Of a DNA stretch of 64,000 nucleotides, positions 1-64,000 are shown one piece after another. The notes under the pieces were generated by a model. It worked only from the letters and a program-made list of their open reading frames with translations. It made no database searches and had not been told where the DNA came from. Made by a program: the position numbers and the translations under genes. Location: positions 8,317-72,316 of the forward strand of contig JACOYX010000017.1 of the NCBI GenBank assembly GCA_016181585.1, read 5' to 3'. The first letter of the stretch is position 1, and every line of letters begins with the position of its first letter. Source of the stretch: Candidatus Sungiibacteriota bacterium. Lineage in GTDB: Bacteria; Patescibacteriota; Minisyncoccia; Sungbacterales; HO2-52-23.

Positions 1-264
1 CAAATCGCATGCGGCATAGATGTCCTGATCCTCCGCCTCGGCACGGAAAAATTTTTTACCGAGAGAAAGATTTGCTTCTATCCGATGAATATCCCCTTTG
101 AGATGATGTTTTGTCGTACGCTCCGCTTCGAGATCGAGAATCGGAAGATCGTGCATTACGACTTCCTTCAAAAGTTTTTTCAAAGGTTTCAGGATTTTTT
201 TCTCGATGTATTCTGCAAGAGCAGGAGTGATTTCTAAATTTTTTTTGCGGATGGCAACTCTCAT
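1..264 (-). CDS. hpf: Ribosome hibernation promoting factor (HPF/RaiA family), partial; 3' end lies beyond window start
   Basis: Minus-strand frame from ATG at 264 translates MRVAIRKKNLEITPALAEYIEKKILKPLKKLLKEV..., typical HPF/YfiA N-terminus; no stop before position 1. Not in ORF track because it is incomplete. Confidence 0.6.
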   Translation of the reverse strand, partial: MRVAIRKKNLEITPALAEYIEKKILKPLKKLLKEVVMHDLPILDLEAERTTKHHLKGDIHRIEANLSLGKKFFRAEAEDQDIYAACDL

Positions 265-454
265 GCATTATATAACTCAATTTGTTAAAATTTTGTTTCG
301 CTTTTTCCAAAAATTTTTTTGAAATAAAAAATTTTTGGAAAAAACATTTTGCTTTTCCATTATTTACGAAAGAAAAAAATTCGTCAAGTGTCCCGATAGC
401 AACTCTTCGTCAATTTTACCGATATCGGAGTAATTTTGAATAAATTTTGCAAAA

Positions 455-492
455 AATAAAATCCCGCAAAGCGGGATACTTTAATTTTTTAT
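455..492. terminator. Bidirectional rho-independent terminator hairpin (atcccgc-aaa-gcgggat) with T-runs on both sides
   Basis: Stem atcccgc/gcgggat at 461-477, flanked by aaaaaataaa and ttaatttttt; lies 3' of murB on the minus strand. Confidence 0.6.
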
Positions 493-540
493 TTTGCCTA
501 GCCTGTCGTCAACAGACGGCTTAAGTATATTTACATTTTA
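491..540. repeat. Intergenic repeat family H, copy 1 (attttgcctagcct...cagacggcttaag.atatttacatttta)
   Basis: Near-identical ends to the element at 54393-54472; both sit immediately 3' of a minus-strand gene stop. Confidence 0.6.
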
Positions 541-548
541 CGTTTTTT

Positions 549-1490
549 TTAGAATCCTACATACTGTATCTCTTCTTCGAGGGAAATGCCAAATTTTCTT
601 CGCACCGTGTCTTTTACCAAAGAAATCAGCATTACCACTTCTTCCGCCGTAGCCTCTCCTTCATTTACAAAATAATTGGCATGCTTCGGTGAAACATACA
701 CGCGCCCAACACGCTTACCCTTCAGCTCTGCGCGATCAATCAAAAGCGAAGCGGGAATATTTTCAGAATCACGAAAATCCGCAAGCCATGGAAACCGCTC
801 GATCAATTCAGTTTTTTGTATGCCCTTCTGCGCCCATGTAATATTTTTAAAAATACATCCGCATGATTTCGTGCCGATATCCTGCTTTGCCGCGCGCGCT
901 TCGGTGATTTCCCGAATCCTCTGTTGAATTTGCTTTTGATCTCCTTTTTTTAAAGAAAGAACTGCGGAAAGAATTATCCACTCCGGATGTTTTTTAAAAA
1001 CCGAATGCCGATATGAAAATTCGCAACGTGCCGCTTCCAACATGCGGCGTTCAGCGCTCAAAGAATCAAATATCTCCACATTCTCCACAACATCTTTCAT
1101 TGCGCCGCCAAAACACCCCGCATTGCCGCGAATGGAACCGCCTATGCTTCCCGGAACGCCGATCCCCCACTCAAAACCGGAAAGTCCGGCTTTGGCAGAA
1201 GCCACTACCGCACGCGCGGTCATTACCCCCGCGTCGGTGAAAAGTTTTTCTCCTTCGGTACGCACCTCGCCTCCACCTACATGAATCGCAACCCCAAAAA
1301 AACCTTTGTCTGCAACCAACATATTGGAACCGGCTCCGATAATTACAAACGGCAGGTGTTTTTCTTTTGCGAATACAATCGCCTCGATGATATCTTCACT
1401 TTTTTTGACATCGGCAAAGAAGCGGGCATGTCCTCCGATTTTATAAACAGTATACAAAGCAAGCGAAATATTTTCTTTGATCTTGATCAT
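549..1490 (-). CDS. murB: UDP-N-acetylenolpyruvoylglucosamine reductase MurB
   Basis: FAD-binding MurB motifs (IGGHARFF..., VIIGAGSNML, C-terminal MurB domain). Start moved to internal ATG (MIKIKENISL...); the 46 upstream codons in the ORF track read as non-homologous extension. Confidence 0.85.
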   Translation of the reverse strand: MIKIKENISLALYTVYKIGGHARFFADVKKSEDIIEAIVFAKEKHLPFVIIGAGSNMLVADKGFFGVAIHVGGGEVRTEGEKLFTDAGVMTARAVVASAKAGLSGFEWGIGVPGSIGGSIRGNAGCFGGAMKDVVENVEIFDSLSAERRMLEAARCEFSYRHSVFKKHPEWIILSAVLSLKKGDQKQIQQRIREITEARAAKQDIGTKSCGCIFKNITWAQKGIQKTELIERFPWLADFRDSENIPASLLIDRAELKGKRVGRVYVSPKHANYFVNEGEATAEEVVMLISLVKDTVRRKFGISLEEEIQYVGF

Positions 1491-1696
1491 ATAAGTTTCT
1501 TTGAAAAAGCCATTAAGACCTCTTTTAGTTATAGTATTGCAACCGGTATCAAGTTGCAATATAGTTGAAAGGAAAAGTATCCGCCCGATCGGACAATCAT
1601 TCGTTTCTGCGACATGAGGAGCTGGCATTCACATAAGGACAAATTGTTGGAATCTACCCTCCTCGTGTCCCAGAAGCAAGTGATATTATAACGAAC

Positions 1697-1724
1697 ACAA
1701 AATCCCGCTAAAGCGGGATTTTGT
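1697..1724. terminator. Perfect 12-bp-stem hairpin acaaaatcccgc-taaa-gcgggattttgt in divergent intergenic region
   Basis: Same core motif (aaatcccgc.aaagcgggat) as the hairpin at 455-492. Confidence 0.4.
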
Positions 1725-1850
1725 GCGGACAAATTGGAATGTTAGGAATATCCCTAAGTAAATAGGAACACACCCTAAACAGACACTCACATCTATATAT
1801 AGTATAGATAGATAAAACCGGTAAGTCAAGGACGAGGTTATCCACATCCT

Positions 1851-1881
1851 CCCTACTTGGAGGTTTAACCTCCAAGTAGGG
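1851..1881. promoter_or_regulatory. 31-bp perfect palindrome (15-bp arms, 1-nt centre) upstream of the GT4 gene; candidate operator
   Basis: ccctacttggaggtt-t-aacctccaagtaggg; ends 24 bp upstream of a TATAAT-like box at 1906-1911 and 36 bp upstream of ATG 1917. Confidence 0.4.
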
Positions 1882-1916
1882 AACATTCTCGTATTTTTTG
1901 CGTTATATATAATATC

Positions 1917-3062
1917 ATGTCAAGAGCAACCATCCTCTACTGTGTCACAAAATCGGTGTGGGGAGGCGCACAACGCTATGTCTACGACCTTGCGGCGGCA
2001 ATGCCAAAAGAGCAATTTTCAGTCATTGTCGCCGCAGGAGGGAACGGCCGCCTTTTTGATAAACTGAAAGAGAGAAATATCCGTACCATAACCATCGCGT
2101 CGCTTGAGCGTGACGTGCATTTTTTTAATGAGCTTTGCGTACTTAAAGAACTTTTTTGTTTATACAAAAAAGAAAAACCTGACATTGTCCACCTCAATAG
2201 TTCAAAAATAGGCATACTCGGCGCAATAGCCGCACGAGCGGCTTCCTTCGCGACAGGAAAAAGAATAAAAATCATTTTCACTGCCCACGGCTGGGCATTC
2301 AATGAAGATCGCAGCGCCCTGCAAAACAAATCGATCTATTGTGCCGTACGATTCGGTTCTCTTCTTCAAGACCGTGTTATTGTCATCAATTCCCGCGATC
2401 TCGAGACTGCCAAAAAATTTATTACAGAAAAAAAATTAGCACTTATCTTAAACGGCATCACTGCACCGGATTTTTTCCCGCAAACTTACGCTCGCGAATA
2501 TCTTGGAAAAAAAGCAGGCACTATTTTCAGCGAGCATACGCTGGTTATCGGCACCATCGCGGAACTTACCAAAAATAAAGGCATTACCTATCTTATCGCA
2601 GCGTCTCCCCGCTTGAATAAATCCTACTCATTCCATACTGTTATTATAGGCGATGGAGAAGACCGCGAAGCGCTCAATGCGGAAATTAAAAAACATCGTA
2701 TGGAAGACAAAATTTCTCTTGCGGGCTTTCTCGCCGGCGCCGCGCAATACATACACGGTTTTGATATTTTTGTTCTTCCCTCGTTAAAGGAAGGACTGCC
2801 CTATGTTATCTTGGAAGCGATGCATGCCGGAGTGCCAGTGGTGGCAACGGACATCGGGGGAATTTCTGACTTGATCGAACACAAAAAAACCGGCTTCCTT
2901 GTCCCCGCAAAAAGTCCTGGGCATATCGCATCCGCAGTAAGACGGCTCGCCGCGGATAAAAAACTTAGAGGAACCATCAGCACCAATGCCAAGGAAACAC
3001 TCAAGAAAAAATTCGACTTTAGTGCAATGATTAAAAAAACAATTGCAGTATACCTAAAATAA
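1917..3062 (+). CDS. Glycosyltransferase family 4 (GT-B, retaining GT1/GT4-like)
   Basis: 381 aa; N-terminal GT4 donor domain, C-terminal EX7E-type region (FVLPSLKEGLPYVILEAMHAGVPVVATDIGG). Confidence 0.8.
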   Translation: MSRATILYCVTKSVWGGAQRYVYDLAAAMPKEQFSVIVAAGGNGRLFDKLKERNIRTITIASLERDVHFFNELCVLKELFCLYKKEKPDIVHLNSSKIGILGAIAARAASFATGKRIKIIFTAHGWAFNEDRSALQNKSIYCAVRFGSLLQDRVIVINSRDLETAKKFITEKKLALILNGITAPDFFPQTYAREYLGKKAGTIFSEHTLVIGTIAELTKNKGITYLIAASPRLNKSYSFHTVIIGDGEDREALNAEIKKHRMEDKISLAGFLAGAAQYIHGFDIFVLPSLKEGLPYVILEAMHAGVPVVATDIGGISDLIEHKKTGFLVPAKSPGHIASAVRRLAADKKLRGTISTNAKETLKKKFDFSAMIKKTIAVYLK

Positions 3063-3094
3063 GCGGTAGAAAGTATTGTTAACAATGCAACGAT

Positions 3095-4477
3095 ATGACC
3101 AAATCCCGCCACTATATAAAACTACTCATTCTTTTTTGCGGAGACATAGCGCTTCTCTACCTCTCGCTTTTAGCGGGCCTTTTCGTCCGCTATTATCCAG
3201 AATCTGGCTGGCTTCTGGTAGATCAGCACATCATCCCCTTCAGTATTATTTTCGCTGTGTGGATAATTCTTTTCAACGCATTCGGGCTTTATGATCTGAA
3301 ATTCATGAAAAATGAAAAGATGTTTCTTTATCGGATTTTGCGGCTTATGCTCGCCAATACTATTCTTGCCATTATTCTTTTTTATTTTTTCCCCTTCACC
3401 ATAGAACCCCGCCGCAATCTTTTGATTATAGCCGTACTTACCACAGTACTCATTGCTCTATGGCGTTATCTTTTCAATTTTTTCCTCCTCAAAACACCGG
3501 CTTCGCGCATACTGTTTTTCGGTTTGAATACCGACATGAACGAACTCGCCGAATACATCCTCCAAAATCGCCAACTCGGGTTTAAACCCATCGGATTTAT
3601 TGCCGAAAACGCTTCCATTCCCATACTCTCTCCGGAATTTCTGTCCCTTCCCCTCCACACACTCGCTGAAAAAAAATTGAAAGCCATCGTACAGGAAACA
3701 CATGCGGATTCGATTATCATTTCCCGCGAAATAAAAGAAAACAAAACACTTACTAAAATTCTTTTCCAGGTTATTCCTTTGGGCGTTGGGGTTGTGGAAT
3801 TTGCCAAATTCCACGAAATGGTAACGGGGAAAATACCCCATTCTCTCATCGGGGAAATCTGGTTTTTGGAAAATCTTATCGGCATTAAAAAAGGACTTTA
3901 CGACTCCCTCAAACGCACCTGTGATATAGTCCTATCACTGGTATTCCTTTTTCCATCATTCTTTCTTTTTCCGCTCGCCGCGCTAGCGATAAAATGCGAA
4001 TCGCGGGGACCTGTGTTTTTCCGCCAAAAACGCGTCGGAAAAAACGGACAGGAATTTTGGCTGGTAAAATTCCGCTCCATGGTTGAAGATGCGGAAAAAA
4101 TGAGCGGTTTCAAAGGAGGAGGCCGTGACCCGCGACACACCCGCGTCGGCGCATTTTTGCGCAAAAGCTATCTTGATGAATTGCCGCAAATTTTCAATAT
4201 TATTCGCGGCGAGATGTCTTTCGTTGGTCCCCGCCCCGAACGCCCGGAATATGTGGCGGAGCTCAAGCAAAAAATCCCGTTTTACGAAATGAGACTTTTG
4301 GTATTACCCGGCATTACCGGCTGGGCGCAGATCAATATGGAAGACGATGCGTCCGTCGAAGACGCTCCGGAAAAAATGCAGTACGATCTTTATTACATTA
4401 AAAATCGGACATTTATTCTTGATCTTCTCATTATTATCCGCACTATTTTTGCCATTTTGGGAAGACAGGGACGTTGA
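3095..4477 (+). CDS. Polyprenyl-phosphate sugar phosphotransferase (bacterial sugar transferase, WbaP/CpsE/PglC-like initiating enzyme)
   Basis: N-terminal TM helices plus C-terminal PF02397-type catalytic domain (SLVFLFP...ESRGPVFFRQKRVGKNGQEFWLVKFRSM...DELPQIFNIIRGEMSFVGPRPE). Confidence 0.85.
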   Translation: MTKSRHYIKLLILFCGDIALLYLSLLAGLFVRYYPESGWLLVDQHIIPFSIIFAVWIILFNAFGLYDLKFMKNEKMFLYRILRLMLANTILAIILFYFFPFTIEPRRNLLIIAVLTTVLIALWRYLFNFFLLKTPASRILFFGLNTDMNELAEYILQNRQLGFKPIGFIAENASIPILSPEFLSLPLHTLAEKKLKAIVQETHADSIIISREIKENKTLTKILFQVIPLGVGVVEFAKFHEMVTGKIPHSLIGEIWFLENLIGIKKGLYDSLKRTCDIVLSLVFLFPSFFLFPLAALAIKCESRGPVFFRQKRVGKNGQEFWLVKFRSMVEDAEKMSGFKGGGRDPRHTRVGAFLRKSYLDELPQIFNIIRGEMSFVGPRPERPEYVAELKQKIPFYEMRLLVLPGITGWAQINMEDDASVEDAPEKMQYDLYYIKNRTFILDLLIIIRTIFAILGRQGR

Positions 4478-4542
4478 CAGCTATGTCTAAATTTGCTATT
4501 ATAATTTTAGGTCATTAAGGGTCCAAAAAGGAGGTATTTCGA

Positions 4543-4758
4543 ATGTGTGATTACCTATTGCCGGGAGAATCAGCTACTTACCTCGCCGAAGGGCGACAAA
4601 CTAATGATTTGATCGAAAAAATTGAAGCATTGGAGACATTTCGCTTTCACCTATTATATGAAAGCAGTAGTAATAAAGCTCCAATGAGCTGTGAATGTCC
4701 CAAGTGTAAGCCAGACCTCTATCCTTCAAACATTTGGGAATTAATGTATCCTGATTAG
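4543..4758 (+). CDS. Small cysteine-containing hypothetical protein (71 aa)
   Basis: Strong SD AAAGGAGGT 7 nt upstream; CECPKCKPD motif; lies in a low-GC block distinct from its flanks. Confidence 0.45.
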   Translation: MCDYLLPGESATYLAEGRQTNDLIEKIEALETFRFHLLYESSSNKAPMSCECPKCKPDLYPSNIWELMYPD

Positions 4759-4768
4759 AGGAGGAATA

Positions 4769-5005
4769 ATGCTGACATTCTTGGAATACTGGTATTGCGC
4801 TGGATTAATCTTAGTTGTAATTGGCTGCTTAAATTGCTTATACAGGGGAAAGCCGCTATTCGTGCCGCCCAAAGGATGCGAAAGAGGATGGAAAAAATTT
4901 ATTGCAGGTGTTATAGCATTCACTATTATCCCGCTCATTGGACCAGTTTTCGTATTCGTTTTTTGTGCGGCTTGGTTAGTGAAATTTTTTTACAGGGAGG
5001 TCTAA
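4769..5005 (+). CDS. Small two-TM membrane protein (78 aa)
   Basis: SD GAGGAGGAATAATG; two hydrophobic helices; cysteine pairs (CLNC, GCERG). Confidence 0.5.
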   Translation: MLTFLEYWYCAGLILVVIGCLNCLYRGKPLFVPPKGCERGWKKFIAGVIAFTIIPLIGPVFVFVFCAAWLVKFFYREV

Positions 5006-5184
5006 TGGCTCACTTCAAAAACGTGCACCGGATGTGAAAAGACCATTGAGGAGTGCCCATGCGAATCGGATAATAAAATGCTTATCCTCATGGTATGCGC
5101 AAAAAAAGGACTGCATCTTAAAAAACCTCTGAAAATTATAGATTATCTTCCGCCGGAATTGGAGACGATTATATCTCCAAACTA

Positions 5185-5212
5185 AAAAGACGTACGAAAG
5201 TACGTTTTTTAT
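5185..5212 (+). terminator. Rho-independent terminator (agacgtac-gaaa-gtacgt + T6)
   Basis: Palindromic stem followed by tttttt; closes the small-gene cassette. Confidence 0.6.
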
Positions 5213-5241
5213 AATATTCTTAAATCACAAGCGTTTGCGTA

Positions 5242-5399
5242 GGGAAACCCGCGGATTTTTCGCGGGGTTACGAAGTTGTGCAAGCATGGTTCCCGATATT
5301 CATTATTTTCTCTATAAATAAAAATCGGGATTGCACAACTTCGACCTTTTGTTTGCTCACTGGAGCAAACAAAAAAAGCGAAAAATCTGTGGGTTTCCC
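5242..5399. repeat. Structured repeat family F, copy 1: nested inverted repeats around core catggttcccgatattcatt...aaatcgggattg
   Basis: Outer IR gggaaaccc.c.gatttttcg; second IR gaagttgtgcaa/ttgcacaacttc; inner stem tcccgat/atcggga; side hairpin tttgctcactggagcaaa. Homologous copies at 45823-45957 and 7526-7589 with compensatory changes. Confidence 0.7.
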
Positions 5400-5416
5400 T
5401 ACAGGAACATACTAAA

Positions 5417-6331
5417 TCAAACTATCCTCATCATCTTTTTCAACTCCCCAATCCCGTCTTCAAATTTCACATTTGGCGCCCACCCGATAAGATTTTTTGC
5501 GCGAGAGTTGTCCGCAAGCGTAGCTTTCACCTCTCCTCGTCTCACTTCGGCAAATTTCCATTCACCGCCTATTAATTGCGCCACATCAAGAACACTGTAA
5601 TTTTTCCCCGTACCTACATTAATAATTTCTCCTTTTCCGACACGCGGCGATCCCATCGCGAGAATATTGGCACGCGCGATATCGGTAACGTGCGTAAAGT
5701 CCCGGCGCTGGGTGCCATCGGGAACCACAGTCATAATATCTCCCTTTTTTCGCTGTTCCAAAAATATGCCAATCACAGTCGCATATGGCCCATCAGATGC
5801 TGTAGTCTGCCGTGGTCCGTATACATTAAAATAGCGCAAACACACCGTTTCAAGTCCATAAAATTGTGATGCCATCTCGCAATATTGTTCTCCCACTCGC
5901 TTCTGGATCGCATAGGGAATAACCGGTTCCGGCCTCATATCTTCCTTGAGTGGCATAGGATTATTGGGTCCATACGCCGACGAAGAAGCGGAATAGACAA
6001 CCCGCTTCACCCCGGTGTCACGCGCGGCAAGAAGCACATTTAGCGTGCCGGTGATATTGATATCATTCGTCAACTGCGGCTCCAGTATGGAGTATTGCAT
6101 CCGCGGCTGTGCGGCAGTATGGAAAATCCCCGCGGCCCCCTGAAAAATCGGCTTTAATTTTTCAAAATCGCGTATATCCGCTTCGTGCAATACCGCTTTG
6201 GAATTCACCCGTTCGCGCTTTCCTGTTAAGAAAATATCAACAATATGCGCCTCATCGCCGCGCTCCAAAAGTTGATCCACAATATGCGATCCGATAAATC
6301 CCGCGCCTCCGGTTACAATATATTTCGCCAT
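5417..6331 (-). CDS. NAD-dependent epimerase/dehydratase (SDR; UDP-sugar 4-epimerase-like, WbpP/GalE-type)
   Basis: TGGAGFIGSH Rossmann motif; YxxxK region (SSSAYGP); 304 aa. Confidence 0.8.
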   Translation of the reverse strand: MAKYIVTGGAGFIGSHIVDQLLERGDEAHIVDIFLTGKRERVNSKAVLHEADIRDFEKLKPIFQGAAGIFHTAAQPRMQYSILEPQLTNDINITGTLNVLLAARDTGVKRVVYSASSSAYGPNNPMPLKEDMRPEPVIPYAIQKRVGEQYCEMASQFYGLETVCLRYFNVYGPRQTTASDGPYATVIGIFLEQRKKGDIMTVVPDGTQRRDFTHVTDIARANILAMGSPRVGKGEIINVGTGKNYSVLDVAQLIGGEWKFAEVRRGEVKATLADNSRAKNLIGWAPNVKFEDGIGELKKMMRIV

Positions 6332-6342
6332 TTTAATAATTA

Positions 6343-6488
6343 GACCTACTGCGTAAAGATTTTCGTAACGAAATTTCTTAATTTAGAGACAAAATCGTTG
6401 AATAAATTTCGAGGCCTATCGGCTTAGATAAGTCAAGTTTGGCCGAAATTAAGAAATTGCAGTAGAAGTATCTTTACGCAGTAGGTCT
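6343..6488. repeat. Palindromic repeat family A, copy 1 (terminal IR agacctactgcgtaaag...ctttacgcagtaggtct)
   Basis: 17-bp terminal inverted repeats enclosing about 110 bp of imperfectly palindromic sequence; near-identical to the copy at 51264-51426. Confidence 0.75.
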
Positions 6489-6489
6489 A

Positions 6490-7413
6490 TTATTTATTAT
6501 TTTTCTTTTTTTGAGACTCAACTTTCCTCTTAACCCATTCGTGGTCGTGTACACTCACATCCTCAAGCGTCAGCCCTTGGCTCAAAAGCAACGCCTCATT
6601 GAACGCGCGATCCTGTTTCAAAAGATTTGCCGCATCGCTCATGCAATTTATCTCAAGCGAAGCGATCAATCCGTCAAGATCTTTGGGTAAGCAAAACCCG
6701 CCGAAACCTTTGTACCCTCCATGCGCCACATCGAGATGCGAATCGCCAATGCGAAAATCCGCCGCCAGGCCGCACCGCACGTTTTCGTAATCCCCCCCGA
6801 GGCTTGCCGCAAGCATCGCCAAAGAATTTGCAAAATTTATTTTCCGCGCAAAGTGAATATTACCCCCGTATTTTATAATCTCCGCTTCCGTTGCGGTTAT
6901 TTTCAACGAGCGATAGGTGTTGAGGCCTCCTGGCGACATAAAAGGCGCGCGCGGAAGCAGAGAGAGAGCGAGATAAGCCGCATCAATGCTTTGATTGGTA
7001 AACCCAACGATCTGGCGATCGGGACGGATAAAATCCTCCCATGCACGCCGCTCCGTTAAAAATTCAGGATTGAAGAGAAACTTGTGATGCGGATATTCCT
7101 CCTGAAATTTTTCAGTAGTTCCCGGCGGAACAGTGGATTTTATCACGATAATTTTCTCTCCCTTAATTTTTGAGATCGCGTTCTTTACAAAATTAATATT
7201 AGCCGAACCGTCTTCCGAACGAGGTGTCGGCACTGAAATAAAAACAATATCAGCATTGCTCACACGGTCGTTAAAGCCTTTTTTAGGGTCAATGTCATAC
7301 AAAAAAAGATCCTTGCCGCGCTTGTACTCCTGATACTCTTCAAAATACCGCGCAAGCGGACCTCCCACCATGCCAATCCCCACAATGCCGATTTTAATCT
7401 TTTTATTTTTCAT
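6490..7413 (-). CDS. UDP-glucose/GDP-mannose dehydrogenase family protein, short form lacking the C-terminal UDP-binding domain
   Basis: GIVGIGMVGG NAD-binding motif; catalytic GFGGFCLPKD; only 307 aa; stop lies 2 nt from the family-A repeat. Confidence 0.6.
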   Translation of the reverse strand: MKNKKIKIGIVGIGMVGGPLARYFEEYQEYKRGKDLFLYDIDPKKGFNDRVSNADIVFISVPTPRSEDGSANINFVKNAISKIKGEKIIVIKSTVPPGTTEKFQEEYPHHKFLFNPEFLTERRAWEDFIRPDRQIVGFTNQSIDAAYLALSLLPRAPFMSPGGLNTYRSLKITATEAEIIKYGGNIHFARKINFANSLAMLAASLGGDYENVRCGLAADFRIGDSHLDVAHGGYKGFGGFCLPKDLDGLIASLEINCMSDAANLLKQDRAFNEALLLSQGLTLEDVSVHDHEWVKRKVESQKKKNNK

Positions 7414-7525
7414 ACGTTAAATCTTACAGACAAACATAGAACGCCCTGTCTTCGATCGAGGTTACCAACAGTAACAACAGAGTTTTGCATCGAAGCGAGG
7501 CGTTATACTTTCGAGACAATTTGGA

Positions 7526-7589
7526 AAAGCGGCAGCTTGGTTCCCGCTATTCTTATAATTCTTTATAAATAATAGCGGGACGCCGCTTT
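7526..7589. repeat. Structured repeat family F, copy 3 (core only)
   Basis: aaagcggc-agcttggttcccgctatt...aatagcgggacgccgcttt; inner stem tcccgctatt/aatagcggga covaries with tcccgat/atcggga of copies 1 and 2. Confidence 0.5.
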
Positions 7590-7653
7590 GATAGTTAGCG
7601 AGGCCGCCGCGGGAAGCGGCCGAGCGTGTCGAGAAAGCATAATGCTGAGCGAA

Positions 7654-9909
7654 CTATTTACCCCGAATCGATTCCAAAAACGATTCTGCTTCCGCCTTAA
7701 AATTCGGATCCACCCTCATAGATTCTCTCGCCTCCGCCCGCGCCTCCTCATACCTTCCCACAAATGCAAGATGCGCCGCATACACAGCGTGATATTTCGG
7801 ATTCGTCGGCGAAACTTTTACTAAAGCGGCATATATCGGCACGGCGGATTTATATTCCTCAATTTTTTGATACGCTTGCGCAATACGATAGAGTTCCGGT
7901 TCCTTGAGTAAAACAAAATCAGTGGCTGATGCGATCTCTGCGGCAATTTCAGGCTTTTTTCCTATAATGGCGATCACCCACGCATTCACCCTAGCGTCGG
8001 GATATGAATGATCCGCCCGCCACGCGTCTCGCAATGTCTCGGCCGCTCGATCGTTTTTGCCTATATTCATATACATTTGCGCAAGTTCAAAAGCAAGCAT
8101 TTGTTTCTTGGGGCTCATCGCGACTGCCTCTTCAAGAACGCGTACTCCCTCCTCCGCAAATTCTGATTTTAAATCCAGCGCCCGATCTATTATGGCTCCG
8201 TAAAACAAAAGGTGCTTTACATCTTTCGCGGAATGTGATGTTTCTTTGCGAAACTCATCCACAGCAAATTCAATAAAATGCTGTTGTTCCTCTTTAGTAA
8301 ATCTTTCATTGCCTGGAATACTGCGCGCCACATTGCCGATCTGCTCCCTTACTTCCGTATTGCCAAACGAGTCATAACTCAATGCTTTTTGATATGCGCC
8401 GATAATCTGATCTGCCGAACCTCGCTGCTGGATAGTAAGCGCCGTAATGAGCGCTTTGGCTTCATTGATCGGTTTTACATGCAAAAAGTAACCGGCAAAA
8501 ATCACAAGAATAATTGTCGCACTCAATACCGCAAGACCTTGGGGAGCGCGCGCTGAAGCTTTATGGAAAGCAATTTTTTCATGGCTATTTCCCCAAACCG
8601 CAAAATTGGCATACGCCAGAAAAGCGAAAAAGAGAATATAGGTGTTAAGATTGTCGAAGACGAAAATGTCTTGAATAATATGCGAGATAAAAACTCCCAA
8701 AACCACGAGACCCGCCCAAAAAGGAAGTTCTTTCTTTTTCAACGCATGAAAAACGCCCCAAACCGCGGCACCCACCATGGCAAAAAATGCGGCAAATCCC
8801 AAAATCCCAGCATGAATCAGCCAATCAAAGATAATATTGTGCGAGCGGTCAAACCACGGCTCCTGACTCCAGAGTCCGGGGTTATAGTATTTCTGAAACA
8901 CTAAATAATAATTTTCCTGTCCCCAGCCTAAAAAGGGGCGTTCCAAAACACCCTGCCACGACATTCCCCAAATCATCCGCCGTGCGCGAATGGTGTCTTC
9001 CTGGAAAGAATAGTTGGTCAAACGGCGCAGTACTTGATTGGACTGCACAAACGAAGTTCCGCGCATGAGCCAGAGTATCAAGGGTACTGCAATCACCACC
9101 GCAAGCAAACTAGCGGCGATCGCGCGGCCGCGCGCTGTCGGCTTAAATCCGTCGCCCACGCTGAACCCGTGCTGATTTTTTTCTGAAAGTTTTTCCCACC
9201 ATACCACCAGCGCCGAAAGAAAAAGAAAACCCGTAAGCACCATCGCGAGAATAGCCCCGCGGGTTGCGGTGAAATAGAGTATTGTAAATTCAAATAGAAA
9301 AATTAGGGCATAGATTGCCTCGAGCCACCATTTTTTCCAAAAGTTGTACGCAAGCAAAAGCAAAATCCAGAGATGAAACACAAGATACGCCGCAAGGTAG
9401 GTCGGATTGCCGATAGTTGAATCCACGCGAAATCCTCCCTGCATGGAAATCCGGTAACCGAGTTTTTGTAAAAACGCAATGTAGGAAACCAGAACGCTCG
9501 CAATAAGCGTCGTGTGAAAAAAAATAATCCAATCGCGGCGGCGAAACACCGAAACCAGCATGACAAAATAAAGGTACAAATGAACTAGCATCATGAACCC
9601 TTCCATGCGCTCATAGTTGGAGAAAAGCGAACGGTAAGGATTCGGACTCAAAATATCCGCCGCAAACAATATGACTATAAATATGGTTGCCGTTTTAAAT
9701 ACCGGCGTAAGCTTCGGACGGAATTCCTCGCGCATAACCGCAAGGCCCGCCCATGCCGCAAATAAGATTTCCACCATCATGCGAAACGCAAAATTTTTTC
9801 CCGTAATAAAAGGAAAAAGCATTGCAGGTTCTATATAGAGTGGCAAAAAAGGAATCGCCCACAAGCCGATTTTTACGAGCCAAAGCAAGATACTTTCAAG
9901 GTTTTTCAT
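7654..9909 (-). CDS. O-antigen ligase/polymerase (Wzy_C)-like polytopic membrane domain fused to C-terminal TPR repeats
   Basis: 751 aa; about 12 TM helices with a Wzy_C-like loop; C-terminal 280 aa of TPR-like helical repeats. Confidence 0.65.
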   Translation of the reverse strand: MKNLESILLWLVKIGLWAIPFLPLYIEPAMLFPFITGKNFAFRMMVEILFAAWAGLAVMREEFRPKLTPVFKTATIFIVILFAADILSPNPYRSLFSNYERMEGFMMLVHLYLYFVMLVSVFRRRDWIIFFHTTLIASVLVSYIAFLQKLGYRISMQGGFRVDSTIGNPTYLAAYLVFHLWILLLLAYNFWKKWWLEAIYALIFLFEFTILYFTATRGAILAMVLTGFLFLSALVVWWEKLSEKNQHGFSVGDGFKPTARGRAIAASLLAVVIAVPLILWLMRGTSFVQSNQVLRRLTNYSFQEDTIRARRMIWGMSWQGVLERPFLGWGQENYYLVFQKYYNPGLWSQEPWFDRSHNIIFDWLIHAGILGFAAFFAMVGAAVWGVFHALKKKELPFWAGLVVLGVFISHIIQDIFVFDNLNTYILFFAFLAYANFAVWGNSHEKIAFHKASARAPQGLAVLSATIILVIFAGYFLHVKPINEAKALITALTIQQRGSADQIIGAYQKALSYDSFGNTEVREQIGNVARSIPGNERFTKEEQQHFIEFAVDEFRKETSHSAKDVKHLLFYGAIIDRALDLKSEFAEEGVRVLEEAVAMSPKKQMLAFELAQMYMNIGKNDRAAETLRDAWRADHSYPDARVNAWVIAIIGKKPEIAAEIASATDFVLLKEPELYRIAQAYQKIEEYKSAVPIYAALVKVSPTNPKYHAVYAAHLAFVGRYEEARAEARESMRVDPNFKAEAESFLESIRGK

Positions 9910-9950
9910 ATAAAATGTATGGTACTATGAGAAAAGTTGAACGTCAATTA

Positions 9951-9985
9951 TAAAAACTCCGGAAAATCCGGAGTTTTATTTTTTA
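9951..9985. terminator. Hairpin terminator aaaactccgg-aaaa-tccggagtttt + T-run
   Basis: 9-bp stem followed by attttttac. Confidence 0.55.
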
Positions 9986-10975
9986 CTTAAGCAATTTAAA
10001 AATCTCATCCATAGTGCTCAAACCTTCGGGCTGCAGAGGAAACGCGGCTTCCTGTTTAGCTTTTAGTTCTATCCGCCCATCTCCTACAATCAGCCTATCA
10101 AGCACCTCAGTCATATTATCCATGGTTGCCACCTCGCATGCACCCGCGGCAACCGGCCCCCAAAGCTCCTCATTCACCTGTTTTTTCATATACTTCTTTA
10201 CCTCATCGTTGAGATAATAAATCACGGGAAGCCGCAACAGCGCCGCTTCCATAACACCAGTAGATCCGCCGGTTACGACCGAAATATCTGCCGTAAGCAT
10301 AAGCGAAGGCACGCTTTCGCGCGACTGCAACACCTTAATCCCTTTTTGCCGCAAAAGCATAGCCCGACATTCCGGGTCTTGCGTGTCTTTCATTTCACTG
10401 GGGTGCTCCTGAAAAAGCACCGTATAATTTACACCAATTACACACAAACCAGCAACTATAGAATTTAACATACTGTCGGTAATCCCCGCATGCTTCAATC
10501 CCGATACATAGACGAGTAGTCCCGGAAAATCCGCACGATTCAAATTTGCCGGCTTCACCTTTTTTGGATCCGCCCAATGCGATGGATAACCAACCCACAT
10601 CGCGTCTTTATATCCAAATTCTTTTGCGGGTTCGATATCAGAAGGGGAAGCAACAACAGCAGTTGCATTACCAACACGTCCTTTTACTCCAGGACGGAGA
10701 ATACTGCGCGGCGTATCTCCGAGAACAAGCACCGGCTTACTGTGCGCATAAGCATTACTCAGCATAATTTGATCCAGCCTACTCTCAAACGAAGATGGAC
10801 CGCCAACTACCGAAAAATTATACCGATATGCATAAATAGCTTCAGCGCTTACTTCGGGATTATTCCCCAAATACATAACGCCGTAATTTCTTTTCAAACC
10901 CTCTACAGCGACATCGCGACAGTAGTTCGAGGGCCCCGTGTCATACGCCCCGACCAATAATTGCGGTTTTGCCAT
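9983..10975 (-). CDS. Hypothetical GT-B-fold-like protein (family not recognised), paralogous to 11145-12260
   Basis: 330 aa; two Rossmann-like halves with a C-terminal ...ADISVVTGGSTGVMEAALLRLPVI... nucleotide-sugar-binding-like motif; divergently arranged with its paralogue. Confidence 0.4.
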   Translation of the reverse strand: MAKPQLLVGAYDTGPSNYCRDVAVEGLKRNYGVMYLGNNPEVSAEAIYAYRYNFSVVGGPSSFESRLDQIMLSNAYAHSKPVLVLGDTPRSILRPGVKGRVGNATAVVASPSDIEPAKEFGYKDAMWVGYPSHWADPKKVKPANLNRADFPGLLVYVSGLKHAGITDSMLNSIVAGLCVIGVNYTVLFQEHPSEMKDTQDPECRAMLLRQKGIKVLQSRESVPSLMLTADISVVTGGSTGVMEAALLRLPVIYYLNDEVKKYMKKQVNEELWGPVAAGACEVATMDNMTEVLDRLIVGDGRIELKAKQEAAFPLQPEGLSTMDEIFKLLK

Positions 10976-11144
10976 CTTGCATCTCCTTACTTAGTGCATT
11001 AAAAGAACAAATTTAGCTAAATTATACAATTTAGCGGTGTTTTTATATATAACAATTATTTAGCTTTATGTCAATAAAATCTTATAAAGTTATCTCGCCA
11101 ATAAATTCGATGACATTTTCCATATTTTCTGTTACATTAACTCC

Positions 11145-12260
11145 ATGAAAAAACTCCTTATCGTCGCCGACTCCCCTGGTTCCGCAGAATTCATTGCGCC
11201 CGTCATTCCCTTGCTTCAGAAAAAAACAAAGATCGTGGTCGTGACAGTCAACACTTCTACCGAAGCGCCGTATACGATATTAAAAAAATATAAGCCATTA
11301 CGATGCGATCATGAAAAAGATGCGGAGGCATTGTTTCGAAAAATAAAACCCGATATTCTGCTCGCGGGGACAAGCTCGCTCATCCCCGGCCCATTTGTCA
11401 ATAACTGCTTCATCCGCCTCATGCACCGAGAGCAAAAACCGGTTTTAGTCTTTCAAGACTATTGGGCAAACCACCGCTGGCCGCAAAACAAAGAAACTCT
11501 GCATTTGTGGAACGCCGTATTTGTGCCTGACGAACTTGCAAAAAAGTTTTTGCAGGAAGATGCTTTTTCGGGAAATATCATAACCACCGGCAATCCTGCG
11601 TTTGATAAATTCACAACTGCCAATCCCGCCGCGATTCGCAATGCATTGCGCAAGGAGCTCAACATACGCGGATATGAGTTTGTCATACTCTACGCCGGCA
11701 CCGGCACGCCGCAAGCATGGCAGGAAGATGAAGCAACATTTCGTTTTCTCGCTAATGCATTGCAGGAATTTTTTGCGAACACGCCGAATATCGTTTTTAT
11801 TCCCCGCTCTCACCCGCGCGATGAAGAAAAAAATCGGTATCAAAAACTGGCACCTCGTTTGCGGATGTATAACCCAGATCACGGAAAAAACATCTATTCT
11901 ACCGACAATCTACTCTTAATGGCAGATTGTATAATCAGCATGTATTCAACCGCGCTTCTGCACGCCTGTTTTCTCAAAATACCGGCCATAAGCATTCTTC
12001 TTCCCGATGCGGGCCGCGCGCGCCTTCGAAAAATCAATCTCGATAATTTTCCTCCCAATACCGTTGGCGCGACTATTGGTGTTTACAAAGAATCTACCAA
12101 GGACCTTGTCGCCGCATTCGACGCCGTTAAAAATGACCCGCACTATCGCCAAAAGATAACCAACGCGCAAACGCAATTTTTCTCTTTGGCACAGAACAAA
12201 AAATCAGCCACGGAAACTGCGGCCGATGCGATCACTTCTTTTATTAGACCTGCTGCGTAA
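11145..12260 (+). CDS. Hypothetical GT-B-fold-like protein, paralogue of 9983-10975
   Basis: 371 aa; similar architecture (..LLMADCIISMYSTALLHACFLKIPAI..); stop codon lies within the family-A repeat. Confidence 0.4.
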   Translation: MKKLLIVADSPGSAEFIAPVIPLLQKKTKIVVVTVNTSTEAPYTILKKYKPLRCDHEKDAEALFRKIKPDILLAGTSSLIPGPFVNNCFIRLMHREQKPVLVFQDYWANHRWPQNKETLHLWNAVFVPDELAKKFLQEDAFSGNIITTGNPAFDKFTTANPAAIRNALRKELNIRGYEFVILYAGTGTPQAWQEDEATFRFLANALQEFFANTPNIVFIPRSHPRDEEKNRYQKLAPRLRMYNPDHGKNIYSTDNLLLMADCIISMYSTALLHACFLKIPAISILLPDAGRARLRKINLDNFPPNTVGATIGVYKESTKDLVAAFDAVKNDPHYRQKITNAQTQFFSLAQNKKSATETAADAITSFIRPAA

Positions 12261-12360
12261 AAATTTTTCTACTGCAATTTCAATTCGCACCAAAATCGCT
12301 TCAGCAATTTTATCTCAAAATTCTGAAATTTCGCTATGAAAATCTTTACGCAGTAGGTCT
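12246..12360. repeat. Palindromic repeat family A, copy 2
   Basis: agacctgctgcgtaaaaa ... ctttacgcagtaggtct; supplies stop codons for both flanking genes. Confidence 0.7.
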
Positions 12361-12745
12361 ATTTCTTAATTCCTGTTTTTTTCTCAAGTTCAGCAATTCG
12401 TGATTCAAGTTTAGTATATTCGTCGTAGGTAATAAGACGCTTTTTACCCCGAGGATCGGTCCACTCGTTAATTTTTCTATGGATAAAGCGAAGTTCTTCA
12501 GAGTGATCTTCAAGAATTTCTTCTATAGTACCAATTCTTTGCTCTACCGCACCCATGCGAACTTTAAGATCCTCAATATCAGACTCCAGTTTCGAGAAAT
12601 GCTTGTCCACTCGATCAAACCGCGCATCTATTGCCTCAAACCGCGCATCAACCGCGTCAAAGCCAGCTTTTACCATCACAGCCAATTCATCGATTGTAAC
12701 GCCCTTCTTTTTGGCCATAGTGCCATTATAATCAATCCATCCCAT
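12359..12745 (-). CDS. Hypothetical coiled-coil protein
   Basis: About 128 aa; repeated ARFxAIDARFDRVD heptad-like segments; the ORF-track start is TTG, so I used the first ATG. Confidence 0.45.
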   Translation of the reverse strand: MGWIDYNGTMAKKKGVTIDELAVMVKAGFDAVDARFEAIDARFDRVDKHFSKLESDIEDLKVRMGAVEQRIGTIEEILEDHSEELRFIHRKINEWTDPRGKKRLITYDEYTKLESRIAELEKKTGIKK

Positions 12746-12750
12746 ACTCG

Positions 12751-13860
12751 TCAAATCAGCAAACCTTCAACGATAGGGTCGTACTTTTTAAATGGCTTTG
12801 AGAGTTTTTTTCCTATCACATATTCATATCGCTCCGAAGGCATCCCTCCAGCAAATTTCTGAGGGCGCATGGCATAGATCATATCCGCCGTCAAAATAAC
12901 GCCGGCCGCAATATCTTGTCCTGCCATAAGCGATTTTCGAAAATAAGGACGAAATATCGCCTCTCCATCTTGAAGAACCTTCCCTTCTTTTCCCATGCCT
13001 TTCTGGACAATTTCTTTAGCGAGATATTCTTCTTTTTTTGCGGGATTATTTTCAATATCGCGAATACCTTTGGTAAGAGTCTTGAATTCCTCCGGCGTCA
13101 TGGATACTTTGTGGTCTGCGCCCCATAAATCCCGTGCAAACGAAAAGTGCTTTTCAATCACTCGCGCTCCCAGCGCCACTGCGGCAAGCGCGGAATCAAT
13201 ACCGATCGAATGATCAGAAAATCCGGTTGGCACATGATAACGATCGGCTAAATACTTAATTGATTTTAAATAAAGCTCATCCGGCGGACAGGGGTATTTT
13301 GATACGCAATGCAATAATATTATTTCCGAGTTTCTTCGTTTCAGAAAGTCAATTGCGCTATCAATCTCTTCTTCCGTCGACATACCGGAGGAAATAATAA
13401 TAGGTTTTTTGGTGGAAGCCAGATAATCAAGCATTACAAAATCCAAGAGATCACCGGAACCAACTTTCCATAATTCAACACCAAGTTGCGAAAGTTTTTG
13501 CGCCGCGCCGCGTGACATTGGTGTAGAAAAAAACGTAATGCCAATTTCATCGCAGTACGTTTTTAATGGCCGCCAAAATTCTTCAGGTGGCGTCGCCGCA
13601 GTATTTCGAGAAACCCAAGAATAGCGGTCGGAACCCCTGAAGTGAGGCGAGACAACGTTGATATTCAACTGCTCGTCCTCCACATTGTGCGTCTGAAATT
13701 TCACCGCATCCGCTCCAGCATCTTTTGCAGCTCTAACTAATTTTTTCGCATTTTCCAGATATTCAAAAACCGGACACTCTTCTTCGGTTTGTATAAAATT
13801 CTTGCCCATTTCGGCAATGATGAAAACTTTATTGTTTAGTTGTTGAGGAAAAGAAAGCAT
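12751..13860 (-). CDS. NeuB-family nonulosonic acid synthase (N-acetylneuraminate/legionaminate/pseudaminate synthase-like) with C-terminal SAF domain
   Basis: 369 aa; NeuB TIM-barrel motifs (FIIAEMGKNF, ..KFQTH.., GFSDHS.G); C-terminal SAF-like region. Confidence 0.8.
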   Translation of the reverse strand: MLSFPQQLNNKVFIIAEMGKNFIQTEEECPVFEYLENAKKLVRAAKDAGADAVKFQTHNVEDEQLNINVVSPHFRGSDRYSWVSRNTAATPPEEFWRPLKTYCDEIGITFFSTPMSRGAAQKLSQLGVELWKVGSGDLLDFVMLDYLASTKKPIIISSGMSTEEEIDSAIDFLKRRNSEIILLHCVSKYPCPPDELYLKSIKYLADRYHVPTGFSDHSIGIDSALAAVALGARVIEKHFSFARDLWGADHKVSMTPEEFKTLTKGIRDIENNPAKKEEYLAKEIVQKGMGKEGKVLQDGEAIFRPYFRKSLMAGQDIAAGVILTADMIYAMRPQKFAGGMPSERYEYVIGKKLSKPFKKYDPIVEGLLI

Positions 13861-13968
13861 GGGTTTAGCGACTGATGTTATTAAAACGCATCAAAACCAT
13901 AACACGTTTCAGAGAAAAATAAAAACCCCGCATGATATATGCTGGGGCTCTTTCAGATTATATGCAAA

Positions 13969-14523
13969 TTATACCTTCGGCTCAATACATTTTGCTTCCA
14001 AAATAAGCTCGCACACTTCACGCACCGCGTGACTGCCTCCCCGTGCTTCAGTGACATAGTCAGCAATCGCTTTCAATTTTTTGTGTCCGTCGGCGACAGT
14101 CACTTTCACCCCAGCAAATTGCATGGGCTCAATATCATTCACATCATCACCCATGTAAAGAATCTCTTCCGGGCTTACGTTATTTTCCGCCGCAATCCGT
14201 TTCAGGATTTTCAACTTCCCCTCACCATTTTCCACTCCCTGCCAACACTGCACTTTTATTTTTTCGCAACGCTTCGCCACAACAGGATTCGCTTCTTTCG
14301 AAATGACACCAACCACAATCCCTGCTTGTTTTTGCAGCATGCCAACACCGAGAGAATCACGCCGCGAACAACGCACCATTTCATGTCCTGTATCATCTAC
14401 ATAAACCATGCCATCGGTCATAATCCCATCAAAATCAAACGCAACGAGCCGGACAGGAACAAGTTTTCTTAACACATTTTCCCTCATTTGTCTTTGATAA
14501 TTAATCACACCACCTAGTGACAT
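13969..14523 (-). CDS. KdsC-family HAD phosphatase (sugar-acid 8- or 9-phosphate phosphatase)
   Basis: VAFDFDGIMTDG HAD motif I; GDDVNDIEPM motif; 184 aa. Confidence 0.7.
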   Translation of the reverse strand: MSLGGVINYQRQMRENVLRKLVPVRLVAFDFDGIMTDGMVYVDDTGHEMVRCSRRDSLGVGMLQKQAGIVVGVISKEANPVVAKRCEKIKVQCWQGVENGEGKLKILKRIAAENNVSPEEILYMGDDVNDIEPMQFAGVKVTVADGHKKLKAIADYVTEARGGSHAVREVCELILEAKCIEPKV

Positions 14524-14544
14524 GTTGTATTCCTCCTTCCGGTT

Positions 14545-14979
14545 TTATCCAATCCTTATCTCCTCCACCGTTGTCGTGGGAAGCCCTCCATCTATCTTTT
14601 CGCCGTAATGCTCTTCCATACGCACGCGATCATTGAACACAGGATTTGATACTTCGAAAATAACGCAATCAGTAATTGCCGTTTCGCGATGCACAGCTCC
14701 GGTCGGAATGAGCACGGTTTGTCCCGGTTTGACCGTCACCTTTGTAATCTTGCCGTCTCCCTCATCATATTCCAAAAGCATTTCGCCGGAAACAAGATGC
14801 CCCGCTTCATTTTTAACTTGATGCTTCTGCAGGCCACCCCTTGTCCCCGCTTTCATTTTTAAAATTTTGCCCGTGGCGACACCTTTGATATGCGCCACCA
14901 AAATTTCCTCTCCCCATACCCGCTCCCGCACTTCGGGTGTAAAAAATTCTATGGTTGCTTTTTTTTCTTGATTCCCCAT
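14545..14979 (-). CDS. Cupin-domain protein
   Basis: 144 aa; beta-barrel cupin signature (G.TVLIPTGAVH). Confidence 0.55.
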   Translation of the reverse strand: MGNQEKKATIEFFTPEVRERVWGEEILVAHIKGVATGKILKMKAGTRGGLQKHQVKNEAGHLVSGEMLLEYDEGDGKITKVTVKPGQTVLIPTGAVHRETAITDCVIFEVSNPVFNDRVRMEEHYGEKIDGGLPTTTVEEIRIG

Positions 14980-15045
14980 ATGTGTCCTTTCTTATGTTTT
15001 CTAATGGGCTATATTATGCAACATTTATTTGTAGATAAAAGTAAC

Positions 15046-15076
15046 AGCTACTTAGCGTTGAAACCGCTAAGTAGCT
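15046..15076. terminator. 12-bp perfect-stem hairpin agctacttagcg-ttgaaac-cgctaagtagct
   Basis: Lies 3' of the minus-strand cupin gene 15086-15511. Confidence 0.5.
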
Positions 15077-15085
15077 TATAGTTAA

Positions 15086-15511
15086 CTACACCTTAGGCAC
15101 CTTAATCACAAAAAACCGCGCCGTACCTTCCGCGCGATGCGTGTGCGGCACTCCCGCCGGAATCCAAAGACAATCACCTTTTTTTATCACTTGCTCATCT
15201 CCCCCCGCAATTTCCTTGGCAAAAATTTCCGTTTTATCTTCCGTGCCGTCGGTATTCTTTTTAAACCATGGACTCACCATTTCTCCGCCAATGGTAAATA
15301 CGGCCTCCCCCTCAATACACTGCCATAAATCAGCTTTTTCCGTATGCACTTCCGCATCATTTACTATATCAGTATCTTCAAGCATGGCCAAAGGCACATC
15401 GTTTAATTTTGTGAATGAACGCAGAGGCTCGAGCGAATGCTTACCTTGCACAGGAGATTTTTTTTTCGTCTCTTCCACAATCGAGTGAGGTATGTATATG
15501 TAAGTATGCAT
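15086..15511 (-). CDS. Cupin-domain protein
   Basis: 141 aa; LWIPAGVPHTHRAEG cupin motif. Confidence 0.55.
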   Translation of the reverse strand: MHTYIYIPHSIVEETKKKSPVQGKHSLEPLRSFTKLNDVPLAMLEDTDIVNDAEVHTEKADLWQCIEGEAVFTIGGEMVSPWFKKNTDGTEDKTEIFAKEIAGGDEQVIKKGDCLWIPAGVPHTHRAEGTARFFVIKVPKV

Positions 15512-15582
15512 GAAATATAAAATTAAATATACAGCATTTATTCACGATCGCTAATAAACGCTGGATATTTCAATTATGTCTT

Positions 15583-16299
15583 TTATCTATTGTGGCGGAG
15601 TAGCGCTTTTTCCGCCTCTTCCCAATCTTCCATGCTATCAATATTCACGCTATATTTTTGCTCCATTGGATACGCCCGCACATCATCACCATAAAAAGTT
15701 GGTTCCGAACGAAATAAAAGTTCGGTCTTAAAAAGATATATGGCGCCGTTTCGCGTATATGTTTTTCCGAGCTCCTGCCTTCGCTTCACGATTTGCGAAA
15801 ACGGCTCGCCCGTAAAAATTTGCAAATGATTTTCCGCGTCAATTAAAAACTGCCAATGCGGATTAAAATGTTGGGGAATTTCCGAGACGCTCACGATCGA
15901 ATCTGCATTAATTTTTTCCATAAGCTCCGCCGACTCGCGAATATGAAAATCCTGCCGCAGGGGACATGTGGGCTGTAAAATCATCACATAATCCGATACA
16001 AAATTTTCATTGTCGCGAAGCCAGTTTACCGCGTGTTGTAGTACCGGTAAGTGCGGCGTGGTATCTTGCGCAAGTTCCGCCGGACGCATGAAAGGCACTT
16101 CGGCGCCGCACTGCTTTGCAACATTGGCAATTTCTCTATCATCCGTTGAAAGAATCAAGCGTGAAATAACGCCGGATTCTTTGGCGGCTTTGATGGTATA
16201 AGCAATGAGGGGTTTTCCCGCAAGCTCTTTTACGTTTTTCCGCGGAATACCTTTTGACCCTCCGCGAGCAGTGATGATACCGAGAATAGTTTTTGGCAT
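15583..16299 (-). CDS. Acylneuraminate cytidylyltransferase family (CMP-nonulosonic acid synthetase, NeuA/KdsB-type)
   Basis: ILGIITARGGSKGIPRKN signature; 238 aa. Confidence 0.8.
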   Translation of the reverse strand: MPKTILGIITARGGSKGIPRKNVKELAGKPLIAYTIKAAKESGVISRLILSTDDREIANVAKQCGAEVPFMRPAELAQDTTPHLPVLQHAVNWLRDNENFVSDYVMILQPTCPLRQDFHIRESAELMEKINADSIVSVSEIPQHFNPHWQFLIDAENHLQIFTGEPFSQIVKRRQELGKTYTRNGAIYLFKTELLFRSEPTFYGDDVRAYPMEQKYSVNIDSMEDWEEAEKALLRHNR

Positions 16300-16383
16300 A
16301 AGTAAACCTTACAAGATTAAAACGATTTATTCAAATGTTTTGTAATATTTTAAAATCGGCGCTATAAACTAGCGCCGATTTAT

Positions 16384-17313
16384 TTATAAAGAAAGCAGAA
16401 TTGTTCCCAGAAAAAGTACTGCTGATCCGATGATTCTTTGCCGAAAATATCCCTCACCAAGAAACAAAAATGCAAGGAGAACTGTCCATAAAATTTGTGT
16501 CCGTTTCAGCGCTCCCACATAGGGCGCAATTCCATAATAATATCCCGCATTGTACATACACGCCGCAACACCAAACATCATACCAACCATAAATACCCGC
16601 CAAAACATTTCTTTGGAAAGTTTTTGCCACACGCCTCGTCTCATTGATTCAAAAAATACCACACACGCAACGATAGTAAAAACCGAGCCGGTAAAAAACA
16701 TAGGGTCAGAGCGGAGTACGCCGAGTTTATCAAAACTGATGCTTATGGCGCCAAGATACGCTACCAAAAGCGCCAATCTTGCGCCCTTACTTGCAAACAA
16801 GCGAAACCACGGCCCTCCCCAATATGCCAAAAAGTTTTGCCATCGCACCGGGCACACACTGGCCATTGTCTTGGGTAAAGCAACCGGTTTTCCGCCAAGA
16901 TAAAGCGTATATGCGCCAATACCTATTAACACAATCCCAACTCTTCCCCATGCCGTAGGCCACTCGCCAAGAATTACATACGACATCAGTATCGCAAACA
17001 TCGGCATTGCGGAAGATAACGGGACAACGATAGACGCATCTTCAAGCTTGAGTGATTTGATATTGAGATATTGGATAAACACATTGAGAAATGCGGTAAT
17101 GGCAAAGGGAATCCAAAATCCCTGTTGTACGTTTGGCGTGCCGTAAAAAATCAAACTTCCTGAAAACCCCGCGCATGCTGCGCCCAACATGGTCACCACC
17201 GTTACAAAATCTTCATGCACCGCCTGCGTCAGCAATTTCTTTTTAATAATATTGGAAATAGCATGAAGCAATGCTCCGCCCATCACAAACCCATAAATCG
17301 GTAACCCCATCAT
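16384..17313 (-). CDS. EamA/DMT-superfamily membrane transporter
   Basis: 309 aa; 10 predicted TM helices; duplicated EamA-like halves. Confidence 0.55.
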   Translation of the reverse strand: MMGLPIYGFVMGGALLHAISNIIKKKLLTQAVHEDFVTVVTMLGAACAGFSGSLIFYGTPNVQQGFWIPFAITAFLNVFIQYLNIKSLKLEDASIVVPLSSAMPMFAILMSYVILGEWPTAWGRVGIVLIGIGAYTLYLGGKPVALPKTMASVCPVRWQNFLAYWGGPWFRLFASKGARLALLVAYLGAISISFDKLGVLRSDPMFFTGSVFTIVACVVFFESMRRGVWQKLSKEMFWRVFMVGMMFGVAACMYNAGYYYGIAPYVGALKRTQILWTVLLAFLFLGEGYFRQRIIGSAVLFLGTILLSL

Positions 17314-17364
17314 TGTTAGACCCTTTCTTAAAAAAAGGAGGACTGGCTTGTCCTCCTTAGTTAC

Positions 17365-18357
17365 TTATACCTTCACCGCAGTAAACACCGCAGTCGGATG
17401 ATATGACATCATATTTTGCATTTGCTCAAAATCCGGCTCACGAAAAAGTTGAGTCATCGCTTCGTTCATCAACGCGAGTTTTTTCTCGCTTGATAATTCA
17501 GAAAGCGGAGGCCAGCGGAAAAATACCGTCCAGCCGTTGCGGATGAATTCAATTACGCGTAAACCATTCAAGGGAATAAAATTCTCAGTAAACAACAAAG
17601 AAGAAAGTCCGGCTTTAAGACTTGCCTGTACCAAAAAATCATATGTCATTTTTGCAGAACCCAAAGGCCAAAGGTTTTCCCGAGTAAAATCAGGGTATTC
17701 CCGCTTCACAACGCCGTAAAGAATTTGATGTGTCCGCTGATATAACGGATGTGAAAGCTCGGTAAGAATTTCTCCGCTATTTGTGAATGTGCGATGATCA
17801 CTGATACGCGTCAAGAATTTAAAATTTGAAGGTCCGAGATCAAAAGCAAATACACCGCATTTTTTGAGCACACACGAAACTTGCTCAAGAACTTTTGGCA
17901 CCAAACTTTCCTTGCCCGGAGGGTTGAAGAGATGAAATGCCTGGCAACACAATATCGTATCCACACCATTGAAAGATTCGTGGAAAGGTTCGTCCTGCAA
18001 TCCCGGTACACCAGTCCACAGATCTGCTACTTGGTGGAGCGAACGTAAAAGCGTCTCACCGCGCCCGCCAACGATAGTCACCAGCGGGTCACCCATGGTG
18101 TTCAACCCTAAGAAATATCTCATTCCCTCATCGGGCTCAACCGCTATCACGCGCTCTGCGTGTTGCAAAATTTCCATTGTGGAAATTCCAATGCCTGCAC
18201 CAATTTCTACCACTGCACCAAGATTCTTTTTTCCAAGCCGCGCTTTCGCCGCATTAATAACAAACCGAGCTGATTCTCGGTAATAATCATCTCGCAAATT
18301 AAACGCCGCATACGGTATCGCCGCATTTCCTGAAAAAATACTCGTTACTTCTACCAT
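17365..18357 (-). CDS. Class I SAM-dependent methyltransferase
   Basis: VVEIGAGIGIST motif I; 330 aa. Confidence 0.65.
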   Translation of the reverse strand: MVEVTSIFSGNAAIPYAAFNLRDDYYRESARFVINAAKARLGKKNLGAVVEIGAGIGISTMEILQHAERVIAVEPDEGMRYFLGLNTMGDPLVTIVGGRGETLLRSLHQVADLWTGVPGLQDEPFHESFNGVDTILCCQAFHLFNPPGKESLVPKVLEQVSCVLKKCGVFAFDLGPSNFKFLTRISDHRTFTNSGEILTELSHPLYQRTHQILYGVVKREYPDFTRENLWPLGSAKMTYDFLVQASLKAGLSSLLFTENFIPLNGLRVIEFIRNGWTVFFRWPPLSELSSEKKLALMNEAMTQLFREPDFEQMQNMMSYHPTAVFTAVKV

Positions 18358-18439
18358 CTAGCATTACCTCCCTTATAATTTTGCTCTTAAGAGCTAATAA
18401 AACTAGTACATTATATAAAGATTACTGTCAAGACACAAA

Positions 18440-18480
18440 TAAAAAACCTTACGAGACATGGTCTCGTAAGGTTTTTTATT
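18440..18480. terminator. Bidirectional terminator: 13-bp-stem hairpin aaccttacgagac-atg-gtctcgtaaggtt flanked by A/T runs
   Basis: aaaaaa...tttttt flanks a perfect stem. Confidence 0.65.
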
Positions 18481-18485
18481 GAACA

Positions 18486-19658
18486 TTATATCTCCTTTGC
18501 TTCAAAAAAATTTTTTTGTATCTGCAAGGTTGCGCGCGCGAGCACTTTTGCAATTTTTTCGCTCGTTTTGGCTTGGTGATAAAGTATTGCGGGCGGATAG
18601 CGGCCGTGTTCGAGCTGACGCAAAATAGCACCTTTGATTTCTTGTTTCCTGTGGCCAACATCAAGCACGTTTGGCCCGCGAAGGCGGTTTTGCTGGCGCG
18701 TGCCGATATTGACCACCGGCGTACCGAGATACGAACATTCTTTAATGCCAGATGAGGAATTGCCGATTAAGCACTTTGCGCTCCGCAAAAGACCAATAAA
18801 ATCCTCAGGCAAGAGATCAGTCACAAAACGAATGTGATGATTTTCCGATCCCACGCGCTCGCGCCAGACGCGAATCACTTTTGCAATTTCATGCGTGCCT
18901 GCGTCGCTATTCGGCCAAAACCAAGCCGTAGGCATTTTGAGCTCATCAATTACCTTAAAAAGTTCTTCTGCGTTTTCTTGATTATTCTTTTCCGTAGTTA
19001 CGGGATGCTGCATAACCACAAGAAATGGTTTTGCAACATCAATGTGCGCTCCCACACCCGCGGCATTCACCACTTCGCCTTTATTTTTTTTGGAAATGGA
19101 TGCCACAAATTCTATGTCTAGCGAACCCACATTAAATACATATTCCGGATGCTCCCCCATCTGAATTACGCGCCTTCGCGAATCTTCATTGGTAACAAAA
19201 TGAATATGCGAAAGTTTGGTAATCGCGTGGCGCACGCTTTCATCAATCGTACCGGAAAGATCGCCGCCTTCAATGTGCGCGATTGTTTTATTCAAATACG
19301 CCGCCGTCATCGCAAGCGCCAACTGCTCAAAACGATCTCCGCGGATCAAAACAATATCCGATTTAAGGCGATCCAAAGAATTAGAAAATTCAAGCGCCGT
19401 AAGTCCTGCCGTGCGTGCCATTGCCACATGATGCCCGCCTTCTATAACATTATACAACACATCGCTGATTTTAAACCCCGCCTTTTCCATTGCAGGCAAA
19501 AATCGCTCGCCGTATTTATCGATCAGAACTGATCCTCCAGCAACAAGCTGCAAATCAATATCCTTATGATGCAGCATTTTTTCCAGCAATAATTTCTGCC
19601 TCGCGTAATGCACGCGGCTGGTGATCGGAAAACAGATTTTTCTTTTACCTTTTTTCAT
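18486..19658 (-). CDS. UDP-N-acetylglucosamine 2-epimerase, hydrolysing type (NeuC/LegG family)
   Basis: 390 aa; Epimerase_2 motifs (HIEGGDLSGTIDESVRHAITKLSHIHF, QHPVTTE). Confidence 0.8.
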   Translation of the reverse strand: MKKGKRKICFPITSRVHYARQKLLLEKMLHHKDIDLQLVAGGSVLIDKYGERFLPAMEKAGFKISDVLYNVIEGGHHVAMARTAGLTALEFSNSLDRLKSDIVLIRGDRFEQLALAMTAAYLNKTIAHIEGGDLSGTIDESVRHAITKLSHIHFVTNEDSRRRVIQMGEHPEYVFNVGSLDIEFVASISKKNKGEVVNAAGVGAHIDVAKPFLVVMQHPVTTEKNNQENAEELFKVIDELKMPTAWFWPNSDAGTHEIAKVIRVWRERVGSENHHIRFVTDLLPEDFIGLLRSAKCLIGNSSSGIKECSYLGTPVVNIGTRQQNRLRGPNVLDVGHRKQEIKGAILRQLEHGRYPPAILYHQAKTSEKIAKVLARATLQIQKNFFEAKEI

Positions 19659-19714
19659 ATATCTCTCGCCTTAACACTAAAAATTGGTCTAATACTGAAA
19701 TTCACAAAGGCTGT

Positions 19715-19907
19715 CTCGGCTGCTATGATTTCAGACAATTGGATCGTCGGATTGGATTGGTTCCGCGTACTCGCGGGACAATCCGACGATCCATTAGAGA
19801 GGCCGCCGCCGGGTCAAAAGCACTGCTTTTGACGGGCAGTACTCTACCCCTGGATTTTGCTGTCGGAAGCAAAATCGGCGAAAGGGTCTGAAATCATAGC
19901 AGCCGAG
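19715..19907. repeat. Structured intergenic element with 22-bp perfect terminal inverted repeats (ctcggctgctatgatttcagac / gtctgaaatcatagcagccgag) and three internal hairpins, copy 1
   Basis: Interior holds a 14-bp-stem hairpin (ggatcgtcggattg...caatccgacgatcc) with apical ttccgcgtactcgcgg, plus hairpins gtcaaaagc/gcttttgac and gattttgct/gcaaaatc. Confidence 0.75.
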
Positions 19908-19927
19908 GCAACCGCCCCCTCGACAAC

Positions 19928-21283
19928 TTACAAATTTTCCAAAATAAAATTACCAATTCTCTCCCCAGATTTTCCATCCACAAACTTACACTGGCTTTCA
20001 ACAAGTTTTCTGCGTCCCGCAGAATCGAGCATGGGATCCGCCAAATACTTCTTCACCCACCCTATCAAATCTTCCTCGCTTCCGGCAAGACGGATACCCC
20101 CGTGATCAAGGGCTTTTTTATAATGCGCCATGGCATAAAATTGTGTGGGTGACTTGCACAAAGCCTCATGCGGCCGAATTTCAAAATTAAGATTTATCAC
20201 CGGCTTGTTAAACACCGAGCCGTCTATACTGATGCTCGAAGCGTAACACACGAGAATCGACATATGGTACAACGTATCGGCAAGGTATTTTAGTTCCGCA
20301 AAATCCATATCCCAATCCACTCCCCTTTTCTCGGAAAATCGCGTTCCTGGGTAAGTATAGAGAAGCTTTGGGCGATTGTTTAAATCTTTCGGATCAATAA
20401 AATCATTGGGAGGGAACCGCACTAAGATTTTTATATTATTCCCAAATTTTCCTTCTTCCGCAAGTCGGTTCAATAAATCCATCATATCCCAATCGGAATT
20501 ACTAAACGCACTGCCAATCGGAGAATAGACAATCAATTTCGTGTCGGCAGGCAAATTCAGTCCCCGAAAATATTCTTCGCGCGTGTTTGGCCTCAAAGAA
20601 AAATATTGGTCATATTGCGGTATGCCGCCGGTAAAAATAATATCAGGATTGATGTTGTTATAGAGCATCAAATCTTCTTTGATAAGATCATTAAAAACCA
20701 CAAGATGGTCCGGCACGATGCGTAAAATACACCTTCCTGAAACCCGATCCCATGTATTGATAAATCCTATTGTCTTCACCTTGTTTTTTTTCGCCTCCCG
20801 CAAAAAATGCACCTCCCGTTCATCAAAAAGATTTGCAAGAAATACAAGATCCGGCCGGTATTTCGCAAAATATTTCGCGTACACGCGATCACGCACAAGG
20901 CGATAATCCAAAAAACGCACTGCGGCGAGAACTACAGGACGCGCCAAAAGCCAATTGATAACATTGCTCCATTGATAGGAAACGTAATTTCCTCGCATAT
21001 CATAATCCATACGACGCCGCAATTTTGTGGTCTCCGTCCGCAAAAGCGTGTATTTAAATTTGCGGAATAACCCGTCGAAACCCATTACTGCAGGGTTTTC
21101 CACCACTTCATAAAAAACCCGCGGATCATTGAATTCTTTTTTAAGATACTCAAGCCGTTTTTTATTTTTCGTAAACAAAACAAGGCGAATATCTTTTCGC
21201 TTCATCAATATTTCAAAAACAGGAGTCCGCAAAATATTTTTCGACTCCACCCCCTCAAAAATTGTTATAAAAATTGTTTTCAT
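19928..21283 (-). CDS. TagF-like (CDP-alcohol glycerophosphotransferase-type GT-B) putative transferase, paralogue 1 of 3
   Basis: 451 aa; shares WDxxxxxG and C-terminal ...F.DG..G.R... segments with 45992-47377 and 51455-52837. Confidence 0.45.
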   Translation of the reverse strand: MKTIFITIFEGVESKNILRTPVFEILMKRKDIRLVLFTKNKKRLEYLKKEFNDPRVFYEVVENPAVMGFDGLFRKFKYTLLRTETTKLRRRMDYDMRGNYVSYQWSNVINWLLARPVVLAAVRFLDYRLVRDRVYAKYFAKYRPDLVFLANLFDEREVHFLREAKKNKVKTIGFINTWDRVSGRCILRIVPDHLVVFNDLIKEDLMLYNNINPDIIFTGGIPQYDQYFSLRPNTREEYFRGLNLPADTKLIVYSPIGSAFSNSDWDMMDLLNRLAEEGKFGNNIKILVRFPPNDFIDPKDLNNRPKLLYTYPGTRFSEKRGVDWDMDFAELKYLADTLYHMSILVCYASSISIDGSVFNKPVINLNFEIRPHEALCKSPTQFYAMAHYKKALDHGGIRLAGSEEDLIGWVKKYLADPMLDSAGRRKLVESQCKFVDGKSGERIGNFILENL

Positions 21284-21343
21284 TTTCTTCCTTCATCACA
21301 GACCCCCACATGTGAGAAAATGCCATCGAAAAAGAATGCGGCC

Positions 21344-21476
21344 TCGGCACACTCTGTTTGCGACAATTGGACCCGCAAGTTTGCATGGTTTCCGCGCACT
21401 CGCGGAAAAACTTGCGGGTCCCTTAACAAATTCCGCGCTGGCGGAATTTGTCGGGTCGCAAACAGAGTGTGCCGAG
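21344..21476. repeat. Structured intergenic element with 22-bp perfect terminal inverted repeats (ctcggcacactctgtttgcgac / gtcgcaaacagagtgtgccgag), copy 2
   Basis: Same architecture as 19715-19907: aattgga start, 14-bp stem gacccgcaagttt/aaacttgcgggtc around ttccgcgcactcgcgg, then hairpin aattccgc-gctg-gcggaatt. The stems differ by compensatory changes. Confidence 0.75.
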
Positions 21477-21502
21477 AAAGCCGCAACCCATAACTACAAA
21501 AC

Positions 21503-22192
21503 CTATTTTTTCTCCATCACATAAATCACATAATTCCCAAACCATTCATTCGCCGGCAATATATGCTTAAACCGTTCTTTCCCAAAGAGAAAAACCCCGG
21601 GCTTTGTATAAATTGTTTTCTCCAAATCAAAATATCGTAAAAACGTTTTTTTAAACGTGTCTTTCGTGAATACCGTAATATGATTATTTGATTCATTCCA
21701 GCGCGGAAACGTGCCTTTTTTCAAAAATAAAAGTCGGCTTGTAACGTGGAAAACATTGGGAAGGGCAAAAATAAATTTAGCGCCCGGTTTTATGACACGA
21801 TACACTTCCCGCATAAAGTGATAGGGATTTTCCATGTGCTCCCCGATTCCCCACGCCGCAACCCCGTCGAATGAATTGTTGGGATACGGAATTTTTTCAG
21901 TATTCAAATCAATAACTGTAAAAGCCATTTTGGTGCGATCCGCAAATTTCAAGGCATCATAAAAATCCACCGCGTGAATATCGGTATAATTATGGTCCTG
22001 AAGAATTTTCGTAAAAGCTCCCGTGTGCGGTCCGCATTCAAGAATCTTTCCATTTTTGGGAAAATACTGCAAAGCAAGAGACGGCTCTGTTGTCCCCATA
22101 AACCGCGTACCGCCCTCGACCTCTTCTTTTTCCCGCACCCATTCGGGATGCATGCGCATTTCTTCAACAGTGATATATGCTGGTTTTTTCAT
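21503..22192 (-). CDS. Class I SAM-dependent methyltransferase
   Basis: Methyltransf_11-like (ILECGPHTGAFT..., DGVAAWGIGEHMENP); start moved to MKKPAYI; the ORF-track N-terminal extension runs through a structured repeat. Confidence 0.65.
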   Translation of the reverse strand: MKKPAYITVEEMRMHPEWVREKEEVEGGTRFMGTTEPSLALQYFPKNGKILECGPHTGAFTKILQDHNYTDIHAVDFYDALKFADRTKMAFTVIDLNTEKIPYPNNSFDGVAAWGIGEHMENPYHFMREVYRVIKPGAKFIFALPNVFHVTSRLLFLKKGTFPRWNESNNHITVFTKDTFKKTFLRYFDLEKTIYTKPGVFLFGKERFKHILPANEWFGNYVIYVMEKK

Positions 22193-22215
22193 ATAATAAT
22201 AGAGTTTGGCGAATA

Positions 22216-22354
22216 TTGTCATTGCGAGCCTGCCCGCCTGCTGTCTTAGGACAGCCAAACCAGGTCGCAGACATCGGCTAGGGTGCTGACGAAGCAATCT
22301 CATACTTACGATATGAGATTGCTTCGTCCAGGTAGAACAGGGACTCGCAATGAC
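22216..22354. repeat. Nested inverted-repeat element (outer tgtcattgcgag/ctcgcaatgaca; inner 15-bp-stem hairpin cgaagcaatctcata-cttacga-tatgagattgcttcg)
   Basis: Outer 12-bp IR encloses gctgtc-ttag-gacagc and a 15-bp perfect hairpin; sits immediately 5' of methyltransferase gene 21503-22192. Confidence 0.6.
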
Positions 22355-22448
22355 ACTGTAGGCCATTATTCACCAAACCCTGTTTTACCTACTTGACTAT
22401 TACTTAGCTTAGTTATACTTTATTCTTAAGATCTTTCTTGGAGAAGAT

Positions 22449-22676
22449 ATGAACAGAAAATATGGTGCACTGCCTCCTCCTGAAGCAGCTTGGCAAATTG
22501 GCAAAACAGCTAAATTTATCACGCGAATTAATGAAATTAGCAGACGGTTGGAAGAATATCATAAGCATCTCAATGACCCTTATACTTTCTACCCGGACGA
22601 AGTTGATGCTGTTCGTGAATTAAAAACACACGCAGCTGAAGATATCGAATTTTTGCTTGGTGAAATTAGAAAGTAA
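22449..22676 (+). CDS. Small hypothetical protein (75 aa)
   Basis: Upstream TTGACT...TATACT promoter-like boxes and GGAGAAG RBS. Confidence 0.45.
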   Translation: MNRKYGALPPPEAAWQIGKTAKFITRINEISRRLEEYHKHLNDPYTFYPDEVDAVRELKTHAAEDIEFLLGEIRK

Positions 22677-22984
22677 ACCGCTCTTTTTTTCATTTCCTCA
22701 TTGCCCGTGACACCTCTGCTTTTCCAATAACCAACCGCAGGGATTTTCCTTATTTTAAGCCACCTTTTCAGCTACTTGACTTCTCAACAAAGAAATGATA
22801 GCGTGTAAATGTCTGATGGGACAGAGGTTGGAATTGTCTACAGACAGTTTGCCTTAAAGCGCCGACCTCTCGGGACTACCCATCCAGCCCAATTGGGACG
22901 AATGCCGCGATAGACGCGGGGTAGAGAGGAAACGCGACCATCCCATCAGGCATGCTCAGCTCTTTGGAGTTGAGCTTTTCTTTG

Positions 22985-23033
22985 TCCTCACTTTCCATGA
23001 CACCTCTGCTTTTTCAATAACCAACCGCAGGCC
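22985..23033. repeat. Repeat family G (cctcactttccatgacacctctgcttttcaataaccaaccgcagg); four copies at 22692-22750, 22985-23033, 23563-23620 and 23990-24050
   Basis: Copies 2 and 4 share an identical 23-mer. On the minus strand it reads gaggtgtcATGgaaagtgagga.aaa and forms the RBS/start of the NUDIX gene; copy 3 encodes the NUDIX C-terminus. Confidence 0.6.
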
Positions 23034-23206
23034 TGCCAGCCGAAGCCTCGGCGTAGGCGGGGATTTTCCCGCGGCCTTCCGTAGCTTTTAGCGTAGGAGG
23101 CTTTATTTCCCGCCAGAGGCGTGTCCGCCTTCGGCGGATAAGCTGTTTTTCCATCTTTGGCACGATTGAATTTGCTGAATGATAGAAAATGTCATGCGAA
23201 ATTTTC

Positions 23207-23235
23207 TTGACATAGCATACATTTATTTCTATACT
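23207..23235 (+). promoter_or_regulatory. Sigma70-type promoter TTGACA-N17-TATACT for the 23272 gene
   Basis: TTGACA 23207-23212; 17-nt spacer; TATACT 23230-23235; AGGAGG RBS at 23258. Confidence 0.6.
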
Positions 23236-23271
23236 TTTTTCAGAACCTGATAACACAGGAGGTACCCTCGC

Positions 23272-23511
23272 ATGAAGTATCTGCTTACTTTTCTCGCTAT
23301 TTTTGCTGCCTTTACGCTTTTGATTTTCGGTGCTATCCATCTTGATCTATTGCTAAATCCTTGGCTTCGTAACGCCGTGCAGGAGTGGAGGTGGTATAAC
23401 TATTTCACCTCGCATCATGCCGTTACTGCTCTTTACCTGGGAGGATGGCTCTGGTTAATTCCTTCGTTCATCATCTCGGCAATAGCATCTTTAGTTATCA
23501 CACAAGATTAG
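23272..23511 (+). CDS. Small two-TM membrane protein (79 aa)
   Basis: Strong promoter and SD; hydrophobic helices; terminator follows at 23521-23556. Confidence 0.55.
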   Translation: MKYLLTFLAIFAAFTLLIFGAIHLDLLLNPWLRNAVQEWRWYNYFTSHHAVTALYLGGWLWLIPSFIISAIASLVITQD

Positions 23512-23520
23512 CCAGTCATC

Positions 23521-23556
23521 TGCGCCCGGTTCACTGGAATCGGGCCTTTTTCTTTA
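23521..23556 (+). terminator. Rho-independent terminator gcccgg-ttcactggaat-cgggc + T-run
   Basis: Stem-loop followed by ctttttcttt. Confidence 0.5.
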
Positions 23557-23583
23557 TATTATCTCCCATGACACTTTTGCTCT

Positions 23584-23982
23584 TTATTGACTAGCCCGCA
23601 GGGATTTACTCACAAAATCTTTTAAATACGGCGTTGTCTCTAACTCCATAAATTCGTCTTTTGTAACCCATCGGAATTCGGTGTGCTCGTTGTTTAACTT
23701 TACATCACCGTTTACCGCCTTGCATCTGTAGCCGATAAATAGCACATAATTATCTTCATCCTTGTTGTAAGCGGTTTCCACAACCAGCGGAATAATATTG
23801 TCTATATCTATTCCAGCTTCTTCTTTTACTTCTCGTCTTAGTGCGGTTTCGTGTTCTTCTGGTATTTCAACTGCTCCGCCCGGTAAATCCCATCGCAATC
23901 CTTTATATGATGCTTTCAACACAAGAAACTTACCCTCTCTATTTGACACAATTGCTTTCTGGTGAAAATTGATTTTAGCCAT
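23584..23982 (-). CDS. NUDIX hydrolase
   Basis: Nudix box GGAVEIPEEHETALRREVKEEAGI; start moved to the second ATG (MAKINF...), which has GGAAAGTGAGGA upstream. Confidence 0.75.
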   Translation of the reverse strand: MAKINFHQKAIVSNREGKFLVLKASYKGLRWDLPGGAVEIPEEHETALRREVKEEAGIDIDNIIPLVVETAYNKDEDNYVLFIGYRCKAVNGDVKLNNEHTEFRWVTKDEFMELETTPYLKDFVSKSLRASQ

Positions 23983-24012
23983 ATTTTTTATCCTCACTTT
24001 CCATGACACCTC

Positions 24013-24687
24013 TTATATTTCTTTCCACTTCCTCACTTCCTCATTTGCCTTTTTATATCTCTCCTCGGTTCCCGCATCGATCCAATATCCTTTATGCAAA
24101 AAAACATTCAGTTCGCCGCTCTCGGCAAGCCGCGGAAAAATCTCTTTTTCGATCATAAATTCTTCCGGTGTGTTTTCAAACACAGTCGGCGACAAAAGAT
24201 AAAATCCGCAATTCACATACCCCGTAATTTTTTCCTGCGGTTTTTCGAGAAACTCTTTTATCTTGCCATTATCAATGTTTAAAAGCCCAAAATCCCGCGC
24301 ATCGCTCACCTCCACACACATGATAGTATTGGGCAAAGAGCGCATCATCGCGGAAATATCCACATCAGTTAAACCATCTCCATTGAGCACCAAAAATGGT
24401 TCTTTCAAATCACGACTCGCGAATTTAATTCCCCCGCCCGTACCCAAAGGCCTCGGTTCCACCACATACTCAAATTTTCCCGGCCACTTCGCCTCACAAA
24501 ATGCGATAACCTGATCTGCCTTATGATACAAACTCAAGCGAATGTCGAAGATGCCATGCTTTTGCAATAAATTTACTTGATGCTCCAAAATCGTAACTCC
24601 ACCGACTTCAGCAAGCGGCTTTGGCCTCTCTCCCGTAATTTTTGCAAGCCGGGTGCCGAAACCACCGGCTAAAATAATTGCTTTCAT
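24013..24687 (-). CDS. Sugar-phosphate nucleotidyltransferase (NTP_transferase family)
   Basis: MKAIILAGGFGTRL signature; 224 aa; the start codon lies inside the left 22-bp TIR of the MITE-like element. Confidence 0.75.
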   Translation of the reverse strand: MKAIILAGGFGTRLAKITGERPKPLAEVGGVTILEHQVNLLQKHGIFDIRLSLYHKADQVIAFCEAKWPGKFEYVVEPRPLGTGGGIKFASRDLKEPFLVLNGDGLTDVDISAMMRSLPNTIMCVEVSDARDFGLLNIDNGKIKEFLEKPQEKITGYVNCGFYLLSPTVFENTPEEFMIEKEIFPRLAESGELNVFLHKGYWIDAGTEERYKKANEEVRKWKEI

Positions 24688-25142
24688 CCCACACATAACT
24701 TACACAAGACTATATTGAAGACACTCTTTAAGTCTCCGTAAACCCTGCGCATTTAATTGGTCTGTTGCCGAATAGCACTTTGACTACAATTGCATAAATT
24801 CGGTCAAATTTTTCAAAAAATTTCTTGGCTTATCTTCCAGATAGGCCGCAAAATTTTTTGAAAAATTTGCCTCGAATTTCTGCAACTTCGCGACGTAGGC
24901 TATTCGGCAACAGACCCTTAATTTTAAAGATTGTTCTCTCTTATAAGCATCATCTTTTTACACATAAGCTTCATAGTACACAAGTCGCCATGGCAAATAC
25001 TTTTTTGTGTACGACGACTTGCCACTGTTATGCTGATATAGTCTTCTACGAAGATCACCTGTACCCTACGTACAAACCATCAACAGTTTCAGATTTGAGC
25101 AAATACACATAATACATGTTTGTGTAAGTTATGTGTGGGATG
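24685..25142. mobile_element. MITE-like element: 458 bp bounded by 22-bp perfect terminal inverted repeats (catcccacacataacttacaca / tgtgtaagttatgtgtgggatg); non-coding interior built from mosaic repeat modules
   Basis: TIRs at 24685-24706 and 25121-25142. Interior carries module D (ggtctgttgccgaatagc ... gctattcggcaacagacc) and module C (cttggcttatcttccagataggccgcaaaa), both shared with 40596-40775, 42021-42477 and 57660-57893. The TIRs supply the start codon of 24013-24687 and the last 5 codons plus stop of 25129-25857. Confidence 0.6.
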
Positions 25143-25857
25143 AATTACTTTTTCTCAATAACAACTCCGCAATCTCAAAATCAATCGCGTGATCAATATC
25201 CACCGTCGGCCTTTTAAGAAAATACGGCAAAACCTTACCACCAATGACTGAATTTTTCTCCATAATTGTACTATAACGCACCACACCGATATCTGCAGTG
25301 GTCTGATACACTTTGGGCAATGACTGACGAGGTGCGGTATGCCAATCTTTCATGCCAGGCATATCTGAAACAAAGGGGTCAATAAAATCTCCCGCTATCT
25401 TCCACATTTTAAAGGGTGGCTTCGATGGCTCTTCTATCGAACGCACACTATCGGCTTCCGGAAATTTTTCCAAAAGCTCAATGGACTCATCAATCTCCTC
25501 CGCGGTACGCAAAGGCCCGGTCGGCCGCAAATGCACTAGAATATCCGGCTGATATTTTTCATGATCCTTCAGCCACTCCAGTGCGTGTAAAAAAACCGGC
25601 GTATCCGGCGTCAAATCTTCAGCTAAATTTGCGGGACGCAAAAAAGGCACCTCGACGCCATATTTTCTTGCGATGTCGGCAATCTCTTCATTGTCGGTAG
25701 ACACAATCACGCGATCAATATATTTTGATTTTTTTGCCACACCAATGCTCCACGCAAGCAACGGTTTACCCGCAAGTAATTGTATGTTTTTTTTCGGTAT
25801 CCCCTTTGATCCCCCCCTCGCAGGGATGAGAGCTAATATCTTTTTTCTATTTATCAT
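25129..25857 (-). CDS. Acylneuraminate cytidylyltransferase family (second CMP-nonulosonic acid synthetase)
   Basis: ILALIPARGGSKGIPKKN signature; start moved to MINRKK; last 5 codons lie in the TIR. Confidence 0.75.
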   Translation of the reverse strand: MINRKKILALIPARGGSKGIPKKNIQLLAGKPLLAWSIGVAKKSKYIDRVIVSTDNEEIADIARKYGVEVPFLRPANLAEDLTPDTPVFLHALEWLKDHEKYQPDILVHLRPTGPLRTAEEIDESIELLEKFPEADSVRSIEEPSKPPFKMWKIAGDFIDPFVSDMPGMKDWHTAPRQSLPKVYQTTADIGVVRYSTIMEKNSVIGGKVLPYFLKRPTVDIDHAIDFEIAELLLRKSNSSHT

Positions 25858-25886
25858 AAATAGTTTTGAGTGATACAATACTTACC

Positions 25887-26876
25887 TCAAACCCTATGTC
25901 TATTTTTTAGAACCGTCTTTTCCTCCCAATTATACACCCATTCATTCCCCACCAAACTCGCAAAACGACCCCTATAATAATCACGATTCAGCATTTCCGT
26001 ATGTGTCATATCCCGCTCCGCATGCCCCAACATGATCCGCCACTCCGGAATTTCTTTGTCAACAAACAGTCTCTGCTCATCTTTAGCAATCTTGGCAAAC
26101 CGCGAAAGCTCTTTCAGTTGCGAAGGATTAATCGAAACCGGCCCGTCTTTTGTTTTATCGGCTGGCAAAACAGTAAAATGCCGCTCAATATAATCCGCGC
26201 CAAGCATAAGCGCGGTTTGCGCGGCTTTTATTCCATCCCGAGCGACCAGCGTATGGTCGGACCATCCCACTTCCGGAGTAAACTTTCGAAGCCACTCCAT
26301 ACGCGTCAAATTTGCCATTGAGAGCGTATTGGGATAGCTTGTCACGCAATGAAGCAATGTAAACCGTTTATTTTTTTCTTTCAAAATCCTTGCCGTTTCT
26401 TCCACCTCTTCATTAAATGTAGCGCCAGTTGAAACAACCAATGTGTCAAAATTATCCGCTAGTTCGCGGATCATGGGAAAACTGCCGCAATCGTAACTCG
26501 CAACTTTTACCAATCTTTCACCGCCATAGGGAAGCGATGCGGACAGCGGAATTCTTTTGCGGGAAAACACCGTAAGCATGGGCACAGCACCCGCCCTTTT
26601 TACTTCTTCTACAAAAAAATGATAGTCCGCTTCGGCAAGATCAAGAGCCCTCAACCGTGAGGCTTCCGCACCATACGGCCGATGAATCGCTTTGCGGACG
26701 CCGTTATGTTCAACATGCCCCGCATCAAAACGCTCGCGGCGCGTGGTATCTTCTGAAAAAATAATCTGCCCTTTAATAATATCCGCACCGCTTTCTGCCG
26801 CCGCATGAATCAAATCCTTTAAAAGCGCACGATCGCCATTATGATTTTGACATACCTCTACAATAATTTTAGGCAT
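25887..26876 (-). CDS. NeuB-family nonulosonic acid synthase, second paralogue (no clear SAF domain)
   Basis: 329 aa; NeuB TIM-barrel motifs (VEVCQNHNGD, GWSDHT); diverged from 12751-13860 and 42478-43557. Confidence 0.65.
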   Translation of the reverse strand: MPKIIVEVCQNHNGDRALLKDLIHAAAESGADIIKGQIIFSEDTTRRERFDAGHVEHNGVRKAIHRPYGAEASRLRALDLAEADYHFFVEEVKRAGAVPMLTVFSRKRIPLSASLPYGGERLVKVASYDCGSFPMIRELADNFDTLVVSTGATFNEEVEETARILKEKNKRFTLLHCVTSYPNTLSMANLTRMEWLRKFTPEVGWSDHTLVARDGIKAAQTALMLGADYIERHFTVLPADKTKDGPVSINPSQLKELSRFAKIAKDEQRLFVDKEIPEWRIMLGHAERDMTHTEMLNRDYYRGRFASLVGNEWVYNWEEKTVLKNRHRV

Positions 26877-26963
26877 TTTGATAATATGTTTCGAGCCTGT
26901 CGAGAAACACCATTAGTATATTCCCTTTTGCCCGTTTCTTCATTCTCTCATATTACTAGAATT

Positions 26964-27020
26964 GCCCCGCAGAACACAACGGGGCATAGATAATGATAAA
27001 ACCCCATGTGCGGGGTTTTT
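26964..27020. terminator. Tandem hairpins gccccg-cagaacacaa-cggggc and aaaacccca-tgtg-cggggttttt (bidirectional terminator region)
   Basis: Second hairpin has T-runs on both strands. Confidence 0.55.
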
Positions 27021-27058
27021 GTTTCAGAATATGTTTGCAGTGCCTAACAAGAATAGTA

Positions 27059-27385
27059 TCAAAATTTATCCTTAAACTCCGCATGCAAAAGAGGAATATA
27101 TTCCTTAAGCCACGATTTGTGATTTTTAAATAAAATTTTCTCTGCCTCATTCAAAAATGAAACACGCCCGCTTAATGGAATTACATTAGCAATCATACTA
27201 ATCAATATACGCTCGCGCATCGCAAGCAACGCTGCAACGTTGCTTGGTATCAATTCCTGTTTCCACTTTTTTGTGTCGGTGATATGGAACAGAGTTAAGA
27301 ACTCTGTCAAATCTTTATGCACAATCGTCGCGCGTCGCTTCTGCGCCGGCGTCACCGTAGTTGTTGGATGTTTTTTATGCGGCAT
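27059..27385 (-). CDS. Hypothetical protein (108 aa)
   Basis: Complete ORF with a terminator downstream; no recognisable motif. Confidence 0.4.
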   Translation of the reverse strand: MPHKKHPTTTVTPAQKRRATIVHKDLTEFLTLFHITDTKKWKQELIPSNVAALLAMRERILISMIANVIPLSGRVSFLNEAEKILFKNHKSWLKEYIPLLHAEFKDKF

Positions 27386-27442
27386 TTATAATACTCCATT
27401 GCCGTAACGTACTATAGTTTAGTATAACAACATATCACAAAA

Positions 27443-28648
27443 TCAAACATTTTCTACAATCTTTTTCGCCGCATACTCATTGCCGTTCAATGTTCCAAAT
27501 TGCTCCAACAGTTTATGATTAAAATTTTGAATTCTTGCTTTTAATTTTTCCGCTTCGCGTATAATTTCCGCAAGCGATTGGCCGCGGTAAATCACCCCAA
27601 GCCCGAGCTTTTCGATACACTTGTTATTAAAATAAATTTCCGGATCATCTTTTGGATCGAAATTCGGCGCAACAAAGGGCGTGCCGGAGAGCTGGGAGAG
27701 CCACACCGAACCCCAGCCGGATCGCGCGAACTGTAGTTTTATATTTTGGTTTGAAATATAGTGTGGCGATAAATACTCGCTTCCCGGAATTGCTTTTGTG
27801 TCGTTGGAATACAGCTTCAGGCCGAGTTTTCGCGTTTCCTCATACAGCCGTTCAAGGCCGGGAATGCCCGTTATCGTCACATAAATCCCATTAGAAATCT
27901 CCGATGTTTCAGTTTGAACGCTATTTTTAACGGGATAAACCCCTTCGGTAATTTTTCCAATATTTGGTAAAATATTGGCAATAGTAGGAGGTATTAAAAT
28001 TTCATCCGAGAACCGCGGCATCCGATCTTTTTTAAATGAAAACGTCCCTGGATGCGCTAAAGCGTGAAAAACATGGCTCGCTTCTATTTTTTCCGCAATG
28101 GCAATAGCTTGTTTTACCAAAGCACGATCCAACGCAACGGTCTCTTGCGGCACATCCAGCACGCTTTGCAAAATTTCCGACACATAGCCAAACGTTACCG
28201 AATACGCCGGAGCAATATTATAACAAATCCGCGGAGCTCGGTTTATCTCAAACGCAATATCCGCTGATCGCACCGTATGCTTGTTGCCTTGCAAATCAAA
28301 AACATCAAAATTACGAGAAAGATGCTCGTGCTCTTCTTTGCTTAACATATCAAACTGTTCCACAAAAATGCGGAGAGCTTCTTCATAACTTTTTTCTCCA
28401 TAAAAAACTTTTTGTAAAGTCGCGCCGAGCATCGGATCAAGCAAAATTAACCCGGGATTTTTTTCTTCATAAGACTCAAACTCCTCAAGCATTATCCGCT
28501 TTTGCTTCTCACCGTACACCCATGGCACGATAATCCCCATTTTTTCTTTCCCTCGCCCATCAAACTCATTATTTATCGCAATCGCAAGTTCAGTTGTCCT
28601 AAGATAAGGACCAGTACCGTAGACGAAGTTGGTTATGATGTATTGCAT
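27443..28648 (-). CDS. Hypothetical protein, possibly GT-B-fold; candidate glycosyltransferase of unknown family
   Basis: 401 aa; N-terminal YGTGPYLRT glycine-rich loop; C-terminal ARSGWGSVWLSQLSGTPFV resembling GT-B donor-binding loops; operon-adjacent to NeuB-2 and NeuA-2. Confidence 0.4.
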   Translation of the reverse strand: MQYIITNFVYGTGPYLRTTELAIAINNEFDGRGKEKMGIIVPWVYGEKQKRIMLEEFESYEEKNPGLILLDPMLGATLQKVFYGEKSYEEALRIFVEQFDMLSKEEHEHLSRNFDVFDLQGNKHTVRSADIAFEINRAPRICYNIAPAYSVTFGYVSEILQSVLDVPQETVALDRALVKQAIAIAEKIEASHVFHALAHPGTFSFKKDRMPRFSDEILIPPTIANILPNIGKITEGVYPVKNSVQTETSEISNGIYVTITGIPGLERLYEETRKLGLKLYSNDTKAIPGSEYLSPHYISNQNIKLQFARSGWGSVWLSQLSGTPFVAPNFDPKDDPEIYFNNKCIEKLGLGVIYRGQSLAEIIREAEKLKARIQNFNHKLLEQFGTLNGNEYAAKKIVENV

Positions 28649-28764
28649 CTCAATTTCTAATATCTAATTCCTAATTTCTAATGAAATTTGAATGTTTAAA
28701 ATGTCCCAAATTAAAAATCGCATTTAGCTATTTCATTGGAAATAGGATATTAGAAATTAGGAAT

Positions 28765-30513
28765 TTATAGTTTATTGTAGATAACTCCTTCTGCTTTTTT
28801 TACCTCTTCTTCATTATAAATCCCCCACGTATCAAACATCAAAACAGGCTTTTTAGAAACAGCAAGAAGCGGGCGTATATTCAGCTCTTCAAAGTGAGGG
28901 TTATTGTTCATGACTAAAACAACATCCGCGCCGCGAATGCCCTTTTTGATATCCCCTACATGCGAAACGCCAAACCGCGTAATGTCGCTTTTAACCACCG
29001 CCGGATCAAATCCGTGAATATTGCGATATCCTTTTTTCTGGAGATGCTCAACAATTTTTATCGTTGAAGAACCGCGCACATCGGAAGTGACCGGCTTCCC
29101 TTTAAATGCAAATCCCAAAATAACTATTTTTGTTTTTTGAGCCTGCTTTTTTTCTTTTTTCAAAAACGATTCTATTTCAGACAAAACATGATTCACCATA
29201 AGCTCGCTCACCGCACGCGCATTTTGGAAAAGCAGGGGAATGTATCCCTTTTTGCCGGCGCTATCGATAAAAATATAAGGGTCTTTTTCAAGGCAGTAGC
29301 CGCCTACGCCGGGACTTGGCTTCGGCACGCGCGCGCGTTCATAGCCATAATTTGCCGCATCAATCACGCGATGCGTGTCCACTCCCCATTTTTTTGCAAT
29401 CAAAGAAACCTCGTTGGCAAAGGCAAATGTCACATCACGGTAGGTGTTGTTTACGAGCTTCACCATCTCCGCCTCTTCAAGGGATTCGACGGTAATAATC
29501 GAGTGCGTCATCACATTAAAGATATTTGCCGCGGCATCCGCGCTGGCGCGGTTGACCCCGCCAATCACTTGCGGCAAATGGCGCAATTCTTCAAGTGCTT
29601 TTCCTTCGATCGTTCGCTCCGGAGCAAAAGACACGAAAAATCCTTCGCCTGCCTTAAGCCCGGATTCTTTTTCCAAAATCGGTATCACGACCGTCCGCGT
29701 ACTGCCCATCGGAACCGTGGAGCGTAAAATAACCGAATCACCACGCTTTAATATTCCGCCGACAGTGCGCGCCGCGCTTTCCAAATACGAAAGATTGGGT
29801 TTGTTGTCGGGTCCCAGCGGCGTACCCACGGTAATAAAATAAATATCACAAATATTTTTGCCGAGAAAATCAGAAACGGCAGAAAAGTTAATTCCGTAAT
29901 TATCACAAAGCAGAGTTTCAAGCCCCGCTTCGTAAAAATGAGTTTTTCCTTTTTTAAGCAGTTTGCCGATTTCCGGATTCGCATCGAGTCCCTTCACTTT
30001 AAAGCCAAGGTTCGCGAGGGTTAGGCCAAGCGTTAAACCGACATAGCCAAGCCCTACAATACCGATATGCTTGAAACGCGTATCACTGCGATGCCAAATA
30101 TCGTAGAGCGACATCAGTTCTAACAGTTTTTTGCTCTTATCGACAACGATAATCTTATTGAGTTTATCCGCATGCCATGACTCCTGCTTTATTTTATCCA
30201 TCGCGTGAGAAAGCATTTCTCTGTCTGAAATCGGCCCTTCAATCAAAAAAGGATTTTTGTTCATTACGCCGGAAACCGAATCGTCGAGCATCATGTCCCG
30301 GCTCAAACCGCGCCGAAGATCGCCGTTGGTCACAATACCCAGCACTTTTCTTTGCCGATCCGTTACCACCACAATTCCTGCAGGCAAATTGGTTTTTGCC
30401 GGATCGTTTTCCCCCATCTTTCGCAATACCTCGCGAATCGTATCATTCGGACTCACACAGATTGTAGAAATAAATTTATTTTGCATATGTTTCTTGCTAT
30501 TTTTGGGCAACAT
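28765..30513 (-). CDS. CBS-domain pair fused to a nucleotide-sugar dehydrogenase (UDP-glucose/GDP-mannose dehydrogenase family, WecC/Ugd-like)
   Basis: 582 aa; N-terminal about 130-aa CBS pair; then HIGIVGLGYVGL NAD motif, catalytic GGYCLEKD, and a complete C-terminal UDP-binding domain. Confidence 0.75.
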   Translation of the reverse strand: MLPKNSKKHMQNKFISTICVSPNDTIREVLRKMGENDPAKTNLPAGIVVVTDRQRKVLGIVTNGDLRRGLSRDMMLDDSVSGVMNKNPFLIEGPISDREMLSHAMDKIKQESWHADKLNKIIVVDKSKKLLELMSLYDIWHRSDTRFKHIGIVGLGYVGLTLGLTLANLGFKVKGLDANPEIGKLLKKGKTHFYEAGLETLLCDNYGINFSAVSDFLGKNICDIYFITVGTPLGPDNKPNLSYLESAARTVGGILKRGDSVILRSTVPMGSTRTVVIPILEKESGLKAGEGFFVSFAPERTIEGKALEELRHLPQVIGGVNRASADAAANIFNVMTHSIITVESLEEAEMVKLVNNTYRDVTFAFANEVSLIAKKWGVDTHRVIDAANYGYERARVPKPSPGVGGYCLEKDPYIFIDSAGKKGYIPLLFQNARAVSELMVNHVLSEIESFLKKEKKQAQKTKIVILGFAFKGKPVTSDVRGSSTIKIVEHLQKKGYRNIHGFDPAVVKSDITRFGVSHVGDIKKGIRGADVVLVMNNNPHFEELNIRPLLAVSKKPVLMFDTWGIYNEEEVKKAEGVIYNKL

Positions 30514-30782
30514 GCTATCATTTATGCAGTTCTAGGAGGTGGCCATGTGAAGCAAACTTGCAGCAAGATCTCTTTTATTTGGTATATTTTTGGGTTACGG
30601 AATATATGACTTAACAGATAGCCCAAGTGCTGCAATTGCATTCGGTGCCGCTATGGCAATATTGCCTCACTCGCTTCTTGATTGTAAATAATATTTTTCA
30701 CCTGAGAGCCTCAAATCGAGGCTTTTAATTATTATATCTGTCGCCTTATAAATTTCGTGACGAACTTTATAAGGCGACATGC

Positions 30783-31508
30783 CTATTTTCTCGCGCGAAT
30801 AGTAAAATACTGCGTTAAATCACGGCCGTACCCATTATCGAAGCGATCGATAAAAAAACAAATCGGCTGTACTATCCAGTAGTGCGCGAAATCAAAACTA
30901 TTTTCAATCCATTTGGGAAGCCCGAGCCCTCGCTCAAAAAAATACGCATATTCGCCGAATGTTCCGAAGGCTCCATTGGTGGGACGCGCGGAAAATTCTC
31001 TGAAGCCGACTTTTTTAAATAAATACTCAAGCCCGAATTCGGTATAGCGGAAATAATCATATGGTTTTTGATGCTGGCGCCGCACATGCGCGGCAACCAC
31101 AAAAGCTTCCCCGCCCGGCTTCAATACCCTATAAAACTCTCGAAGAAGCCGCTCGGGTTCCGCCACATGCTCCATGATATATTTTGTAGTTACCAATATA
31201 TCATACGATTGATCGGGAAACGGCAATGTATGCAGTTCGGAAACGGGAGTTGCGCCATAGATAAATCTGTTTTCCCAAAAATCAATTTCATCGAATTCAC
31301 AATCAGTAAAAAAATTATTTTTGTAAACTTCCTCTCTTCCCCCCGAAAAATCTTTTGACGTATATATATTTAAAAGTTTTTTCCCGGGACGCGCCGCCTG
31401 ATGCACTTCATACATAAATTCAAAAATCGACCGGAAAAAAGGATTGATCTTCCGCGCCTTAGGTATACATTTAAAAAATTCTTTTTCCAGCTCTTTTTTG
31501 CTTTTCAT
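30783..31508 (-). CDS. Class I SAM-dependent methyltransferase (Methyltransf_11-like)
   Basis: DILVTTKYIMEHVAEPERLLREFYRVLKPGG motif; 241 aa. Confidence 0.65.
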   Translation of the reverse strand: MKSKKELEKEFFKCIPKARKINPFFRSIFEFMYEVHQAARPGKKLLNIYTSKDFSGGREEVYKNNFFTDCEFDEIDFWENRFIYGATPVSELHTLPFPDQSYDILVTTKYIMEHVAEPERLLREFYRVLKPGGEAFVVAAHVRRQHQKPYDYFRYTEFGLEYLFKKVGFREFSARPTNGAFGTFGEYAYFFERGLGLPKWIENSFDFAHYWIVQPICFFIDRFDNGYGRDLTQYFTIRARK

Positions 31509-31510
31509 AT

Positions 31511-32311
31511 TTATTTCTTCAAATGAAAGAGCGCCACCGCCCCTGCATGAATTTCATTTTTTTCCAAACGTACAGCATGCTCATCGAGCCAATGAATAAA
31601 CTCTTTTATTTTGTTTTGCGAAATCCTAATGCCTGCATCGCGAAACACATTCGGCAAGCGGCGCGATAAATCTTCAATCATCTTTTTTCCGTGTCCCCAT
31701 TCCTGCTCAACCGTCCTCCATGAAAGCTTAAGGTGGAGTTTCTTCGCCCACGCTTCAAATTCAACGGGCGTGAAATAATGCAAATCGGCTTTCGTGATGG
31801 ACATATCAAATAAAAATTTTAAAGTAAGCAAAATGTACCCGCGAACGTTAGTCCAATTAGGACAGGTGATAATCAGCGAACCTTTGGGCTTCACTAAAGA
31901 AGAAAGTTGTTTGAGCGCCCCAAACGGATCGTCTAAATGCTCAAGCGTGCCCAAACTCACTACCACATCAAAGCGTTCTTTCGTGTCGGATATATTTTTA
32001 CAACGAAACTCCAGATTCCTCCTCACATGTGTCTTCTTTGCTTCTCCTATCGCCGCATCGGAATAGTCAATTCCCACCACACTCTCTGCGCCTCGCTTGG
32101 CGATTGCGTGTGCAAGCTCGCCGGTGCCGCATCCGGCGTCCAATACGTTTTTCCCTTTCCACGAAAGTTCCTTCAGCACTTCGGCTTTAGCCGGAGGGAT
32201 TTTGTCACCCGAAAGCAAAAGCGATGTATAGTGCCGTTTTTCTCCTTTTTCATAAACGCTGTTATAAAACGATTGCAGTTCTTTGTTTTTCATATAGTTA
32301 TGCGCATTCAT
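31511..32311 (-). CDS. Class I SAM-dependent methyltransferase
   Basis: VLDAGCGTGELA motif I; 266 aa. Confidence 0.7.
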   Translation of the reverse strand: MNAHNYMKNKELQSFYNSVYEKGEKRHYTSLLLSGDKIPPAKAEVLKELSWKGKNVLDAGCGTGELAHAIAKRGAESVVGIDYSDAAIGEAKKTHVRRNLEFRCKNISDTKERFDVVVSLGTLEHLDDPFGALKQLSSLVKPKGSLIITCPNWTNVRGYILLTLKFLFDMSITKADLHYFTPVEFEAWAKKLHLKLSWRTVEQEWGHGKKMIEDLSRRLPNVFRDAGIRISQNKIKEFIHWLDEHAVRLEKNEIHAGAVALFHLKK

Positions 32312-33246
32312 GACGCTCCGCAGGCCGCGAAAATATTTTCTAATACAACCCGCGCAATCTCTTCATGCGCTTCTTGAGTAAATGAAGCGGCGTGAGGCGT
32401 AGCAATAACTTTCGGATGCAACGCCAAAAGTTTTGAGATACCGTCTTCCCTAAACGGCGGCTCTTTTGCAAAAACATCCAAAGCCGCCCCCGCTATTTTT
32501 TCTTCGTTCAATGCATCCAAAAGCGCTTTTTCGTCTACCACTCCGCCGCGCGAGGTATTAATTAAAAATGCATCTTTTTTCATGAAAGCGATCGCCGCAC
32601 TATTCATAAGATGTTTGGTGGCATCGGTAAGCGGCACATGAAGCGATACAAAATCACTTTCCTGCATGAGCATATTAAAGTCATTCTGTAGAACTTCTGC
32701 CCGGCGAAATTCATCCAAAGAAGCGTGCGGATCGAAAGCGGATACTTGCATGCCAATACCCCGCGCCATAGCGGCAACTTCCTTGCCAATAGCGCCAAAC
32801 CCGACAATACCAAGTTTTTTCCCAACCACACCACGGCTGTAGTCGCGCCGCCACTCTCCTCTTTTAATTTGCCTATCAAACTCGGGGATTTTCCTCGCCA
32901 TGGAAAACATAAAACCAACCGCAAGCTCCGCAACAGCTTTATTGCTTCCGTGCGGCACGCTGGTTACCGCGATGCCTCGGCTTTGCGCACAAGCAATATC
33001 GATATTATCCAGCCCGCGCCCGAACCGCGCAATAATTTTCAAATTTGGAAAATGTGAAAGTTCGCTCGCTCCAAGTTTTGGTTCCCCCGCCGCGATAGCA
33101 ACCACATCCGCAGGATCAAAAGAAAAAGGCGATGCCAAAATGGCAACCTCTCTATAAAAAAAACCGCGCGCCTCAATATCGCTTTTAAGATTTAGATTTT
33201 CCACCGCGCGTACAAACGAATGGGTTGTAGCAAGGATTATAGGCAT
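32308..33246 (-). CDS. D-isomer-specific 2-hydroxyacid dehydrogenase family (glycerate/phosphoglycerate dehydrogenase-like)
   Basis: KLGIVGFGAIGKEVA NAD motif; catalytic R/E/H arrangement; 312 aa. Confidence 0.75.
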   Translation of the reverse strand: MPIILATTHSFVRAVENLNLKSDIEARGFFYREVAILASPFSFDPADVVAIAAGEPKLGASELSHFPNLKIIARFGRGLDNIDIACAQSRGIAVTSVPHGSNKAVAELAVGFMFSMARKIPEFDRQIKRGEWRRDYSRGVVGKKLGIVGFGAIGKEVAAMARGIGMQVSAFDPHASLDEFRRAEVLQNDFNMLMQESDFVSLHVPLTDATKHLMNSAAIAFMKKDAFLINTSRGGVVDEKALLDALNEEKIAGAALDVFAKEPPFREDGISKLLALHPKVIATPHAASFTQEAHEEIARVVLENIFAACGAS

Positions 33247-33289
33247 ACTTGATTAAAGTATACAACGCAAAAAGTCAATATTTTGTCTT

Positions 33290-34048
33290 TCAGCGTTTAG
33301 ACAGATTTTTTGTATACTTCCCCGACCACTTCCACCACAATATTTTAAATATCCCCTTAAAAGAACGGCGAATTTCCCGAAAAGGGCGCACTTTTGAATC
33401 ACGATTATCAGACCATAAAACAGGCAAATCTTTTATCTTCCACCCGCGATATTTTCCTACCTGCACGATTTCCGCCTCCGCAAAAAAGTGATCAATATAT
33501 TGGTACCGAAAAATATCGTGCGCCGCATCTAGACGAAACATCTTAAACCCATTTACCAAGTCTTTCATCCGCCAGCCGAAAAAGATCGAGCATAAAAACA
33601 AAAAACCGTTTCCCAAAAATATGCGAAGCGCGGGCTGGGGCGCTAAAATCCTCGATTTCGCGGCGTTTCTGCTTCCCACCAGAAAATCCGCCTCCGGATG
33701 ATCTTTCAAATACTCCAAAAACCTCGGAATTGCTTCTGGGTCAACACTCCCATCCGCGTCCATTTCCAAAATATAATCTGCACAGCTTGCGAGCACCGCA
33801 TCGCGCACCACAGCACCACGGCCGCGATTTTGCGAAAATGCCATAATCCTAAGCTCCGGAAAATGCTCCATATAGTTCCGTACCACTGCCGCGGTCTCAT
33901 CCCCGCTTCCGTCGTCAGCCACCACCACCTCGAAATTTCCCTGATAACTTTTTCTCAAATGCATAAAAACCTTCTCCAAAGTAGAAGGAAGACGCAGAGC
34001 TTCGTTATATGCGGGAATTATTATTGAAAGCTCCATAAGTATTTCCAA
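33290..34048 (-). CDS. GT2 glycosyltransferase (polyprenol-phosphate sugar synthase DPM1/ArnC-like)
   Basis: SIIIPAYNE, DDGSGDET and DAD motifs; 252 aa. Confidence 0.75.
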   Translation of the reverse strand: MEILMELSIIIPAYNEALRLPSTLEKVFMHLRKSYQGNFEVVVADDGSGDETAAVVRNYMEHFPELRIMAFSQNRGRGAVVRDAVLASCADYILEMDADGSVDPEAIPRFLEYLKDHPEADFLVGSRNAAKSRILAPQPALRIFLGNGFLFLCSIFFGWRMKDLVNGFKMFRLDAAHDIFRYQYIDHFFAEAEIVQVGKYRGWKIKDLPVLWSDNRDSKVRPFREIRRSFKGIFKILWWKWSGKYTKNLSKR

Positions 34049-34065
34049 TCATACTCATGAATTTA

Positions 34066-34098
34066 AAAACGGACAACTCTTGGTTGTCCGTTTTTTTA
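34066..34098. terminator. Bidirectional terminator aaaaacggacaac-tcttg-gttgtccgttttttt
   Basis: 11-bp stem with A5/T7 flanks. Confidence 0.6.
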
Positions 34099-34146
34099 AT
34101 TTACTATGACATTGCCACTTGCTATTACACAAGCGCCGGAATTTTT

Positions 34147-34971
34147 TTAAATTTTATCGTCAGTTTCTTTATCCATTGCGGCATCAAGTTCTCGCTGTAC
34201 CAGCCTTGCGTTATAGTTCGCAATGCGGTCAAACAGCGGCAGAAGCAATAAATACATCCGCTTGAACATCTTCCACAAAAATTCCCGTAAGACCGTATCC
34301 ACCAAATAAAACGGCCAATACATCATCCAGCCGATTATTTTGATCTTATTGTTTCTAGCTTCGGGTTTTTTGTAGTGATGCAATCTCTCCAATTGCCTCT
34401 TAAGTGTCTCTTCGTCATGGCGATACTTGTCTTTCATCATCCCCACCTCATCCAAATGCGCTTCGCCATCATCAATTCCGAACAAATGCCACTTTAAAAG
34501 AGCTGTAAGAGGCGCCCCAATAAATACAAAAACAAGCGCGCATTTAACAATCGTCCACACGTTATCCCATAAAAATTCGCCAAGTCCGTGCACACCCATT
34601 TCCATTGAAGCGAGAATCAAACCCGCAAATACTAAAACACTAAACGCGACATTTTCTTTGTCATTCATCCAGAATATAAATCCTGAAACAAGCGCCACAA
34701 CCACAACAGCCCAAAACCAAAATCCCGTTGCGGCTAAAAAATCAAAAGTACCCTCCGATACCATGTTTACTCCTCCCTGCGGAATAGCTTGTGTTGCCCG
34801 TTCCGCAATGGTTGTTACCGATGCAGAATCGCCAGAATAGTGTATATAAATCAGAAAACCAGCTACAATAAGTCCGCAAAAAAACGGACCTGCGGAATAA
34901 GCCGCACTACTCCACGAAAATGAACCTACTCCAATCGCAATTACGATAATCCAAAACAAAACATCTGGCAT
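34147..34971 (-). CDS. Hypothetical membrane protein
   Basis: 274 aa; 5-6 TM helices followed by a charged C-terminal tail. Confidence 0.45.
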   Translation of the reverse strand: MPDVLFWIIVIAIGVGSFSWSSAAYSAGPFFCGLIVAGFLIYIHYSGDSASVTTIAERATQAIPQGGVNMVSEGTFDFLAATGFWFWAVVVVALVSGFIFWMNDKENVAFSVLVFAGLILASMEMGVHGLGEFLWDNVWTIVKCALVFVFIGAPLTALLKWHLFGIDDGEAHLDEVGMMKDKYRHDEETLKRQLERLHHYKKPEARNNKIKIIGWMMYWPFYLVDTVLREFLWKMFKRMYLLLLPLFDRIANYNARLVQRELDAAMDKETDDKI

Positions 34972-35050
34972 ATTATAGAACCTCCCTTCTCAAGGACCTA
35001 CTGCAGAGCTTAAATTAAAATAGTTACCTTGTCAAGGTAACTATGAAAAC

Positions 35051-35833
35051 TTAGATAGTTTCAGCAAAGAGCGTATGCGCCACCACGCGCCGCATTGCGG
35101 CGCCAACAAATGCACCAACCGCCGCCGCAAGAAGGATAAAGCCGGCATTATATGGCACAGTAAAGAAAATAATAACTGCGCCAGCAAGTCCGTATAAACC
35201 GCATGCCGTGAAATCCTCGGAATGCACGAAGCGGAAAAATGATTTCAGGAATCGCCAACCATGGCCGCACAAAGAGGGAATATAAGTTAGCCTATAAAAC
35301 ATCCACGCAACCCCAATACCGAGCCAGCGCAATATATAATAATGTATTGCCACTGAATTAAAATTTACACCGAACCGCATAAAAATATTCGCCCCTTCCG
35401 GCTCTTCAGCATTCACTGGATAAAGAATCAACAGCGAAAAAAAGACCGCAATGACGTTGCTTGCAATTGTGTATAACCCATACCGAACCAAAGGATTTTG
35501 GATGCCGAAATAAGGATCTTCGCCGCTGATTAAACTCACACTACCCGAATAAATACCGAGTATCCCGCCAAACCCAATGCCACAATAAAAATCACTGATC
35601 ATGCGTTGCTTCCAATTAACGGCGAGACTGCCAACTATGGTCTGCCACGCCCGTTTTCCCGCATATTTTATTCTCTCCGGCTCGGTGAGCATCCGCACAA
35701 CGTAGCCTAATGCTCCACCGCTCAATATACCCAAAAACCATAAATATCCTACCGCATGCGCGAGCATAGCCCCAAGCGCCATGCCGACAAACATTGCAAA
35801 TACGTCCTTTCTGAACGCAGTATCCGTATCCAT
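35051..35833 (-). CDS. Hypothetical polytopic membrane protein
   Basis: Start moved to MDTDTAFRKD, which has a strong GAGGAGG SD 8 nt upstream; about 8 TM helices. Confidence 0.5.
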   Translation of the reverse strand: MDTDTAFRKDVFAMFVGMALGAMLAHAVGYLWFLGILSGGALGYVVRMLTEPERIKYAGKRAWQTIVGSLAVNWKQRMISDFYCGIGFGGILGIYSGSVSLISGEDPYFGIQNPLVRYGLYTIASNVIAVFFSLLILYPVNAEEPEGANIFMRFGVNFNSVAIHYYILRWLGIGVAWMFYRLTYIPSLCGHGWRFLKSFFRFVHSEDFTACGLYGLAGAVIIFFTVPYNAGFILLAAAVGAFVGAAMRRVVAHTLFAETI

Positions 35834-35948
35834 ACAAACCTCCTCAAAATTAGAACGAAAAGAACCATGGAAACCATAGCAAAGTTGATTACATTTGTCA
35901 ATTCCAGCAAATGTGCGCGATCGCGCATATTTGCTGGACTCCAGGATT

Positions 35949-36947
35949 TTATAATATCTGTGTAAAGGTATCAAGGTGCTTTGTAATCCTTAAACCATGG
36001 CGATAGTCAGTAAACGGTTCGCGATGCTCTTCAATGCAGGAAATAAAATGCTCAAGTTCATTTTGCAGAGGCTCGCGAGTGACTCCGTTTTTTACCGTAA
36101 CTTCGGCATATTCTCCGCCATCGATTTCGGCCTTATAAAGCCGCAATGGTTTTTCCTTATTCCGCATTTCATCAAAGACAGCGGCCCCTTTTTCTCCGAC
36201 GACCGAAAACCTCCGGATCTTTTCAGGTGCGCACCATGAAGTGAGCACAGTAACCGGAATCATTGCTTGACTCGCGTTTCCTATTCCAATGTTCTCAAGA
36301 ATTTGAGAATAAGCTTTGGAGTTAATCGCAAACGATACGTTTGCAAAATCATCCCTGCCTTTTTTGAAAAAATCTTCAAACCGCGCGAATTTTTGCTCGA
36401 TAGAAAATCCGCCAAAGAGGTAGTCGAGAATCGCAAATTCATGCGTTGCTGTTTCCCAAAAACACCCTGTATTTCCTGTAAGCGGAAAAGTATAAAAATG
36501 CTCCGCATGAATATAGTGAATTTTACCAAAAAATCCGCTGTCAAGCTTTTGTTTCAGGAGCCTAATATGATCATTGTAGCAATACTGATGCCCGATCATT
36601 AAAATTTTTCCGCTGTCTTTCACGATGCCCGCCAGCGCTTCCGCCTCTTCGAGCGTTGCGGTCATCGGCTTTTCAAGCAATACATGCTTTCCCTGCTTCA
36701 GTGCGGAAGATGCAAGCGTAAAATGTATTTTTGTGGGTGTTGCAATTATCATCGCATCAATACTCGAATCATGAAAAATTTCTTCAGCATTCGTGGTTTT
36801 TTTGATTGCATCTGCTACCTGAATTTCTTTCAGCGTTTTCTCTGAAGACGCGGCAACAGCTACAAGCGTAATACCCGGCATATCCTGTAACAATCGCAAA
36901 TAATTTTTGCCAAATTTTCCGATGCCAACAAGTCCAAACCTGATCAT
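35949..36947 (-). CDS. Gfo/Idh/MocA-family NAD(P)-dependent oxidoreductase (sugar-nucleotide dehydrogenase-like, e.g. WbpB type)
   Basis: MIRFGLVGIGKFGKNY Rossmann N-terminus; EKP motif; 332 aa. Confidence 0.7.
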   Translation of the reverse strand: MIRFGLVGIGKFGKNYLRLLQDMPGITLVAVAASSEKTLKEIQVADAIKKTTNAEEIFHDSSIDAMIIATPTKIHFTLASSALKQGKHVLLEKPMTATLEEAEALAGIVKDSGKILMIGHQYCYNDHIRLLKQKLDSGFFGKIHYIHAEHFYTFPLTGNTGCFWETATHEFAILDYLFGGFSIEQKFARFEDFFKKGRDDFANVSFAINSKAYSQILENIGIGNASQAMIPVTVLTSWCAPEKIRRFSVVGEKGAAVFDEMRNKEKPLRLYKAEIDGGEYAEVTVKNGVTREPLQNELEHFISCIEEHREPFTDYRHGLRITKHLDTFTQIL

Positions 36948-37351
36948 GAATCAAGAAGTTTAACTCTTATAGTATCCGCCTCGTATTCATCCTGATTGCG
37001 CGACTCGGTGGCAAAGGCGAGAAACACCGAATCCTCGAGCGCTTTTGCGGCATGTATCATCATAGGCGGCGTGTATACCATATCTCCAGGTCCCAGCACC
37101 GCGGTTTCCACCTCCTCGCCGCCTTCCGCCGGCTTCTCATGCCATTCCATTTTTCCCGAGATGATAAAACAAAAATGCGCGTCTTTCTTGTGATAATGAT
37201 TTGAACGAATCGCACCCGCTTTTGAAGTGATGTAGAGAATGGATTTTATCGCGGTTTTGCCGTCATCCAAAACTTTGGTTATTGCTCCCCGCGTATCGAT
37301 AAATTCCGGTGTTTGATGGTGAGTTATATGCATATATTTTGCTATGGACAT
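36944..37351 (-). CDS. Cupin-fold sugar isomerase/epimerase-like protein (WxcM/FdtA-like)
   Basis: HYHKKDAHFCFIISGKMEW and PPMMIHA cupin motifs; ORF-track start is TTG with a hydrophobic extension, so I used the first ATG. Confidence 0.5.
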   Translation of the reverse strand: MSIAKYMHITHHQTPEFIDTRGAITKVLDDGKTAIKSILYITSKAGAIRSNHYHKKDAHFCFIISGKMEWHEKPAEGGEEVETAVLGPGDMVYTPPMMIHAAKALEDSVFLAFATESRNQDEYEADTIRVKLLDS

Positions 37352-37409
37352 TATTATTTGAGTACTATATAAGAAAGCTAGCACAATTATAAAAAATATT
37401 GGAGTACTC

Positions 37410-37760
37410 GTGTACAAGTGGCAGAATTACGTTAAAGATGTATCGATGGTAATCTTTACTGTTTCACTGCTTTCGAGCGCACCTGTGGTAAACCTCTTTT
37501 TTTCCGGCGAGACCGCAAAAGGGTATATTATTTTAATGTCTGCCATCTTTTTTGGAACAGCAAGTTTTGTTCTTGCTGACTACTGGCACAAACGCAATAT
37601 CCACGCAACTCCTTACGGAAACATAATATCTCTTTTGACTTTTGTCACAGGAATAATAACGCTTTGGCAGTATGGATTTTATTTTTGGGTCCCCCTAATC
37701 CTTTGTGCGTGTTTTATCAGTTTCGGCTATATTATCGCCAAAAATGAGCAAAACAAATAG
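37410..37760 (+). CDS. Small membrane protein (3-4 TM)
   Basis: GTG start preceded by GGAG; alternative ATG at 37446; hairpin terminator at 37768-37795. Confidence 0.45.
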   Translation: MYKWQNYVKDVSMVIFTVSLLSSAPVVNLFFSGETAKGYIILMSAIFFGTASFVLADYWHKRNIHATPYGNIISLLTFVTGIITLWQYGFYFWVPLILCACFISFGYIIAKNEQNK

Positions 37761-37798
37761 TAATCTTGAACATACAGTTTTCGCTGTATGTTTTTATT

Positions 37799-38815
37799 TT
37801 ATCCTTCGTGATATGTCGCTCTCCCCCCAATTTCTTCCCGCCAGCGCATAACATAACTAAACAACTTTCTATTTAGCGCTGAAACGGTAAAAGGAGCGGC
37901 GGCGTATTGCGCCGCAGGGGAAAACTTCATTGCAGAAAGTTTCTCGCGGTAATTTTCCGGATACCGAATTCTATTCGGCGTTACCGCGCCATTCGTGCGG
38001 TACCCCGCCGTAAACATGACTCTTTCTTTTGCGGTGGCGTAGCCCCCCTTATGGAGTCCCGAGGTATCGCAAAAAATAATGGTGCCTACGCGGCCGGTAC
38101 ATACTTTAACGTCTTCTTTATCTATTGTTTTTTCAAGTGTTGAAACATCGGGGTATGCGCCAATGGGCGGCTTCTGCGGGAAAAGCGAACCATACTTCAA
38201 ACCATAGCACGATTTCGCCGCATACATAAATGGCCCCGCGGTTTCATCGACATCGTTCAAATACAAAAAGACCTTGCACATTCTGCGATCCTCGGGATCA
38301 CGGTGCCAACGCTGGGAAGCTATCGCGGCGGCACCACTCCCCACCGGCAATGTTATATTGAGCGTAAGATAATAGAGTTTTGCATAAAGCCCAAAGTATG
38401 CGTTCACTATGTCTACAATATTCGGATATAGCGCGAAACTGTGGAAAGGGTTTTGAAAATTAATAACCGGAGTCGGCTCAAACAAATTCATCAAAAACGG
38501 CTTGCTCACTTTTTCTTTTGCTACCACCCTATCTGTTTTTTCTCTCTGTAAAACTTCAGCATACGCTTTTAATTCTTCTAACATCTTGTTATCGGGAAAA
38601 AACTCATCACAATGTGCGATCGCAATACCATTCTCTTCAAGATCGCGCACAATACGCGCCGCCACTCCGCCAAGCTCACGCTTTTCACTTTCCCATAGCC
38701 TGTTTGGCCGCATATTAACTCCGTATTTCCAAACAGGCCAAACCATGCGCAACCTAAAATATCCTTCAAAAAATGGAAGGAGAATGCGTTTTACCGTCGT
38801 TTTTATTATTCTCAT
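37799..38815 (-). CDS. Phytanoyl-CoA dioxygenase (PhyH)-like Fe(II)/2-oxoglutarate-dependent oxygenase
   Basis: WHRDPED...H.D facial-triad context and GTIIFCDTSGLHKGG; 338 aa. Confidence 0.5.
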   Translation of the reverse strand: MRIIKTTVKRILLPFFEGYFRLRMVWPVWKYGVNMRPNRLWESEKRELGGVAARIVRDLEENGIAIAHCDEFFPDNKMLEELKAYAEVLQREKTDRVVAKEKVSKPFLMNLFEPTPVINFQNPFHSFALYPNIVDIVNAYFGLYAKLYYLTLNITLPVGSGAAAIASQRWHRDPEDRRMCKVFLYLNDVDETAGPFMYAAKSCYGLKYGSLFPQKPPIGAYPDVSTLEKTIDKEDVKVCTGRVGTIIFCDTSGLHKGGYATAKERVMFTAGYRTNGAVTPNRIRYPENYREKLSAMKFSPAAQYAAAPFTVSALNRKLFSYVMRWREEIGGRATYHEG

Positions 38816-38817
38816 AA

Positions 38818-40593
38818 CTATTTCAAAACAGAATAAATTCTTATCCCTTCTTTATCAAACACTTTCTCAAGCGACGGAGTTACTAAAGCGGGATCCTTGC
38901 CAAGGCCAAGTTCCTTTTCGTCGATATGCAGGTAATCAAGCCGGTAACGCATTGCAGGCTTCTCCACATACGCACTATATTCTTTTACCTTTTCTCTCAA
39001 AATATCGTCCGGCAGTTTTCGTTCATAATGCTTGAAGTTTGCATCAAATGAATGATCTCCGTATTTTTCGGCAAATAAATAATACACGCTTCCTTGAATA
39101 TATGCGCTAAATTCTTCCGGTGTAAAACCGTACAGCCGAGCCAGTGTCATAGTACGCTCCCAAATTTCCCGATCGCTTGCCTGTGTTGCAAACCCAAACG
39201 GCAGAAATATTTTATTTTCCGTATGTAAGAGTATCTCGTTATTACGCGAGCCGGAAAGGGTTCCCACCACCGATCCCTTCTCCGTGTGCTCGCGAAGCCA
39301 TGCAAACACCGCATCATCGCGCCTCAATACCGCATAATCCCCTGAGTGAGTGACAGAATACATTGCGCCGGCATAAAAAGTACCTGCCAAAAAATAGAGC
39401 AAGAAGAATGCGGCTATTGTATTGCCGCGCATCCGTATCTTTTCGGTTGCAGGAACGGCAAACAAATCATAGAGCCGCAAGAAAATAAGCCACGCCGCAA
39501 GCGCCAGCGGCAAAAATTGCACGCGGTACCAATGATCCGGCTGGGGATTAAAACCGGTGATAATTTGCACATTCACCACGGCGAAATACGCAAAAAGCAA
39601 TGCGCCGATAATGCGAAGATGTCTTTTATCATGGTTATGCCAAAAGGCAATAAGAACGAATACAAAAACAAATACGCGAAGATAGCTTTTCCACACACTA
39701 GCAAATCGGAGCGCATGCGAAAACTCTCCGCCGGCGCGAGCCAAAACATCAGGATACTCCAGGAGATGCCAGAAGTTATACCAATACCCGACGGAGCATA
39801 AAACTCCTACAGCCGCAATCGCCGCGGTTTGTTTCGCCGCAGTAAAATCCTTTTTATACAGCGACCAAAAGGAAAAAAGCCCCATTGCCGAAATTAGTGT
39901 TACCCAATCGTAGAGATAGGTATAAAAAAGCGCTCCAAGAGAAACTCCTGCCAGCAAAATAGTTCCTGCAGAATTTCTTTTCATGGCGCGTACAAAGAAA
40001 AAGAGCGCCATAGCAAAAAATAAGAAAGTCAGTTTCGGCTCTTCAAATTGAGAAAAATAAAACGGCTCCTGCATATTTAAAAAAGGAAAAAATAGTTTCC
40101 CGAATTCTTTGAGATTTAAAAAAGTTACCGGTGGAATTGCGATGCCGAATTTCGGAACAAAAAGGAAAATGGTCGCAAACACCAGCGACCATTTTTTTCG
40201 CCCTGAAAGCTCGTATGCTAGAAAATATACCGCAAGAAAAATCAGCATGGGGAAAATAAAATCCGATGCGATAATCCCCGCCTTCATCGAGCCGGATAGC
40301 CGCCCCAATCCTCCGAGCAGTAAAGGATTAAGCATGGGAAGCACCGAAGGGCCTCCTTGATACTCGGCAAGCGCGATATCTCCGCCAAACCATCGCCCCT
40401 GCATGGCCGCATGTGCCCGCGGCGCATAGAGAAGCGCCTCATCGGGATAGCTTTGCGTCGTGATTGGATAATAGACCGCGGTTTTTGCATCGAGAAAATT
40501 CGGTATGATAAAGTGATGGCACGCATAAATCAAACCCACAAAGAGTGATAGGAAAAGTGCAAGATGATGTTTTTTAAATTTTTGAAACATCAA
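38818..40593 (-). CDS. Large polytopic membrane protein, GT-C-like (ArnT/PMT/GT39/GT83-type) putative glycosyltransferase with C-terminal soluble domain
   Basis: 591 aa; about 11 TM helices then about 200-aa soluble domain; family assignment is tentative. Confidence 0.4.
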   Translation of the reverse strand: MMFQKFKKHHLALFLSLFVGLIYACHHFIIPNFLDAKTAVYYPITTQSYPDEALLYAPRAHAAMQGRWFGGDIALAEYQGGPSVLPMLNPLLLGGLGRLSGSMKAGIIASDFIFPMLIFLAVYFLAYELSGRKKWSLVFATIFLFVPKFGIAIPPVTFLNLKEFGKLFFPFLNMQEPFYFSQFEEPKLTFLFFAMALFFFVRAMKRNSAGTILLAGVSLGALFYTYLYDWVTLISAMGLFSFWSLYKKDFTAAKQTAAIAAVGVLCSVGYWYNFWHLLEYPDVLARAGGEFSHALRFASVWKSYLRVFVFVFVLIAFWHNHDKRHLRIIGALLFAYFAVVNVQIITGFNPQPDHWYRVQFLPLALAAWLIFLRLYDLFAVPATEKIRMRGNTIAAFFLLYFLAGTFYAGAMYSVTHSGDYAVLRRDDAVFAWLREHTEKGSVVGTLSGSRNNEILLHTENKIFLPFGFATQASDREIWERTMTLARLYGFTPEEFSAYIQGSVYYLFAEKYGDHSFDANFKHYERKLPDDILREKVKEYSAYVEKPAMRYRLDYLHIDEKELGLGKDPALVTPSLEKVFDKEGIRIYSVLK

Positions 40594-40595
40594 TT

Positions 40596-40775
40596 TTCTA
40601 GCAATATAAAAATGAAAAATGACGGTTAAAATTTAAAATTTCGCATTTTACATTGTCATTTTTCATTTTTATATTAGACCCACTGATTAAAGATAAATCT
40701 ACTGCAATTTCATAATTTCGGCCAAAATCGTCTCAAAATTTATTGGCTTACCTTACAGGTAGGCCGCAAATTTTT
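40596..40775. repeat. Mosaic intergenic repeat: 21-bp perfect IR (aatataaaaatgaaaaatgac / gtcatttttcatttttatatt) + family-A-like arm (agacccactgattaaagat) + module C
   Basis: Module B (gtcatttttcattttt) recurs at 54370-54390 and 55545-55565; module C (ttggcttaccttacaggtaggccgcaaatttttgaa) recurs at 24860-24890, 42225-42255 and 57795-57835 (reverse). Confidence 0.65.
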
Positions 40776-40778
40776 GAA

Positions 40779-42020
40779 CTACTTTGGTATGACCCTTTCC
40801 CCTCCCACTGGCATGATAAATTTGCCGCCTTTGGCGATAAAATCCTTTTCCTTTTGTAAAATGATATCCTTGTACGGCCACGCGAGCAAAAAATAATAAT
40901 CAGGAGGATTTTGCCGCGCCCATGAGATATCTACAATAGGAATATGCGTGCCCGGAGTAAATTTGCCGATTTTTGAAGGAAGCGTTTCAGTCGCAAAATC
41001 AAGCACCGACCTGCCGATACCAAAATAATTCAGGAGAGTATTTCCGCGCGCCGGAGCGCCATAGGCCGCAATGCGTTTCCCTTCCCGCTTCAGCCGAAGC
41101 AGTGTCCCTTTTATGTCCTCCCGCAGAGCCTCAACGCTTTTTGCCAATTTTTGATACGAAGAAAAGTTATCAAAACCGCGCATCCTCTCAAGCGCGGAAT
41201 ACCGCCCGACACTTTCTTCGATAGCATACGTGCCCGGACGCGCCGCATAGTAGCGAAGCGAATTCCCTTGCACAGGGAAAGGCTTTACGTCAAAAAGTTC
41301 AAGTCCATACTGCGTCAAAAGCTTATTTAGCGGTTTCACCGCCAAGTAAGACATATGCTCATGATAAACAGAATCAAACGCCAACTGGTCAAACATATCC
41401 CCGAGATAGGGCGCCTCGAACACAAAAACACCTTGTGGAGAAAGAAGCGACACAACACCTTTCATAAGATCATGATGATCATCTATATGTGCCACGACAT
41501 TATTGCCGATAATTACATCGGCCTGTCCGAATTCGTCTGCAATTTTCTGTGCCGTCGCTTCACCGAAAAATTCCGCACGCGTCATAACTCCGCGCTCGTT
41601 TGCCATCGCCGCAACATTTTCCGCAGGATCAACCCCCAGTACCTGCACGCCGTATTGTTTGATTAAATAAAGCAAATGCCCGTCGTTTGATCCGATTTCT
41701 ATAACAAATTTTCCCGTATCAGGCAAAAACCGCGCCCGCATTTCCTCCGCATAGCCCGTGAAATGCAAAGAGCTGGGAATACCGGAAGAAAGATATACAT
41801 AGTCATGCACAAAGAGAAGCCGCGGATCAACCACATGGCTTAATTGCACCAGATTGCAGTTTTCACAAAACACGAGACCTAAAGGAAAACGTTTTTCCGA
41901 CGCAAACGATGCAGTATCGCGAAGCAGTGAATTTGCCAGTGGCTGATCCCCCAAATCAAAAAAATGTCTGAGACTTTCCGACTCGCACATTCTACATTTT
42001 ATTTGTTGATAAACATCCAC
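40779..42020 (-). CDS. SAM-dependent sugar C-methyltransferase (TcaB9/TylC3-like) with N-terminal Zn-ribbon
   Basis: CRMCES...CENC zinc ribbon; methyltransferase domain (VIEIGSNDGHLL); C-methyltransferase C-terminal domain; 413 aa. Confidence 0.7.
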   Translation of the reverse strand: MDVYQQIKCRMCESESLRHFFDLGDQPLANSLLRDTASFASEKRFPLGLVFCENCNLVQLSHVVDPRLLFVHDYVYLSSGIPSSLHFTGYAEEMRARFLPDTGKFVIEIGSNDGHLLYLIKQYGVQVLGVDPAENVAAMANERGVMTRAEFFGEATAQKIADEFGQADVIIGNNVVAHIDDHHDLMKGVVSLLSPQGVFVFEAPYLGDMFDQLAFDSVYHEHMSYLAVKPLNKLLTQYGLELFDVKPFPVQGNSLRYYAARPGTYAIEESVGRYSALERMRGFDNFSSYQKLAKSVEALREDIKGTLLRLKREGKRIAAYGAPARGNTLLNYFGIGRSVLDFATETLPSKIGKFTPGTHIPIVDISWARQNPPDYYFLLAWPYKDIILQKEKDFIAKGGKFIMPVGGERVIPK

Positions 42021-42477
42021 GTTGATAATTTAAAAGATATCTTTACGTATAGGTCTATTTAATGGGTTTGTTGCCGAATATCGCTTATGAGCTACGATTG
42101 CATAAATTCGGGTAAATCGCATCGCGATTTACGGGAAATTTAGCGAAGCCGGGTATTCCCGTGCGAAGCGTAAAATTTCCCCGGCTTTTGCTCAAGGAAG
42201 CAAAAGAATTTTTCAAAAAAATTCTTGGCTTATCTCAGCATATAGGCCTTAAACGGTCGATCAGTCCCAGACCGTTCGTACCGAACGGCATGGACCAAGT
42301 CAGGTTTTAGACCGCGTAGTTTGTGTGAGTATTTGCCTCGTCCAGACATGTCGGGATCGCTTCAAAGGCTATTCGGCAACAGTCCCTTAAAGCAGATTGA
42401 GCCTTTTTATACTAAAAAGAATTCAAAATAAAGGCAAATAGAAAAACCCTTCTGAAAGGGTTTTTCTCCAGAAACAG
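42021..42477. repeat. 457-bp non-coding spacer built from repeat modules A-like, D, C and E
   Basis: tctttacgtataggtct; gttgccgaata...ctattcggcaacag; cttggcttatctcagcatataggcc; ggccttaaacggtcgatcagtcccagaccgttcgtaccgaacgg...caggttttagacc (reverse complement of 57700-57790). Confidence 0.6.
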
Positions 42478-43557
42478 TTAACCCCACATAACGTCATCGT
42501 GCTTAATCACCGTATCGAGCGGAATATCTACTTTAGTTTTTTTGCCGATTACTTTTTCAATCATGTTAGGCTTCAAACCGTATCCAGGGCTTTTGCAGGT
42601 AAGCATGGATGCGCTGATTACTGTGCCCGCCGGAATTGCGGCGGCGGAAACTATACTTTTTGAATGCTTCTCCCGCGTCTTCTTTTCTTCTTCAGTAAAT
42701 TTCTTTACCGGCTCGCCAAATGCTTTTTCAATTCTGCGTGTATCCCTCACCATTGAGTTGAATGTCTCCGGTTCGATGCTTACCGTCGCATGATCCGGCC
42801 CAGGAAGAGAACGATCAAGCGTGAAGTGGCGCTCCACCGAAACCGCACCCAGTGTCACCGCCGCAAGCGTCGGCAAGGTATCCTGCTCATGACCGGAATA
42901 GCCGATCGGGAGCGGAGCATAGCGTTCCTTCAAAAGCGGGATTGTTTTTAAATTTATTTTTTCATCCGGAGAAGGATACACCGAAACACAATGCTTGATA
43001 ATCAACTGATCATTGTGTTTTAAAATAGCGTCTACCGCTTCATCAAGCTCTTCGATCGTGCACATACCCGTGGAAAGGAACATCGGTTTTCCTTTTTTTG
43101 CCACATATTCAAGCAGAGGAATATTGGTTACGTCAAAAGACGCAACTTTGTATACCGGAACATTTATTTCCTCCAAAAAATCAGTGCTTTTTTTATCAAA
43201 GGGAGTTGCAAAAAATATGACTCCGAGAGAATCTGACAACGCTTTGAGTTTGGCAAATTCCTCCTGATTGAGCTCAAGCGCTTGGCGGTATTCGCCGTAT
43301 GTTTTCCCGAAAATCTGGTCTTTATTTTGCGGCTTATCCACGAGCTCCTTGGCAAAGGTTTCGTTAATGAACCGCTTCTGCAATTTCACCGCATCCGCAC
43401 CGGCTTTCACCGCTTCCTCGATAGAACGCTTTGCAAGGTAATAATCGCCGTTATGGTTATTGCCGATTTCCGCGATAAAAAACACGGACTCTCCTTCTCC
43501 CACATATTTATTGCCAACCTTGACACGATTCGGGAGATTCTTTTTTGCTAAAGTCAT
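42478..43557 (-). CDS. NeuB-family nonulosonic acid synthase with C-terminal SAF domain, third paralogue
   Basis: FFIAEIGNNHNGD, KLQK and GYSGHE motifs; 359 aa. Confidence 0.8.
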   Translation of the reverse strand: MTLAKKNLPNRVKVGNKYVGEGESVFFIAEIGNNHNGDYYLAKRSIEEAVKAGADAVKLQKRFINETFAKELVDKPQNKDQIFGKTYGEYRQALELNQEEFAKLKALSDSLGVIFFATPFDKKSTDFLEEINVPVYKVASFDVTNIPLLEYVAKKGKPMFLSTGMCTIEELDEAVDAILKHNDQLIIKHCVSVYPSPDEKINLKTIPLLKERYAPLPIGYSGHEQDTLPTLAAVTLGAVSVERHFTLDRSLPGPDHATVSIEPETFNSMVRDTRRIEKAFGEPVKKFTEEEKKTREKHSKSIVSAAAIPAGTVISASMLTCKSPGYGLKPNMIEKVIGKKTKVDIPLDTVIKHDDVMWG

Positions 43558-43689
43558 GGTATAGAATCACGAATTATGAATAATGAATTATGGAATTAAC
43601 CATGACTCATGATTCTTGATTCATGCTTCAGTTGTACAAACAAAGACAAAAAATAAAACATCCCGTTCAATAAAAAGGTAACAAAAGAA

Positions 43690-44862
43690 TCATTTTGCCG
43701 GATGTTTTTTCAAAATCTCCTCATTTATACCCGTTCCCCACCCGGGCCGATCTTCAATAAGCAATTCCCCGTTTGCTATTTTCGGAACATGAGTAGCCAG
43801 CTCATCTTTCCATGGCACATCATCCACGTCGGTTTCCAAAATCCGCAAATTAGGAATTGCCGCAGAAAAATTGCCGGAAATAAATGTGCCTAAGTGGCTA
43901 TGATGATTATGCGGCGCTACGTTCATTTCGTAGAGCTGTGCCATATCCGCTATTTTTTTTGACTGCGCAAACCCGTTCCATGTTACATCGATACTGGCAA
44001 TATCCATGGCGCGCCGCTCAAAGTATAGCCTGAAATCGCGCGTGCCATAAAGCACCTCGCCGGAACAAATAGGAGTTTTAAGAGCATCTCGAATGATCCG
44101 CAATGATTCCGGATCATAGCAGTCGAGCTCGAGCCACATTAAATTAAATTGTTCAAGCGCGCGGCCAAGGCGGATATATCCCTCCGGTTTGAAATTAAAA
44201 TTTAAATCAAGAATAAAATCAATATCTTCGCCGATCCCCTTGCGCCACGCCGCAACATACCGCACCACATGGTCAATAATTTCTTTGCTTACATTCAATT
44301 CCGGCCCTCCCGCACTGCGGTTAAACCCGGGCATATAAATAAACGGCTTATCTCCAAAAAACGCAGGATTTGTTTTTACGGCTGTATATCCGCTTTTTTT
44401 GATTTCTTCACCGAAGACGGCGATATCTTCCAAAGATTTGATGGCGGGTTTTCCTGCTTTTTCCGCCGCACGCACTCGCGTTGTGCCGCAATGCGACCAG
44501 TATAGTTTAGCGCGATCGCGAATGGGCCCGCCAAACAAACGATGCACAGGAACGCCATACGATTTCCCCGCGATATCTAAAAGCGCGTTTTCAATCCCCG
44601 CAATTCCTTTCTGCACCACACTCCCCGTGCTTTGGCGCGTAACCGCATACATATCCCAAAACAGTTTTTCATACGCGCACGGATCTTTGCCAAGCAATAC
44701 CGGTTCCAAATCCTTGATCACGCCCGCAACGCCAGTAGTCGAACCAAAAGCATCCGTGCAGTCGCTCCATCCGGTTATTCCCCCGTCGGTTTGAATTTTT
44801 ACAAAAGCCCACGTGCGCCACCCTCCGTCGCAGTGAAGTACATCGATTTTGGTGATTTTCAT
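43690..44862 (-). CDS. Enolase-superfamily protein (mandelate racemase/muconate lactonizing enzyme family; sugar-acid dehydratase-like)
   Basis: 390 aa; MR/MLE N- and C-terminal domains with metal-ligand acidic residues (..LDLNFN.., ..LELDCYD..). Confidence 0.7.
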   Translation of the reverse strand: MKITKIDVLHCDGGWRTWAFVKIQTDGGITGWSDCTDAFGSTTGVAGVIKDLEPVLLGKDPCAYEKLFWDMYAVTRQSTGSVVQKGIAGIENALLDIAGKSYGVPVHRLFGGPIRDRAKLYWSHCGTTRVRAAEKAGKPAIKSLEDIAVFGEEIKKSGYTAVKTNPAFFGDKPFIYMPGFNRSAGGPELNVSKEIIDHVVRYVAAWRKGIGEDIDFILDLNFNFKPEGYIRLGRALEQFNLMWLELDCYDPESLRIIRDALKTPICSGEVLYGTRDFRLYFERRAMDIASIDVTWNGFAQSKKIADMAQLYEMNVAPHNHHSHLGTFISGNFSAAIPNLRILETDVDDVPWKDELATHVPKIANGELLIEDRPGWGTGINEEILKKHPAK

Positions 44863-44895
44863 TGGTGAAAAAACAATACCATATATTGCTTCAGT

Positions 44896-45795
44896 TCACA
44901 ATATCTCTGGCTTCTCTTCTTTTTTAGTGTCCCTTTCGGCAACAAATTTTTTTACTTGTTCGTACCACATCGGCTTCGGCCACAAAAGATTGCCATTTTC
45001 ATCATAGACCGGAAGTAAAACTTTTTCTTCCTGCATAATTTCAATTATTTCTTTTTCAAACTCTACTGAATTTCCGTGCAAACCAAGACTTTTGACACCA
45101 CCAAAGTCTCTTGCTACCACAATCCCTTTGAAAAATCGCGGCGACACACGCGAAAAGATTTCAAAACCGTGTTCAGTATCAGCCTTCGGAAAACCATTTT
45201 CATCTATAATATTATGCTGTTTTAGTCTCTCAAATTCTGGATGTTCCAATATACGCGGATCACCGGGTCGTAACCCTTTAAAATACTTTTTCCAGATTTC
45301 TTGCATACCCTCTCCTGCATTCCAAAATGATTTTACGTTTTTGTTCTCTTTATTGCGCTCATCCGGAGAAATTTCTTTAAATGACGATGGATCAAAAATA
45401 ATTCCTATGGAACCGGATAACCACCAATATGATTTCTTTATCTCAATTGGGTTTTGATCAGAAGTCCTTTTAAAGGAGTTTGCTCTGCCGACAATGTTAA
45501 AACACAACCACAAACCACCTTCTCTTTTCCGCGTAGCTTCCGCCCATGGCTCCTTCCATGGACCTGAATGCAGACCCGTACCAAGAATACCTTCATGGAG
45601 CACTTTTGGAAGTTTTCCTAATGAATTTCCTCTCTCACCATACGCACCTAAAACATGATACGCCGTTCCTTTTTTATTAATATCCTGTACTTTTTCCATA
45701 ATCTTCTCGATCACTTCCGGAGAAAGTTCTTTCTCCCTTTCTTTTCCTTCATCAGCCCTCTCCACAGATTTATTTTCAAATTTTGATTTTTCCAT
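44896..45795 (-). CDS. Hypothetical protein
   Basis: About 300 aa; Lys/Glu-rich; no recognised motif; start moved to MEKSKF to exclude the part overlapping repeat F2. Confidence 0.4.
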   Translation of the reverse strand: MEKSKFENKSVERADEGKEREKELSPEVIEKIMEKVQDINKKGTAYHVLGAYGERGNSLGKLPKVLHEGILGTGLHSGPWKEPWAEATRKREGGLWLCFNIVGRANSFKRTSDQNPIEIKKSYWWLSGSIGIIFDPSSFKEISPDERNKENKNVKSFWNAGEGMQEIWKKYFKGLRPGDPRILEHPEFERLKQHNIIDENGFPKADTEHGFEIFSRVSPRFFKGIVVARDFGGVKSLGLHGNSVEFEKEIIEIMQEEKVLLPVYDENGNLLWPKPMWYEQVKKFVAERDTKKEEKPEIL

Positions 45796-45822
45796 GGCAA
45801 TAGCACGAGAAAGGTCACTATT

Positions 45823-45957
45823 GATTTTTCGCGGGGTTTTGAAGTTTCGCAAGCATGGTTCCCGATATTCATTATTTTATTTTTATAAATGAAAATCGGG
45901 ATTGCGAAACTTCACCCTTCAATTTGCTCGCTGGAGCAAATTGAAAAAGCGAAAATT
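45823..45957. repeat. Structured repeat family F, copy 2
   Basis: gaagtttcgcaa-gcatggttcccgatattcatt...aaatcgggat-tgcgaaacttc; side hairpin atttgctcgctggagcaaat; compensatory changes relative to copy 1. Confidence 0.7.
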
Positions 45958-45991
45958 AATAGTGACATTTCTCCAATTTTAATAATAAAAG

Positions 45992-47377
45992 CTAGTTGAA
46001 TAACTCTCTCTTCACATACTCCGCAATCCTTTTTCCGCACATACCATCATAAAACTGTATCTGTTCTTTTCTCATGCGTTCCCGCCCTTCTCGATCAAGC
46101 GCGGGATTTTTTAAATAGGCATCAACGGCATAAATAAGCTCATAATTATTATACACCAATCGCACCCCTTTTGTATCTTCCAGCTCGCGATAGTGATCGT
46201 GCCTGTCCGGCACATATTTCACGCTATGAATCGGTGGAGTATTCTGATCCGCATCGTAACGAATACCAATCATCGGTTTATCAAACGCCACTGCATCAAT
46301 CGTCAACGTGGAAAACGTATTAATCATGATTTCAGAAAAATACAGAGAATTTATCATGAGCTGTAAATCAACCTCGTCAAATTCCCAGTCTTTGCGCGAC
46401 ATGGCAATTTGCGTTTGAATTGGAAAAAAATATTGGCACGGCTGTGAAAAAGAAACATGATCGCTTTTACGAATTTGCTCCACGGGAATTTCTGGCGTAG
46501 CAGGGCGATAGCGAACTAAAATATGTAAATCATTTGGCAATTTTCCGGTATCAATCGCCTCAAGCAACGCATTGAGCATAATGACCGCCGAACCTGTAAA
46601 CCGATCATAAAACGGCGCAAAAAGAATAATGCGCCGATGGGGATCGATGCCTATGGTTTTGCAAAAATCCTCACGCGAAACCGGACGCGGCCGGAAAAAT
46701 TCATCGTATCCCGGCGGTCCCGTGATAATAATGTCGTCCTCCGAAATGCCGGTGTATTTTACAGCCTGTTTTTTCATCCTTTCTGTGTATAGAATCAACT
46801 TATCCGGCAAAAGCTGTATTGCCCCTTTCGATGTTAAGTTGTCCCACGAGCGTACCATGCCGATGATCGAAATACCCAAACGCTTGCATGCCCGCAAAAA
46901 CACGCGGTCTATTCCAAACGCCACATCTGGCGCGAGCAATAAATCAGGTTTATATTTATCGACAAGCTTCAAAACTCCTTCGTCCACCGGCACAAAACGA
47001 TCAAGCCAACGCACCATTTTGCGGGGAAAGAGAAAAGGGCCAAAAACAAAATTCACTGCGCGCTGTAAAAAGAATTTTGTAAAATTGCCGTATTTTAAAT
47101 ACCGCTCGCGCTGGCGAAACCAAATAGTCCGCGTGCGAAGCAAGTTGAAAGCAAAGCTTGAGAGCGCTTCTCCAAACCAATTTTCTCCGATACCATCCAA
47201 CACTTCAAACACCACGTTCGGCGCCTGAAACCGCTTCTGATAAAACTCCAGTTTCGACGATGGAATCACCACCACGAGCCTTATTCGCGGATCGCTCACC
47301 AGCTCCCGATAAATATCCGTCGGAAAAAAATTCTTAGACACAAACCCGTTATAAATGGGAATAAGGATGGTTTTCAT
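45992..47377 (-). CDS. TagF-like putative transferase, paralogue 2 of 3
   Basis: 461 aa; MVRSWDNLTSKG...FYDGMCGKRIA. Confidence 0.45.
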   Translation of the reverse strand: MKTILIPIYNGFVSKNFFPTDIYRELVSDPRIRLVVVIPSSKLEFYQKRFQAPNVVFEVLDGIGENWFGEALSSFAFNLLRTRTIWFRQRERYLKYGNFTKFFLQRAVNFVFGPFLFPRKMVRWLDRFVPVDEGVLKLVDKYKPDLLLAPDVAFGIDRVFLRACKRLGISIIGMVRSWDNLTSKGAIQLLPDKLILYTERMKKQAVKYTGISEDDIIITGPPGYDEFFRPRPVSREDFCKTIGIDPHRRIILFAPFYDRFTGSAVIMLNALLEAIDTGKLPNDLHILVRYRPATPEIPVEQIRKSDHVSFSQPCQYFFPIQTQIAMSRKDWEFDEVDLQLMINSLYFSEIMINTFSTLTIDAVAFDKPMIGIRYDADQNTPPIHSVKYVPDRHDHYRELEDTKGVRLVYNNYELIYAVDAYLKNPALDREGRERMRKEQIQFYDGMCGKRIAEYVKRELFN

Positions 47378-47446
47378 AATTTTTTAACATCTTCTACATC
47401 CACATGGTGTGTTTGTTTGCAGTTGTATTCATCACTCCTTTCAAAA

Positions 47447-49237
47447 TCACTTCCCCTCGACATACCATTCCCCAACCACCACTCCATCAACCCACCCGCT
47501 TACCAAGTGCTCCAGCGCATCGCGCGGCGAACCCACAATCGGAAGGCCGTGGCGATTAAATGATGTATTGAGCAAAAGCCCAATGCCGGTTTTCGCTTTA
47601 AACTCTTTTAATATATCATAAAACCACGGATTCCATTCTTTGGATACCGTCTGCGGCCGCATCGTGCCATCCACATGCACAACTGCCGGAACTTCCTTTT
47701 TTGCAAAATCATTTGCGGGAACTGCAAATGTCATATAACGATATTCGCCGCCGCCCTCCCAAAAACGATGCGCCTCTTCTTCCATGAGTGAAGGCGCAAA
47801 CGGAACAAAAGGCTCTCTGCCTTTTAAAATTTTATTGATCCGGTCCTTCACGGCGTTATTTCGCGGATCGGCCAACACCGAGCGATTACCAAGAGCGCGA
47901 GGCCCCATTTCAAGCCGCCCATGAAACGTGCCGATTACTTTTCCTTGAATCAATTTCTCCGTAATGAGCATAGGTGTCGCATCTTGCACTGAAAACTCTC
48001 CAGTAGAAACAACGGCATCAATATCTTTTTTTATTTCATCATCCGAAAATTCGTGCCCCAAATATGGATTGCCAAATTTCACCCGCCCTTTCAATGCGTC
48101 CATTTGATAGAGCGCTTCCATAGCGGCGCCAGCGGCAAGACCGGAATCTCCCGAATCTGGAAACACGAAAAAATTATCCGGCTTTAATTCATCGCGAATG
48201 CGCGCATTGCCTTTTACATTCAGCATTACACCGCCCGCCGCCGCGATATTTTTAGAGGCAGTAAGGCGCGTCGCGTCACGGACATAGTCCGCCATATTTT
48301 TCTCGCAATGTTCTTGCGCATAATAGCTGAAGTCTTCCCGCGTCATCGTATCCAAATATTTTTTAAATTCATCAGCTTGGGCAATAGATATTAAAGGATT
48401 GGGAAGCGCTTTTTCCGGATACACTTTGTTGAAATCACGCAGATTCCAATGAATGTTCGAGCGCATGACTCCGTCTTCCACCCGCACGATATCGCGAAAA
48501 GGATTTTCTCCGTGAGGATCGGCAAAAGCCGCCAACCCCATAGTTTTGTATTCTCCGTCCACAGGCACAAATCCCAGCGCTTCGGTAACCGCCTGATAAA
48601 AATGCCCCAAACTATCTTTTGCGGCGGAGCTCCGCAAAAGCTCCATAGTTCCATCGGCAGAACCTTTATATATGGTTCCGCAAAGCCCGTCGCCCACGCC
48701 ATCGAGCGTAACCACACACGCCTCGGAAAACCCCGAAAGCCGAAAAGCCGAAGCCGCATGAGCGCGGTGATGGGCGATATAAAAAAAAGGCACATCGCCC
48801 CGCATAAGACCGATTTCTTTCAAATAATCTTGAAAACGAAGCCAGTGCCTTTCAGGGAAAGGATTTTCCGTTTTCTTTTTGTGGTCATTACTTTCGCCGT
48901 ATACAATACGCTTTGCCCACGCGCGCGTCGCGCTCGGCGATACAGCCGGTTCAACGCTTTCCTTCCCCGCGGCATCAATTGAAAAAGTTTTTTTATGTTC
49001 CGGATACAGCACGCGCCGCGTGGTAAACGCCACTGCAGAAATTTCCGCCGGGGAAACCCCCGCGGTTTTCAAAACCGTTTCCAACGCTTGACGCGGAAAT
49101 CCGCAATGATGTTTTATCCGCGAAATTCTTTCCTCCGCAACCGCCGCCACAACCCCATCCGAAGAACACAAGGCCACTGAAGCATCATGCTTAACGTGAA
49201 TTCCAAGAACCATCGGCGCTTTTTTTGGTAATACCAT
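47447..49237 (-). CDS. Carbamoyltransferase (NodU/CmcH family)
   Basis: 596 aa; N-terminal Kae1/YgjD-like fold (LGIHVKHDASVAL) plus C-terminal carbamoyltransferase domain. Confidence 0.8.
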   Translation of the reverse strand: MVLPKKAPMVLGIHVKHDASVALCSSDGVVAAVAEERISRIKHHCGFPRQALETVLKTAGVSPAEISAVAFTTRRVLYPEHKKTFSIDAAGKESVEPAVSPSATRAWAKRIVYGESNDHKKKTENPFPERHWLRFQDYLKEIGLMRGDVPFFYIAHHRAHAASAFRLSGFSEACVVTLDGVGDGLCGTIYKGSADGTMELLRSSAAKDSLGHFYQAVTEALGFVPVDGEYKTMGLAAFADPHGENPFRDIVRVEDGVMRSNIHWNLRDFNKVYPEKALPNPLISIAQADEFKKYLDTMTREDFSYYAQEHCEKNMADYVRDATRLTASKNIAAAGGVMLNVKGNARIRDELKPDNFFVFPDSGDSGLAAGAAMEALYQMDALKGRVKFGNPYLGHEFSDDEIKKDIDAVVSTGEFSVQDATPMLITEKLIQGKVIGTFHGRLEMGPRALGNRSVLADPRNNAVKDRINKILKGREPFVPFAPSLMEEEAHRFWEGGGEYRYMTFAVPANDFAKKEVPAVVHVDGTMRPQTVSKEWNPWFYDILKEFKAKTGIGLLLNTSFNRHGLPIVGSPRDALEHLVSGWVDGVVVGEWYVEGK

Positions 49238-49246
49238 AATAGTACT

Positions 49247-49894
49247 TTAACTGTTTACGAGATGGTCTGTATACCCCATGCTTACTAATTTATCATATGC
49301 GTCCCACACATCTGAAGGAATATCTTGTACAATTTGAAAACCTTTTTTGGGATATATTTTTATTCTTTGCAAATCCCCAACCATGATATTAATTATCAAG
49401 TCGATTGGAAGTTTCTCTGTGGGGTACTGTTCAAATGAAATTTGCGGCGAGGTGACAACAAAATTTTTCTCCGGCCATACTTTTTTAAAAGTAGCATACG
49501 CCCGCCGCTCCATATATGGTTTTTGTACCAAAATTATTTTTTGCGGGTCGAGACCGTGCGACACAAGCAATTCTTTAACAAATTGAATATTCTCTCCCGT
49601 ATTTGTAGATTTATTTTCGACTAAAATTTTATCTTCAGGTACACCCATTTCTAAAGCGCGTTTCTTAAACATATCCGCTTCCGCGTCTTTCCACTCTTCC
49701 GGCGTTAGCCAGCCTCTTCCTCCGGAGAAAATAATAAATAGCGCCCAGTTTTTCAAAAAAAGTTCTGCGGCTCGCTCCGCAACCCTAACATCATTGCTCC
49801 CCAACGCCAAAATGCAATCCGCTTGTTCAAGCGGCTGATGCATGTGGTGATAATTCCAGATTTTCTCGGCCAGTTTATAAACTTCGTTGTCCAC
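49247..49894 (-). CDS. DUF218/YdcF-SanA-ElyC-like protein
   Basis: 215 aa; ILALGSNDVRVAERAAELF... DUF218 core. Confidence 0.6.
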   Translation of the reverse strand: MDNEVYKLAEKIWNYHHMHQPLEQADCILALGSNDVRVAERAAELFLKNWALFIIFSGGRGWLTPEEWKDAEADMFKKRALEMGVPEDKILVENKSTNTGENIQFVKELLVSHGLDPQKIILVQKPYMERRAYATFKKVWPEKNFVVTSPQISFEQYPTEKLPIDLIINIMVGDLQRIKIYPKKGFQIVQDIPSDVWDAYDKLVSMGYTDHLVNS

Positions 49895-50116
49895 GATAAC
49901 AGTGTTACAAAGGCGACATTGAAAAAACTATGAGACCATTACTAAACTCTTTTTTCTCAGCGAGATCGCAGTTCGCGCGGGAAACTTGAATAATGAGGAA
50001 AGACTATTAGGATAATAATCTGATGAAGGCGGATGTTTTGGGGCCGACGCTTTGCCGTGCTGTCGAGTGCGAAATTATGCCGGTCATAAGCAGAAAAAGG
50101 AGTTTTGTAATGGTCT

Positions 50117-51097
50117 CTATATCCACTTCTGATTATCAAGAGTCCATTGTATCGTGTGCTTGAGCGATTCTTCAAAGGTCATCGGCATATGCCAGCCAAG
50201 CGTTGCAAGTTTTGATCCGTCCAAAGCATACCGAAGATCATGCCCCGGGCGCGACGAATGAAAATCAACCAATTCATATTCCAAAGGCTTCCCCACAACC
50301 CGCGCAATGGACTGCGCCATCGAAAGATTGTCCACTTCCCGTTCACCCGCGATGTTGTATTTCTCGCGCTGTTTTGCATGGGCAAGTAAAAACAAAAGCG
50401 CTGAAGAAACATTTTGCGCATGAATCCATGATCTCCTCCCTGCCTGTGTTTTTGTTGGATCGGCATGAATCGTTACTTTCTCTCTCGCTAGCAAACTTTT
50501 GATAACTTTGGGGATAAATTTTTCTCGATATTGGCGATCGCCAAAAATATTCATGGTGTGCGTAATGAAAAGCGGAAGTTTATAGGTATTTGCATAGGAC
50601 AACGCAAGCTCTTCACCCCCCGCTTTCGTTGCGGAATACGGATTCGCTGAATTATAGCGATCCCACTCTTTATAGGAAACGCCTTCCTCTGCCGGCCCAA
50701 ATATCTCGTCCGTGCTGAAATAGACAAACCAAGTAAGATGAGGAAGAGACCGCGCAAAATTTAGCATATGCATGGTTCCAACCACATTGGACATAACAAA
50801 CGGCTCCGGGTTTTCAATACTGCGATCAACATGCGTTTCCGCTCCCATGTGGACAATATAATCCACCTCGCCGACTTCATGGCGCACGCCCTCGCTCAGC
50901 GATTGAGAAAAATCGCATCCCAAAACCAAAACACGTTTGTTGTCGAGCGCCGCAATATCGCGAAGCCGATCCAGCCCGTGCGACGCATAGGTCAATTTAT
51001 CGATAATCACCACGTCCCAATCGGTATTTTTCAGGACATAATCCACAAAGTGATGCCCCATAAACCCACATCCGCCGGTGATAAGAATTCTTTTCAT
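50117..51097 (-). CDS. rmlB: dTDP-glucose 4,6-dehydratase
   Basis: ILITGGCGFMGHHF; YSATKAGGE catalytic YxxxK; 326 aa. Confidence 0.85.
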   Translation of the reverse strand: MKRILITGGCGFMGHHFVDYVLKNTDWDVVIIDKLTYASHGLDRLRDIAALDNKRVLVLGCDFSQSLSEGVRHEVGEVDYIVHMGAETHVDRSIENPEPFVMSNVVGTMHMLNFARSLPHLTWFVYFSTDEIFGPAEEGVSYKEWDRYNSANPYSATKAGGEELALSYANTYKLPLFITHTMNIFGDRQYREKFIPKVIKSLLAREKVTIHADPTKTQAGRRSWIHAQNVSSALLFLLAHAKQREKYNIAGEREVDNLSMAQSIARVVGKPLEYELVDFHSSRPGHDLRYALDGSKLATLGWHMPMTFEESLKHTIQWTLDNQKWI

Positions 51098-51263
51098 AAC
51101 TTTTTATTTTTAATTATGAGGCATGACCTCATAAATGAGAAAACTCCATAATAAACATATAACAAGCGAAAAGAGCTTTACGTTTCGACCATGCTGTCTT
51201 TAAGAAACTGTCTGAAAAGTACTCTTTCGGTAAAAACAAACCGTCTTTTCGATAAAAATCATT

Positions 51264-51426
51264 AGACCTACTGCGTAAAGATTTTCGTAACGAAATTTCT
51301 TAATTTAGAGACAAAATCGTTGAATAAATTTCGAGGCCTATCGGGCTTAGATAAGTCAAGAAATTTTGAAGCGATTTTGGCCTAAATTAAGAAATTGCAG
51401 TAGAAGTATCTTTACGCAGTAGGTCT
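51264..51426. repeat. Palindromic repeat family A, copy 3 (first 95 nt identical to copy 1 at 6343)
   Basis: agacctactgcgtaaagattttcgtaacgaaatttcttaatttagagacaaaatcgttgaataaatttcgaggcctatcgg...ctttacgcagtaggtct. Confidence 0.75.
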
Positions 51427-51454
51427 ATTGATTTTAACTTCGAAAGGTACTTTT

Positions 51455-52837
51455 TCAACAGTTTCTAAGCATATTCTCAACTTCCCTTGCGGCCGCTTCC
51501 CCCGCAGGAGTTTCCACGCCGCGTGGCCGGATATAGCGCTTGATGAACTGCTGTCGCTTTTCGCGATGCTCATCCTTACCTTCGAGAATAGCGTGTACCG
51601 CCGCAGGAAATTTCTCGGTGTTGCGCACAAGCTTAAGTACGTCCGCCTCTAGCAATTGCCGGAAGTGCTTCGTTTGCTCCTGCGTCTTGCCATACTCGCC
51701 CGTCAAGATTCCTATGGCGGGTTTTCCCATAACCATGGCGTCAATAATGCCCGTAGTATTGGCGCCCACCACCGCCGCCGAAGAAAAATATAAAGTATCA
51801 AAAAATAACTGCAATGCCTGCGTGGTGTCCGGCAAATCCCCGTCTTTCGGCACAATGACGACATTCCTTCTCTTTATTTTTTCATATATTTTCGCATTGG
51901 CAGGGTGTGGCCGTACGATCATTTGCGTACGCTGAAGCAGTTCGTCAGAACAATTGTCCAGCGCATCGCGTAATTTCTCGACAAGCCATGTTTCATCCTC
52001 CGCCATATTGCTTGAGGAGCCGAGATATACAATGATTGCATCTTCCGGCCGCAATCCGTGCCGTTGGCAAAATTCCTCGCGAGAAATAGATGGCTCCATA
52101 CCGGAAAACCACTCATCAAACATGGGTGCACCGATAATCCGTATCCGCTCCCGCGGAAAGTCTTGATGCTCAACCGCCTCTTCTTTCTGCACATCGTTCC
52201 AGACAAAAAGCATATCAGGAAATACATGAATCAAACCTTTGGTTGTAAGGTTATCCCATGAAGCCACAGGCACCGCCGAAGGAATGCCCAGAGCCTTCGC
52301 GGCTTTCAAGTATTCCAATTCGGAGGATGCAAAACGCAAATCCACAGGAGAAGCAAGAAAAAAATCCGGCGCAAAACGCCTCACTGCGGCAATAATATTT
52401 TTATCGGAAGGAGCGATACGCTCCGCCATTTTAAGCATTGCTCCAAAAAAGGCGGTCTTCAAAAAATTCCCCGCATAAGGAATACGCAGGAATGCGCGGA
52501 AAAAATTCGGCAAATACGCTTCGTAGCGATCTTTGTAATAATCGGATTGTCGTCCCTGACGCACCCGCAAATAGCGCCGGTAACTTAAAATTTCCCTCGT
52601 ATAAAAAAGCAGAGTGCTCCACCGATCAGTTCTCCTCAAAGAAAATTCATAGGAAAACTGCGGAAACTTTTTTTTGTATTCGCGCACTGCACCAAGCCCG
52701 CCTTCATGCTTGCTCCAGCGCGGATCAAAAAGCGCATGCACAGTATGCCCGCGACCGCAAAGCGCGGCAACAATGCTTTTTACATGATGAAAATTATTGG
52801 TTGAGCGGACGGCAAATAAAATTTTTAAACTGCTCAT
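51455..52837 (-). CDS. TagF-like putative transferase, paralogue 3 of 3
   Basis: 460 aa; VASWDNLTTKG. Confidence 0.45.
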   Translation of the reverse strand: MSSLKILFAVRSTNNFHHVKSIVAALCGRGHTVHALFDPRWSKHEGGLGAVREYKKKFPQFSYEFSLRRTDRWSTLLFYTREILSYRRYLRVRQGRQSDYYKDRYEAYLPNFFRAFLRIPYAGNFLKTAFFGAMLKMAERIAPSDKNIIAAVRRFAPDFFLASPVDLRFASSELEYLKAAKALGIPSAVPVASWDNLTTKGLIHVFPDMLFVWNDVQKEEAVEHQDFPRERIRIIGAPMFDEWFSGMEPSISREEFCQRHGLRPEDAIIVYLGSSSNMAEDETWLVEKLRDALDNCSDELLQRTQMIVRPHPANAKIYEKIKRRNVVIVPKDGDLPDTTQALQLFFDTLYFSSAAVVGANTTGIIDAMVMGKPAIGILTGEYGKTQEQTKHFRQLLEADVLKLVRNTEKFPAAVHAILEGKDEHREKRQQFIKRYIRPRGVETPAGEAAAREVENMLRNC

Positions 52838-53751
52838 AAGGGAATATGATATTTTCGCTTAGCGCGGAATAAAAATTCATATATCCGCGGAAAAAATTCA
52901 TGCAAGACAAACCCGCGATTATTCCATAAAAACAAAGGAATTTCCGTGGGCAGAATTGTTATCTTTTGCAAAAAAGAAGCGTTCGGAGAAGTGACAAGGC
53001 GACCGATCATGGCAGTAATCGTGCGTGAACGGCGATACCGGCTCCTCATTGCCTTGCCGAAGGCATCTTTTTGAAACCGCTCCAAAATCTTTTTTCTCTT
53101 CACCGTCTTATGCCACAATACATCGGGGGTTCCGTATATTCTTGCCGCAAGCGCCGCTTCCGACATAAATACCCTATCAGGAGCCACGCATTTTGGAAAC
53201 GGCCGGGAAAAAAGCCGCGCCAAAAATTTTCTCTCAAAAAGCCCGTAAAGTATATAATGAAACGGCGTATCCCAGCGCATCATATTGCGCAACATGGCGC
53301 GCTCATTCCATGCAGTAATGTCATAATCGCCCGCAAAAACGACAGTTCCAGCAATAGTCCCCTCCATATCTATGCGTTCAAACGAACTCATGGCAATGCG
53401 ATAGACCGGATGCTCCTCCAAAGCAAGCACCAGTGTTTCAATAAACTTCTGCTCCCACCAGTCATCATCCGCCGCCCACATAAAATATTCGCCTCGCGCC
53501 TCAAACACCACACTGCGGAAATTCGCTCCCGCACCTCCCTGCTTTTCGCGGCGCACAACACGCACACGCGGATCTTTTTTGGCATATTCTGCGGCTATAG
53601 CAGGAGTCTCATCGCTTGAAGCATCATCGGCAATGATCAATTCAAAATTAAGGTATGTTTGCGCAAGAAGCGAATCAAGCGCTCGCTTCATATAGCGGGC
53701 ACCATTGTAAACCGGCAGTCCTATGCTTACCAATTTTTGCGTATTTTCCAT
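52834..53751 (-). CDS. GT2 glycosyltransferase
   Basis: SIGLPVYNGARYM, DDASSDET and DDD motifs. Confidence 0.75.
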   Translation of the reverse strand: MENTQKLVSIGLPVYNGARYMKRALDSLLAQTYLNFELIIADDASSDETPAIAAEYAKKDPRVRVVRREKQGGAGANFRSVVFEARGEYFMWAADDDWWEQKFIETLVLALEEHPVYRIAMSSFERIDMEGTIAGTVVFAGDYDITAWNERAMLRNMMRWDTPFHYILYGLFERKFLARLFSRPFPKCVAPDRVFMSEAALAARIYGTPDVLWHKTVKRKKILERFQKDAFGKAMRSRYRRSRTITAMIGRLVTSPNASFLQKITILPTEIPLFLWNNRGFVLHEFFPRIYEFLFRAKRKYHIPL

Positions 53752-53764
53752 TTTATAATTTTAC

Positions 53765-54298
53765 CTAGTTGAGCTTTAACAACGGCCACATTTGATCCTT
53801 CTGGGATACAAAAATATTATTATCCGGCCATTCGATCCCGATCGAGGGATCATCCCACCGTACTCCCCGTTCAAGTTCTTTAGAATAAGATTCGGAAGCC
53901 AAATACTCCACCATCGTATCACCTGCAAGCACTTGAAACCCATGTGCACACCCGCGAGGAATGTAAAGCATGGAGTGATTTTCGGGACTCAATTCAGCGC
54001 CAAACCATTTTCCGAAACTTGGAGAATCCGGCCGCAAGTCTGCGACCACATCAAAAACTCTTCCTCTCGTGCACCATATGAGCTTTTGCTCCTCCTTAGG
54101 CGCCAGCTGAAAATGCAAACCGCGGATAATTCCTTTCTTTTTATTGAGCATCTGGCTCGCCCGCACCGAAACAAAATCAATGCCTTGCTGTAAAAATTCT
54201 TCACGGGAAAAAATATATGCAAAATATCCACGTTCATCCTCGCGCGGATCCTGCGTAATATAATATGCGCCCTCACATGCGGTTTTTTGAAAAATCAT
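53765..54298 (-). CDS. rmlC: dTDP-4-dehydrorhamnose 3,5-epimerase
   Basis: RmlC cupin with GLHFQ and catalytic His/Tyr context; 177 aa. Confidence 0.8.
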   Translation of the reverse strand: MIFQKTACEGAYYITQDPREDERGYFAYIFSREEFLQQGIDFVSVRASQMLNKKKGIIRGLHFQLAPKEEQKLIWCTRGRVFDVVADLRPDSPSFGKWFGAELSPENHSMLYIPRGCAHGFQVLAGDTMVEYLASESYSKELERGVRWDDPSIGIEWPDNNIFVSQKDQMWPLLKLN

Positions 54299-54392
54299 GT
54301 CTAAAAAAGTTCAAAATGAAAATTTTTGGTATTCTTTTCACTCATAAAATTTATACAATACGTCCCGATTTATCGGGACACAACAATTTTTC

Positions 54393-54472
54393 ATTTTGCC
54401 TAGCCTATTCGCATTAGACCGTCTGCGGCAGTCAGACCAGGTCACAGACGGCTTAAGGATATTTACATTTTA
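54393..54472. repeat. Intergenic repeat family H, copy 2, preceded by module B
   Basis: attttgcctagcct...gaccgtctg...cagacggcttaaggatatttacatttta; abuts the stop of 54473-55444. Confidence 0.6.
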
Positions 54473-55444
54473 TTAGCTAAATCCTCCATCCCAAATATAT
54501 TCTTTTTCTTTTACTTTGAATGAAGAAGTTTTTTCTACGCCCTTTTTCATCCTCAAAAGCACTCCCGCGCACTTCCAATAGAGCTTAGCCGGCCAATACA
54601 AAAAAGGATGTTCCTTGAGAAATTTATTTATGCGGAATTTATAATACCACATGCGCGGAACGGAACGCTTCATCACCGTATAAATAAGATTCCGGCTCTT
54701 TTTATGCCACCGCTCATACGCTTCAGGAGACATCGGAGACTGAATATGGTGATACATCTTCACTCTGCAAAACTTTACATTGGCGCCGTTTTTAATAAAT
54801 GCCAGCACATACTCCATATCACCCTCCCATGTTGACATAAGCCCGCCCAACGCATGTGATTTGCGCCGCACAAAATGTCCAAAAGAAGACGCCGCGCGAT
54901 AGCGAAAAACATCAGTAATATCTTTTCCATAATTTACCCCTGGAGGAAGATAAGAAGTAACAATCTTTCCCGCCTTAGCAGTGTTCTCCCCTGAAAGATA
55001 TGCGGCAGTATCTGTGCCATATATTTCTTTTGTTCCGCCGCATACCAGCATATCCACCTCCGGATGCTGTTCCATTACCTCCGCCGCCTTTTCCATCGCG
55101 TCGCGATAATAGATATCGTCGTCCAAAAGCAGTTTGATATATTTCCCGCTCGAGAGCAGGATTCCTTTATTGCACGCCTCGTTCGCACAACGGTCTTTCT
55201 CGGAAATGAAAATATCCACAATATCCGCGTATTTTTGCACCACTTTTTTTGTGCCGTCTTCCGACGCGCCGTCAACGACAATCAATTCATCTTGCGGCCC
55301 CACAAGTTCCCTTGCACGCGTTAAAAAATCATCCAGAATGGCGGCGCGGTTTTTGGTAATTACGATATATGAAATCCTTTTGGTAGAATGCGCATCAAAG
55401 GAAGTGTTTGGAAATATTTTTTTTTGTGTATTAATTTCTGACAT
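54473..55444 (-). CDS. GT2 glycosyltransferase; paralogue of 58997-59875
   Basis: SYIVITKNRA; VVDGASEDGT; DDD. Confidence 0.7.
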   Translation of the reverse strand: MSEINTQKKIFPNTSFDAHSTKRISYIVITKNRAAILDDFLTRARELVGPQDELIVVDGASEDGTKKVVQKYADIVDIFISEKDRCANEACNKGILLSSGKYIKLLLDDDIYYRDAMEKAAEVMEQHPEVDMLVCGGTKEIYGTDTAAYLSGENTAKAGKIVTSYLPPGVNYGKDITDVFRYRAASSFGHFVRRKSHALGGLMSTWEGDMEYVLAFIKNGANVKFCRVKMYHHIQSPMSPEAYERWHKKSRNLIYTVMKRSVPRMWYYKFRINKFLKEHPFLYWPAKLYWKCAGVLLRMKKGVEKTSSFKVKEKEYIWDGGFS

Positions 55445-55477
55445 TGCAAAATTTAAAAATCAAAATTAAAAATGATG

Positions 55478-55560
55478 CTTCGGGCGTCATCCCGGCGGAA
55501 GCTGGGATCCAAGTTCTCTGGATCCCGCATCTAGTGCGGGATGACACCGCTGTGTCATTT
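55478..55560. repeat. Nested hairpin element (gtcatcccg...cgggatgac enclosing gggatcca-agttctc-tggatccc), followed by module B
   Basis: 9-bp outer stem, 8-bp inner perfect stem, additional gcttc...gaagc pairing. Confidence 0.5.
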
Positions 55561-55571
55561 TTCATTTTGTA

Positions 55572-56573
55572 TTAGATTTCATGCATATCTTCTTCCATTT
55601 GAAAAATAACCTTGCTCCCTTCCTGTTCAAACTTAAACGGCACATGAGGCAATGCGACTACCGCTTTTATTTTCTCATGCATTTCCGGCAATGCGAAAAT
55701 AAGCATGAATCCTCCGCCTCCCGCTCCCAAAAGTTTCCCTCCCAAGGCGCCCTCACTGCGCGCGCGGGCGTAGATGTCATCGATAAACGAATTGGTGATT
55801 TTTGTGCTCAGAGTGCGCTTTAATTGCCACGATTCGTGAAGCAGGGCGCCAAAATCGGCAAATCGCGCGGGACTCGTGGTCAATATTTTTTCCGCCTCAT
55901 CCACCATCTCGAGCATTCTCCACAATTCTGCGCTTTTGTCGTGCGTATTTTTAATCTGCTCAATCGCTATATCCGAAGCGTTGCGCGCTTGCCCCGTATT
56001 AAACAAAATCAAATGCGCTTCGAGTGCGCGTATAGCGGAGGTTTCAAGAGGAAGCGGCGTAACATGAATTTTTTTATCTCCCCCGAATTCAATTTTGTTA
56101 ATCCCTCCAAATGCCGTTGCGGTCTGATCCTGCGAGCCGACATTTTCTTTGATGCAGTTTTGCTCCACATGAATAGCGTCAGTAGCAAGCTGGTATTTTG
56201 TAACCTCCCTTTTCTGCAGTGCATAGAGCGCATGCAAAAAACCAACCGTAAACGCGGAGCTCGAGCCAAGCCCTGAACGCCCCGGCACGTCGGTATTGTG
56301 CTGAAGTTCGATCCCTTTGCCAAGGTTTACATACGATAAACACTCCCGCGCCGAAGGATGCCTGATTTCGTGAATATGCTGAGTTTCCTCCTGCTCACGA
56401 TAGCGGATGCGATAGTTGAAATTGAAAAATGGTGGCAGATACCTGCACGTTACATAGCAATACTTATTTATGGAAGCGGAAAGCACCGCCCCTCCATTTT
56501 TTTCGTACCAAACAGGATAATCCGTTCCGCCTCCGAAAAAAGAAATACGGAACGGCGTTCGTGTGATAATCAT
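55572..56573 (-). CDS. GHMP-family sugar kinase (HddA/fucokinase-like)
   Basis: PGRSGLGSSSAFTVGFL GHMP motif; 333 aa. Confidence 0.7.
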   Translation of the reverse strand: MIITRTPFRISFFGGGTDYPVWYEKNGGAVLSASINKYCYVTCRYLPPFFNFNYRIRYREQEETQHIHEIRHPSARECLSYVNLGKGIELQHNTDVPGRSGLGSSSAFTVGFLHALYALQKREVTKYQLATDAIHVEQNCIKENVGSQDQTATAFGGINKIEFGGDKKIHVTPLPLETSAIRALEAHLILFNTGQARNASDIAIEQIKNTHDKSAELWRMLEMVDEAEKILTTSPARFADFGALLHESWQLKRTLSTKITNSFIDDIYARARSEGALGGKLLGAGGGGFMLIFALPEMHEKIKAVVALPHVPFKFEQEGSKVIFQMEEDMHEI

Positions 56574-56594
56574 ATTTTCGACACCAGTTGATTC

Positions 56595-57650
56595 TTAAAA
56601 CGGTCCGCGAAATTTATGTTCCCAGCTATTGGGCGCTTCTTTTGGCAAAACGCAAGGCTTCAGCTCAAGTTTTTTTTCAACGCTTCGCACGATAGACAGC
56701 GAATCTGGATAAAATACATTTTCGAGCTGGCGTGTCGTAGGACAGGGAGTATGGGGAAAACCAATGCGTACGACCGGCGACTGCAGTTTTTTAAAGCATT
56801 TTTCCTGCACCAATGCGGCTACTTCCGCGCTGAACCCGCAAAAAAGCCAATCATAATCGGCAACGATGCAATGGCCTGTTTTCTCCACCGATTGAAGAAT
56901 AATTTTTTCGTCCAAGGGATAAATTGTCCGCGGATCAATAATTTCCACTTGTATACCGTGCGCCGCTTCCAGAATTTCCGCCGCTTTAAACGCCTCCACA
57001 TTCATCCATGAGGTGGCGACAATGGTGATATCTTTTCCCTTGCGGAATATTTTCCCTTTTCCCAATGGCACTTCGTAGGGCTCCGCAGGAACTTCGCCTT
57101 CAACCCAATAGAGCTGGCGATGTTCTAAAACAATCACCGGATTTTCGTCGCGGATAGCCGCAATTAAAATCCCTTTGATGTCATAAGGAGTTACCGGCAT
57201 CACCACCTTCAAACCGGGAATATGGGCAAAGATCGATTGCATGCTTTTGCTATGCTGGAATCCTTGTCCCCATCCGCGCCCGATAATAGACCGTATAACC
57301 AACGGCACTTTCAGTTTTCCTCCCGATCCGTAATGATACGAGGAAACCATATTGCCGAGCTGATTCATGGCAAGGAGCAAAAAATCACTGCGTATATGGA
57401 TATTGACCGGACGCAATCCGGCAATCGCCGCACCGAGTCCGACGCCCATAAGCGCCTCTTCGGAAAGCGGCGTGCTAAACATCCGTTCACTGCCGAATTG
57501 CTCCAAAATCCCAAACGTACTACCCGAAGTCCGCTTGTGATCCGCAACATCAAGTCCATATAAAAACACAGAAGAATCGCGCTCCATTTCTTGCTGCAGC
57601 GCTTCACCAATGGCGGTGCTGTAGGAAATAATTCTATTTTTCTTCATCAT
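56595..57650 (-). CDS. TPP-dependent 2-oxoacid dehydrogenase E1 component, beta subunit-like
   Basis: 351 aa; transketolase-like Pyr and C-terminal domains. Confidence 0.7.
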   Translation of the reverse strand: MMKKNRIISYSTAIGEALQQEMERDSSVFLYGLDVADHKRTSGSTFGILEQFGSERMFSTPLSEEALMGVGLGAAIAGLRPVNIHIRSDFLLLAMNQLGNMVSSYHYGSGGKLKVPLVIRSIIGRGWGQGFQHSKSMQSIFAHIPGLKVVMPVTPYDIKGILIAAIRDENPVIVLEHRQLYWVEGEVPAEPYEVPLGKGKIFRKGKDITIVATSWMNVEAFKAAEILEAAHGIQVEIIDPRTIYPLDEKIILQSVEKTGHCIVADYDWLFCGFSAEVAALVQEKCFKKLQSPVVRIGFPHTPCPTTRQLENVFYPDSLSIVRSVEKKLELKPCVLPKEAPNSWEHKFRGPF

Positions 57651-57659
57651 GTGGAAATT

Positions 57660-57893
57660 AGATCTGCTGATTAAAGATTTTCGTTACGATCCCGACATAT
57701 CGGGACAGAATTTCGAGACAAAATCGCTTAACAAATTTTGCGGTCTAAAACCTGACCTGCTCCGTACCGTTCGGTATGAACGGTCTGGGACGTTTCGGCC
57801 GTTTAAGGCCTATCTGTAAGGTAAGCCAAAAAGTTTTGAAGTGATTTTGGAGCGAATTGAAATTGCAGCAGAATTACCTTTACGCAGTAGGTC
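57660..57893. repeat. Palindromic repeat family A, copy 4 (long mosaic variant carrying modules E and C)
   Basis: agatctgctgattaaag...ctttacgcagtaggtca; internal hairpin tcccgacatatcgggac; modules E and C in reverse orientation relative to 42021-42477. Confidence 0.65.
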
Positions 57894-57909
57894 AATTAAA
57901 TAAAATATA

Positions 57910-58893
57910 CTAGCGCGCTTCGTAAAATACATTGGTAAAAAGTTCTTTTTGATCAGGAAATTTGGCTTTCTTGGCACGCTCAATACTCTCCGCAATCTGT
58001 TTATCAGTCACCCCTTCTTCTTTTTTTATCGCATCCTCCGTTATGCCCAGTCCAAGCAATCGCTTGCGTTGCAAGAGCACAGGATCACGTTTTTGCCATT
58101 GTATAAATTCTTTCTGCGAACGGTATCCCTGGTCAAAATCTTCATTTACTCCCACATGCTCCAGATAGCGATAATAATGCAACCGCAAAAAAGCCGGCTT
58201 TTCCTGCTCGGCATAACCCCGCATTGCTTTTTTAGTGATCGCGGAAATTTCTTCTACGTCAGTAGTGCGCGATTCAAACACATTACCGGTAAATTGTTTT
58301 AAAACATTCACGATAGACCGATATCCGTGGCGTTCTTCACCCGAAGTATGGACCGCGAGACGATTGTCTTCGCAAATAAATAAAATAGGCAGTTTCATGA
58401 GACACGCGATATTCCAGCTTTCCCAAAAAACTCCCTCATCAATCGCACCGTCTCCAAAAAATACCGCCGCCATATTTTTAGTTTTTTTCCGTTTGCATGC
58501 AAGCGCCACGCCTACCGCAACAGGAATAGTGCTTGCCACAATTGCCGATGCGCCCAAAAACCCATGCTCTGGAGAAGAAAGATGCATGGAGCCCGCCTTG
58601 CCGCGTGCAATGCCGGAAACTTTGCCGTAAAGCTCCGCAAAATAGTCATCCGTTTCTTCGGTTTTTGCAAGATACGTGGCGTGGCTTCGATAGGTGCAAA
58701 ACACCTGTCCACGCTCCCCCAGTGCATGGCACACGCCCGCCGCAATCGCTTCAGCGCCGATAGACATATGCATCGGCATTTTCATTTCATTTTCTCCGTA
58801 ATGCGCGCGAATCGCATTTTCAGCTGTACGAATAAGATACAACTGGCGATATAACTTACGGCTTGTTTCTTTTGTGACGGCGTGCTTAACCAT
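57910..58893 (-). CDS. TPP-dependent 2-oxoacid dehydrogenase E1 component, alpha subunit-like
   Basis: TPP-binding GDG(X)n motif (VFFGDGAIDEGVFWESWN); 327 aa. Confidence 0.7.
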   Translation of the reverse strand: MVKHAVTKETSRKLYRQLYLIRTAENAIRAHYGENEMKMPMHMSIGAEAIAAGVCHALGERGQVFCTYRSHATYLAKTEETDDYFAELYGKVSGIARGKAGSMHLSSPEHGFLGASAIVASTIPVAVGVALACKRKKTKNMAAVFFGDGAIDEGVFWESWNIACLMKLPILFICEDNRLAVHTSGEERHGYRSIVNVLKQFTGNVFESRTTDVEEISAITKKAMRGYAEQEKPAFLRLHYYRYLEHVGVNEDFDQGYRSQKEFIQWQKRDPVLLQRKRLLGLGITEDAIKKEEGVTDKQIAESIERAKKAKFPDQKELFTNVFYEAR

Positions 58894-58996
58894 AGTAATA
58901 ACCTTACCCCAATCATTAATTTATACAATCCTTGACATTTGTTATTTTATGAGTTCTTTTATCTATTCTCTCCCTGCTTAGCGGTTTCTAAGTAAC

Positions 58997-59875
58997 TCAC
59001 CAGCTAAGTCCTCCATCCCACGATTCGACCACATTTTTTGGAACAGTTTTCCAGATAAAAGAATGCAATGATCCGAACCATGATTGATGTTCTTTCAGAA
59101 ATCTCCACATACAATAACGCAAATAAAAGCGGTACGAACAATACTCCCGTACAACTCGCCGGTCAGCTCCAGATCCTTCTCTTTTTACCGAAACGCCATG
59201 TTGATAAATAATATGGTGATACAAACGCACACGGCAAAATTTTACTATTCCGCCTTTTTTAATAAAAGCCGCGACACATGCAAGATCGGTTAAATGCGTA
59301 AGATATTGCTCACACGGCATCAATTGGCCCATGCGGGCAAATGATTTGCGGCGGGTAAAAAGCCCCAATCCGGCGCCCGCTTTATAGCGAAACGCATCTT
59401 CCGGATGTTTGCCATAGGGAATTCCTGATGGAATATATTTACTACCCATCTTGCGGCCGTCTTTTTCTTTGGTACCGCCGCATACGAGAAGATCAATCTC
59501 CGGATTTTCATCCATAACCTTCACCACATGATCAATACCTTCTTTGAAAAATTTATCATCATCAGTGAGGAGCTGCGTATATCTTCCGCGCGCAAAAACA
59601 ATACCTTTATTAATAGCATTGGGTCCCGATTCATCCGGTTCGGAAATAAATATATCAATCACATCTTTATAGCGCTCCGCCACATCCCTTGTGCTATCCG
59701 TCGAACCACCATCCACTACGATAATTTCATCATCCGGCCCTTTGAGAGAGCGATACCGCTCTAATGCGCTCGCGAGATATTCGGCGCGATTTTTAGTGGG
59801 AAACACAAAAGAAACACGCTTCTCACAAAGCGACTCAAAAGTAGGATCATTGGCTTCCCCTTGTCTTGATTCCAT
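58997..59875 (-). CDS. GT2 glycosyltransferase; paralogue of 54473-55444
   Basis: SFVFPTKNRA; VVDGGSTDST; DDD. Confidence 0.7.
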   Translation of the reverse strand: MESRQGEANDPTFESLCEKRVSFVFPTKNRAEYLASALERYRSLKGPDDEIIVVDGGSTDSTRDVAERYKDVIDIFISEPDESGPNAINKGIVFARGRYTQLLTDDDKFFKEGIDHVVKVMDENPEIDLLVCGGTKEKDGRKMGSKYIPSGIPYGKHPEDAFRYKAGAGLGLFTRRKSFARMGQLMPCEQYLTHLTDLACVAAFIKKGGIVKFCRVRLYHHIIYQHGVSVKREGSGADRRVVREYCSYRFYLRYCMWRFLKEHQSWFGSLHSFIWKTVPKNVVESWDGGLSW

Positions 59876-59884
59876 TTAAATACA

Positions 59885-59924
59885 AGACCTACTGCGCAAA
59901 GAATTATCTTTGCGCAGTAGGTCT
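59885..59924. repeat. Minimal family-A palindrome: 17-bp perfect-stem hairpin agacctactgcgcaaag-aattat-ctttgcgcagtaggtct
   Basis: Fills nearly the whole 54-nt spacer between two minus-strand genes. Confidence 0.7.
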
Positions 59925-59929
59925 GCAAT

Positions 59930-60598
59930 TTAAGCCAGTAGCGCACCAATCGGAATCGTGTTCATGAGCGCTTCAAAAGAATCGACAACTTCATCCGCAT
60001 CTTTGAGTGCCAATCTCGGCATGGTAGAGGTGATTGCAATGCAATACGCACCCGCGCCTTTTGCCGCACTCACCCCCAAGGGCGCATTTTCCACCACTAT
60101 GCACGATTCCGCGTCAATTCCCAAGCGACGTGCGCCCTCAAGGTAAGCATCGGGAAACGGCTTCCCGCGCGCCGTCTGTTCTCCTGTCACAACCGCATCA
60201 AAGTGGGAAAGAAAATATTGTGGAGTCGATTTTTGAATACGATCCAGCCTTCCGCCGCTCACAATCGCCATAGGCACATTTTTCTTGCGAAAAAGCGTAA
60301 TATACTCTTCCACTCCGGGATATAATGAAAAATGATTATGCGAAAGATAGTATTCTTCTTTTACACGCAAAATCTCCTCCGCATTTGCGCCACCCACACC
60401 GGCACGCTCGCACACCGTCTGCGCCATGAGCGCTACAGGCATACCCTCAAGCGCGTAAAATATGTCCGCGGCAACGGCGGCATCAAAACGCCCAAGCGCA
60501 TAATTCCATGCGGCAAAGTGATCCCGCATGGTATCCGCAAGCACTCCGTCGAAATCGAAAAGTACGCCCCGAAATTTTACTGTATTATTTTTTATCAT
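59930..60598 (-). CDS. HAD-superfamily hydrolase, subfamily IA (phosphatase/beta-phosphoglucomutase-like)
   Basis: VLFDFDGVLADT motif I; 222 aa. Confidence 0.7.
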   Translation of the reverse strand: MIKNNTVKFRGVLFDFDGVLADTMRDHFAAWNYALGRFDAAVAADIFYALEGMPVALMAQTVCERAGVGGANAEEILRVKEEYYLSHNHFSLYPGVEEYITLFRKKNVPMAIVSGGRLDRIQKSTPQYFLSHFDAVVTGEQTARGKPFPDAYLEGARRLGIDAESCIVVENAPLGVSAAKGAGAYCIAITSTMPRLALKDADEVVDSFEALMNTIPIGALLA

Positions 60599-61100
60599 GC
60601 AGGAGATTTAACGCTTCTCTCATCCAATCTCCCATGTAATTATAGTGCGGGCTGGTGACTATATTTCCATCCACCACCGCCGGCGCATCCACATAGGTCG
60701 CGCCTGCGTTTTCGATATCGTCTTTAATACTGTAATATCCTGAAATCTTTTTATCTTTTACGATCCGCGCAGAAATCAGAAGTTGGGTGCCGTGGCAGAT
60801 ACAGGCAATCACTTTCCCTTTTTTATGAAATTCAGCAACCGCTTTAATGACTTCCGGCTCTTGGCGCAAATATTCCATACAGCGAGCCCCTCCCGGAAGT
60901 ATGAGAATATCATAATCACTCGCTTTGATATTTTTAAGATTGCGCGTAGGAACTACTTTAATTCCATTGACGCCGAACACAAGTTCTTTATCTTTCACCG
61001 CAACATCTAATTTAAAACCCGCCTCCTGCAGACGGTAGAACGGATAGACATATTCGACATCTTGCACAAATTTACCGGCGATAATAAGCGCTTTTTTCAT
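60585..61100 (-). CDS. DJ-1/PfpI-family protein
   Basis: CICHG nucleophile elbow; 171 aa. Confidence 0.75.
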   Translation of the reverse strand: MKKALIIAGKFVQDVEYVYPFYRLQEAGFKLDVAVKDKELVFGVNGIKVVPTRNLKNIKASDYDILILPGGARCMEYLRQEPEVIKAVAEFHKKGKVIACICHGTQLLISARIVKDKKISGYYSIKDDIENAGATYVDAPAVVDGNIVTSPHYNYMGDWMREALNLLHDKK

Positions 61101-61867
61101 ACAATTTTTACATCATGTTTAATAATTAGTAACTCTACTTCTTCCGGCATGAGCACATCTTCCCATGTTTGCGGTTCCTGCGCATTGAGCGTGTCTCCCG
61201 CCTCCGCGGCAAGTTGTCCACTGCTATAATAAAAATTTCCGCGGAGAAGCGATATGATGTCGGCATTCGCTTCCGCTAAAACAGTTTTCAATTCCATCGC
61301 ATTAGTGCAACGCGCCATCATCAGCGTACAGTCACCAAATTTTCTGCTTCGGTGGTAGCGATCCTCTTCTTGATGAAAATGGTGCAAAGTATCGTCAAGC
61401 GGCATATGGTGGGTTTTATCTTCATATCCCTTCCCGCTTCGGCCGTATGCATCGGAAAAACGCACCAGATCTTTTTTATTTACCGGAGTTTCTACTTCCA
61501 TCACCACAATTCCTTCCGGAGACAAGGCTTCAGTTGAGTGAAATGTGCCTTTTTCAATTACAAACCCCTGCCCGGCGTTTATCTCATGCGCGGTGTTGAG
61601 CGAGGTTATGCACGCATTGCCCGCAAGCAATACCAGCCCTGTTTTTTTGTTTGGGTGGCAGTGAAGCGATGTTTTATTGCCGTGCGCAATAGAAAGCAAC
61701 CAAACAGCCGTTTGATCATTTTGAAAAATAAGGTATTCATGCCCCCATGGTTTTTTTATCACCACCCGGGAATAATCGAACAAATCATTTTCCTGTGTTG
61801 CGGGATCTATGGCAAGCAAGGATATGTGCTCTTTATCTTTATCAGAAAATTGGAGTTTTTTGATCAT
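61097..61867 (-). CDS. Cupin-domain protein (mannose-6-phosphate isomerase-like cupin)
   Basis: 256 aa; HCHPNKKTGLVLLAG cupin motif. Confidence 0.5.
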   Translation of the reverse strand: MIKKLQFSDKDKEHISLLAIDPATQENDLFDYSRVVIKKPWGHEYLIFQNDQTAVWLLSIAHGNKTSLHCHPNKKTGLVLLAGNACITSLNTAHEINAGQGFVIEKGTFHSTEALSPEGIVVMEVETPVNKKDLVRFSDAYGRSGKGYEDKTHHMPLDDTLHHFHQEEDRYHRSRKFGDCTLMMARCTNAMELKTVLAEANADIISLLRGNFYYSSGQLAAEAGDTLNAQEPQTWEDVLMPEEVELLIIKHDVKIV

Positions 61868-61906
61868 ATCCTGTTGATATAAAAGTATAGGGATATTTTA
61901 AAAATA

Positions 61907-62842
61907 TCAAGAGAGACGAAACATGAATCTTGAATCCGTGTCATCCACCATAATCTCTTTCACTTTTCTGCAAATTTTCTCTGCAGTAGGTGGAAGATTA
62001 TCGAGTTGCGGCGCAAACCCCGCCGCACGTTCTTCCAAACCAAACACACGAATGTTTTTCCCGGTCTTCTGCATCAAATCAAATGCAATGCACTTTGCCG
62101 CGCCATTTTCAAAATCACCATCAAGCACCAAACCGCCGTGCCGAGAACTTTCGAGCGCACGATTCACGTCGGGTGTTGCCACAAACGGCTTTAGCCATGT
62201 GAGATGCACAACATTGCAAGTAATTCCCTCTCCCGCAAGCATATCCACTGCCTTTACTGCTTCGAGTCGCGTGGAGGAAATCGGAAAAAGCGTAAAATCG
62301 GCTTCTGAGTGTACAATATTTTCCATTTCATAATCAATCGGAAAACTTCTGCGATGTTCGCTTATGTACATCGGATCATCATGGGCCATAAAAAATTCCC
62401 ATCCGGCACGCCATTCGTTGGGAGTCATTGGTGCATAAACAAACATGCCGGGCATCCTCGTAAATAAGCTGTGGTGCGACCCCCCGGCAACGGGCCCAAT
62501 GGCTCCGTCCATCGCAATAGAACGCACAAAAATAGGACAGGGAATTCCCCACATGTCTTTCGATTTTGCCGCATAATTCACAATATGCGCGGCATTAAAC
62601 CACTGAAATCCTTGATAACGGACAATATAAATAGGCCGGCGTCCGGCAAGCGCCATTCCCACCGCAATACCGCCACCTGCGACATCCGCCATGGAGAGCT
62701 CAACCAATCCGTCTTCATCACCCATTTCAGGCACTGTTCCTCCTACCCAACCTACCGCAGTCAAGCATTGTCCCAATGCCAAACCATTGTTTTTAAGAAG
62801 ATGTTCGCGCGTTATTTGTTTAATTGTTTCTGCTACGTTCAT
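61907..62842 (-). CDS. Transketolase C-terminal section / E1-beta-like TPP-enzyme subunit
   Basis: 311 aa; Pyr and C-terminal transketolase-like domains. Confidence 0.65.
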   Translation of the reverse strand: MNVAETIKQITREHLLKNNGLALGQCLTAVGWVGGTVPEMGDEDGLVELSMADVAGGGIAVGMALAGRRPIYIVRYQGFQWFNAAHIVNYAAKSKDMWGIPCPIFVRSIAMDGAIGPVAGGSHHSLFTRMPGMFVYAPMTPNEWRAGWEFFMAHDDPMYISEHRRSFPIDYEMENIVHSEADFTLFPISSTRLEAVKAVDMLAGEGITCNVVHLTWLKPFVATPDVNRALESSRHGGLVLDGDFENGAAKCIAFDLMQKTGKNIRVFGLEERAAGFAPQLDNLPPTAEKICRKVKEIMVDDTDSRFMFRLS

Positions 62843-62851
62843 ATAAAAAGT

Positions 62852-63745
62852 TTATATTGTACCGAGTGCCAGTTGCGTTTCCCATGCCCTGTCCATAGAA
62901 TCCCGCGCATCTTCTTCTATCGACGTTATTTTTTCGTTCATACCCACTTTCTGCAATTCTTCTTTTATCAAAGCAAACCTGTCCCACTCGGGCGGACCAT
63001 CCACACCTGTACCATTATGCCAGAGATGGCGCACCACATGGATATTCATAAATATCGGCATTGCGCCTCCGAATTTCCGCATATGATGCACAATTAACCA
63101 CGGATTATCCGTAATTTCGACAGCCTGTATACCGAAAGCGGCCGCAATGTCGGTCATTTTCCAGTTTCTGCGCACCGCAACTTTAGTCAGAATCGAAAGC
63201 CCATTATCCATACAAACAAATGCCATAGGAAGTTTTTTGTGCGCAGCATATCCCAAAGCGCCAAGCACATAATCCTCTTCCGCGGATGCATCTCCCATCA
63301 CCGCAAGAGTCCGTTTATTTTTTGCAAAAGCATAACCGACTGCGATAGGAATTTGCGTTCCCATGAGCCCGTCATGACCAAACATATTAATCGCCGGCGA
63401 ATGAATAGAGGCCGATCCTCCCATGCCTTTTGCACAACCTGTCGGCCGATGAAGTAATTCATCAATAAGCGCTTCCACACTCCCTCCATAAGCAAGGTAG
63501 AGGTCGTGGCACCGGTGCTGTCCAAAAATGGCTGCATCAGGATACACCAGAGAAAGCGCCGCGGCGACAGACTCCTGTCCCACCGATAAGTAAATCGGCA
63601 TCTTTATAAGCCCTTTATCAAATGCTTTTTTTACATTCAATTCAAAATAACGAATCATGCAGATTCGTTTGAATATCTCCAGTATGTCCTGCTCGCTCAA
63701 TTCCCGTATTACGTTTTCAATTGCTCCGGTATTTTGAGAACGCAT
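62852..63745 (-). CDS. Transketolase N-terminal section / E1-alpha-like TPP-binding subunit
   Basis: TPP motif (AVMGDASAEEDYVLGALGYAAHKKLPMAFVCMDNG); 297 aa. Confidence 0.65.
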   Translation of the reverse strand: MRSQNTGAIENVIRELSEQDILEIFKRICMIRYFELNVKKAFDKGLIKMPIYLSVGQESVAAALSLVYPDAAIFGQHRCHDLYLAYGGSVEALIDELLHRPTGCAKGMGGSASIHSPAINMFGHDGLMGTQIPIAVGYAFAKNKRTLAVMGDASAEEDYVLGALGYAAHKKLPMAFVCMDNGLSILTKVAVRRNWKMTDIAAAFGIQAVEITDNPWLIVHHMRKFGGAMPIFMNIHVVRHLWHNGTGVDGPPEWDRFALIKEELQKVGMNEKITSIEEDARDSMDRAWETQLALGTI

Positions 63746-63759
63746 AACTTATGTAAAAA

Positions 63760-64000
63760 TTATCGCAACGGCACACGCTCCCGTTTTGCATTTTTACCGG
63801 GAATAAATTCAACTCCTTTATTCAAATAAGTAATTTGCATAATTGGACGCGGGCGGTCTTTGGTAAGGTTGGGGTAAGAGCCATGCACCACGTTTCCGTT
63901 AAGAATAAGCATGCCGCCCTTTTTGACATATACCGTAGATTCTTTTCCCTTATGCTTTGCAGGAAGAAGAACTGTATTGCCGGGATTGGTACCCGGCTTT
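63760..64000 (-). CDS. PhyH-like Fe(II)/2OG oxygenase, C-terminal fragment; 5' part lies beyond window end
   Basis: Minus-strand translation ...KPGTNPGNTVLLPAKHKGKESTVYVKKGGMLILNGNVVHGSYPNLTKDRPR... ends at TAA 63760. Confidence 0.4.
   Translation of the reverse strand, partial: KPGTNPGNTVLLPAKHKGKESTVYVKKGGMLILNGNVVHGSYPNLTKDRPRPIMQITYLNKGVEFIPGKNAKRERVPLR

Follow-up and report, generated by a model that had tools for sequence, protein, structure and literature searches.

Palindromic elements in the spacers of a Candidatus Sungbacteria glycan locus include a MITE family common to many Parcubacteria

The stretch of DNA we analysed (64,000 nt, referred to here as the window) comes from a MAG of Candidatus Sungbacteria (CPR), an ultra-small groundwater bacterium, and its MurB is 100% identical to a protein encoded on an 84-kb contig of a Candidatus Sungbacteria MAG. 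Between 5.4 and 63.7 kb every gene except 11145-12260 lies on the minus strand, and Pfam domains among the window ORFs describe a glycan locus with Wzy_C, three Glyphos_transf (TagF-like), three NeuB, two CTP_transf_3 and four GT2 domains, as well as epimerases, a carbamoyltransferase and RmlC. ORF layout and domain content bear out the minus-strand glycan array of the original prediction, along with its counts of TagF-like and NeuB paralogues, though not its count of two for GT2.

The original prediction also held that nearly every spacer of the array is structured. When the 38 spacers that are 45 nt or longer were folded and compared with dinucleotide shuffles, 25 had z-scores below -3, against just three of 60 length-matched coding windows, and to this extent the claim was confirmed; 13 of the 38 showed no significant structure, and at some 20 more junctions the genes overlap or lie less than 45 nt apart, which leaves no room for an element. 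The spacers had furthermore been described as something other than plain terminator DNA, but only part of this stands, as about ten of the 25 structured spacers carry ordinary intrinsic terminators (a GC-rich hairpin plus T-run at a gene 3' end; terminator counts were 43, 44 and 35 compared with 24.6, 23.9 and 25.6 in shuffles). Such terminators do not explain the F, S and P55 elements (Table 1). The listed elements together make up ~3.2 kb of sequence, 4.9% of the window. The long and often perfect inverted repeats that had been expected are present (17-22-bp perfect arms at 19715/19907, 21343/21476, 40603/40675, 24759/24916 and 28666/28765), as are elements that adjoin start or stop codons (e.g. 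40676-40775 and 49932-50117). The repeats are real but represent fewer lineages than the eight families proposed, with F2 being related to F1 and one architecture common to the two '22-bp-TIR' elements, the repeat at 5.3 and 45.9 kb and the 7.5 kb element. No Rfam family matched at the gathering threshold, with far-sub-threshold hairpin look-alikes only at E <=5. Confinement of the modules to the window would have counted against the original prediction; copies of F1 and relatives of S and P55 occur elsewhere.

Table 1. Palindromic elements, repeats and ordinary terminators in the window.
Feature	Position	Strand	Details
Terminator	461-477		Hairpin and T-run
F4 repeat	483-540		Just 3' of MurB; matches 54385-54472 (22 and 29 nt, 95-97%)
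Terminator	5190-5205		Hairpin and T-run
S family, E5	5213-5400	-	Outer stem 20/22 bp; hairpin 1 loop CCAGTG; hairpin 2 apical TCCCGAT..ATCGGGA, 3' bulge ACCATGC
F1, 147 nt	6342-6488	+	TIRs, alignment; TSD ATT at 6339-6341 and 6489-6491; fills spacer between UDP-glucose dehydrogenase-like (UGDH) gene and epimerase gene
S family, E7	7440-7640	-	Bulge ACCAAGCT, tail CCAAATTGTC
Terminator	9953-9977		Hairpin and T-run
F1 short form, 115 nt	12246-12360	-	TSD ATT; plus-strand ORF 11145-12260 enters 15 nt
Terminator	~13924-13948		Hairpin and T-run
Terminator	15046-15076		Hairpin and T-run
Terminator	~16352-16381		Hairpin and T-run
Terminator	17335-17358		Hairpin and T-run
Terminator, example	18438-18480	-	20-bp stem, then T-run
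S family, E19	19709-19913	-	Outer stem of 22 bp, perfect; four hairpins inside
S family, E21	21337-21482	-	54/54 stem pairs Watson-Crick (22+11+14+7)
Composite spacer	24683-25144		Bounded by 34-nt inverted repeat (24683-24716 and 25111-25144)
F2	24759-24916		Within composite spacer; perfectly complementary 18-nt diverged termini GGTCTGTTGCCGAATAGC
Terminator	34065-34095		Hairpin and T-run
Terminator	35020-35044		Hairpin and T-run
AT-rich perfect palindrome	40603-40675		21-nt arms; adjoins half F1 copy
Half F1 (R arm and central hairpin)	40676-40775	-	Variant terminus AGACCCACTGATTAAAGAT; adjoins stop of 40779-42020
Second F2 with nested inserts	42057-42392		F5 at 42242-42315; plain terminator then at 42440-42467
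S family, E45	45826-45955	-	85% identical to E5; overlaps nominal TTG start of ORF 44896-45852
186-nt element	49932-50117		~26-nt inverted termini starting AGACC..GGTCT; single in window; adjoins stop of 50117-51097
F1, 163 nt	51264-51426	+	TSD ATT; ~90% identical overall to 6.4 kb copy, one 88-nt stretch 99%
F4 repeat	54385-54472		Just 3' of GT2 gene 54473-55444
P55 palindrome	55451-55556		z -8.4; core GTCATCCCGCACTrGATGCGGGATCCAGA
F1, 235 nt	57660-57894	+	TSD ATT; left terminus diverged; nested F5 at ~57738-57813
Minimal F1 derivative, 40 nt	59885-59924		Two termini and 4-nt loop; z -13.3; most of a 54-nt spacer; terminator-like score on minus strand

F1 is a true MITE and the main repeat of the window, where it has six copies. 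It begins with AGACCTACTGCGTAAAGAT and finishes with the reverse complement of this sequence, the true ends being AGACC...GGTCT. In an alignment of 54 copies the 19-nt termini, AGACCTACTGCGTAAAGAT and ATCTTTACGCAGTAGGTCT, hardly vary. Copies contain no ORF; the element is roughly 40-250 nt long, and the copies measured span 42-356 nt (mode 161-163 nt, with a commonest form of ~161 nt). The family is common to many Parcubacteria: one Sungbacteria MAG (MHQM01) has at least 24 copies on 18 loci, 43 of 47 hits among genome contigs are from CPR (typically as +/- pairs 141 nt apart), and a metagenome search returning more than 120 loci added 95 further paired copies. In all, more than 140 paired copies were retrieved from Parcubacteria MAGs and groundwater metagenomes. 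F1, the commonest of the element families, occurs across many related uncultured bacteria and appears to be previously undescribed. It is intergenic in 111 of 113 copies, often ending within a few bases of a stop codon or leaving 8-12 nt to the nearest start codon, adjoins housekeeping genes in other genomes, and is oriented with and against the flanking genes equally often (21 sense, 21 antisense). Both sides are altered in 32 of 50 F1 pairs, and in all 54 copies the fold of one strand is more stable than that of the other. We note that this last asymmetry is not predicted for a plain double-stranded-DNA transposon.

Insertion of F1 has left clear marks at its targets, which are AT-rich ANT trinucleotides. 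A perfect 3-bp TSD (mostly ATT or AAT) flanks 84 of 113 non-redundant copies and is absent from the other 29, compared with an expectation of 20.2 +/- 3.5 of 113 when flanks were re-paired; no 4-6 bp duplications were found among the same 113 copies, and variation in the outermost T/A of 'TAGACC' follows that of the flank. Filled and empty sites can be compared directly in two loci with 95% identical flanks (L038 with F1 and L048 without), and the spacer orthologous to that of the 6.4 kb window copy is element-free and only 16 nt long in a relative, L177. Duplications, filled and empty sites and balanced orientation together indicate transposition, and neither a RAYT-type system nor the REP/BIME-like one suggested by the original prediction; the balanced orientation also argues against a role for F1 as a built-in terminator or mRNA stabiliser. 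Widely spaced F1 TIR pairs enclose ordinary genes (for example FtsQ, PMT, MFS and NeuB), and no autonomous element combining F1 termini with a transposase gene was found in ~170 loci (~0.9 Mb), which leaves mobilisation in trans as something we infer.

The S family consists of multi-hairpin palindromes with seven copies, five of them in the window, all in the sense orientation and none with a TSD. The motifs CCAGYG, ACCATGC and CCAATTGTC are conserved, and the stems differ in sequence yet remain paired, with perfect Watson-Crick pairing and almost no G-U, while the bulge sequence varies. The downstream ATG is more likely to be the real start of the ORF overlapped by E45. Three window copies are missing from the corresponding spacers of relatives: E5 from the L177 sequence that follows the orthologous epimerase gene, E19 from the TagF-to-epimerase site (269 nt in the window; in L054, L055 and L056 this ranges from an overlap of 4 nt to a gap of 38 nt), and E21 from a spacer of 219 nt in the window and 14-40 nt in L054 and L055. 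The E7 spacer, which lies upstream of the UGDH-like gene, has a different S-family variant in L177. Four of the five window copies could be compared with syntenic relatives in this way, and all four are thus lineage-specific. E21 is also 78% identical to L177:30-101. These comparisons suggest that S may be another family of palindromes that is mobile or turns over quickly. It should be noted that the lack of a TSD, the small number of copies (seven), the 7:0 bias and the divergent stems fit a strand-specific structured RNA or ssDNA element about as well as a classical MITE.

F2 is related to F1, from which it has diverged, and its junction measures 432 nt in the window and 2 nt in the L054 ortholog. 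The F5 copies nested in F2 and F1 (42242-42315 and 57740-57813) are 88% identical and inverted relative to each other, in agreement with the module variation that had been noticed at 42.1 and 57.7 kb, where the module is present in opposite orientation (42239-42324 and 57731-57816; 86 nt, 85% complementary). P55 may also be mobile, with its core recurring within another outer stem in an unrelated metagenome contig (L154:3689-3790).

We think it likely that the spacers are made up of ordinary terminators plus several families of small, non-coding, MITE-like palindromes whose insertion has left the order of genes otherwise undisturbed. Relatives with orthologues 76-84% identical have the same gene order, and where the spacers of the window are 158-432 nt long, theirs run from an overlap of 4 nt to a length of 40 nt; order is kept in three relatives around the TagF-like gene and in a fourth from MurB to UGDH. 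With stable order and differing spacers, the variation amounts to element insertion, the order of genes being otherwise unchanged. A DDE-type transposase that acts in trans and makes a 3-bp staggered cut would move F1, and the arms of F1 would co-evolve such that the element remains a long hairpin. The glycan locus may collect elements because it offers many separate AT-rich spacers in an accessory region that tolerates insertions, and the elements are presumably dispensable for its function.

An alternative we regard as unlikely is that F1 and S are not ordinary double-stranded cut-and-paste MITEs, and that in both it is the single-stranded fold which is functional and under selection, with a trans-acting enzyme common to Parcubacteria moving or maintaining the elements. 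This draws on the strand bias of F1 (54/54), its compensatory pairs (32/50), the sense orientation of S (7/7), whose stems pair perfectly though divergent in sequence, and the lack of an autonomous copy in >170 loci, and if true, episymbionts might diversify or insulate surface-glycan gene expression by means of the elements. Quite improbable, in our estimation, is a host-maintained system like REP, BIME or REPIN, spread by a domesticated single-copy HUH transposase (RAYT), in which the palindromes would persist because they terminate transcription, stabilise mRNA 3' ends or bind proteins. The elements do resemble the REP/BIME and REPIN-RAYT repeats of Proteobacteria in being extragenic palindromes, module mosaics and compensated hairpins frequently found right at gene 3' ends; one strand folds better, no autonomous IS turned up, terminator-like scores were obtained for some copies and the S family is uniformly in sense. 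Against this, the elements are larger and nested, and F1 has clear TIRs, duplicates 3 bp of target and shows no preferred orientation, relatives do without elements in their orthologous spacers, and no Y1/HUH transposase domain (Y1_Tnp) or RAYT occurs among the 58 ORFs of the window. REP/RAYT and other HUH systems are not known to make a target duplication.

We are equally doubtful that at least the S family represents structured cis-acting RNAs which punctuate the long glycan transcript by processing, attenuation or insulation, rather than mobile DNA. Consistent orientation, conserved architecture and motifs with divergent yet paired stems, and the S element that L177 as well as the window has in the spacer before the UGDH-like gene would suit such RNAs, but E5, E19 and E21 are missing from relatives with the same genes, perfect Watson-Crick stems with hardly any G-U are characteristic of palindromes in DNA, Rfam gives no match, and the bulge sequence is not invariant. 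That the repeats are recombination substrates which shuffle, duplicate or exchange glycan cassettes between strains, as the original prediction proposed, seems very unlikely despite the many genes flanked by repeats, an unrelated metagenome contig (L110) with a NeuB-like gene between two F1 copies, and the F5 found at the same internal site in F1 and F2 copies (suggesting chimeras or exchange between elements), since window paralogues share only 23-41% protein identity where repeat copies share 85-99% DNA identity, making the repeats far younger than the gene duplications, and the four relatives differ in spacer content only.

In comparison with known systems, F1 has the attributes of a MITE, being small and non-coding with TIRs, a fixed-length TSD, many dispersed copies and polymorphism at orthologous sites. 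The Correia elements (CREE/NEMIS) of Neisseria are abundant, intergenic and non-coding, ~100-160 nt long with ~20-26-bp TIRs, form long hairpins near gene starts and ends, have no known autonomous partner in their host, and duplicate TA (2 bp). F1 is like them in size, lack of coding capacity, TIRs, abundance, intergenic location close to gene starts and ends, hairpin and the failure to find an autonomous partner, and unlike them in its 3-bp (ANT) TSD, unrelated sequence, CPR host and spread across several candidate phyla. An 'ANT' target preference is known for the ISL2 group of IS5. Tourist-type MITEs, PIF/Harbinger and IS5-family elements share with F1 the short TIR element and 3-bp TSD in AT-rich trinucleotides, and movement in trans would be a further likeness. 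Canonical Harbinger elements, kin of the IS5 family, have 3-bp TSDs (PMC12730594). These types have TIRs flanking an unrelated interior, whereas F1 is a near-complete hairpin, and for assignment to IS5 (ISL2)/PIF/Harbinger the 3-bp TSD is the only match, no transposase having been found for F1. An integron cassette array (attC) was also considered and rejected, as the window has no recombinase, the ends are AGACC..GGTCT and not the RYYYAAC/GTTRRRY cores of attC sites (core motifs were judged by eye), and F1 occurs in both orientations and adjoins housekeeping genes elsewhere. Repeats of the ERIC/IRU and RUP/BOX type, from enterobacteria and streptococci, are imperfect palindromes of ~100-130 nt in transcribed intergenic regions with indel size variants, and the mobility of ERIC is poorly documented. 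F1 shares the imperfect palindrome and size variants with these repeats, though sequences and hosts are unrelated, and it differs from ERIC in having both a TSD and demonstrable empty sites.

F1, the commonest palindromic repeat of the window, is a MITE, because it has a 3-bp target duplication, filled and empty sites, an intergenic position and copies in both orientations. It has the ends TAGACCTACTGCGTAAAGAT and ATCTTTACGCAGTAGGTCTA, and with AGACC...GGTCT as the limits of the element proper, 84 of 113 non-redundant copies lie between identical 3-bp direct repeats (the control, in which flanks were re-paired, gave 20.2 ± 3.5 matches), with 4–6-bp duplications at 0/113. The commonest duplications are ATT (31), AAT (20), AGT (7), ATA (6) and ACT (5), and since the outermost base of 'TAGACC' varies with the flank, this base belongs to the duplication. 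The locus L038 has an F1 copy where L048 has an empty site with a 95% identical flank. Similarly, the copy at 6342–6488 lies within a 158-nt spacer, and in the syntenic relative L177 (genes ~79% identical) this spacer is 16 nt long and the element is absent. Nearly all copies are intergenic (111/113), and with respect to co-directional neighbours 21 are in sense and 21 in antisense orientation. F1 ends are often ≤6 nt from a stop codon, sometimes supplying the stop, and often 8–12 nt from a start codon. We note that the final 15 nt and stop codon of the ORF at 11145–12260 are supplied by F1 (12246–12260), and at eight F1 copies elsewhere the neighbouring ORF likewise ends 15 nt inside the element. 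Targeting of hairpin loops was ruled out, as complementarity between the F1 flanks was no more than in the control.

Positions and content of the features found in the window
Feature	Position	Strand	Remarks
F1 copies	6.34, 12.25, 40.68 (half copy), 51.26, 57.66, 59.88 kb
F2 elements	24759-24916; 42063-42386		Perfectly complementary termini GGTCTGTTGCCGAATAGC, unlike those of F1
F5 modules	42.24 kb (in F2); 57.74 kb (in F1)		74 nt, opposite orientations
S elements	5213-5400; ~7440-7640; 19709-19913; 21337-21482; 45826-45955	minus (sense)	One shared plan
AT-rich perfect palindromes	302-343; 40603-40675
56-nt direct copies (4)	22686-22741; 22976-23031; 23547-23602; 23982-24037		61-84% identical
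MurB, GT4, Bac_transf	left end of window		Pfam
Wzy_C-TPR protein	window		Pfam
Glyphos_transf (TagF-like) genes (3)	window		Pfam
NeuB genes (3); CTP_transf_3 (CMP-sugar synthetase-like) genes (2)	window		Pfam
GT2 genes (4)	window		Pfam
Epimerases/dehydratases, methyltransferases, carbamoyltransferase, RmlC	window		Pfam
E1-dehydrogenase alpha/beta pairs (2)	window		Pfam

No element with F1 ends and a transposase gene was found when we searched TIR pairs 0.4–4 kb apart and the ORFs beside solo termini, and the widely spaced termini and the neighbours of solo termini yielded ordinary genes only. The ISL2 group of IS5 has an ANT target preference. The 3-bp duplication of F1 fits DDE transposases, and duplications of this length are made by canonical Harbinger elements, which are related to the IS5 family (PMC12730594). 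One metagenome contig, L110 (Ga0105164_10091545), has a NeuB-like gene (323 aa) between two F1 copies at 1–1589, with both contig ends inside the repeats; either a unit resembling a composite transposon or a mere break in the assembly could give this arrangement.

Aligned over 54 copies, F1 is asymmetric, with one arm carrying TTTCGTAGCGAAAT, itself a small palindrome, and the other ATTGCAGCAGAA; these face each other in a conserved internal loop, outside which the hairpin is continuous. Pair-keeping changes are seen on both sides of 32 of the 50 predicted pairs, the strand starting with the TTTCGTAGCGAAAT arm is the more stable in 54/54 copies (-78.3 vs -64.5 kcal/mol for its complement), and there are 163 G-T cells vs 22 A-C cells, though the copies are related by ancestry and none of these counts is independent. 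In one subfamily both termini are altered together, from CGTAAAGAT/ATCTTTACG to ATTAAATAG/TATTTAAT. Copies of F1 fall into a size series of ~42/74/115/161/203/246 nt, which, like the inserts at the centre of some copies, shows nesting of palindromes or loss of central parts. The F1 arm motif TTCGTCACGAAAT / TTTCGTTGCGAAAT was also noticed in hairpins with quite different outer sequence (30740–30782 and 5100–5215 of the syntenic relative L054), which suggests that there are more F-type subfamilies with other termini.

The F2 elements are diverged relatives of F1, because their interiors align over nearly their full length with F1 copies of other genomes (a likeness of F2 termini to IS6/IS26 ends was dropped in favour of this relationship). 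A 34-nt inverted repeat encloses the 24.7 kb spacer and overlaps both gene ends, and in L054 the flanking genes are only 2 nt apart. The mini-palindrome F5 occupies one and the same position (AGGCC^GC) within an F2 copy and an F1 copy, an insert similar to F5 occurs in an F1 copy of the metagenome contig L122, and in L033 an unrelated insert with 15-nt TIRs is at the same place in F1.

We scanned one genome per species with the pattern AGACCTRCTGCGTAAAGAT and obtained 47 loci, 43 of which are in CPR MAGs (Sungbacteria, Staskawiczbacteria, Jorgensenbacteria, the Parcubacteria group and MAGs labelled Saccharibacteria), where the termini are mostly in +/- pairs 141 nt apart. The four non-CPR matches (Anaerolineae, Bacteroidales, Rhodothermaceae and Rhizobium) were rejected, being single sites in apparent coding sequence and consistent with the ~9 expected by chance. 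Metagenomes provided at least 120 loci with the F1 terminus, almost all from groundwater projects among the matches listed, and the listed loci gave at least 95 further paired copies, most often 161–163 nt long. The terminus was absent from the viral contigs scanned. In MAGs labelled Sungbacteria, Staskawiczbacteria, Jorgensenbacteria and Saccharibacteria the 19-nt ends are near-identical, implying that these uncultured lineages have recently exchanged either DNA or the mobilising enzyme. In a literature search of incomplete coverage, neither MITEs nor the F1 sequence were found described for CPR bacteria.

The palindromic repeats also fragment CPR assemblies. Contigs L001, L049 and L050 from the source sample (Logan SRR12113430), and those of the relatives L054–L056, end inside or beside palindromes, and contigs with close TagF-like orthologs are only 1.5–5 kb long. 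Such breaks bear on MAG quality and on the interpretation of CPR cell-surface loci, and the F1 terminus, AGACCTACTGCGTAAAGAT and its reverse complement, provides a simple tag with which to find contigs broken at these elements.

The S family of multi-hairpin palindromes has an outer stem (≤22 bp) whose sequence differs between copies, a first hairpin with the loop CCAGYG or TTCCYGC, a second hairpin that has a GC hairpin at its apex, a stem below this and a bulge on the 3' side (ACCATGC, ACCAATC or ACCAAGCT), and then the motif CCAATTGTC, after which the second arm closes the outer stem. Nearly all stem pairs are Watson-Crick (54/54 in the 21.3 kb copy), a sixth copy is located just outside the window on L050, which is also from the source sample, and 7/7 copies are in the sense orientation. 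The copies at 21.3 and 19.7 kb enclose a TagF-like gene that has 76–79% identical orthologs in three other assemblies, where the order CTP_transf_3, NTP_transferase, methyltransferase, TagF-like and Epimerase_2 is kept, and the spacers beside it are 14–40 nt and from a 4-nt overlap to 38 nt, vs 219 and 269 nt in the window. L177 is missing the 5.3 kb copy and has instead its own S-type element upstream of the UGDH-like gene (78% identity with the 21.3 kb copy, without hairpin 2), a position held in the window by the different 7.5 kb copy. The S elements are thus lineage-specific and modular, and present in a relative, since orthologous spacers have no copies and L177 has its own variant. We looked for target duplications at S elements and found none; they may move as DNA or be selected as RNA. 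Three viral contig matches to an S-family 18-mer were to one phage sequence without the S architecture. The idea that the 5.3/45.9 kb repeat stems from duplication of the 5' end of a gene was rejected: the ATG common to both copies begins an ORF of just 20 codons at 5.3 kb, and for the gene at 45.8 kb an ATG farther downstream is the likelier start.

Structured palindromes had been described for nearly every spacer in the original prediction, and this holds in substance but was too strong as worded. All 38 spacers ≥45 nt long were folded (transcribed strand) and compared with dinucleotide shuffles, and 25/38 had z < -3 (several < -8), compared with 3/60 length-matched coding windows; the other 13 were nothing special, and ~20 more junctions are <45 nt or overlapping. 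Repeat searches found modules common to different spacers and many perfect 17–22-bp inverted repeats. Plain terminators (a hairpin and T-run) account for ~10 of the structured spacers, and terminator-like sites are enriched (43, 44 and 35 found vs ~24–26 in shuffles). Rfam at gathering and E-value thresholds (the window and three loci) and a tRNA scan returned nothing relevant.

Pfam identifies the ~58 ORFs called in the window as a surface-glycan locus, and the co-directional array described earlier was confirmed, with all genes from 5.4 to 63.7 kb on the minus strand except 11145–12260. The MurB protein is 100% identical to that of a Candidatus Sungbacteria MAG, with the next relatives from Sungbacteria/Parcubacteria, whereas exact-match look-ups of the epimerase protein and of MurB at its NCBI length returned nothing. 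Glycan genes run for at least 8 kb past the right end (L050:1–8592), making >66 kb in one co-directional glycan locus of a CPR (Sungbacteria) genome. CPR/Patescibacteria have genomes of ~1 Mb and are usually seen as streamlined; ~5% of this locus is young mobile palindromic DNA, which is unexpected in CPR.

Of the two explanations first offered for the repeats, a REP/BIME-like system survives in the broad sense of dispersed intergenic palindromes, which are present well outside the window rather than confined to it, but F1 does not have the REP/RAYT hallmarks, as it has a target duplication and a RAYT was not seen among the window ORFs. Cassette shuffling between repeats is not supported, as the paralogs are 23–41% identical (protein) vs 85–99% for the repeats (DNA), and what distinguishes the relatives is element insertion into a conserved gene order; the NeuB-like gene between two F1 copies in L110 is a reminder that exchange via repeats may occur. 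An integron attC reading was dismissed, as the window has no recombinase, the element ends are AGACC..GGTCT, and F1 lies in both orientations and, in other genomes, beside housekeeping genes; attC cores were assessed by eye.

Several minor features accompany these families. The dehydrogenase-like gene (UDP-glucose/GDP-mannose type) at 6490–7413 is short (307 aa), with neither the beginning of the NAD-binding domain nor the C-terminal domain; the same form is kept in L177 (184–1110; 308 aa), so this is probably not a pseudogene. Upstream of MurB, non-coding DNA at 1596–1725 is 89% identical to L177:7693–7825 and more conserved than the flanking genes (77–80%); a 30-nt part occurs twice in L177 (the second at 6510–6539), and two TCCAAxTTGTCC motifs in it look like the S-family tail. 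The palindrome at 55.45 kb has a core in common with the metagenome contig L154 and a differing outer stem, the 49.93 kb element has ~26-nt termini likewise starting AGACC, and a short repeat is found immediately 3' of MurB and 3' of the 54.4 kb GT2 gene; neither these nor the AT-rich palindromes had an Rfam match. The 56-nt repeats at 22.7–24.0 kb were considered as NUDIX pseudogenes and rejected, as homology was absent by tblastn. A 647-nt 'spacer' (22367–23013) likewise shows no homology to NUDIX and is missing from the relatives L054 and L055, and the 56-nt copies are spaced 290, 571 and 435 nt apart, each spanning a GAGGTG-like motif and an ATG on the minus strand.

Follow-up and report, generated by a model that had tools for sequence, protein, structure and literature searches.

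The REP/BIME and REPIN elements of proteobacteria, with their RAYT (TnpA-REP) proteins, are short, non-coding, imperfectly palindromic and multicopy, and they lie between genes, often directly after one. They form single-stranded DNA hairpins with asymmetric bulges, leave no target-site duplication, and rely on a protein encoded elsewhere. ERIC/IRU, Correia/NEMIS, RUP and BOX elements and MITEs measure 100–200 nt, and the inverted sequences at their ends are conserved and form a long stem. They sit between the genes of operons and are polymorphic between strains. Integron attC sites are recognized by structure over sequence, as folded single-stranded DNA, and have nearly pure Watson-Crick arms, conserved extrahelical bases, a position just past stop codons and a uniform orientation. 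Finally, the ends of IS200/IS605 elements and PATEs are one-strand hairpins without target-site duplication, whose orientation is tied to the replichore strand; these hairpins are subterminal, the ends do not pair with each other, and insertion occurs 3′ of a fixed tetranucleotide. CPR/Patescibacteria have small, densely packed genomes. To our knowledge no interspersed repeat family has been described in them, and a literature search for published interspersed repeats or MITEs in CPR likewise found nothing relevant.

Family F is a previously undescribed non-coding repeat of 130–205 nt, found in at least six copies in one uncultured Candidatus Sungbacteria genome. The window, meaning the whole stretch of 64,000 nt that was analysed, is a contig of a MAG from this CPR/Patescibacteria lineage and has a giant glycan-biosynthesis locus on board. 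The window contains five copies, a sixth follows ~5 kb past its end (about 72 kb covered), and four relatives were found on other, Sungbacteria-like metagenomic contigs, beside unrelated genes. Family F is the same kind of element as the REP/REPIN, ERIC, Correia or MITE elements, with an architecture of its own. Most likely it is not an RNA gene but a mobile DNA hairpin element. The preferred reading, held with moderate confidence, is that of an interspersed, structure-constrained palindromic DNA repeat, REP- or MITE-like, which is read as a folded single strand by a putative protein.

Family F shares with REP and REPIN elements the traits given above, the protein encoded elsewhere being putative here. 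It is unlike them in its CPR host, in its copy-specific outer stem and in its architecture, which is a three-way junction instead of an imperfect 20–40-nt palindrome or inverted doublet. Nor does it have a conserved GTAG, which occurs at the base of copy 1 only (GTAGGGAAACCC) and is absent from the foot of the other copies. No RAYT (Y1_Tnp) match was found among the 40 window ORFs scanned, with ~72 kb of the genome covered. In common with MITEs, family F is small, non-coding and multicopy (6 copies in 72 kb) and has conserved terminal inverted repeats, and it resembles the ERIC, Correia, RUP and BOX elements in its long closing stem and its position within operons; as with ERIC- and Correia-type elements, its transcripts may be cut by RNase III or RNase E. 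It is unlike all of these in sequence, and in that no target-site duplication or direct repeat flanks any of the ten copies; recurring flanks merely extend the palindrome (copies 1, 2 and 5, and the relatives L002b and L005). It is also unlike neutrally decaying MITEs, since there is strong covariation in its internal helices, and the letters at its junctions outdo the stems in conservation. No parent insertion sequence was found among the 40 window ORFs or in the Pfam lists of the compared loci. Those lists also contain no transposase or recombinase, and neither was found when 40 of the larger window ORFs were compared with Pfam, a scan that covered the window up to ~53.8 kb apart from several ORFs at 32–40 kb.

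The likeness to attC covers every trait named above, with reading as folded single-stranded DNA again putative for family F. Unlike attC, the element is branched and is conserved near the junction rather than at the stem base, and it has no R/L boxes: no P1 base (GTAGGG.., GAGAAAGG.., GCGTTATA.., GGCTGTCTCGG.., CTCGGCAC..) fits the R″(RYYYAAC)/R′(GTTRRRY) pattern. No integrase is present among the 40 ORFs scanned. Moreover, copies 3, 4 and 5 break into operons that have the same gene order in relatives, and therefore are not cassette boundaries. From IS200/IS605 ends and PATEs family F differs in hairpin placement, in the pairing of its ends and in its flanks, which contain no tetranucleotide target motif; no TnpA/TnpB was found among the 40 window ORFs scanned.

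A known RNA class is not recognizable either. The initial annotation had held that a clear Rfam match would identify a known element, and Rfam 15 gave no match at gathering thresholds over the whole window (hammerhead, twister, 6S, Y RNA and JUMPstart included). Permissive scans of 5150–5480 and 7420–7700 returned only chance hits to miRNA and snoRNA models, at 11–32 bits against gathering thresholds of 43–110. No relation to tRNA or tmRNA was found. The reading of copies 1–3 reveals no conserved ORF: a small minus-strand ORF begins MLAQLRNPAKN.. in copy 1 and reads MLAKLQNPAKNQ* in copy 2, while in copy 3 AAG replaces its ATG, and the listed ORF 5331–5600 (+) is not conserved. A phage or plasmid origin was also rejected, as there was no core-pattern match in viral contigs and no blastn match in phages or plasmids; the 18 and 3 matches of two seed scans on viral contigs were all by chance (an 18-mer falls in a phage gene start), with no model match.

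A single strand of family F forms a three-way junction of four helices, termed P1, P2, P3 and P4. The initial annotation described three nested layers; the fold is instead branched, and a further, outermost stem encloses it (5239–5263/5378–5402 in copy 1 and 45807–45829/45951–45973 in copy 2). This closing stem, P1, has ~19–29 bp, of which only ~10 bp near the junction are common within a subfamily, while the outer half differs from copy to copy. Copies 1 and 2 have GATTTTTCGC/GCGAAAAATC as their inner P1 arms; copy 3, L005 and L002b have CTTTCGAGAC/GTCGAGAAAG. The P2–P3 hairpin has a conserved asymmetric 7-nt 5′ bulge, G(C/A)WYGGT, beside a TCCCG/CGGGA-type inner stem, and P4 is a short side hairpin with a YGGA-type loop. 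In the alignment, J12, the bulge and the P4 loop each show YGGA/YGGT motifs. The alignments inspected reveal no conserved complementarity by which the bulge could form a pseudoknot with unpaired letters elsewhere. The family alignment was made to the covariance model, as MAFFT on full elements misaligned the short-loop copies. RNAalifold independently recovers the same four helices, with 33 of 35 pairs compensatory. With DNA parameters both strands fold stably (−22 to −70 kcal/mol).

All of the strings quoted in the initial annotation were located where it had placed them, and its likening of copies 1 and 2 holds, at 89% identity for 5254–5316 versus 45823–45885 and 81% for 5306–5384 versus 45877–45955. 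Copy 1 occupies 5239–5402 (+), with an MFE of −90.6 kcal/mol (z −12.5). Within P1 it contains P2 (5271–5283/5331–5343), the bulge GCATGGT (5284–5290, +), P3 (5291–5297/5324–5330), which has an AT-rich loop, and P4 (5347–5358/5363–5374), all on the + strand. Copy 2 occupies 45807–45973 (+; MFE −76.2 kcal/mol, z −11.6), with P2 at 45840–45852/45902–45914, the bulge GCATGGT at 45853–45859 (+), P3 at 45860–45866/45895–45901 and P4 at 45918–45929/45934–45945. The side hairpin is thus found in both copies, as had been claimed, and the second stem does differ by compensation, gaagttgtgcaa/ttgcacaacttc versus gaagtttcgcaa/ttgcgaaacttc, which amounts to two adjacent, fully compensated base pairs. Copy 2 fills the entire spacer from the stop of 45992–47377 (−) to the ATG at 45795 of 44896–45795 (−), a start codon confirmed by a 299-aa NCBI protein (P0241).

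Copy 3 does keep the paired arms tcccgctatt/aatagcggga, but the extent first given to it, 7526–7589, is only part of a full-length element at 7500–7645 (+; fold z −3.9), which has both a closing stem and a side hairpin. Its P1 (7500–7517/7628–7645) includes a tandem G·A, and P2 (7526–7533/7582–7589), P3 (7542–7551/7571–7580) and P4 (7602–7607/7616–7621, +; loop CGCGGGAA) follow. The unpaired parts are J12 (AATTT), the bulge AGCTTGGT (7534–7541), J23 (GATAGTTAGCGA, 7590–7601) and J41 (GAGCGT). These three copies, the only ones reported at first, are all real, and the count was low by two within the window. Copy 4 (19709–19913, +) is a long variant with P1 at 19709–19736/19886–19913, J12 AATT, P2 at 19740–19754/19779–19793, the bulge GATTGGT at 19755–19761, P3 at 19762–19778, extra hairpins at ~19803–19850 and P4 at ~19853–19876. 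Copy 5 (21343–21476, +; MFE −94.6 kcal/mol) is a compact variant with a perfect 22-bp P1 (21343–21364/21455–21476, +), J12 AATT, P2 at 21369–21382/21408–21421, the bulge GCATGGT at 21383–21389, P3 at 21390–21396/21401–21407 (loop CACT) and P4 at 21426–21436/21441–21451 (+; loop GCTG). The sixth copy, at 5320–5436 of L015, a Logan contig reached via an exact protein match, is degenerate (fold z −1.3), as would be expected if a dispensable repeat were decaying. Only copies 1 and 2 are close to each other; the rest of the copies in this genome are quite diverged, and a recent burst is therefore not indicated.

The copies are united by two covariance models, R1 and R2, with matches in this genome confined to one strand. 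R1 was trained on copy-3-type sequences only (three copies) and picks up copies 1, 2 and 5 with E-values between 1e-11 and 1e-7. The search suggested in the initial annotation did yield further copies. Copy 1 scores 56.9 bits with R1 (E 1.6e-11) and 109 bits with R2; copy 2, 42.7 and 102 bits; copy 5, 40.4 bits (E 1.7e-7) and 82.8 bits. Copy 3 reaches 162 bits with R1, and copy 4, which is outside the training set, 41.5 bits with R2 (E 3e-7). The core TGGTTCCCGnTATTC occurs 3 times against 0.48 expected, and none of 100 shuffles reaches 3; a pattern scan of the genome collection gave a single chance match in coding sequence (L001), and a scan of metagenomes gave two real matches (L002 and L005) and two chance ones (L003 and L004).

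The claim that pairing rather than sequence is conserved, and that the folded element is thus constrained, is borne out by these alignments. In nine copies, 95.7% of the pair cells are paired, compared to 34–52% in slid controls, and two-sided changes occur in 31 of 35 pairs (98 such cells), a result matched by 0 of 500 shuffles. The unpaired junction, bulge and loop letters exceed the stems in conservation. Within the copy-3 clade, identity is 0.89–0.96 in junction columns and 0.73–0.84 in paired columns, and between copy 3 and L007b it is 0.79 in the junction and 0.54 in paired columns. Seven copies contain 223 Watson-Crick pairs, 5 G·U and 3 A·C; in nine copies there are 5 G·U and 5 A·C among ~300 cells, a small sample. 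A structured RNA would tolerate G·U far above A·C on its functional strand, which was not seen in this small sample. Since such pairs are rare in both forms, neither strand is RNA-like.

Family F copies look inserted into tightly packed sugar-synthesis operons, which the initial annotation had missed, together with the copy-specific outer P1. The copies begin 4–27 nt past the stop codon of the upstream gene. At the Wzy→UDPG_dh junction, which holds copy 3 and measures 241 nt here, the relatives L007 and L011 have gaps of 19 and 37 nt without the element. The methyltransferase→Glyphos_transf junction (copy 5, 219 nt) measures 14 nt in L012 and 40 nt in L013, again without it. At the Glyphos_transf→Epimerase_2 junction (copy 4, 269 nt), the genes overlap in L012 and lie 5 and 38 nt apart in L013 and L014. 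Gene order is unchanged at all three junctions, and the L012–L014 loci have no model match. Copies that are missing from the conserved operons of related genomes indicate an interspersed repeat. For copies 1 and 2 a clean empty site was not found, as L006 has another gene there and L016 a HicAB pair. Insertion into a pre-existing host palindrome was proposed as the origin of the copy-specific outer stem, and is rejected for copies 4 and 5: in L012–L014 the genes overlap or are 5–40 nt apart, so these junctions hold no palindrome, and the whole of P1 therefore came with the element.

As a mobile DNA hairpin, family F would be constrained as folded DNA, either single-stranded or cruciform, because nearly all of its pairs are Watson-Crick and G·T mismatches are as scarce as A·C ones. 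A putative structure-specific DNA enzyme, acting in trans and encoded elsewhere, may recognize the junction and the bulge, and copies would be spread or kept in this way; candidate analogues are RAYT on REP, TnpA on IS200/IS605 ends and IntI on attC. Hairpin-templated repair, i.e., template switching, may maintain the perfect complementarity of the arms, and it would also account for compensation at two neighbouring pairs at once, for example GT/AC to TC/GA between copies 1 and 2. Effects on the host, as transcribed intercistronic hairpins, would be secondary. Several findings count against this DNA-repeat reading. There is no target-site duplication, and no transposase or recombinase among the genes scanned; the copies are much diverged, bar 1 and 2; junctions that are better conserved than stems are also a classic signature of functional RNA; and RNA folding of whole elements, including outer P1, slightly favors the F strand, defined as the strand carrying GCATGGT, in 7 of 9. 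Furthermore, the orientation of the six copies on one strand, antisense to the genes beside them, could reflect a constraint at the RNA level or of polarity rather than a DNA mechanism. The copy-specific yet perfectly paired outer P1 is not accounted for by any known transposition mechanism. It is tentatively possible that the Y-shaped fold and its conserved bulge and junction letters are the recognition structure of a system undescribed in CPR, either a new, structure-specific mechanism of single-stranded DNA transposition or recombination, in which the copy-specific, perfectly paired outer stem would be built at each new site, or a new multi-copy class of structured RNA.

The initial annotation left open whether family F is an ncRNA or a protein-recognized DNA hairpin. 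The DNA hairpin fits better, and the ncRNA gains no support from the equal G·U and A·C counts (5 vs 5), from the lack of a consistent promoter or terminator, or from the strand read, which is antisense to the flanking genes. Among RNA explanations, a cis-acting structured element in polycistronic glycan mRNAs or antisense transcripts, which would process or stabilize them between cistrons, is rather unlikely but fares best. In this view an enzyme of the RNase III type would cut the 19–29-bp P1, and a protein would attach to the conserved bulge and loops. The location directly past stop codons, with copy 2 spanning a whole spacer, suits this role, as do the common orientation in 6 of 6 copies of this genome, the strong covariation with its well-conserved unpaired letters, and the repeated YGGA/YGGT motifs. 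However, G·U does not exceed A·C, and the elements are missing from the same operons in relatives whose proteins are 76–84% identical, so family F is dispensable there. There is also no association with a gene class. Two copies upstream of hrcA-grpE in L002 share one spacer in opposite orientations, the L005 copy is downstream of ftsQ, and a copy in L007 lies between GT4 and peptidase M24. Neither a terminator nor a promoter regularly accompanies the copies: no intrinsic terminator was found at a P1 end on either strand of the five window copies, and the single promoter-like site, that of copy 4, is no better than chance.

These missing signals, upstream and downstream, also count against a family of independent small RNA genes with the F strand as their transcript, for example as a protein sponge with GGA-like loop motifs. 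Such genes are improbable, as the modelled helices have as many A·C as G·U pairs, Rfam has no match, and the copies lie inside operons, antisense to genes. In their favor, the slightly better F-strand folding of whole elements comes with 23 versus 13 G·U, L006:47–122 has 5 G·U on the F strand and 1 on the other, and TGGA/TGGT motifs occupy unpaired positions.

A phase-varying switch, in which the P1 arms would be the inverted repeats of an inverton in a polysaccharide locus, as in Bacteroides capsule loci, is slightly more doubtful still. Long perfect inverted repeats do enclose 90–150-bp intergenic segments in a glycan locus, copies 1–3 have AT-rich, TATAAT-like loops, and the pepM24→murB slot holds a different hairpin family in opposite orientations in L007 and L011. 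An inverton would nevertheless not need P2, P3 and P4, which covary as strongly as P1, and copies 4 and 5 have 4-nt loops without promoter-like sequence. Moreover, 6 of 6 copies have one orientation in assemblies, copies also occur beside housekeeping genes, and no invertase was found among the 40 window ORFs scanned. Least probable, by a small margin, is an integron-like system in which the copies, as attC-like sites recombined by virtue of their structure, would bound glycan gene cassettes that can be exchanged. It would explain recognition by structure, conserved extrahelical bases, nearly pure Watson-Crick arms, the position directly past stop codons, the uniform orientation and the location of copy 2 at a synteny break relative to L016, but not a three-way junction with a conserved inner rather than outer stem, no R″/R′ boxes at its base and no integrase among the 40 window ORFs scanned.

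The Sungbacteria genome carries several large nested palindromic repeat families, which expand junctions of surface-glycan genes that would otherwise overlap, and family F is the best defined of them. Other palindromic repeat families in the same genome are polymorphic in presence and absence. The textbook-level covariation of family F, together with its conserved unpaired letters, implies that some molecule reads the fold. Naming this reader would give a new mobile-element or regulatory system to a lineage with few; it could be an RNA-binding protein, or a transposase or recombinase specific for hairpins. The covariance model also provides a handle on recombination and strain variation in the glycan loci of uncultured bacteria. 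Should family F prove to be selfish and nothing more, catalogues of repeats and those of the Rfam type would still gain a clean new family, with no surprise in kind.

A simple 20-bp hairpin at 18438–18480 (AATAAAAAACCTTACGAGAC-ATG-GTCTCGTAAGGTTTTTTATT; no strand assigned) has a tip, CGAGAC/GTCTCG, that is similar to the upper end of copy-3-type P1. It aligns to P1 only of R1, at 15.7 bits and a non-significant E of 0.16. It may be a P1-only relative or a host hairpin, it resembles an intrinsic terminator, and it is a lead only. A similar hairpin is present at L016:3993–4039.

The nested stems reported in the initial annotation of family F are confirmed and extended here. All of the strings quoted in it are found in the sequence, and copy 1 (5239-5402) and copy 2 (45807-45973) are 81–89% identical. 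The window contains exactly three occurrences of the core TGGTTCCCGnTATTC, always on the plus strand, compared to 0.48 expected. All three copies fold far more stably than shuffled sequences (z = −12.5, −11.6, and −3.9 for copies 1, 2, and 3, respectively). The three-layer description captured real nested stems, but the folds reveal an additional outermost stem, P1, which closes the whole element (5239-5263/5378-5402 in copy 1 and 45807-45829/45951-45973 in copy 2), and the element forms a three-way junction with the “side hairpin” as its third arm. Likewise, the segment 7526-7589 does belong to copy 3, but the complete architecture spans 7500-7645. In copies 4 (19709-19913) and 5 (21343-21476), which a survey of every large inverted repeat in the window brought to light, the plan from 5′ to 3′ is P1 ending in GAC, the junction AATT, P2 beginning with GGA, a 5′ bulge (GATTGGT or GCATGGT), P3 of the form TCC(C)GCG-loop-CGCGG(G)A, P2′, a short hairpin with a GCTG-type loop, GG, and the GTC that begins P1′.

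A covariance-model search, the check proposed initially, found further copies. The first model (R1, from alignment A5) was trained only on copy 3 and two metagenomic relatives. It matched copy 1 (56.9 bits), copy 2 (42.7 bits), and copy 5 (40.4 bits), with matches in the window on the plus strand only, as well as the related loci L007:8089-8214 (L007b, 50.1 bits) and L002:2157-2285 (L002a, 44.3 bits). It also matched a sixth copy at L015:5320-5436 (50.7 bits), on a Logan contig from this organism, which reaches about 8 kb past the window end; this copy has the orientation of the others and is degenerate (fold z = −1.3). All matches aligned full-length. The second model (R2, from alignment A7) was trained on nine copies with copy 4 excluded, and gave no further significant matches in the window, L015, L006, or L016.

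The compensatory changes claimed for three copies hold in the larger set. In nine copies, whose alignment had been fitted to the model, standard pairs fill 95.7% of pair cells, and 31 of 35 pairs change on both sides (98 cells). None of 500 column shuffles matched the observed covariation, and pairing fell to 34–52% when the 3′ partner was slid as a control. Independently, RNAalifold arrives at these four helices and shows compensation in 33 of the 35 pairs. Bias from fitting is far too small to yield the observed covariation, and copy 4 was also recovered untrained by R2 (41.5 bits, E = 3e-7).

The unpaired letters are conserved as well. In the clade of copy 3, junction, bulge, and loop columns have identities of 0.89–0.96 versus 0.73–0.84 for paired columns, and between copy 3 and L007b the values are 0.79 and 0.54, respectively. 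The bulge reads GCATGGT (four times), GCTTGGT (three times), GATTGGT, GCTCGGT, or GCTTGAT; the other conserved letters are AATT(T)GGA in J12, GAYWRTTAGYGA in J23, CGCKGGAA or GCTG in the P4 loop, and GARCGT in J41. Constraint thus acts on the fold and on a small number of exposed letters, and something reads the molecule in its folded state.

We favor, with about even confidence, the interpretation that family F comprises palindromic DNA repeats of Sungbacteria that are interspersed and constrained in structure, and that it is a new family. A structure-specific protein presumably recognizes the repeats as folded single strands of DNA. On its own strand, a functional RNA is normally far more tolerant of G·U than of A·C. 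In seven copies, Watson-Crick pairs number 223, compared to 5 G·U, 3 A·C, and 7 oppositions of other kinds. Nine copies contain 5 G·U and 5 A·C, and in these nine only five pair cells depart on a single side from the commonest pair. Since G·U and A·C are nearly equal in the modelled helices, neither strand shows an RNA-like wobble bias, and both strands are stable when folded with DNA parameters. Folding of whole elements as RNA, outer P1 included, slightly favors the GCATGGT strand in 7 of 9 cases (G·U 23 versus 13), a trend that vanishes inside the modelled helices. A cis-acting RNA role in operon transcripts is less likely than the DNA reading. Five of the six copies sit between co-directional genes, antisense to them, while copy 1 lies in a convergent spacer; no gene class is preferred across the window and the relatives' contexts, and no consistent terminator or promoter pattern surrounds the copies. 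A small RNA is considerably less probable. No Rfam family matches in the window, and the element contains no conserved ORF.

Copies 1 and 2, whose unpaired parts are about 85–90% identical, differ by two adjacent P2 base pairs altered jointly from GT/AC to TC/GA. Hairpin-templated repair, in which one arm is copied onto the other, would account for this double change more easily than four independent substitutions.

Comparison with relatives of the same gene order indicates how copies 3, 4, and 5 lie within compact operons. The Wzy to UDPG_dh junction is 19 nt in L007 and 37 nt in L011, compared to 241 nt with copy 3 in the window. The methyltransferase to Glyphos_transf junction is 14 nt in L012 and 40 nt in L013, compared to 219 nt with copy 5, and the Glyphos_transf to Epimerase_2 junction is an overlap in L012, 5 nt in L013, and 38 nt in L014, compared to 269 nt with copy 4. 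The family F model has no match in these orthologous operon loci. Since L012 has overlapping genes there, the sites of copies 4 and 5 held no earlier host palindrome, and the entire element, including P1, is extra DNA. In the closest relative (MurB 84% identical), L006:47-122 occupies the copy 3 slot with a simpler, different element; it has a copy-5-like closing stem (CTCGG..TTTGCGAC) and a side hairpin with a GCTG loop, without the bulged P2-P3 hairpin, and one of its strands carries five G·U pairs compared to a single one for the opposite strand.

P1 is long in every copy (about 19–29 bp). Members of a subfamily have only its inner 10 bp or so in common: copies 1 and 2 share GATTTTTCGC, copy 3 shares CTTTCGAGAC with L005 and L002b, and copies 4 and 5 share CTCGG...TTTSMGAC with L006. 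Copies that are otherwise 85–90% identical have unrelated outer halves, which are nevertheless perfectly paired. It is possible that pairing alone is constrained there, with the arms co-evolving fast, or that copies of the core entered different simple hairpins of one family, which share the tip CGAGAC/GTCTCG (for example, window 18438-18480 and L016:3993-4039).

Family F resembles REP/REPIN and MITE elements in kind, but differs in its three-way-junction architecture, its copy-specific outer stem, and its lack of target duplication, as no direct duplications flank the copies. No phage or plasmid similarity was found, and no transposase, integrase, or reverse transcriptase was detected by Pfam in 40 window ORFs (a set exclusive of about 53.8–64 kb and several ORFs at 32–40 kb) or among the Pfam assignments precomputed for the fetched loci. 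An inverton is improbable. The six copies known from this genome, over about 72 kb, share one strand. L002 carries two copies in opposite orientations upstream of hrcA-grpE. An attC-like site is the least probable reading, and attC boxes are absent. A pattern scan gave one chance coding match and no real relative in genome contigs, and two real loci in metagenomes, both from one metagenome. L005 has one copy downstream of ftsQ, and in L007, from a Sungbacteria MAG (MurB 66% identical), a diverged member of the copy-3 type separates a GT4 gene from peptidase M24. To our knowledge, elements of this sort have not been described in CPR bacteria, and this host, together with the unusually clean covariation, gives the family its interest.

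Of the 40 window ORFs scanned with Pfam, most of which lie on the minus strand, almost all are glycan-biosynthesis genes, including glycosyltransferases, epimerases, methyltransferases, Wzy_C, three NeuB paralogues (12751-13860, 25887-26876, 42478-43557), and three CDP-glycerol glycerophosphotransferases (11145-12260, 19928-21283, 45992-47377). MurB, at 549-1628 (minus), has 100% identity to an NCBI protein from a Candidatus Sungbacteria MAG, encoded on an 84-kb contig, and the 299-aa protein at 44896-45795 (minus) is HYT37_02960 of Candidatus Sungbacteria at NCBI. Two CMP-sugar cytidylyltransferases are also present, and the whole window has no tRNA. The glycan locus exceeds 64 kb, chiefly on one strand, which is unusually large given the small CPR genome.

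A second palindromic repeat family occurs at 6341-6489, 12245-12361, 51263-51427, 57650-57902, and 59885-59924 (a bare hairpin), with a half-site at 40666-40696. It has conserved 17–20-bp arms (TAGACCTACTGCGTAAAGAT/ATCTTTACGCAGTAGGTCTA) around variable inner modules; 6335-6422 and 51257-51344 are 99% identical. In L006, L007, and L011, the orthologous UDPG_dh/epimerase junction lacks this family (a 17-nt gap or overlap). An inner module (AATTTTTCAAAAAATTTCTTGGCTTATCT..AGATAGGCCGCAAAATTTT) recurs within differing outer stems at 24783-24857, 40701-40775, and 42092-42235, and also at 6393-6421 and 51315-51343, which suggests that palindromic modules combine by nesting in this genome. Further composite hairpins, with outer arms of 11–26 bp around 65–217 nt, lie in intergenic spacers (1680-1918, 22207-22365, 28652-28765, 49932-50117), and the family F model matches none of these four.

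In the pepM24 to murB spacer, a homologous hairpin element occurs in opposite orientations at L007:9685-9819 (+) and L011:9702-9835 (−), either inverted between its arms or independently inserted; the arms (CCCACACATAA..GAC) recur nested, in a REP-like manner, at L011:8252-8419. At L012:1825-1860 and L013:2525-2578, the methyltransferase stop TAA lies in the loop of a 9–11-bp hairpin (AACTAYGARGC-TAA-GCYTCRTAGTT) directly 5′ of the next start codon, and a similar AACTACA hairpin pair (2054-2101, 2714-2751) lies either side of an extra PaaX_M-like gene in L006. Finally, in a close relative (L016:1-760), a HicA/HicB-like pair stands at the 5′ end of the orthologue of the window gene 44896-45795, whose first 120 nt or so are present twice, flanking the pair (starts 64 and 726), in what looks like insertion of a toxin-antitoxin cassette.

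Follow-up and report, generated by a model that had tools for sequence, protein, structure and literature searches.

A MITE-like family of palindromic repeats in a glycan-biosynthesis island and in the genomes of many CPR bacteria

[quoted passage not shown] Its mobility is backed by three independent lines of evidence, namely flanking duplications, empty sites and a genomic context free of constraint. MITEs are well known in bacteria and archaea, and nothing about family A is conceptually new. The genomes of CPR/Patescibacteria are small and are usually described as poor in mobile DNA. In this window, several nested MITE-like families crowd the intergenic spacers of a glycan-biosynthesis island, and one MITE-like family is common to many candidate phyla with identical ends.

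The original prediction of a repeat family with defined ends turned out to be right. With up to three mismatches, the terminal 17-mer AGACCTACTGCGYAAAG matched the window ten times, compared to 0.13 matches expected. The null consisted of 100 dinucleotide-preserving shuffles, none of which reached ten matches (maximum two). Family A occupies seven sites in the window, comprising five two-ended copies that can be read directly, one truncated copy and one solo end (Table 1). The five two-ended copies lie where they had been placed, except that the first starts at 6342 instead of 6343 and that the copy at 57660 ends at 57894. Two degenerate copies had been proposed in addition. The one at 40675-40693 is a real site but larger than assumed, since it belongs to a truncated copy of ~100 bp that lacks the second arm and the second end and adjoins the stop codon of a C-methyltransferase gene (40779-42020). 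The other, at 34990-35010, is a chance match: it agrees at 10/12 terminal bases, no better than chance (1.7 expected), has no partner end and shows similarity to none of the 99 family members described below. The solo end precedes the C-methyltransferase ORF by 20 bp and borders immediately on an element of a second repeat family, family B.

Table 1. Sites of family A in the 64-kb window and the two types of subterminal arm
Feature	Position	Length	Structure	Flanks (left/right)	Neighboring genes
Full copy	6342-6488	147 bp	perfect 17-nt terminal inverted repeats	ATT/ATT	both minus strand: UGDH-like ORF 6490-7413 (stop side), epimerase gene 5417-6331 (start side)
Full copy	12246-12360	115 bp	opposite polarity, B-type end left	ATT/ATT	
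Full copy	51264-51426	163 bp		ATT/ATT	460-aa ORF 51455-52837; SDR dehydratase/epimerase gene 50117-51097
Full copy	57660-57894	235 bp	degenerate ends	ATT/ATT	
Minimal copy	59885-59924	40 bp	two ends and a 4-nt loop	ACA/GCA	
Truncated copy	40675-40775	~100 bp	left end AGACCCACTGATTAAAG, B-type subterminal region, central hairpin		
Solo end	42041-42056		CTTTACGTATAGGTCT, then ATT; direct reading, too short for statistics		
A-type subterminal arm			...GATTTTCGTAGCGAAAT		
B-type subterminal arm			...GATTnTTCTRCTGCAATTTC		

All window copies are intergenic and often lie only 5-15 bp from a start or stop codon. The copy at 12246-12360 sits between convergent ORFs, while that at 57660-57894, whose left end is degenerate (AGATCTGCTGATTAAAG) and whose right end carries GGTCA, splits the genes for the E1-alpha and E1-beta dehydrogenase subunits. 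The minimal copy lacks a perfect flanking duplication (ACA/GCA). Since the T of the target together with the terminal AG creates an inward-reading TAG at each element end, and TAA also occurs within the end, the elements can terminate adjacent reading frames. Element-supplied stop codons had been predicted and are indeed found: ORF 11145-12260 ends at the TAA within the left end of the copy at 12246-12360, and ORF 12359-12754 at a TAG composed of the last two bases of this element and one flanking base. The predicted vicinity to SDR genes was also seen, in that the copy at 6342 precedes the ATG of an epimerase-family gene by 10 bp and the copy at 51264 lies 166 bp upstream of a GDP-mannose-dehydratase/epimerase-family gene. 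This association is most likely incidental, because the copies occupy intergenic spacers of every kind, without a bias in orientation.

The two arms of family A have terminal inverted repeats of 17-22 bp in common (AGACCTACTGCGYAAAGATT...), and the end consensus AGACCTACTGCGTAAAGATTTT is at least 80% conserved across 182 ends. The next ~25 subterminal nucleotides differ between the arms (A- and B-type), which gives the element a polarity that is kept across lineages. Every copy is a long imperfect palindrome with a folding z of -6.5 to -12 relative to shuffled sequence; the copy at 6342-6488, for example, folds as a long hairpin of -50.8 kcal/mol (z = -8.4). The 99 non-redundant two-ended copies among the matches listed are 34-354 bp long, with a mode of 159-160 bp, while those in the window measure 40-235 bp. 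Three sources contribute to this variation: internal deletion, which leads to 72-nt and 40-nt forms; alternative central modules, which define subfamilies; and other small palindromic elements that are nested inside family A copies. The copy at 59885 retains the last 25 nt of the B-type end. It probably arose by internal deletion from an older insertion, since the corresponding place in a relative (L100) is taken by a longer copy, immediately upstream of a GT2 gene. An extra inner module of ~86 nt (57731-57816) is present in the copy at 57660 and also in the family B copy (42239-42324). Several Sungbacteria copies carry a nested AGACGGGGCG...CGCCTCGCGTCT hairpin. In the L083 copy, a CCCCGTTAG...CTAACGGGG unit is nested between its own TGAAC/TGAAC repeats. 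The original description as a MITE with variable cargo holds for the mobile MITE-like family but not for the cargo, which is made up of small palindromic modules, either alternative or nested, and not of genes; some of these modules have flanking duplications of their own. The three checks proposed at the outset, for copies elsewhere, target-site duplications and empty sites, all came out in favor of a mobile family. An ~80-bp palindromic unit, CCCCGTTAGAAGTCT...AGACTTCTAACGGGG, is nested in the family A copies at L083 6097-6340, L094 4453-4696 and L172 (from 6165); in L083 it lies between TGAAC/TGAAC direct repeats and is a separate mini-element with a 5-bp duplication that was inserted into a MITE.

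We compared the 3-mers that flank the 99 copies on either side with those obtained from 5000 shuffled pairings of left and right flanks. Identical 3-mers were found on both sides of 74 copies, compared to 22.7 +/- 3.5 (maximum 35) for the shuffled pairings. A 4-bp match was seen in 0/99 copies and a 2-bp match in only 5/99. Where the left flank was not ATT, 40 of 58 copies were still matched, and of the 25 copies (25/99) without a perfect duplication, 19 have flanks that agree at two of the three positions. Among the duplicated triplets, ATT is the most frequent (34 copies), followed by AAT (17), AGT (5), TAT (5), ACT (4) and others; the target is therefore an AT-rich, roughly palindromic A-N-T.

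Relatives without the insertion were identified for the sites at 57660 and 40675. In L100 (91% amino acid identity), the spacer between the E1-alpha and E1-beta genes is 6 bp long, and in L101 (89%) it measures 56 bp and aligns with the window spacer minus the element and one copy of the duplication. At the position corresponding to 40675, the C-methyltransferase gene and the next gene overlap in L226 (77%), and L225 (81%) has the right flank of the window without the element (21/22 nt identical, by reading). These empty sites fit insertion and precise excision alike, because the flanks of the relatives, with 77-91% protein identity, are similar but not identical. The context of the copies is unconstrained: they occur in co-directional, convergent and divergent spacers and show no orientation bias relative to the genes, with 9 copies of either polarity in the co-directional spacers.

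These observations bear on the question of whether the palindromes could instead be host sequences with a regulatory or structural role, such as REP/BIME-like repeats, transcript-stabilizing hairpins or protein-binding sites, which are selected between glycan-biosynthesis genes and do not move. The location of the window copies close to start and stop codons would fit this explanation, as would the very stable hairpins, the ends that are identical across distant hosts, and the fact that no transposase was found. The end also contains an outward-facing -35-like hexamer, TTTACG, but this is weak and matches at the consensus level only, and at 6342 the -10 of the promoter-like match overlaps the start codon. 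A directional regulatory element was rejected on these grounds, together with the lack of an orientation bias and the lack of any terminator-like site in the family A element. A known RNA family was also rejected: Rfam returned nothing at gathering thresholds, and at relaxed thresholds only plant miRNA hairpin models far below threshold, which are generic for long hairpins. Several observations speak against static host palindromes: the 3-bp duplications at their flanks vary in sequence, relatives differ in whether a site is occupied, truncated and solo copies exist, and in other genomes copies adjoin unrelated genes. We therefore consider a non-mobile host palindrome very unlikely and a MITE family the preferred reading.

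A different question is raised by the region around 40675-40775 and 42041-42056, where a single gene lies between a half copy and a solo end in inverted orientation, with ATT outside of both. Together with the mosaic nature of the glycan-gene island, whose content is unlike that of its relatives, this arrangement could mean that the ends delimit mobile gene cassettes, comparable to integron attC sites or to mobile insertion cassettes (MICs) that lack a transposase. Family A indeed resembles these systems in having conserved ends, variable inner content and a position between genes of the same orientation. It differs from them in that the inner content is non-coding, that the flanked gene is resident and syntenic, and that no integrase or recombinase family was found among the 38 window ORFs scanned. 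The gene in question encodes a sugar C-methyltransferase of 413 aa, and the gene order NeuB - methyltransferase - 590-aa gene - 340-aa gene is kept in L225 and L226, which lack the elements. Because it has the same neighbors in relatives without elements, the C-methyltransferase gene is a resident located beside two decayed insertions and not a passenger; a role as gene cargo was rejected on the basis of this conserved synteny. Both remnants look B-type (by reading) and thus probably derive from two separate insertions, and the matching outer ATT is uninformative, ATT being the commonest target. Furthermore, no gene-carrying version was found among the 99 two-ended copies or the wider end pairs (among the matches listed). 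Gene cassettes bounded by family A ends are therefore extremely unlikely, and we regard the two remnants as decayed MITE copies. The C-terminus of the C-methyltransferase departs from that of its relatives at the point where the truncated copy begins.

The host is a Candidatus Sungbacteria genome, two window proteins being 100% identical to proteins of a MAG of that name (locus tags HYT37_*). The surroundings of these copies were characterized by a Pfam scan of 38 window ORFs; ~25 further ORFs of at least 100 aa lie outside the scan. All ORFs with a Pfam match belong to cell-envelope, sugar/glycan biosynthesis or ordinary metabolism, and include glycosyltransferases, NeuB, epimerases, a Wzy-like protein and a carbamoyltransferase; six of the 38 have no significant match. 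A relative, L103 (78% identity), lacks the window segments 44905-45985, which contains an unannotated 318-aa ORF and a 131-bp repeat, and 47375-50113, which contains the carbamoyltransferase gene and a DUF218 gene. Since these two segments are missing from L103, the glycan island is mosaic between close lineages.

The near-identity of the copies at 6342 and 51264 had been taken as a sign of recent duplication. The near-identity as such is real, as 146/147 aligned positions match, with one 1-nt and one 15-nt indel, although the identical stretch at the start comprises 81 nt and not 95. Recent duplication, however, can apply to one of the two copies at most. Some insertions are old rather than recent, judging from the occupation of sites in relatives: the site at 59885 is already occupied in a relative of 91% identity, and the insertion at 51264 is old because L104 (81% protein identity) carries a diverged copy there. 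Given this age, the near-identity of the copy at 6342 means either that it was recently copied from the element at 51264 or that gene conversion has occurred between both. The contig index has no entry for the epimerase beside 6342, and none of the related loci examined extends over this site. If gene conversion or recombination between resident copies were responsible, and not recent transposition, this would explain how a site with a diverged copy in an 81% relative can have a virtually identical partner in the window, and the UGDH-like ORF beside 6342, which lacks its C-terminal domain, gives a hint of rearrangement. On the other hand, the ATT duplications are intact at both 6342 and 51264, and a recent copy made from the old element at 51264 accounts for the identity equally well, so that we consider gene conversion possible but rather unlikely. 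The identity of 146/147 positions in the window and of 99.4% within one metagenome-assembled genome (MAG) supports recent amplification of the MITE family. The UDP-glucose/GDP-mannose dehydrogenase-like ORF 6490-7413 itself (minus strand) comprises a partial N-terminal domain (profile positions 70-181) and the central domain, and it ends 1 bp from the copy at 6342 without a C-terminal domain; it may be a truncated gene or the scar of a rearrangement.

As anticipated for a mobile repeat, many copies exist elsewhere, in other CPR genomes and in groundwater metagenomes. We scanned 185,579 species-representative genomes (596 Gb) for the 17-mer. Single matches in unrelated phyla were about as numerous as estimated by chance for 596 Gb. 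Inverted 17-mer pairs 70-250 bp apart, in contrast, were restricted among the matches listed to CPR/Patescibacteria-labeled MAGs and one Pacearchaeota-labeled contig. Family A is present in at least 18 MAG records, labeled Sungbacteria/Sungiibacteriota, Staskawiczbacteria, Jorgensenbacteria, Parcubacteria and Saccharibacteria, and in metagenome contigs. One Sungbacteria MAG alone, MHQM01, harbors at least 16 two-ended copies, and the metagenome contigs, several of them named as Hainich groundwater assemblies, add at least 69 further two-ended copies; the family as a whole is larger than this sample. The carrier genomes span 32% to 52% GC with the same ends, and the identity between copies reaches 99.4% within one MAG and 97.5% between differently labeled MAGs. 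The contig labeled Candidatus Pacearchaeota archaeon (L011; DAOSDI010000025) contains, at 6892-7050, a family A copy of 159 bp that is flanked by duplicated ATT and is 95.6% identical to one in a Saccharibacteria-labeled MAG. Either a CPR contig was mis-binned here or the element was transferred into a DPANN archaeon. A viral origin was rejected: the eight IMG/VR matches to the 17-mer are found in seemingly homologous phage sequences, have neither a partner end nor the subterminal motif, and look like chance. A literature search did not find the end sequence in a relevant context, nor any link between MITEs and CPR/Patescibacteria, which are also absent from a 2024 review of prokaryotic MITEs (PMC10969869). 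While the kind of element is ordinary, we thus found no earlier description of family A.

According to the same review, prokaryotic MITEs are shorter than 500 bp, have terminal inverted repeats and flanking direct repeats, target AT-rich intergenic sites and form stable stem-loops (PMC10969869), and all of these structural features are found in family A. Like the Correia/NEMIS elements of Neisseria, RUP of Streptococcus pneumoniae and the QMITEs of Coxiella, family A lacks an ORF, has inverted repeats, forms a hairpin and is present in dispersed intergenic copies. The fixed length of the target duplication, the insertion near gene ends, the supply of stop codons and the internal-deletion variants are MITE-like as well. 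Unlike Correia and RUP, for which the target duplication is a TA dinucleotide, family A duplicates 3 bp (ANT). An assignment to Correia/NEMIS- or IS630/Tc1-type MITEs was therefore rejected, as the duplication is exactly 3 bp and a 2-bp match was seen in only 5/99 copies. Family A is also reminiscent of REP/BIME sequences with RAYT in forming abundant intergenic palindromes without an internal transposase. However, REPs are 20-40 nt long and have no target duplication, whereas the elements of family A measure ~159 bp, end in 17-nt inverted repeats and are flanked by a 3-bp duplication. This relationship was rejected based on the 3-bp duplication and on the lack of a Y1 (IS200-like) family among the 38 window ORFs scanned.

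No enzyme that could mobilize family A was detected. The Pfam scan of 38 window ORFs gave no match to a transposase, integrase, recombinase or Y1/HUH family, and no autonomous partner with family A ends was found in the window or in the related loci examined. None of the 99 non-redundant two-ended copies among the matches listed encloses an ORF, and no multi-copy ORF was found in the CPR loci examined. Wider end pairs, 0.45-5 kb apart, enclose only ordinary genes or represent chance matches among the matches listed, and the pairs in L090, L005, L190/L180 and L128 were rejected as autonomous elements for this reason.

From the duplications we infer that a transposase supplied in trans, of which no gene was found, would recognize the family A ends and make a 3-bp staggered cut at an AT-rich, roughly palindromic A-N-T target, mostly ATT or AAT. 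The element would then insert, and gap repair would duplicate the 3 bp. The copies vary through internal deletion down to the 40-bp hairpin, through alternative central modules and through the nesting of other palindromic elements. As the sequence shows, insertions are placed in very short operon spacers and separate genes that were previously adjacent or overlapping, and the folding predictions suggest that the element would add a very stable hairpin to read-through transcripts.

As for the type of enzyme, IS5 and PIF/Harbinger elements generate 3-bp duplications at AT-rich targets (PMC4122938). Family A resembles the MITEs derived from such elements (Tourist-like) in its 3-bp duplication and its AT-rich, roughly palindromic target. 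It differs in using A-N-T and not T-W-A/T-N-A, the target usually quoted for Harbinger and IS1031-type elements, and its ends start with AG, unlike those of IS5, which typically start with GA/GG. Elements of the ISL2 group may duplicate 'ANT'. The IS30 family, with duplications of 2-3 bp, is an alternative candidate to the IS5 type for the family A enzyme. Our best guess, made with low confidence by analogy from the 3-bp AT-rich duplication alone, would be a DDE transposase of the IS5/PIF-Harbinger type.

Because the ends are identical in hosts of 32%-52% GC and no autonomous copy is found among the 99, we also considered that family A might depend not on a classical resident insertion sequence but on another source of the enzyme, such as a transposase carried by a CPR-specific phage or plasmid or a single-copy transposase gene without ends of its own. 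We regard this as improbable. If true, one transposase would serve many CPR lineages and possibly DPANN archaea, and the elements would be portable homology that shuffles surface-glycan gene modules between episymbionts. Finding the cognate enzyme of the MITE family would provide a native transposon system for organisms that are largely without genetic tools, and the family A ends define the substrate of this putative transposase, which would be active now or would have been so recently in CPR bacteria.

The MITE family also has practical consequences. It alters gene ends and operon spacing, which is relevant to the annotation of MAGs, and offers a convenient marker by which to trace horizontal exchange among CPR lineages that occur together. 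Furthermore, it breaks short-read assemblies of CPR genomes. Short-read (Logan) contigs were seen to start or end inside family A copies (L100 1-27, L104 3897-3926).

Several other repeats were noticed in the vicinity. A second palindromic family, B, is present at 24759-24916 and 42065-42385 of the window and at ~2445-2480 of L103, with the ends (G)GGTCTGTTGCCGAATAG and CTATTCGGCAACAGACC(C). Inner modules are common to families A and B (24777-24895, and 42239-42324, which is the reverse complement of 57731-57816). The flanks of the family B copies, TTAAT/TTAAT and TTAAT/TTAAA, suggest a duplication of 4-5 bp, which would imply a transposase different from that of family A. A third intergenic repeat of ~131 bp with internal hairpins occurs at 5254-5384 and 45823-45955 (81-89% identical), one copy being located just downstream of the epimerase gene that adjoins the family A copy at 6342. 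Two inverted-repeat pairs bound short intergenic segments: 24683-24716/25111-25144 (34 nt, 88% complementarity), which encloses a family B copy, and 19709-19736/19886-19913 (28 nt, 93% complementarity). Both have the appearance of further MITE-like elements and may be nested. A 56-nt repeat is present in four copies (61-84% identical) that start at 22686, 22976, 23547 and 23982 (within 22686-24037) and appear to be the 5' ends of small tandem paralogous ORFs on the minus strand. Finally, the spacer between the NeuB and methyltransferase genes of L225 contains a perfect 31-nt palindrome at 4005-4035, AAATCTTACGAGACC-A-GGTCTCGTAAGATTT, which partly resembles a family A end (CGTAAGAT vs CGTAAAGAT).
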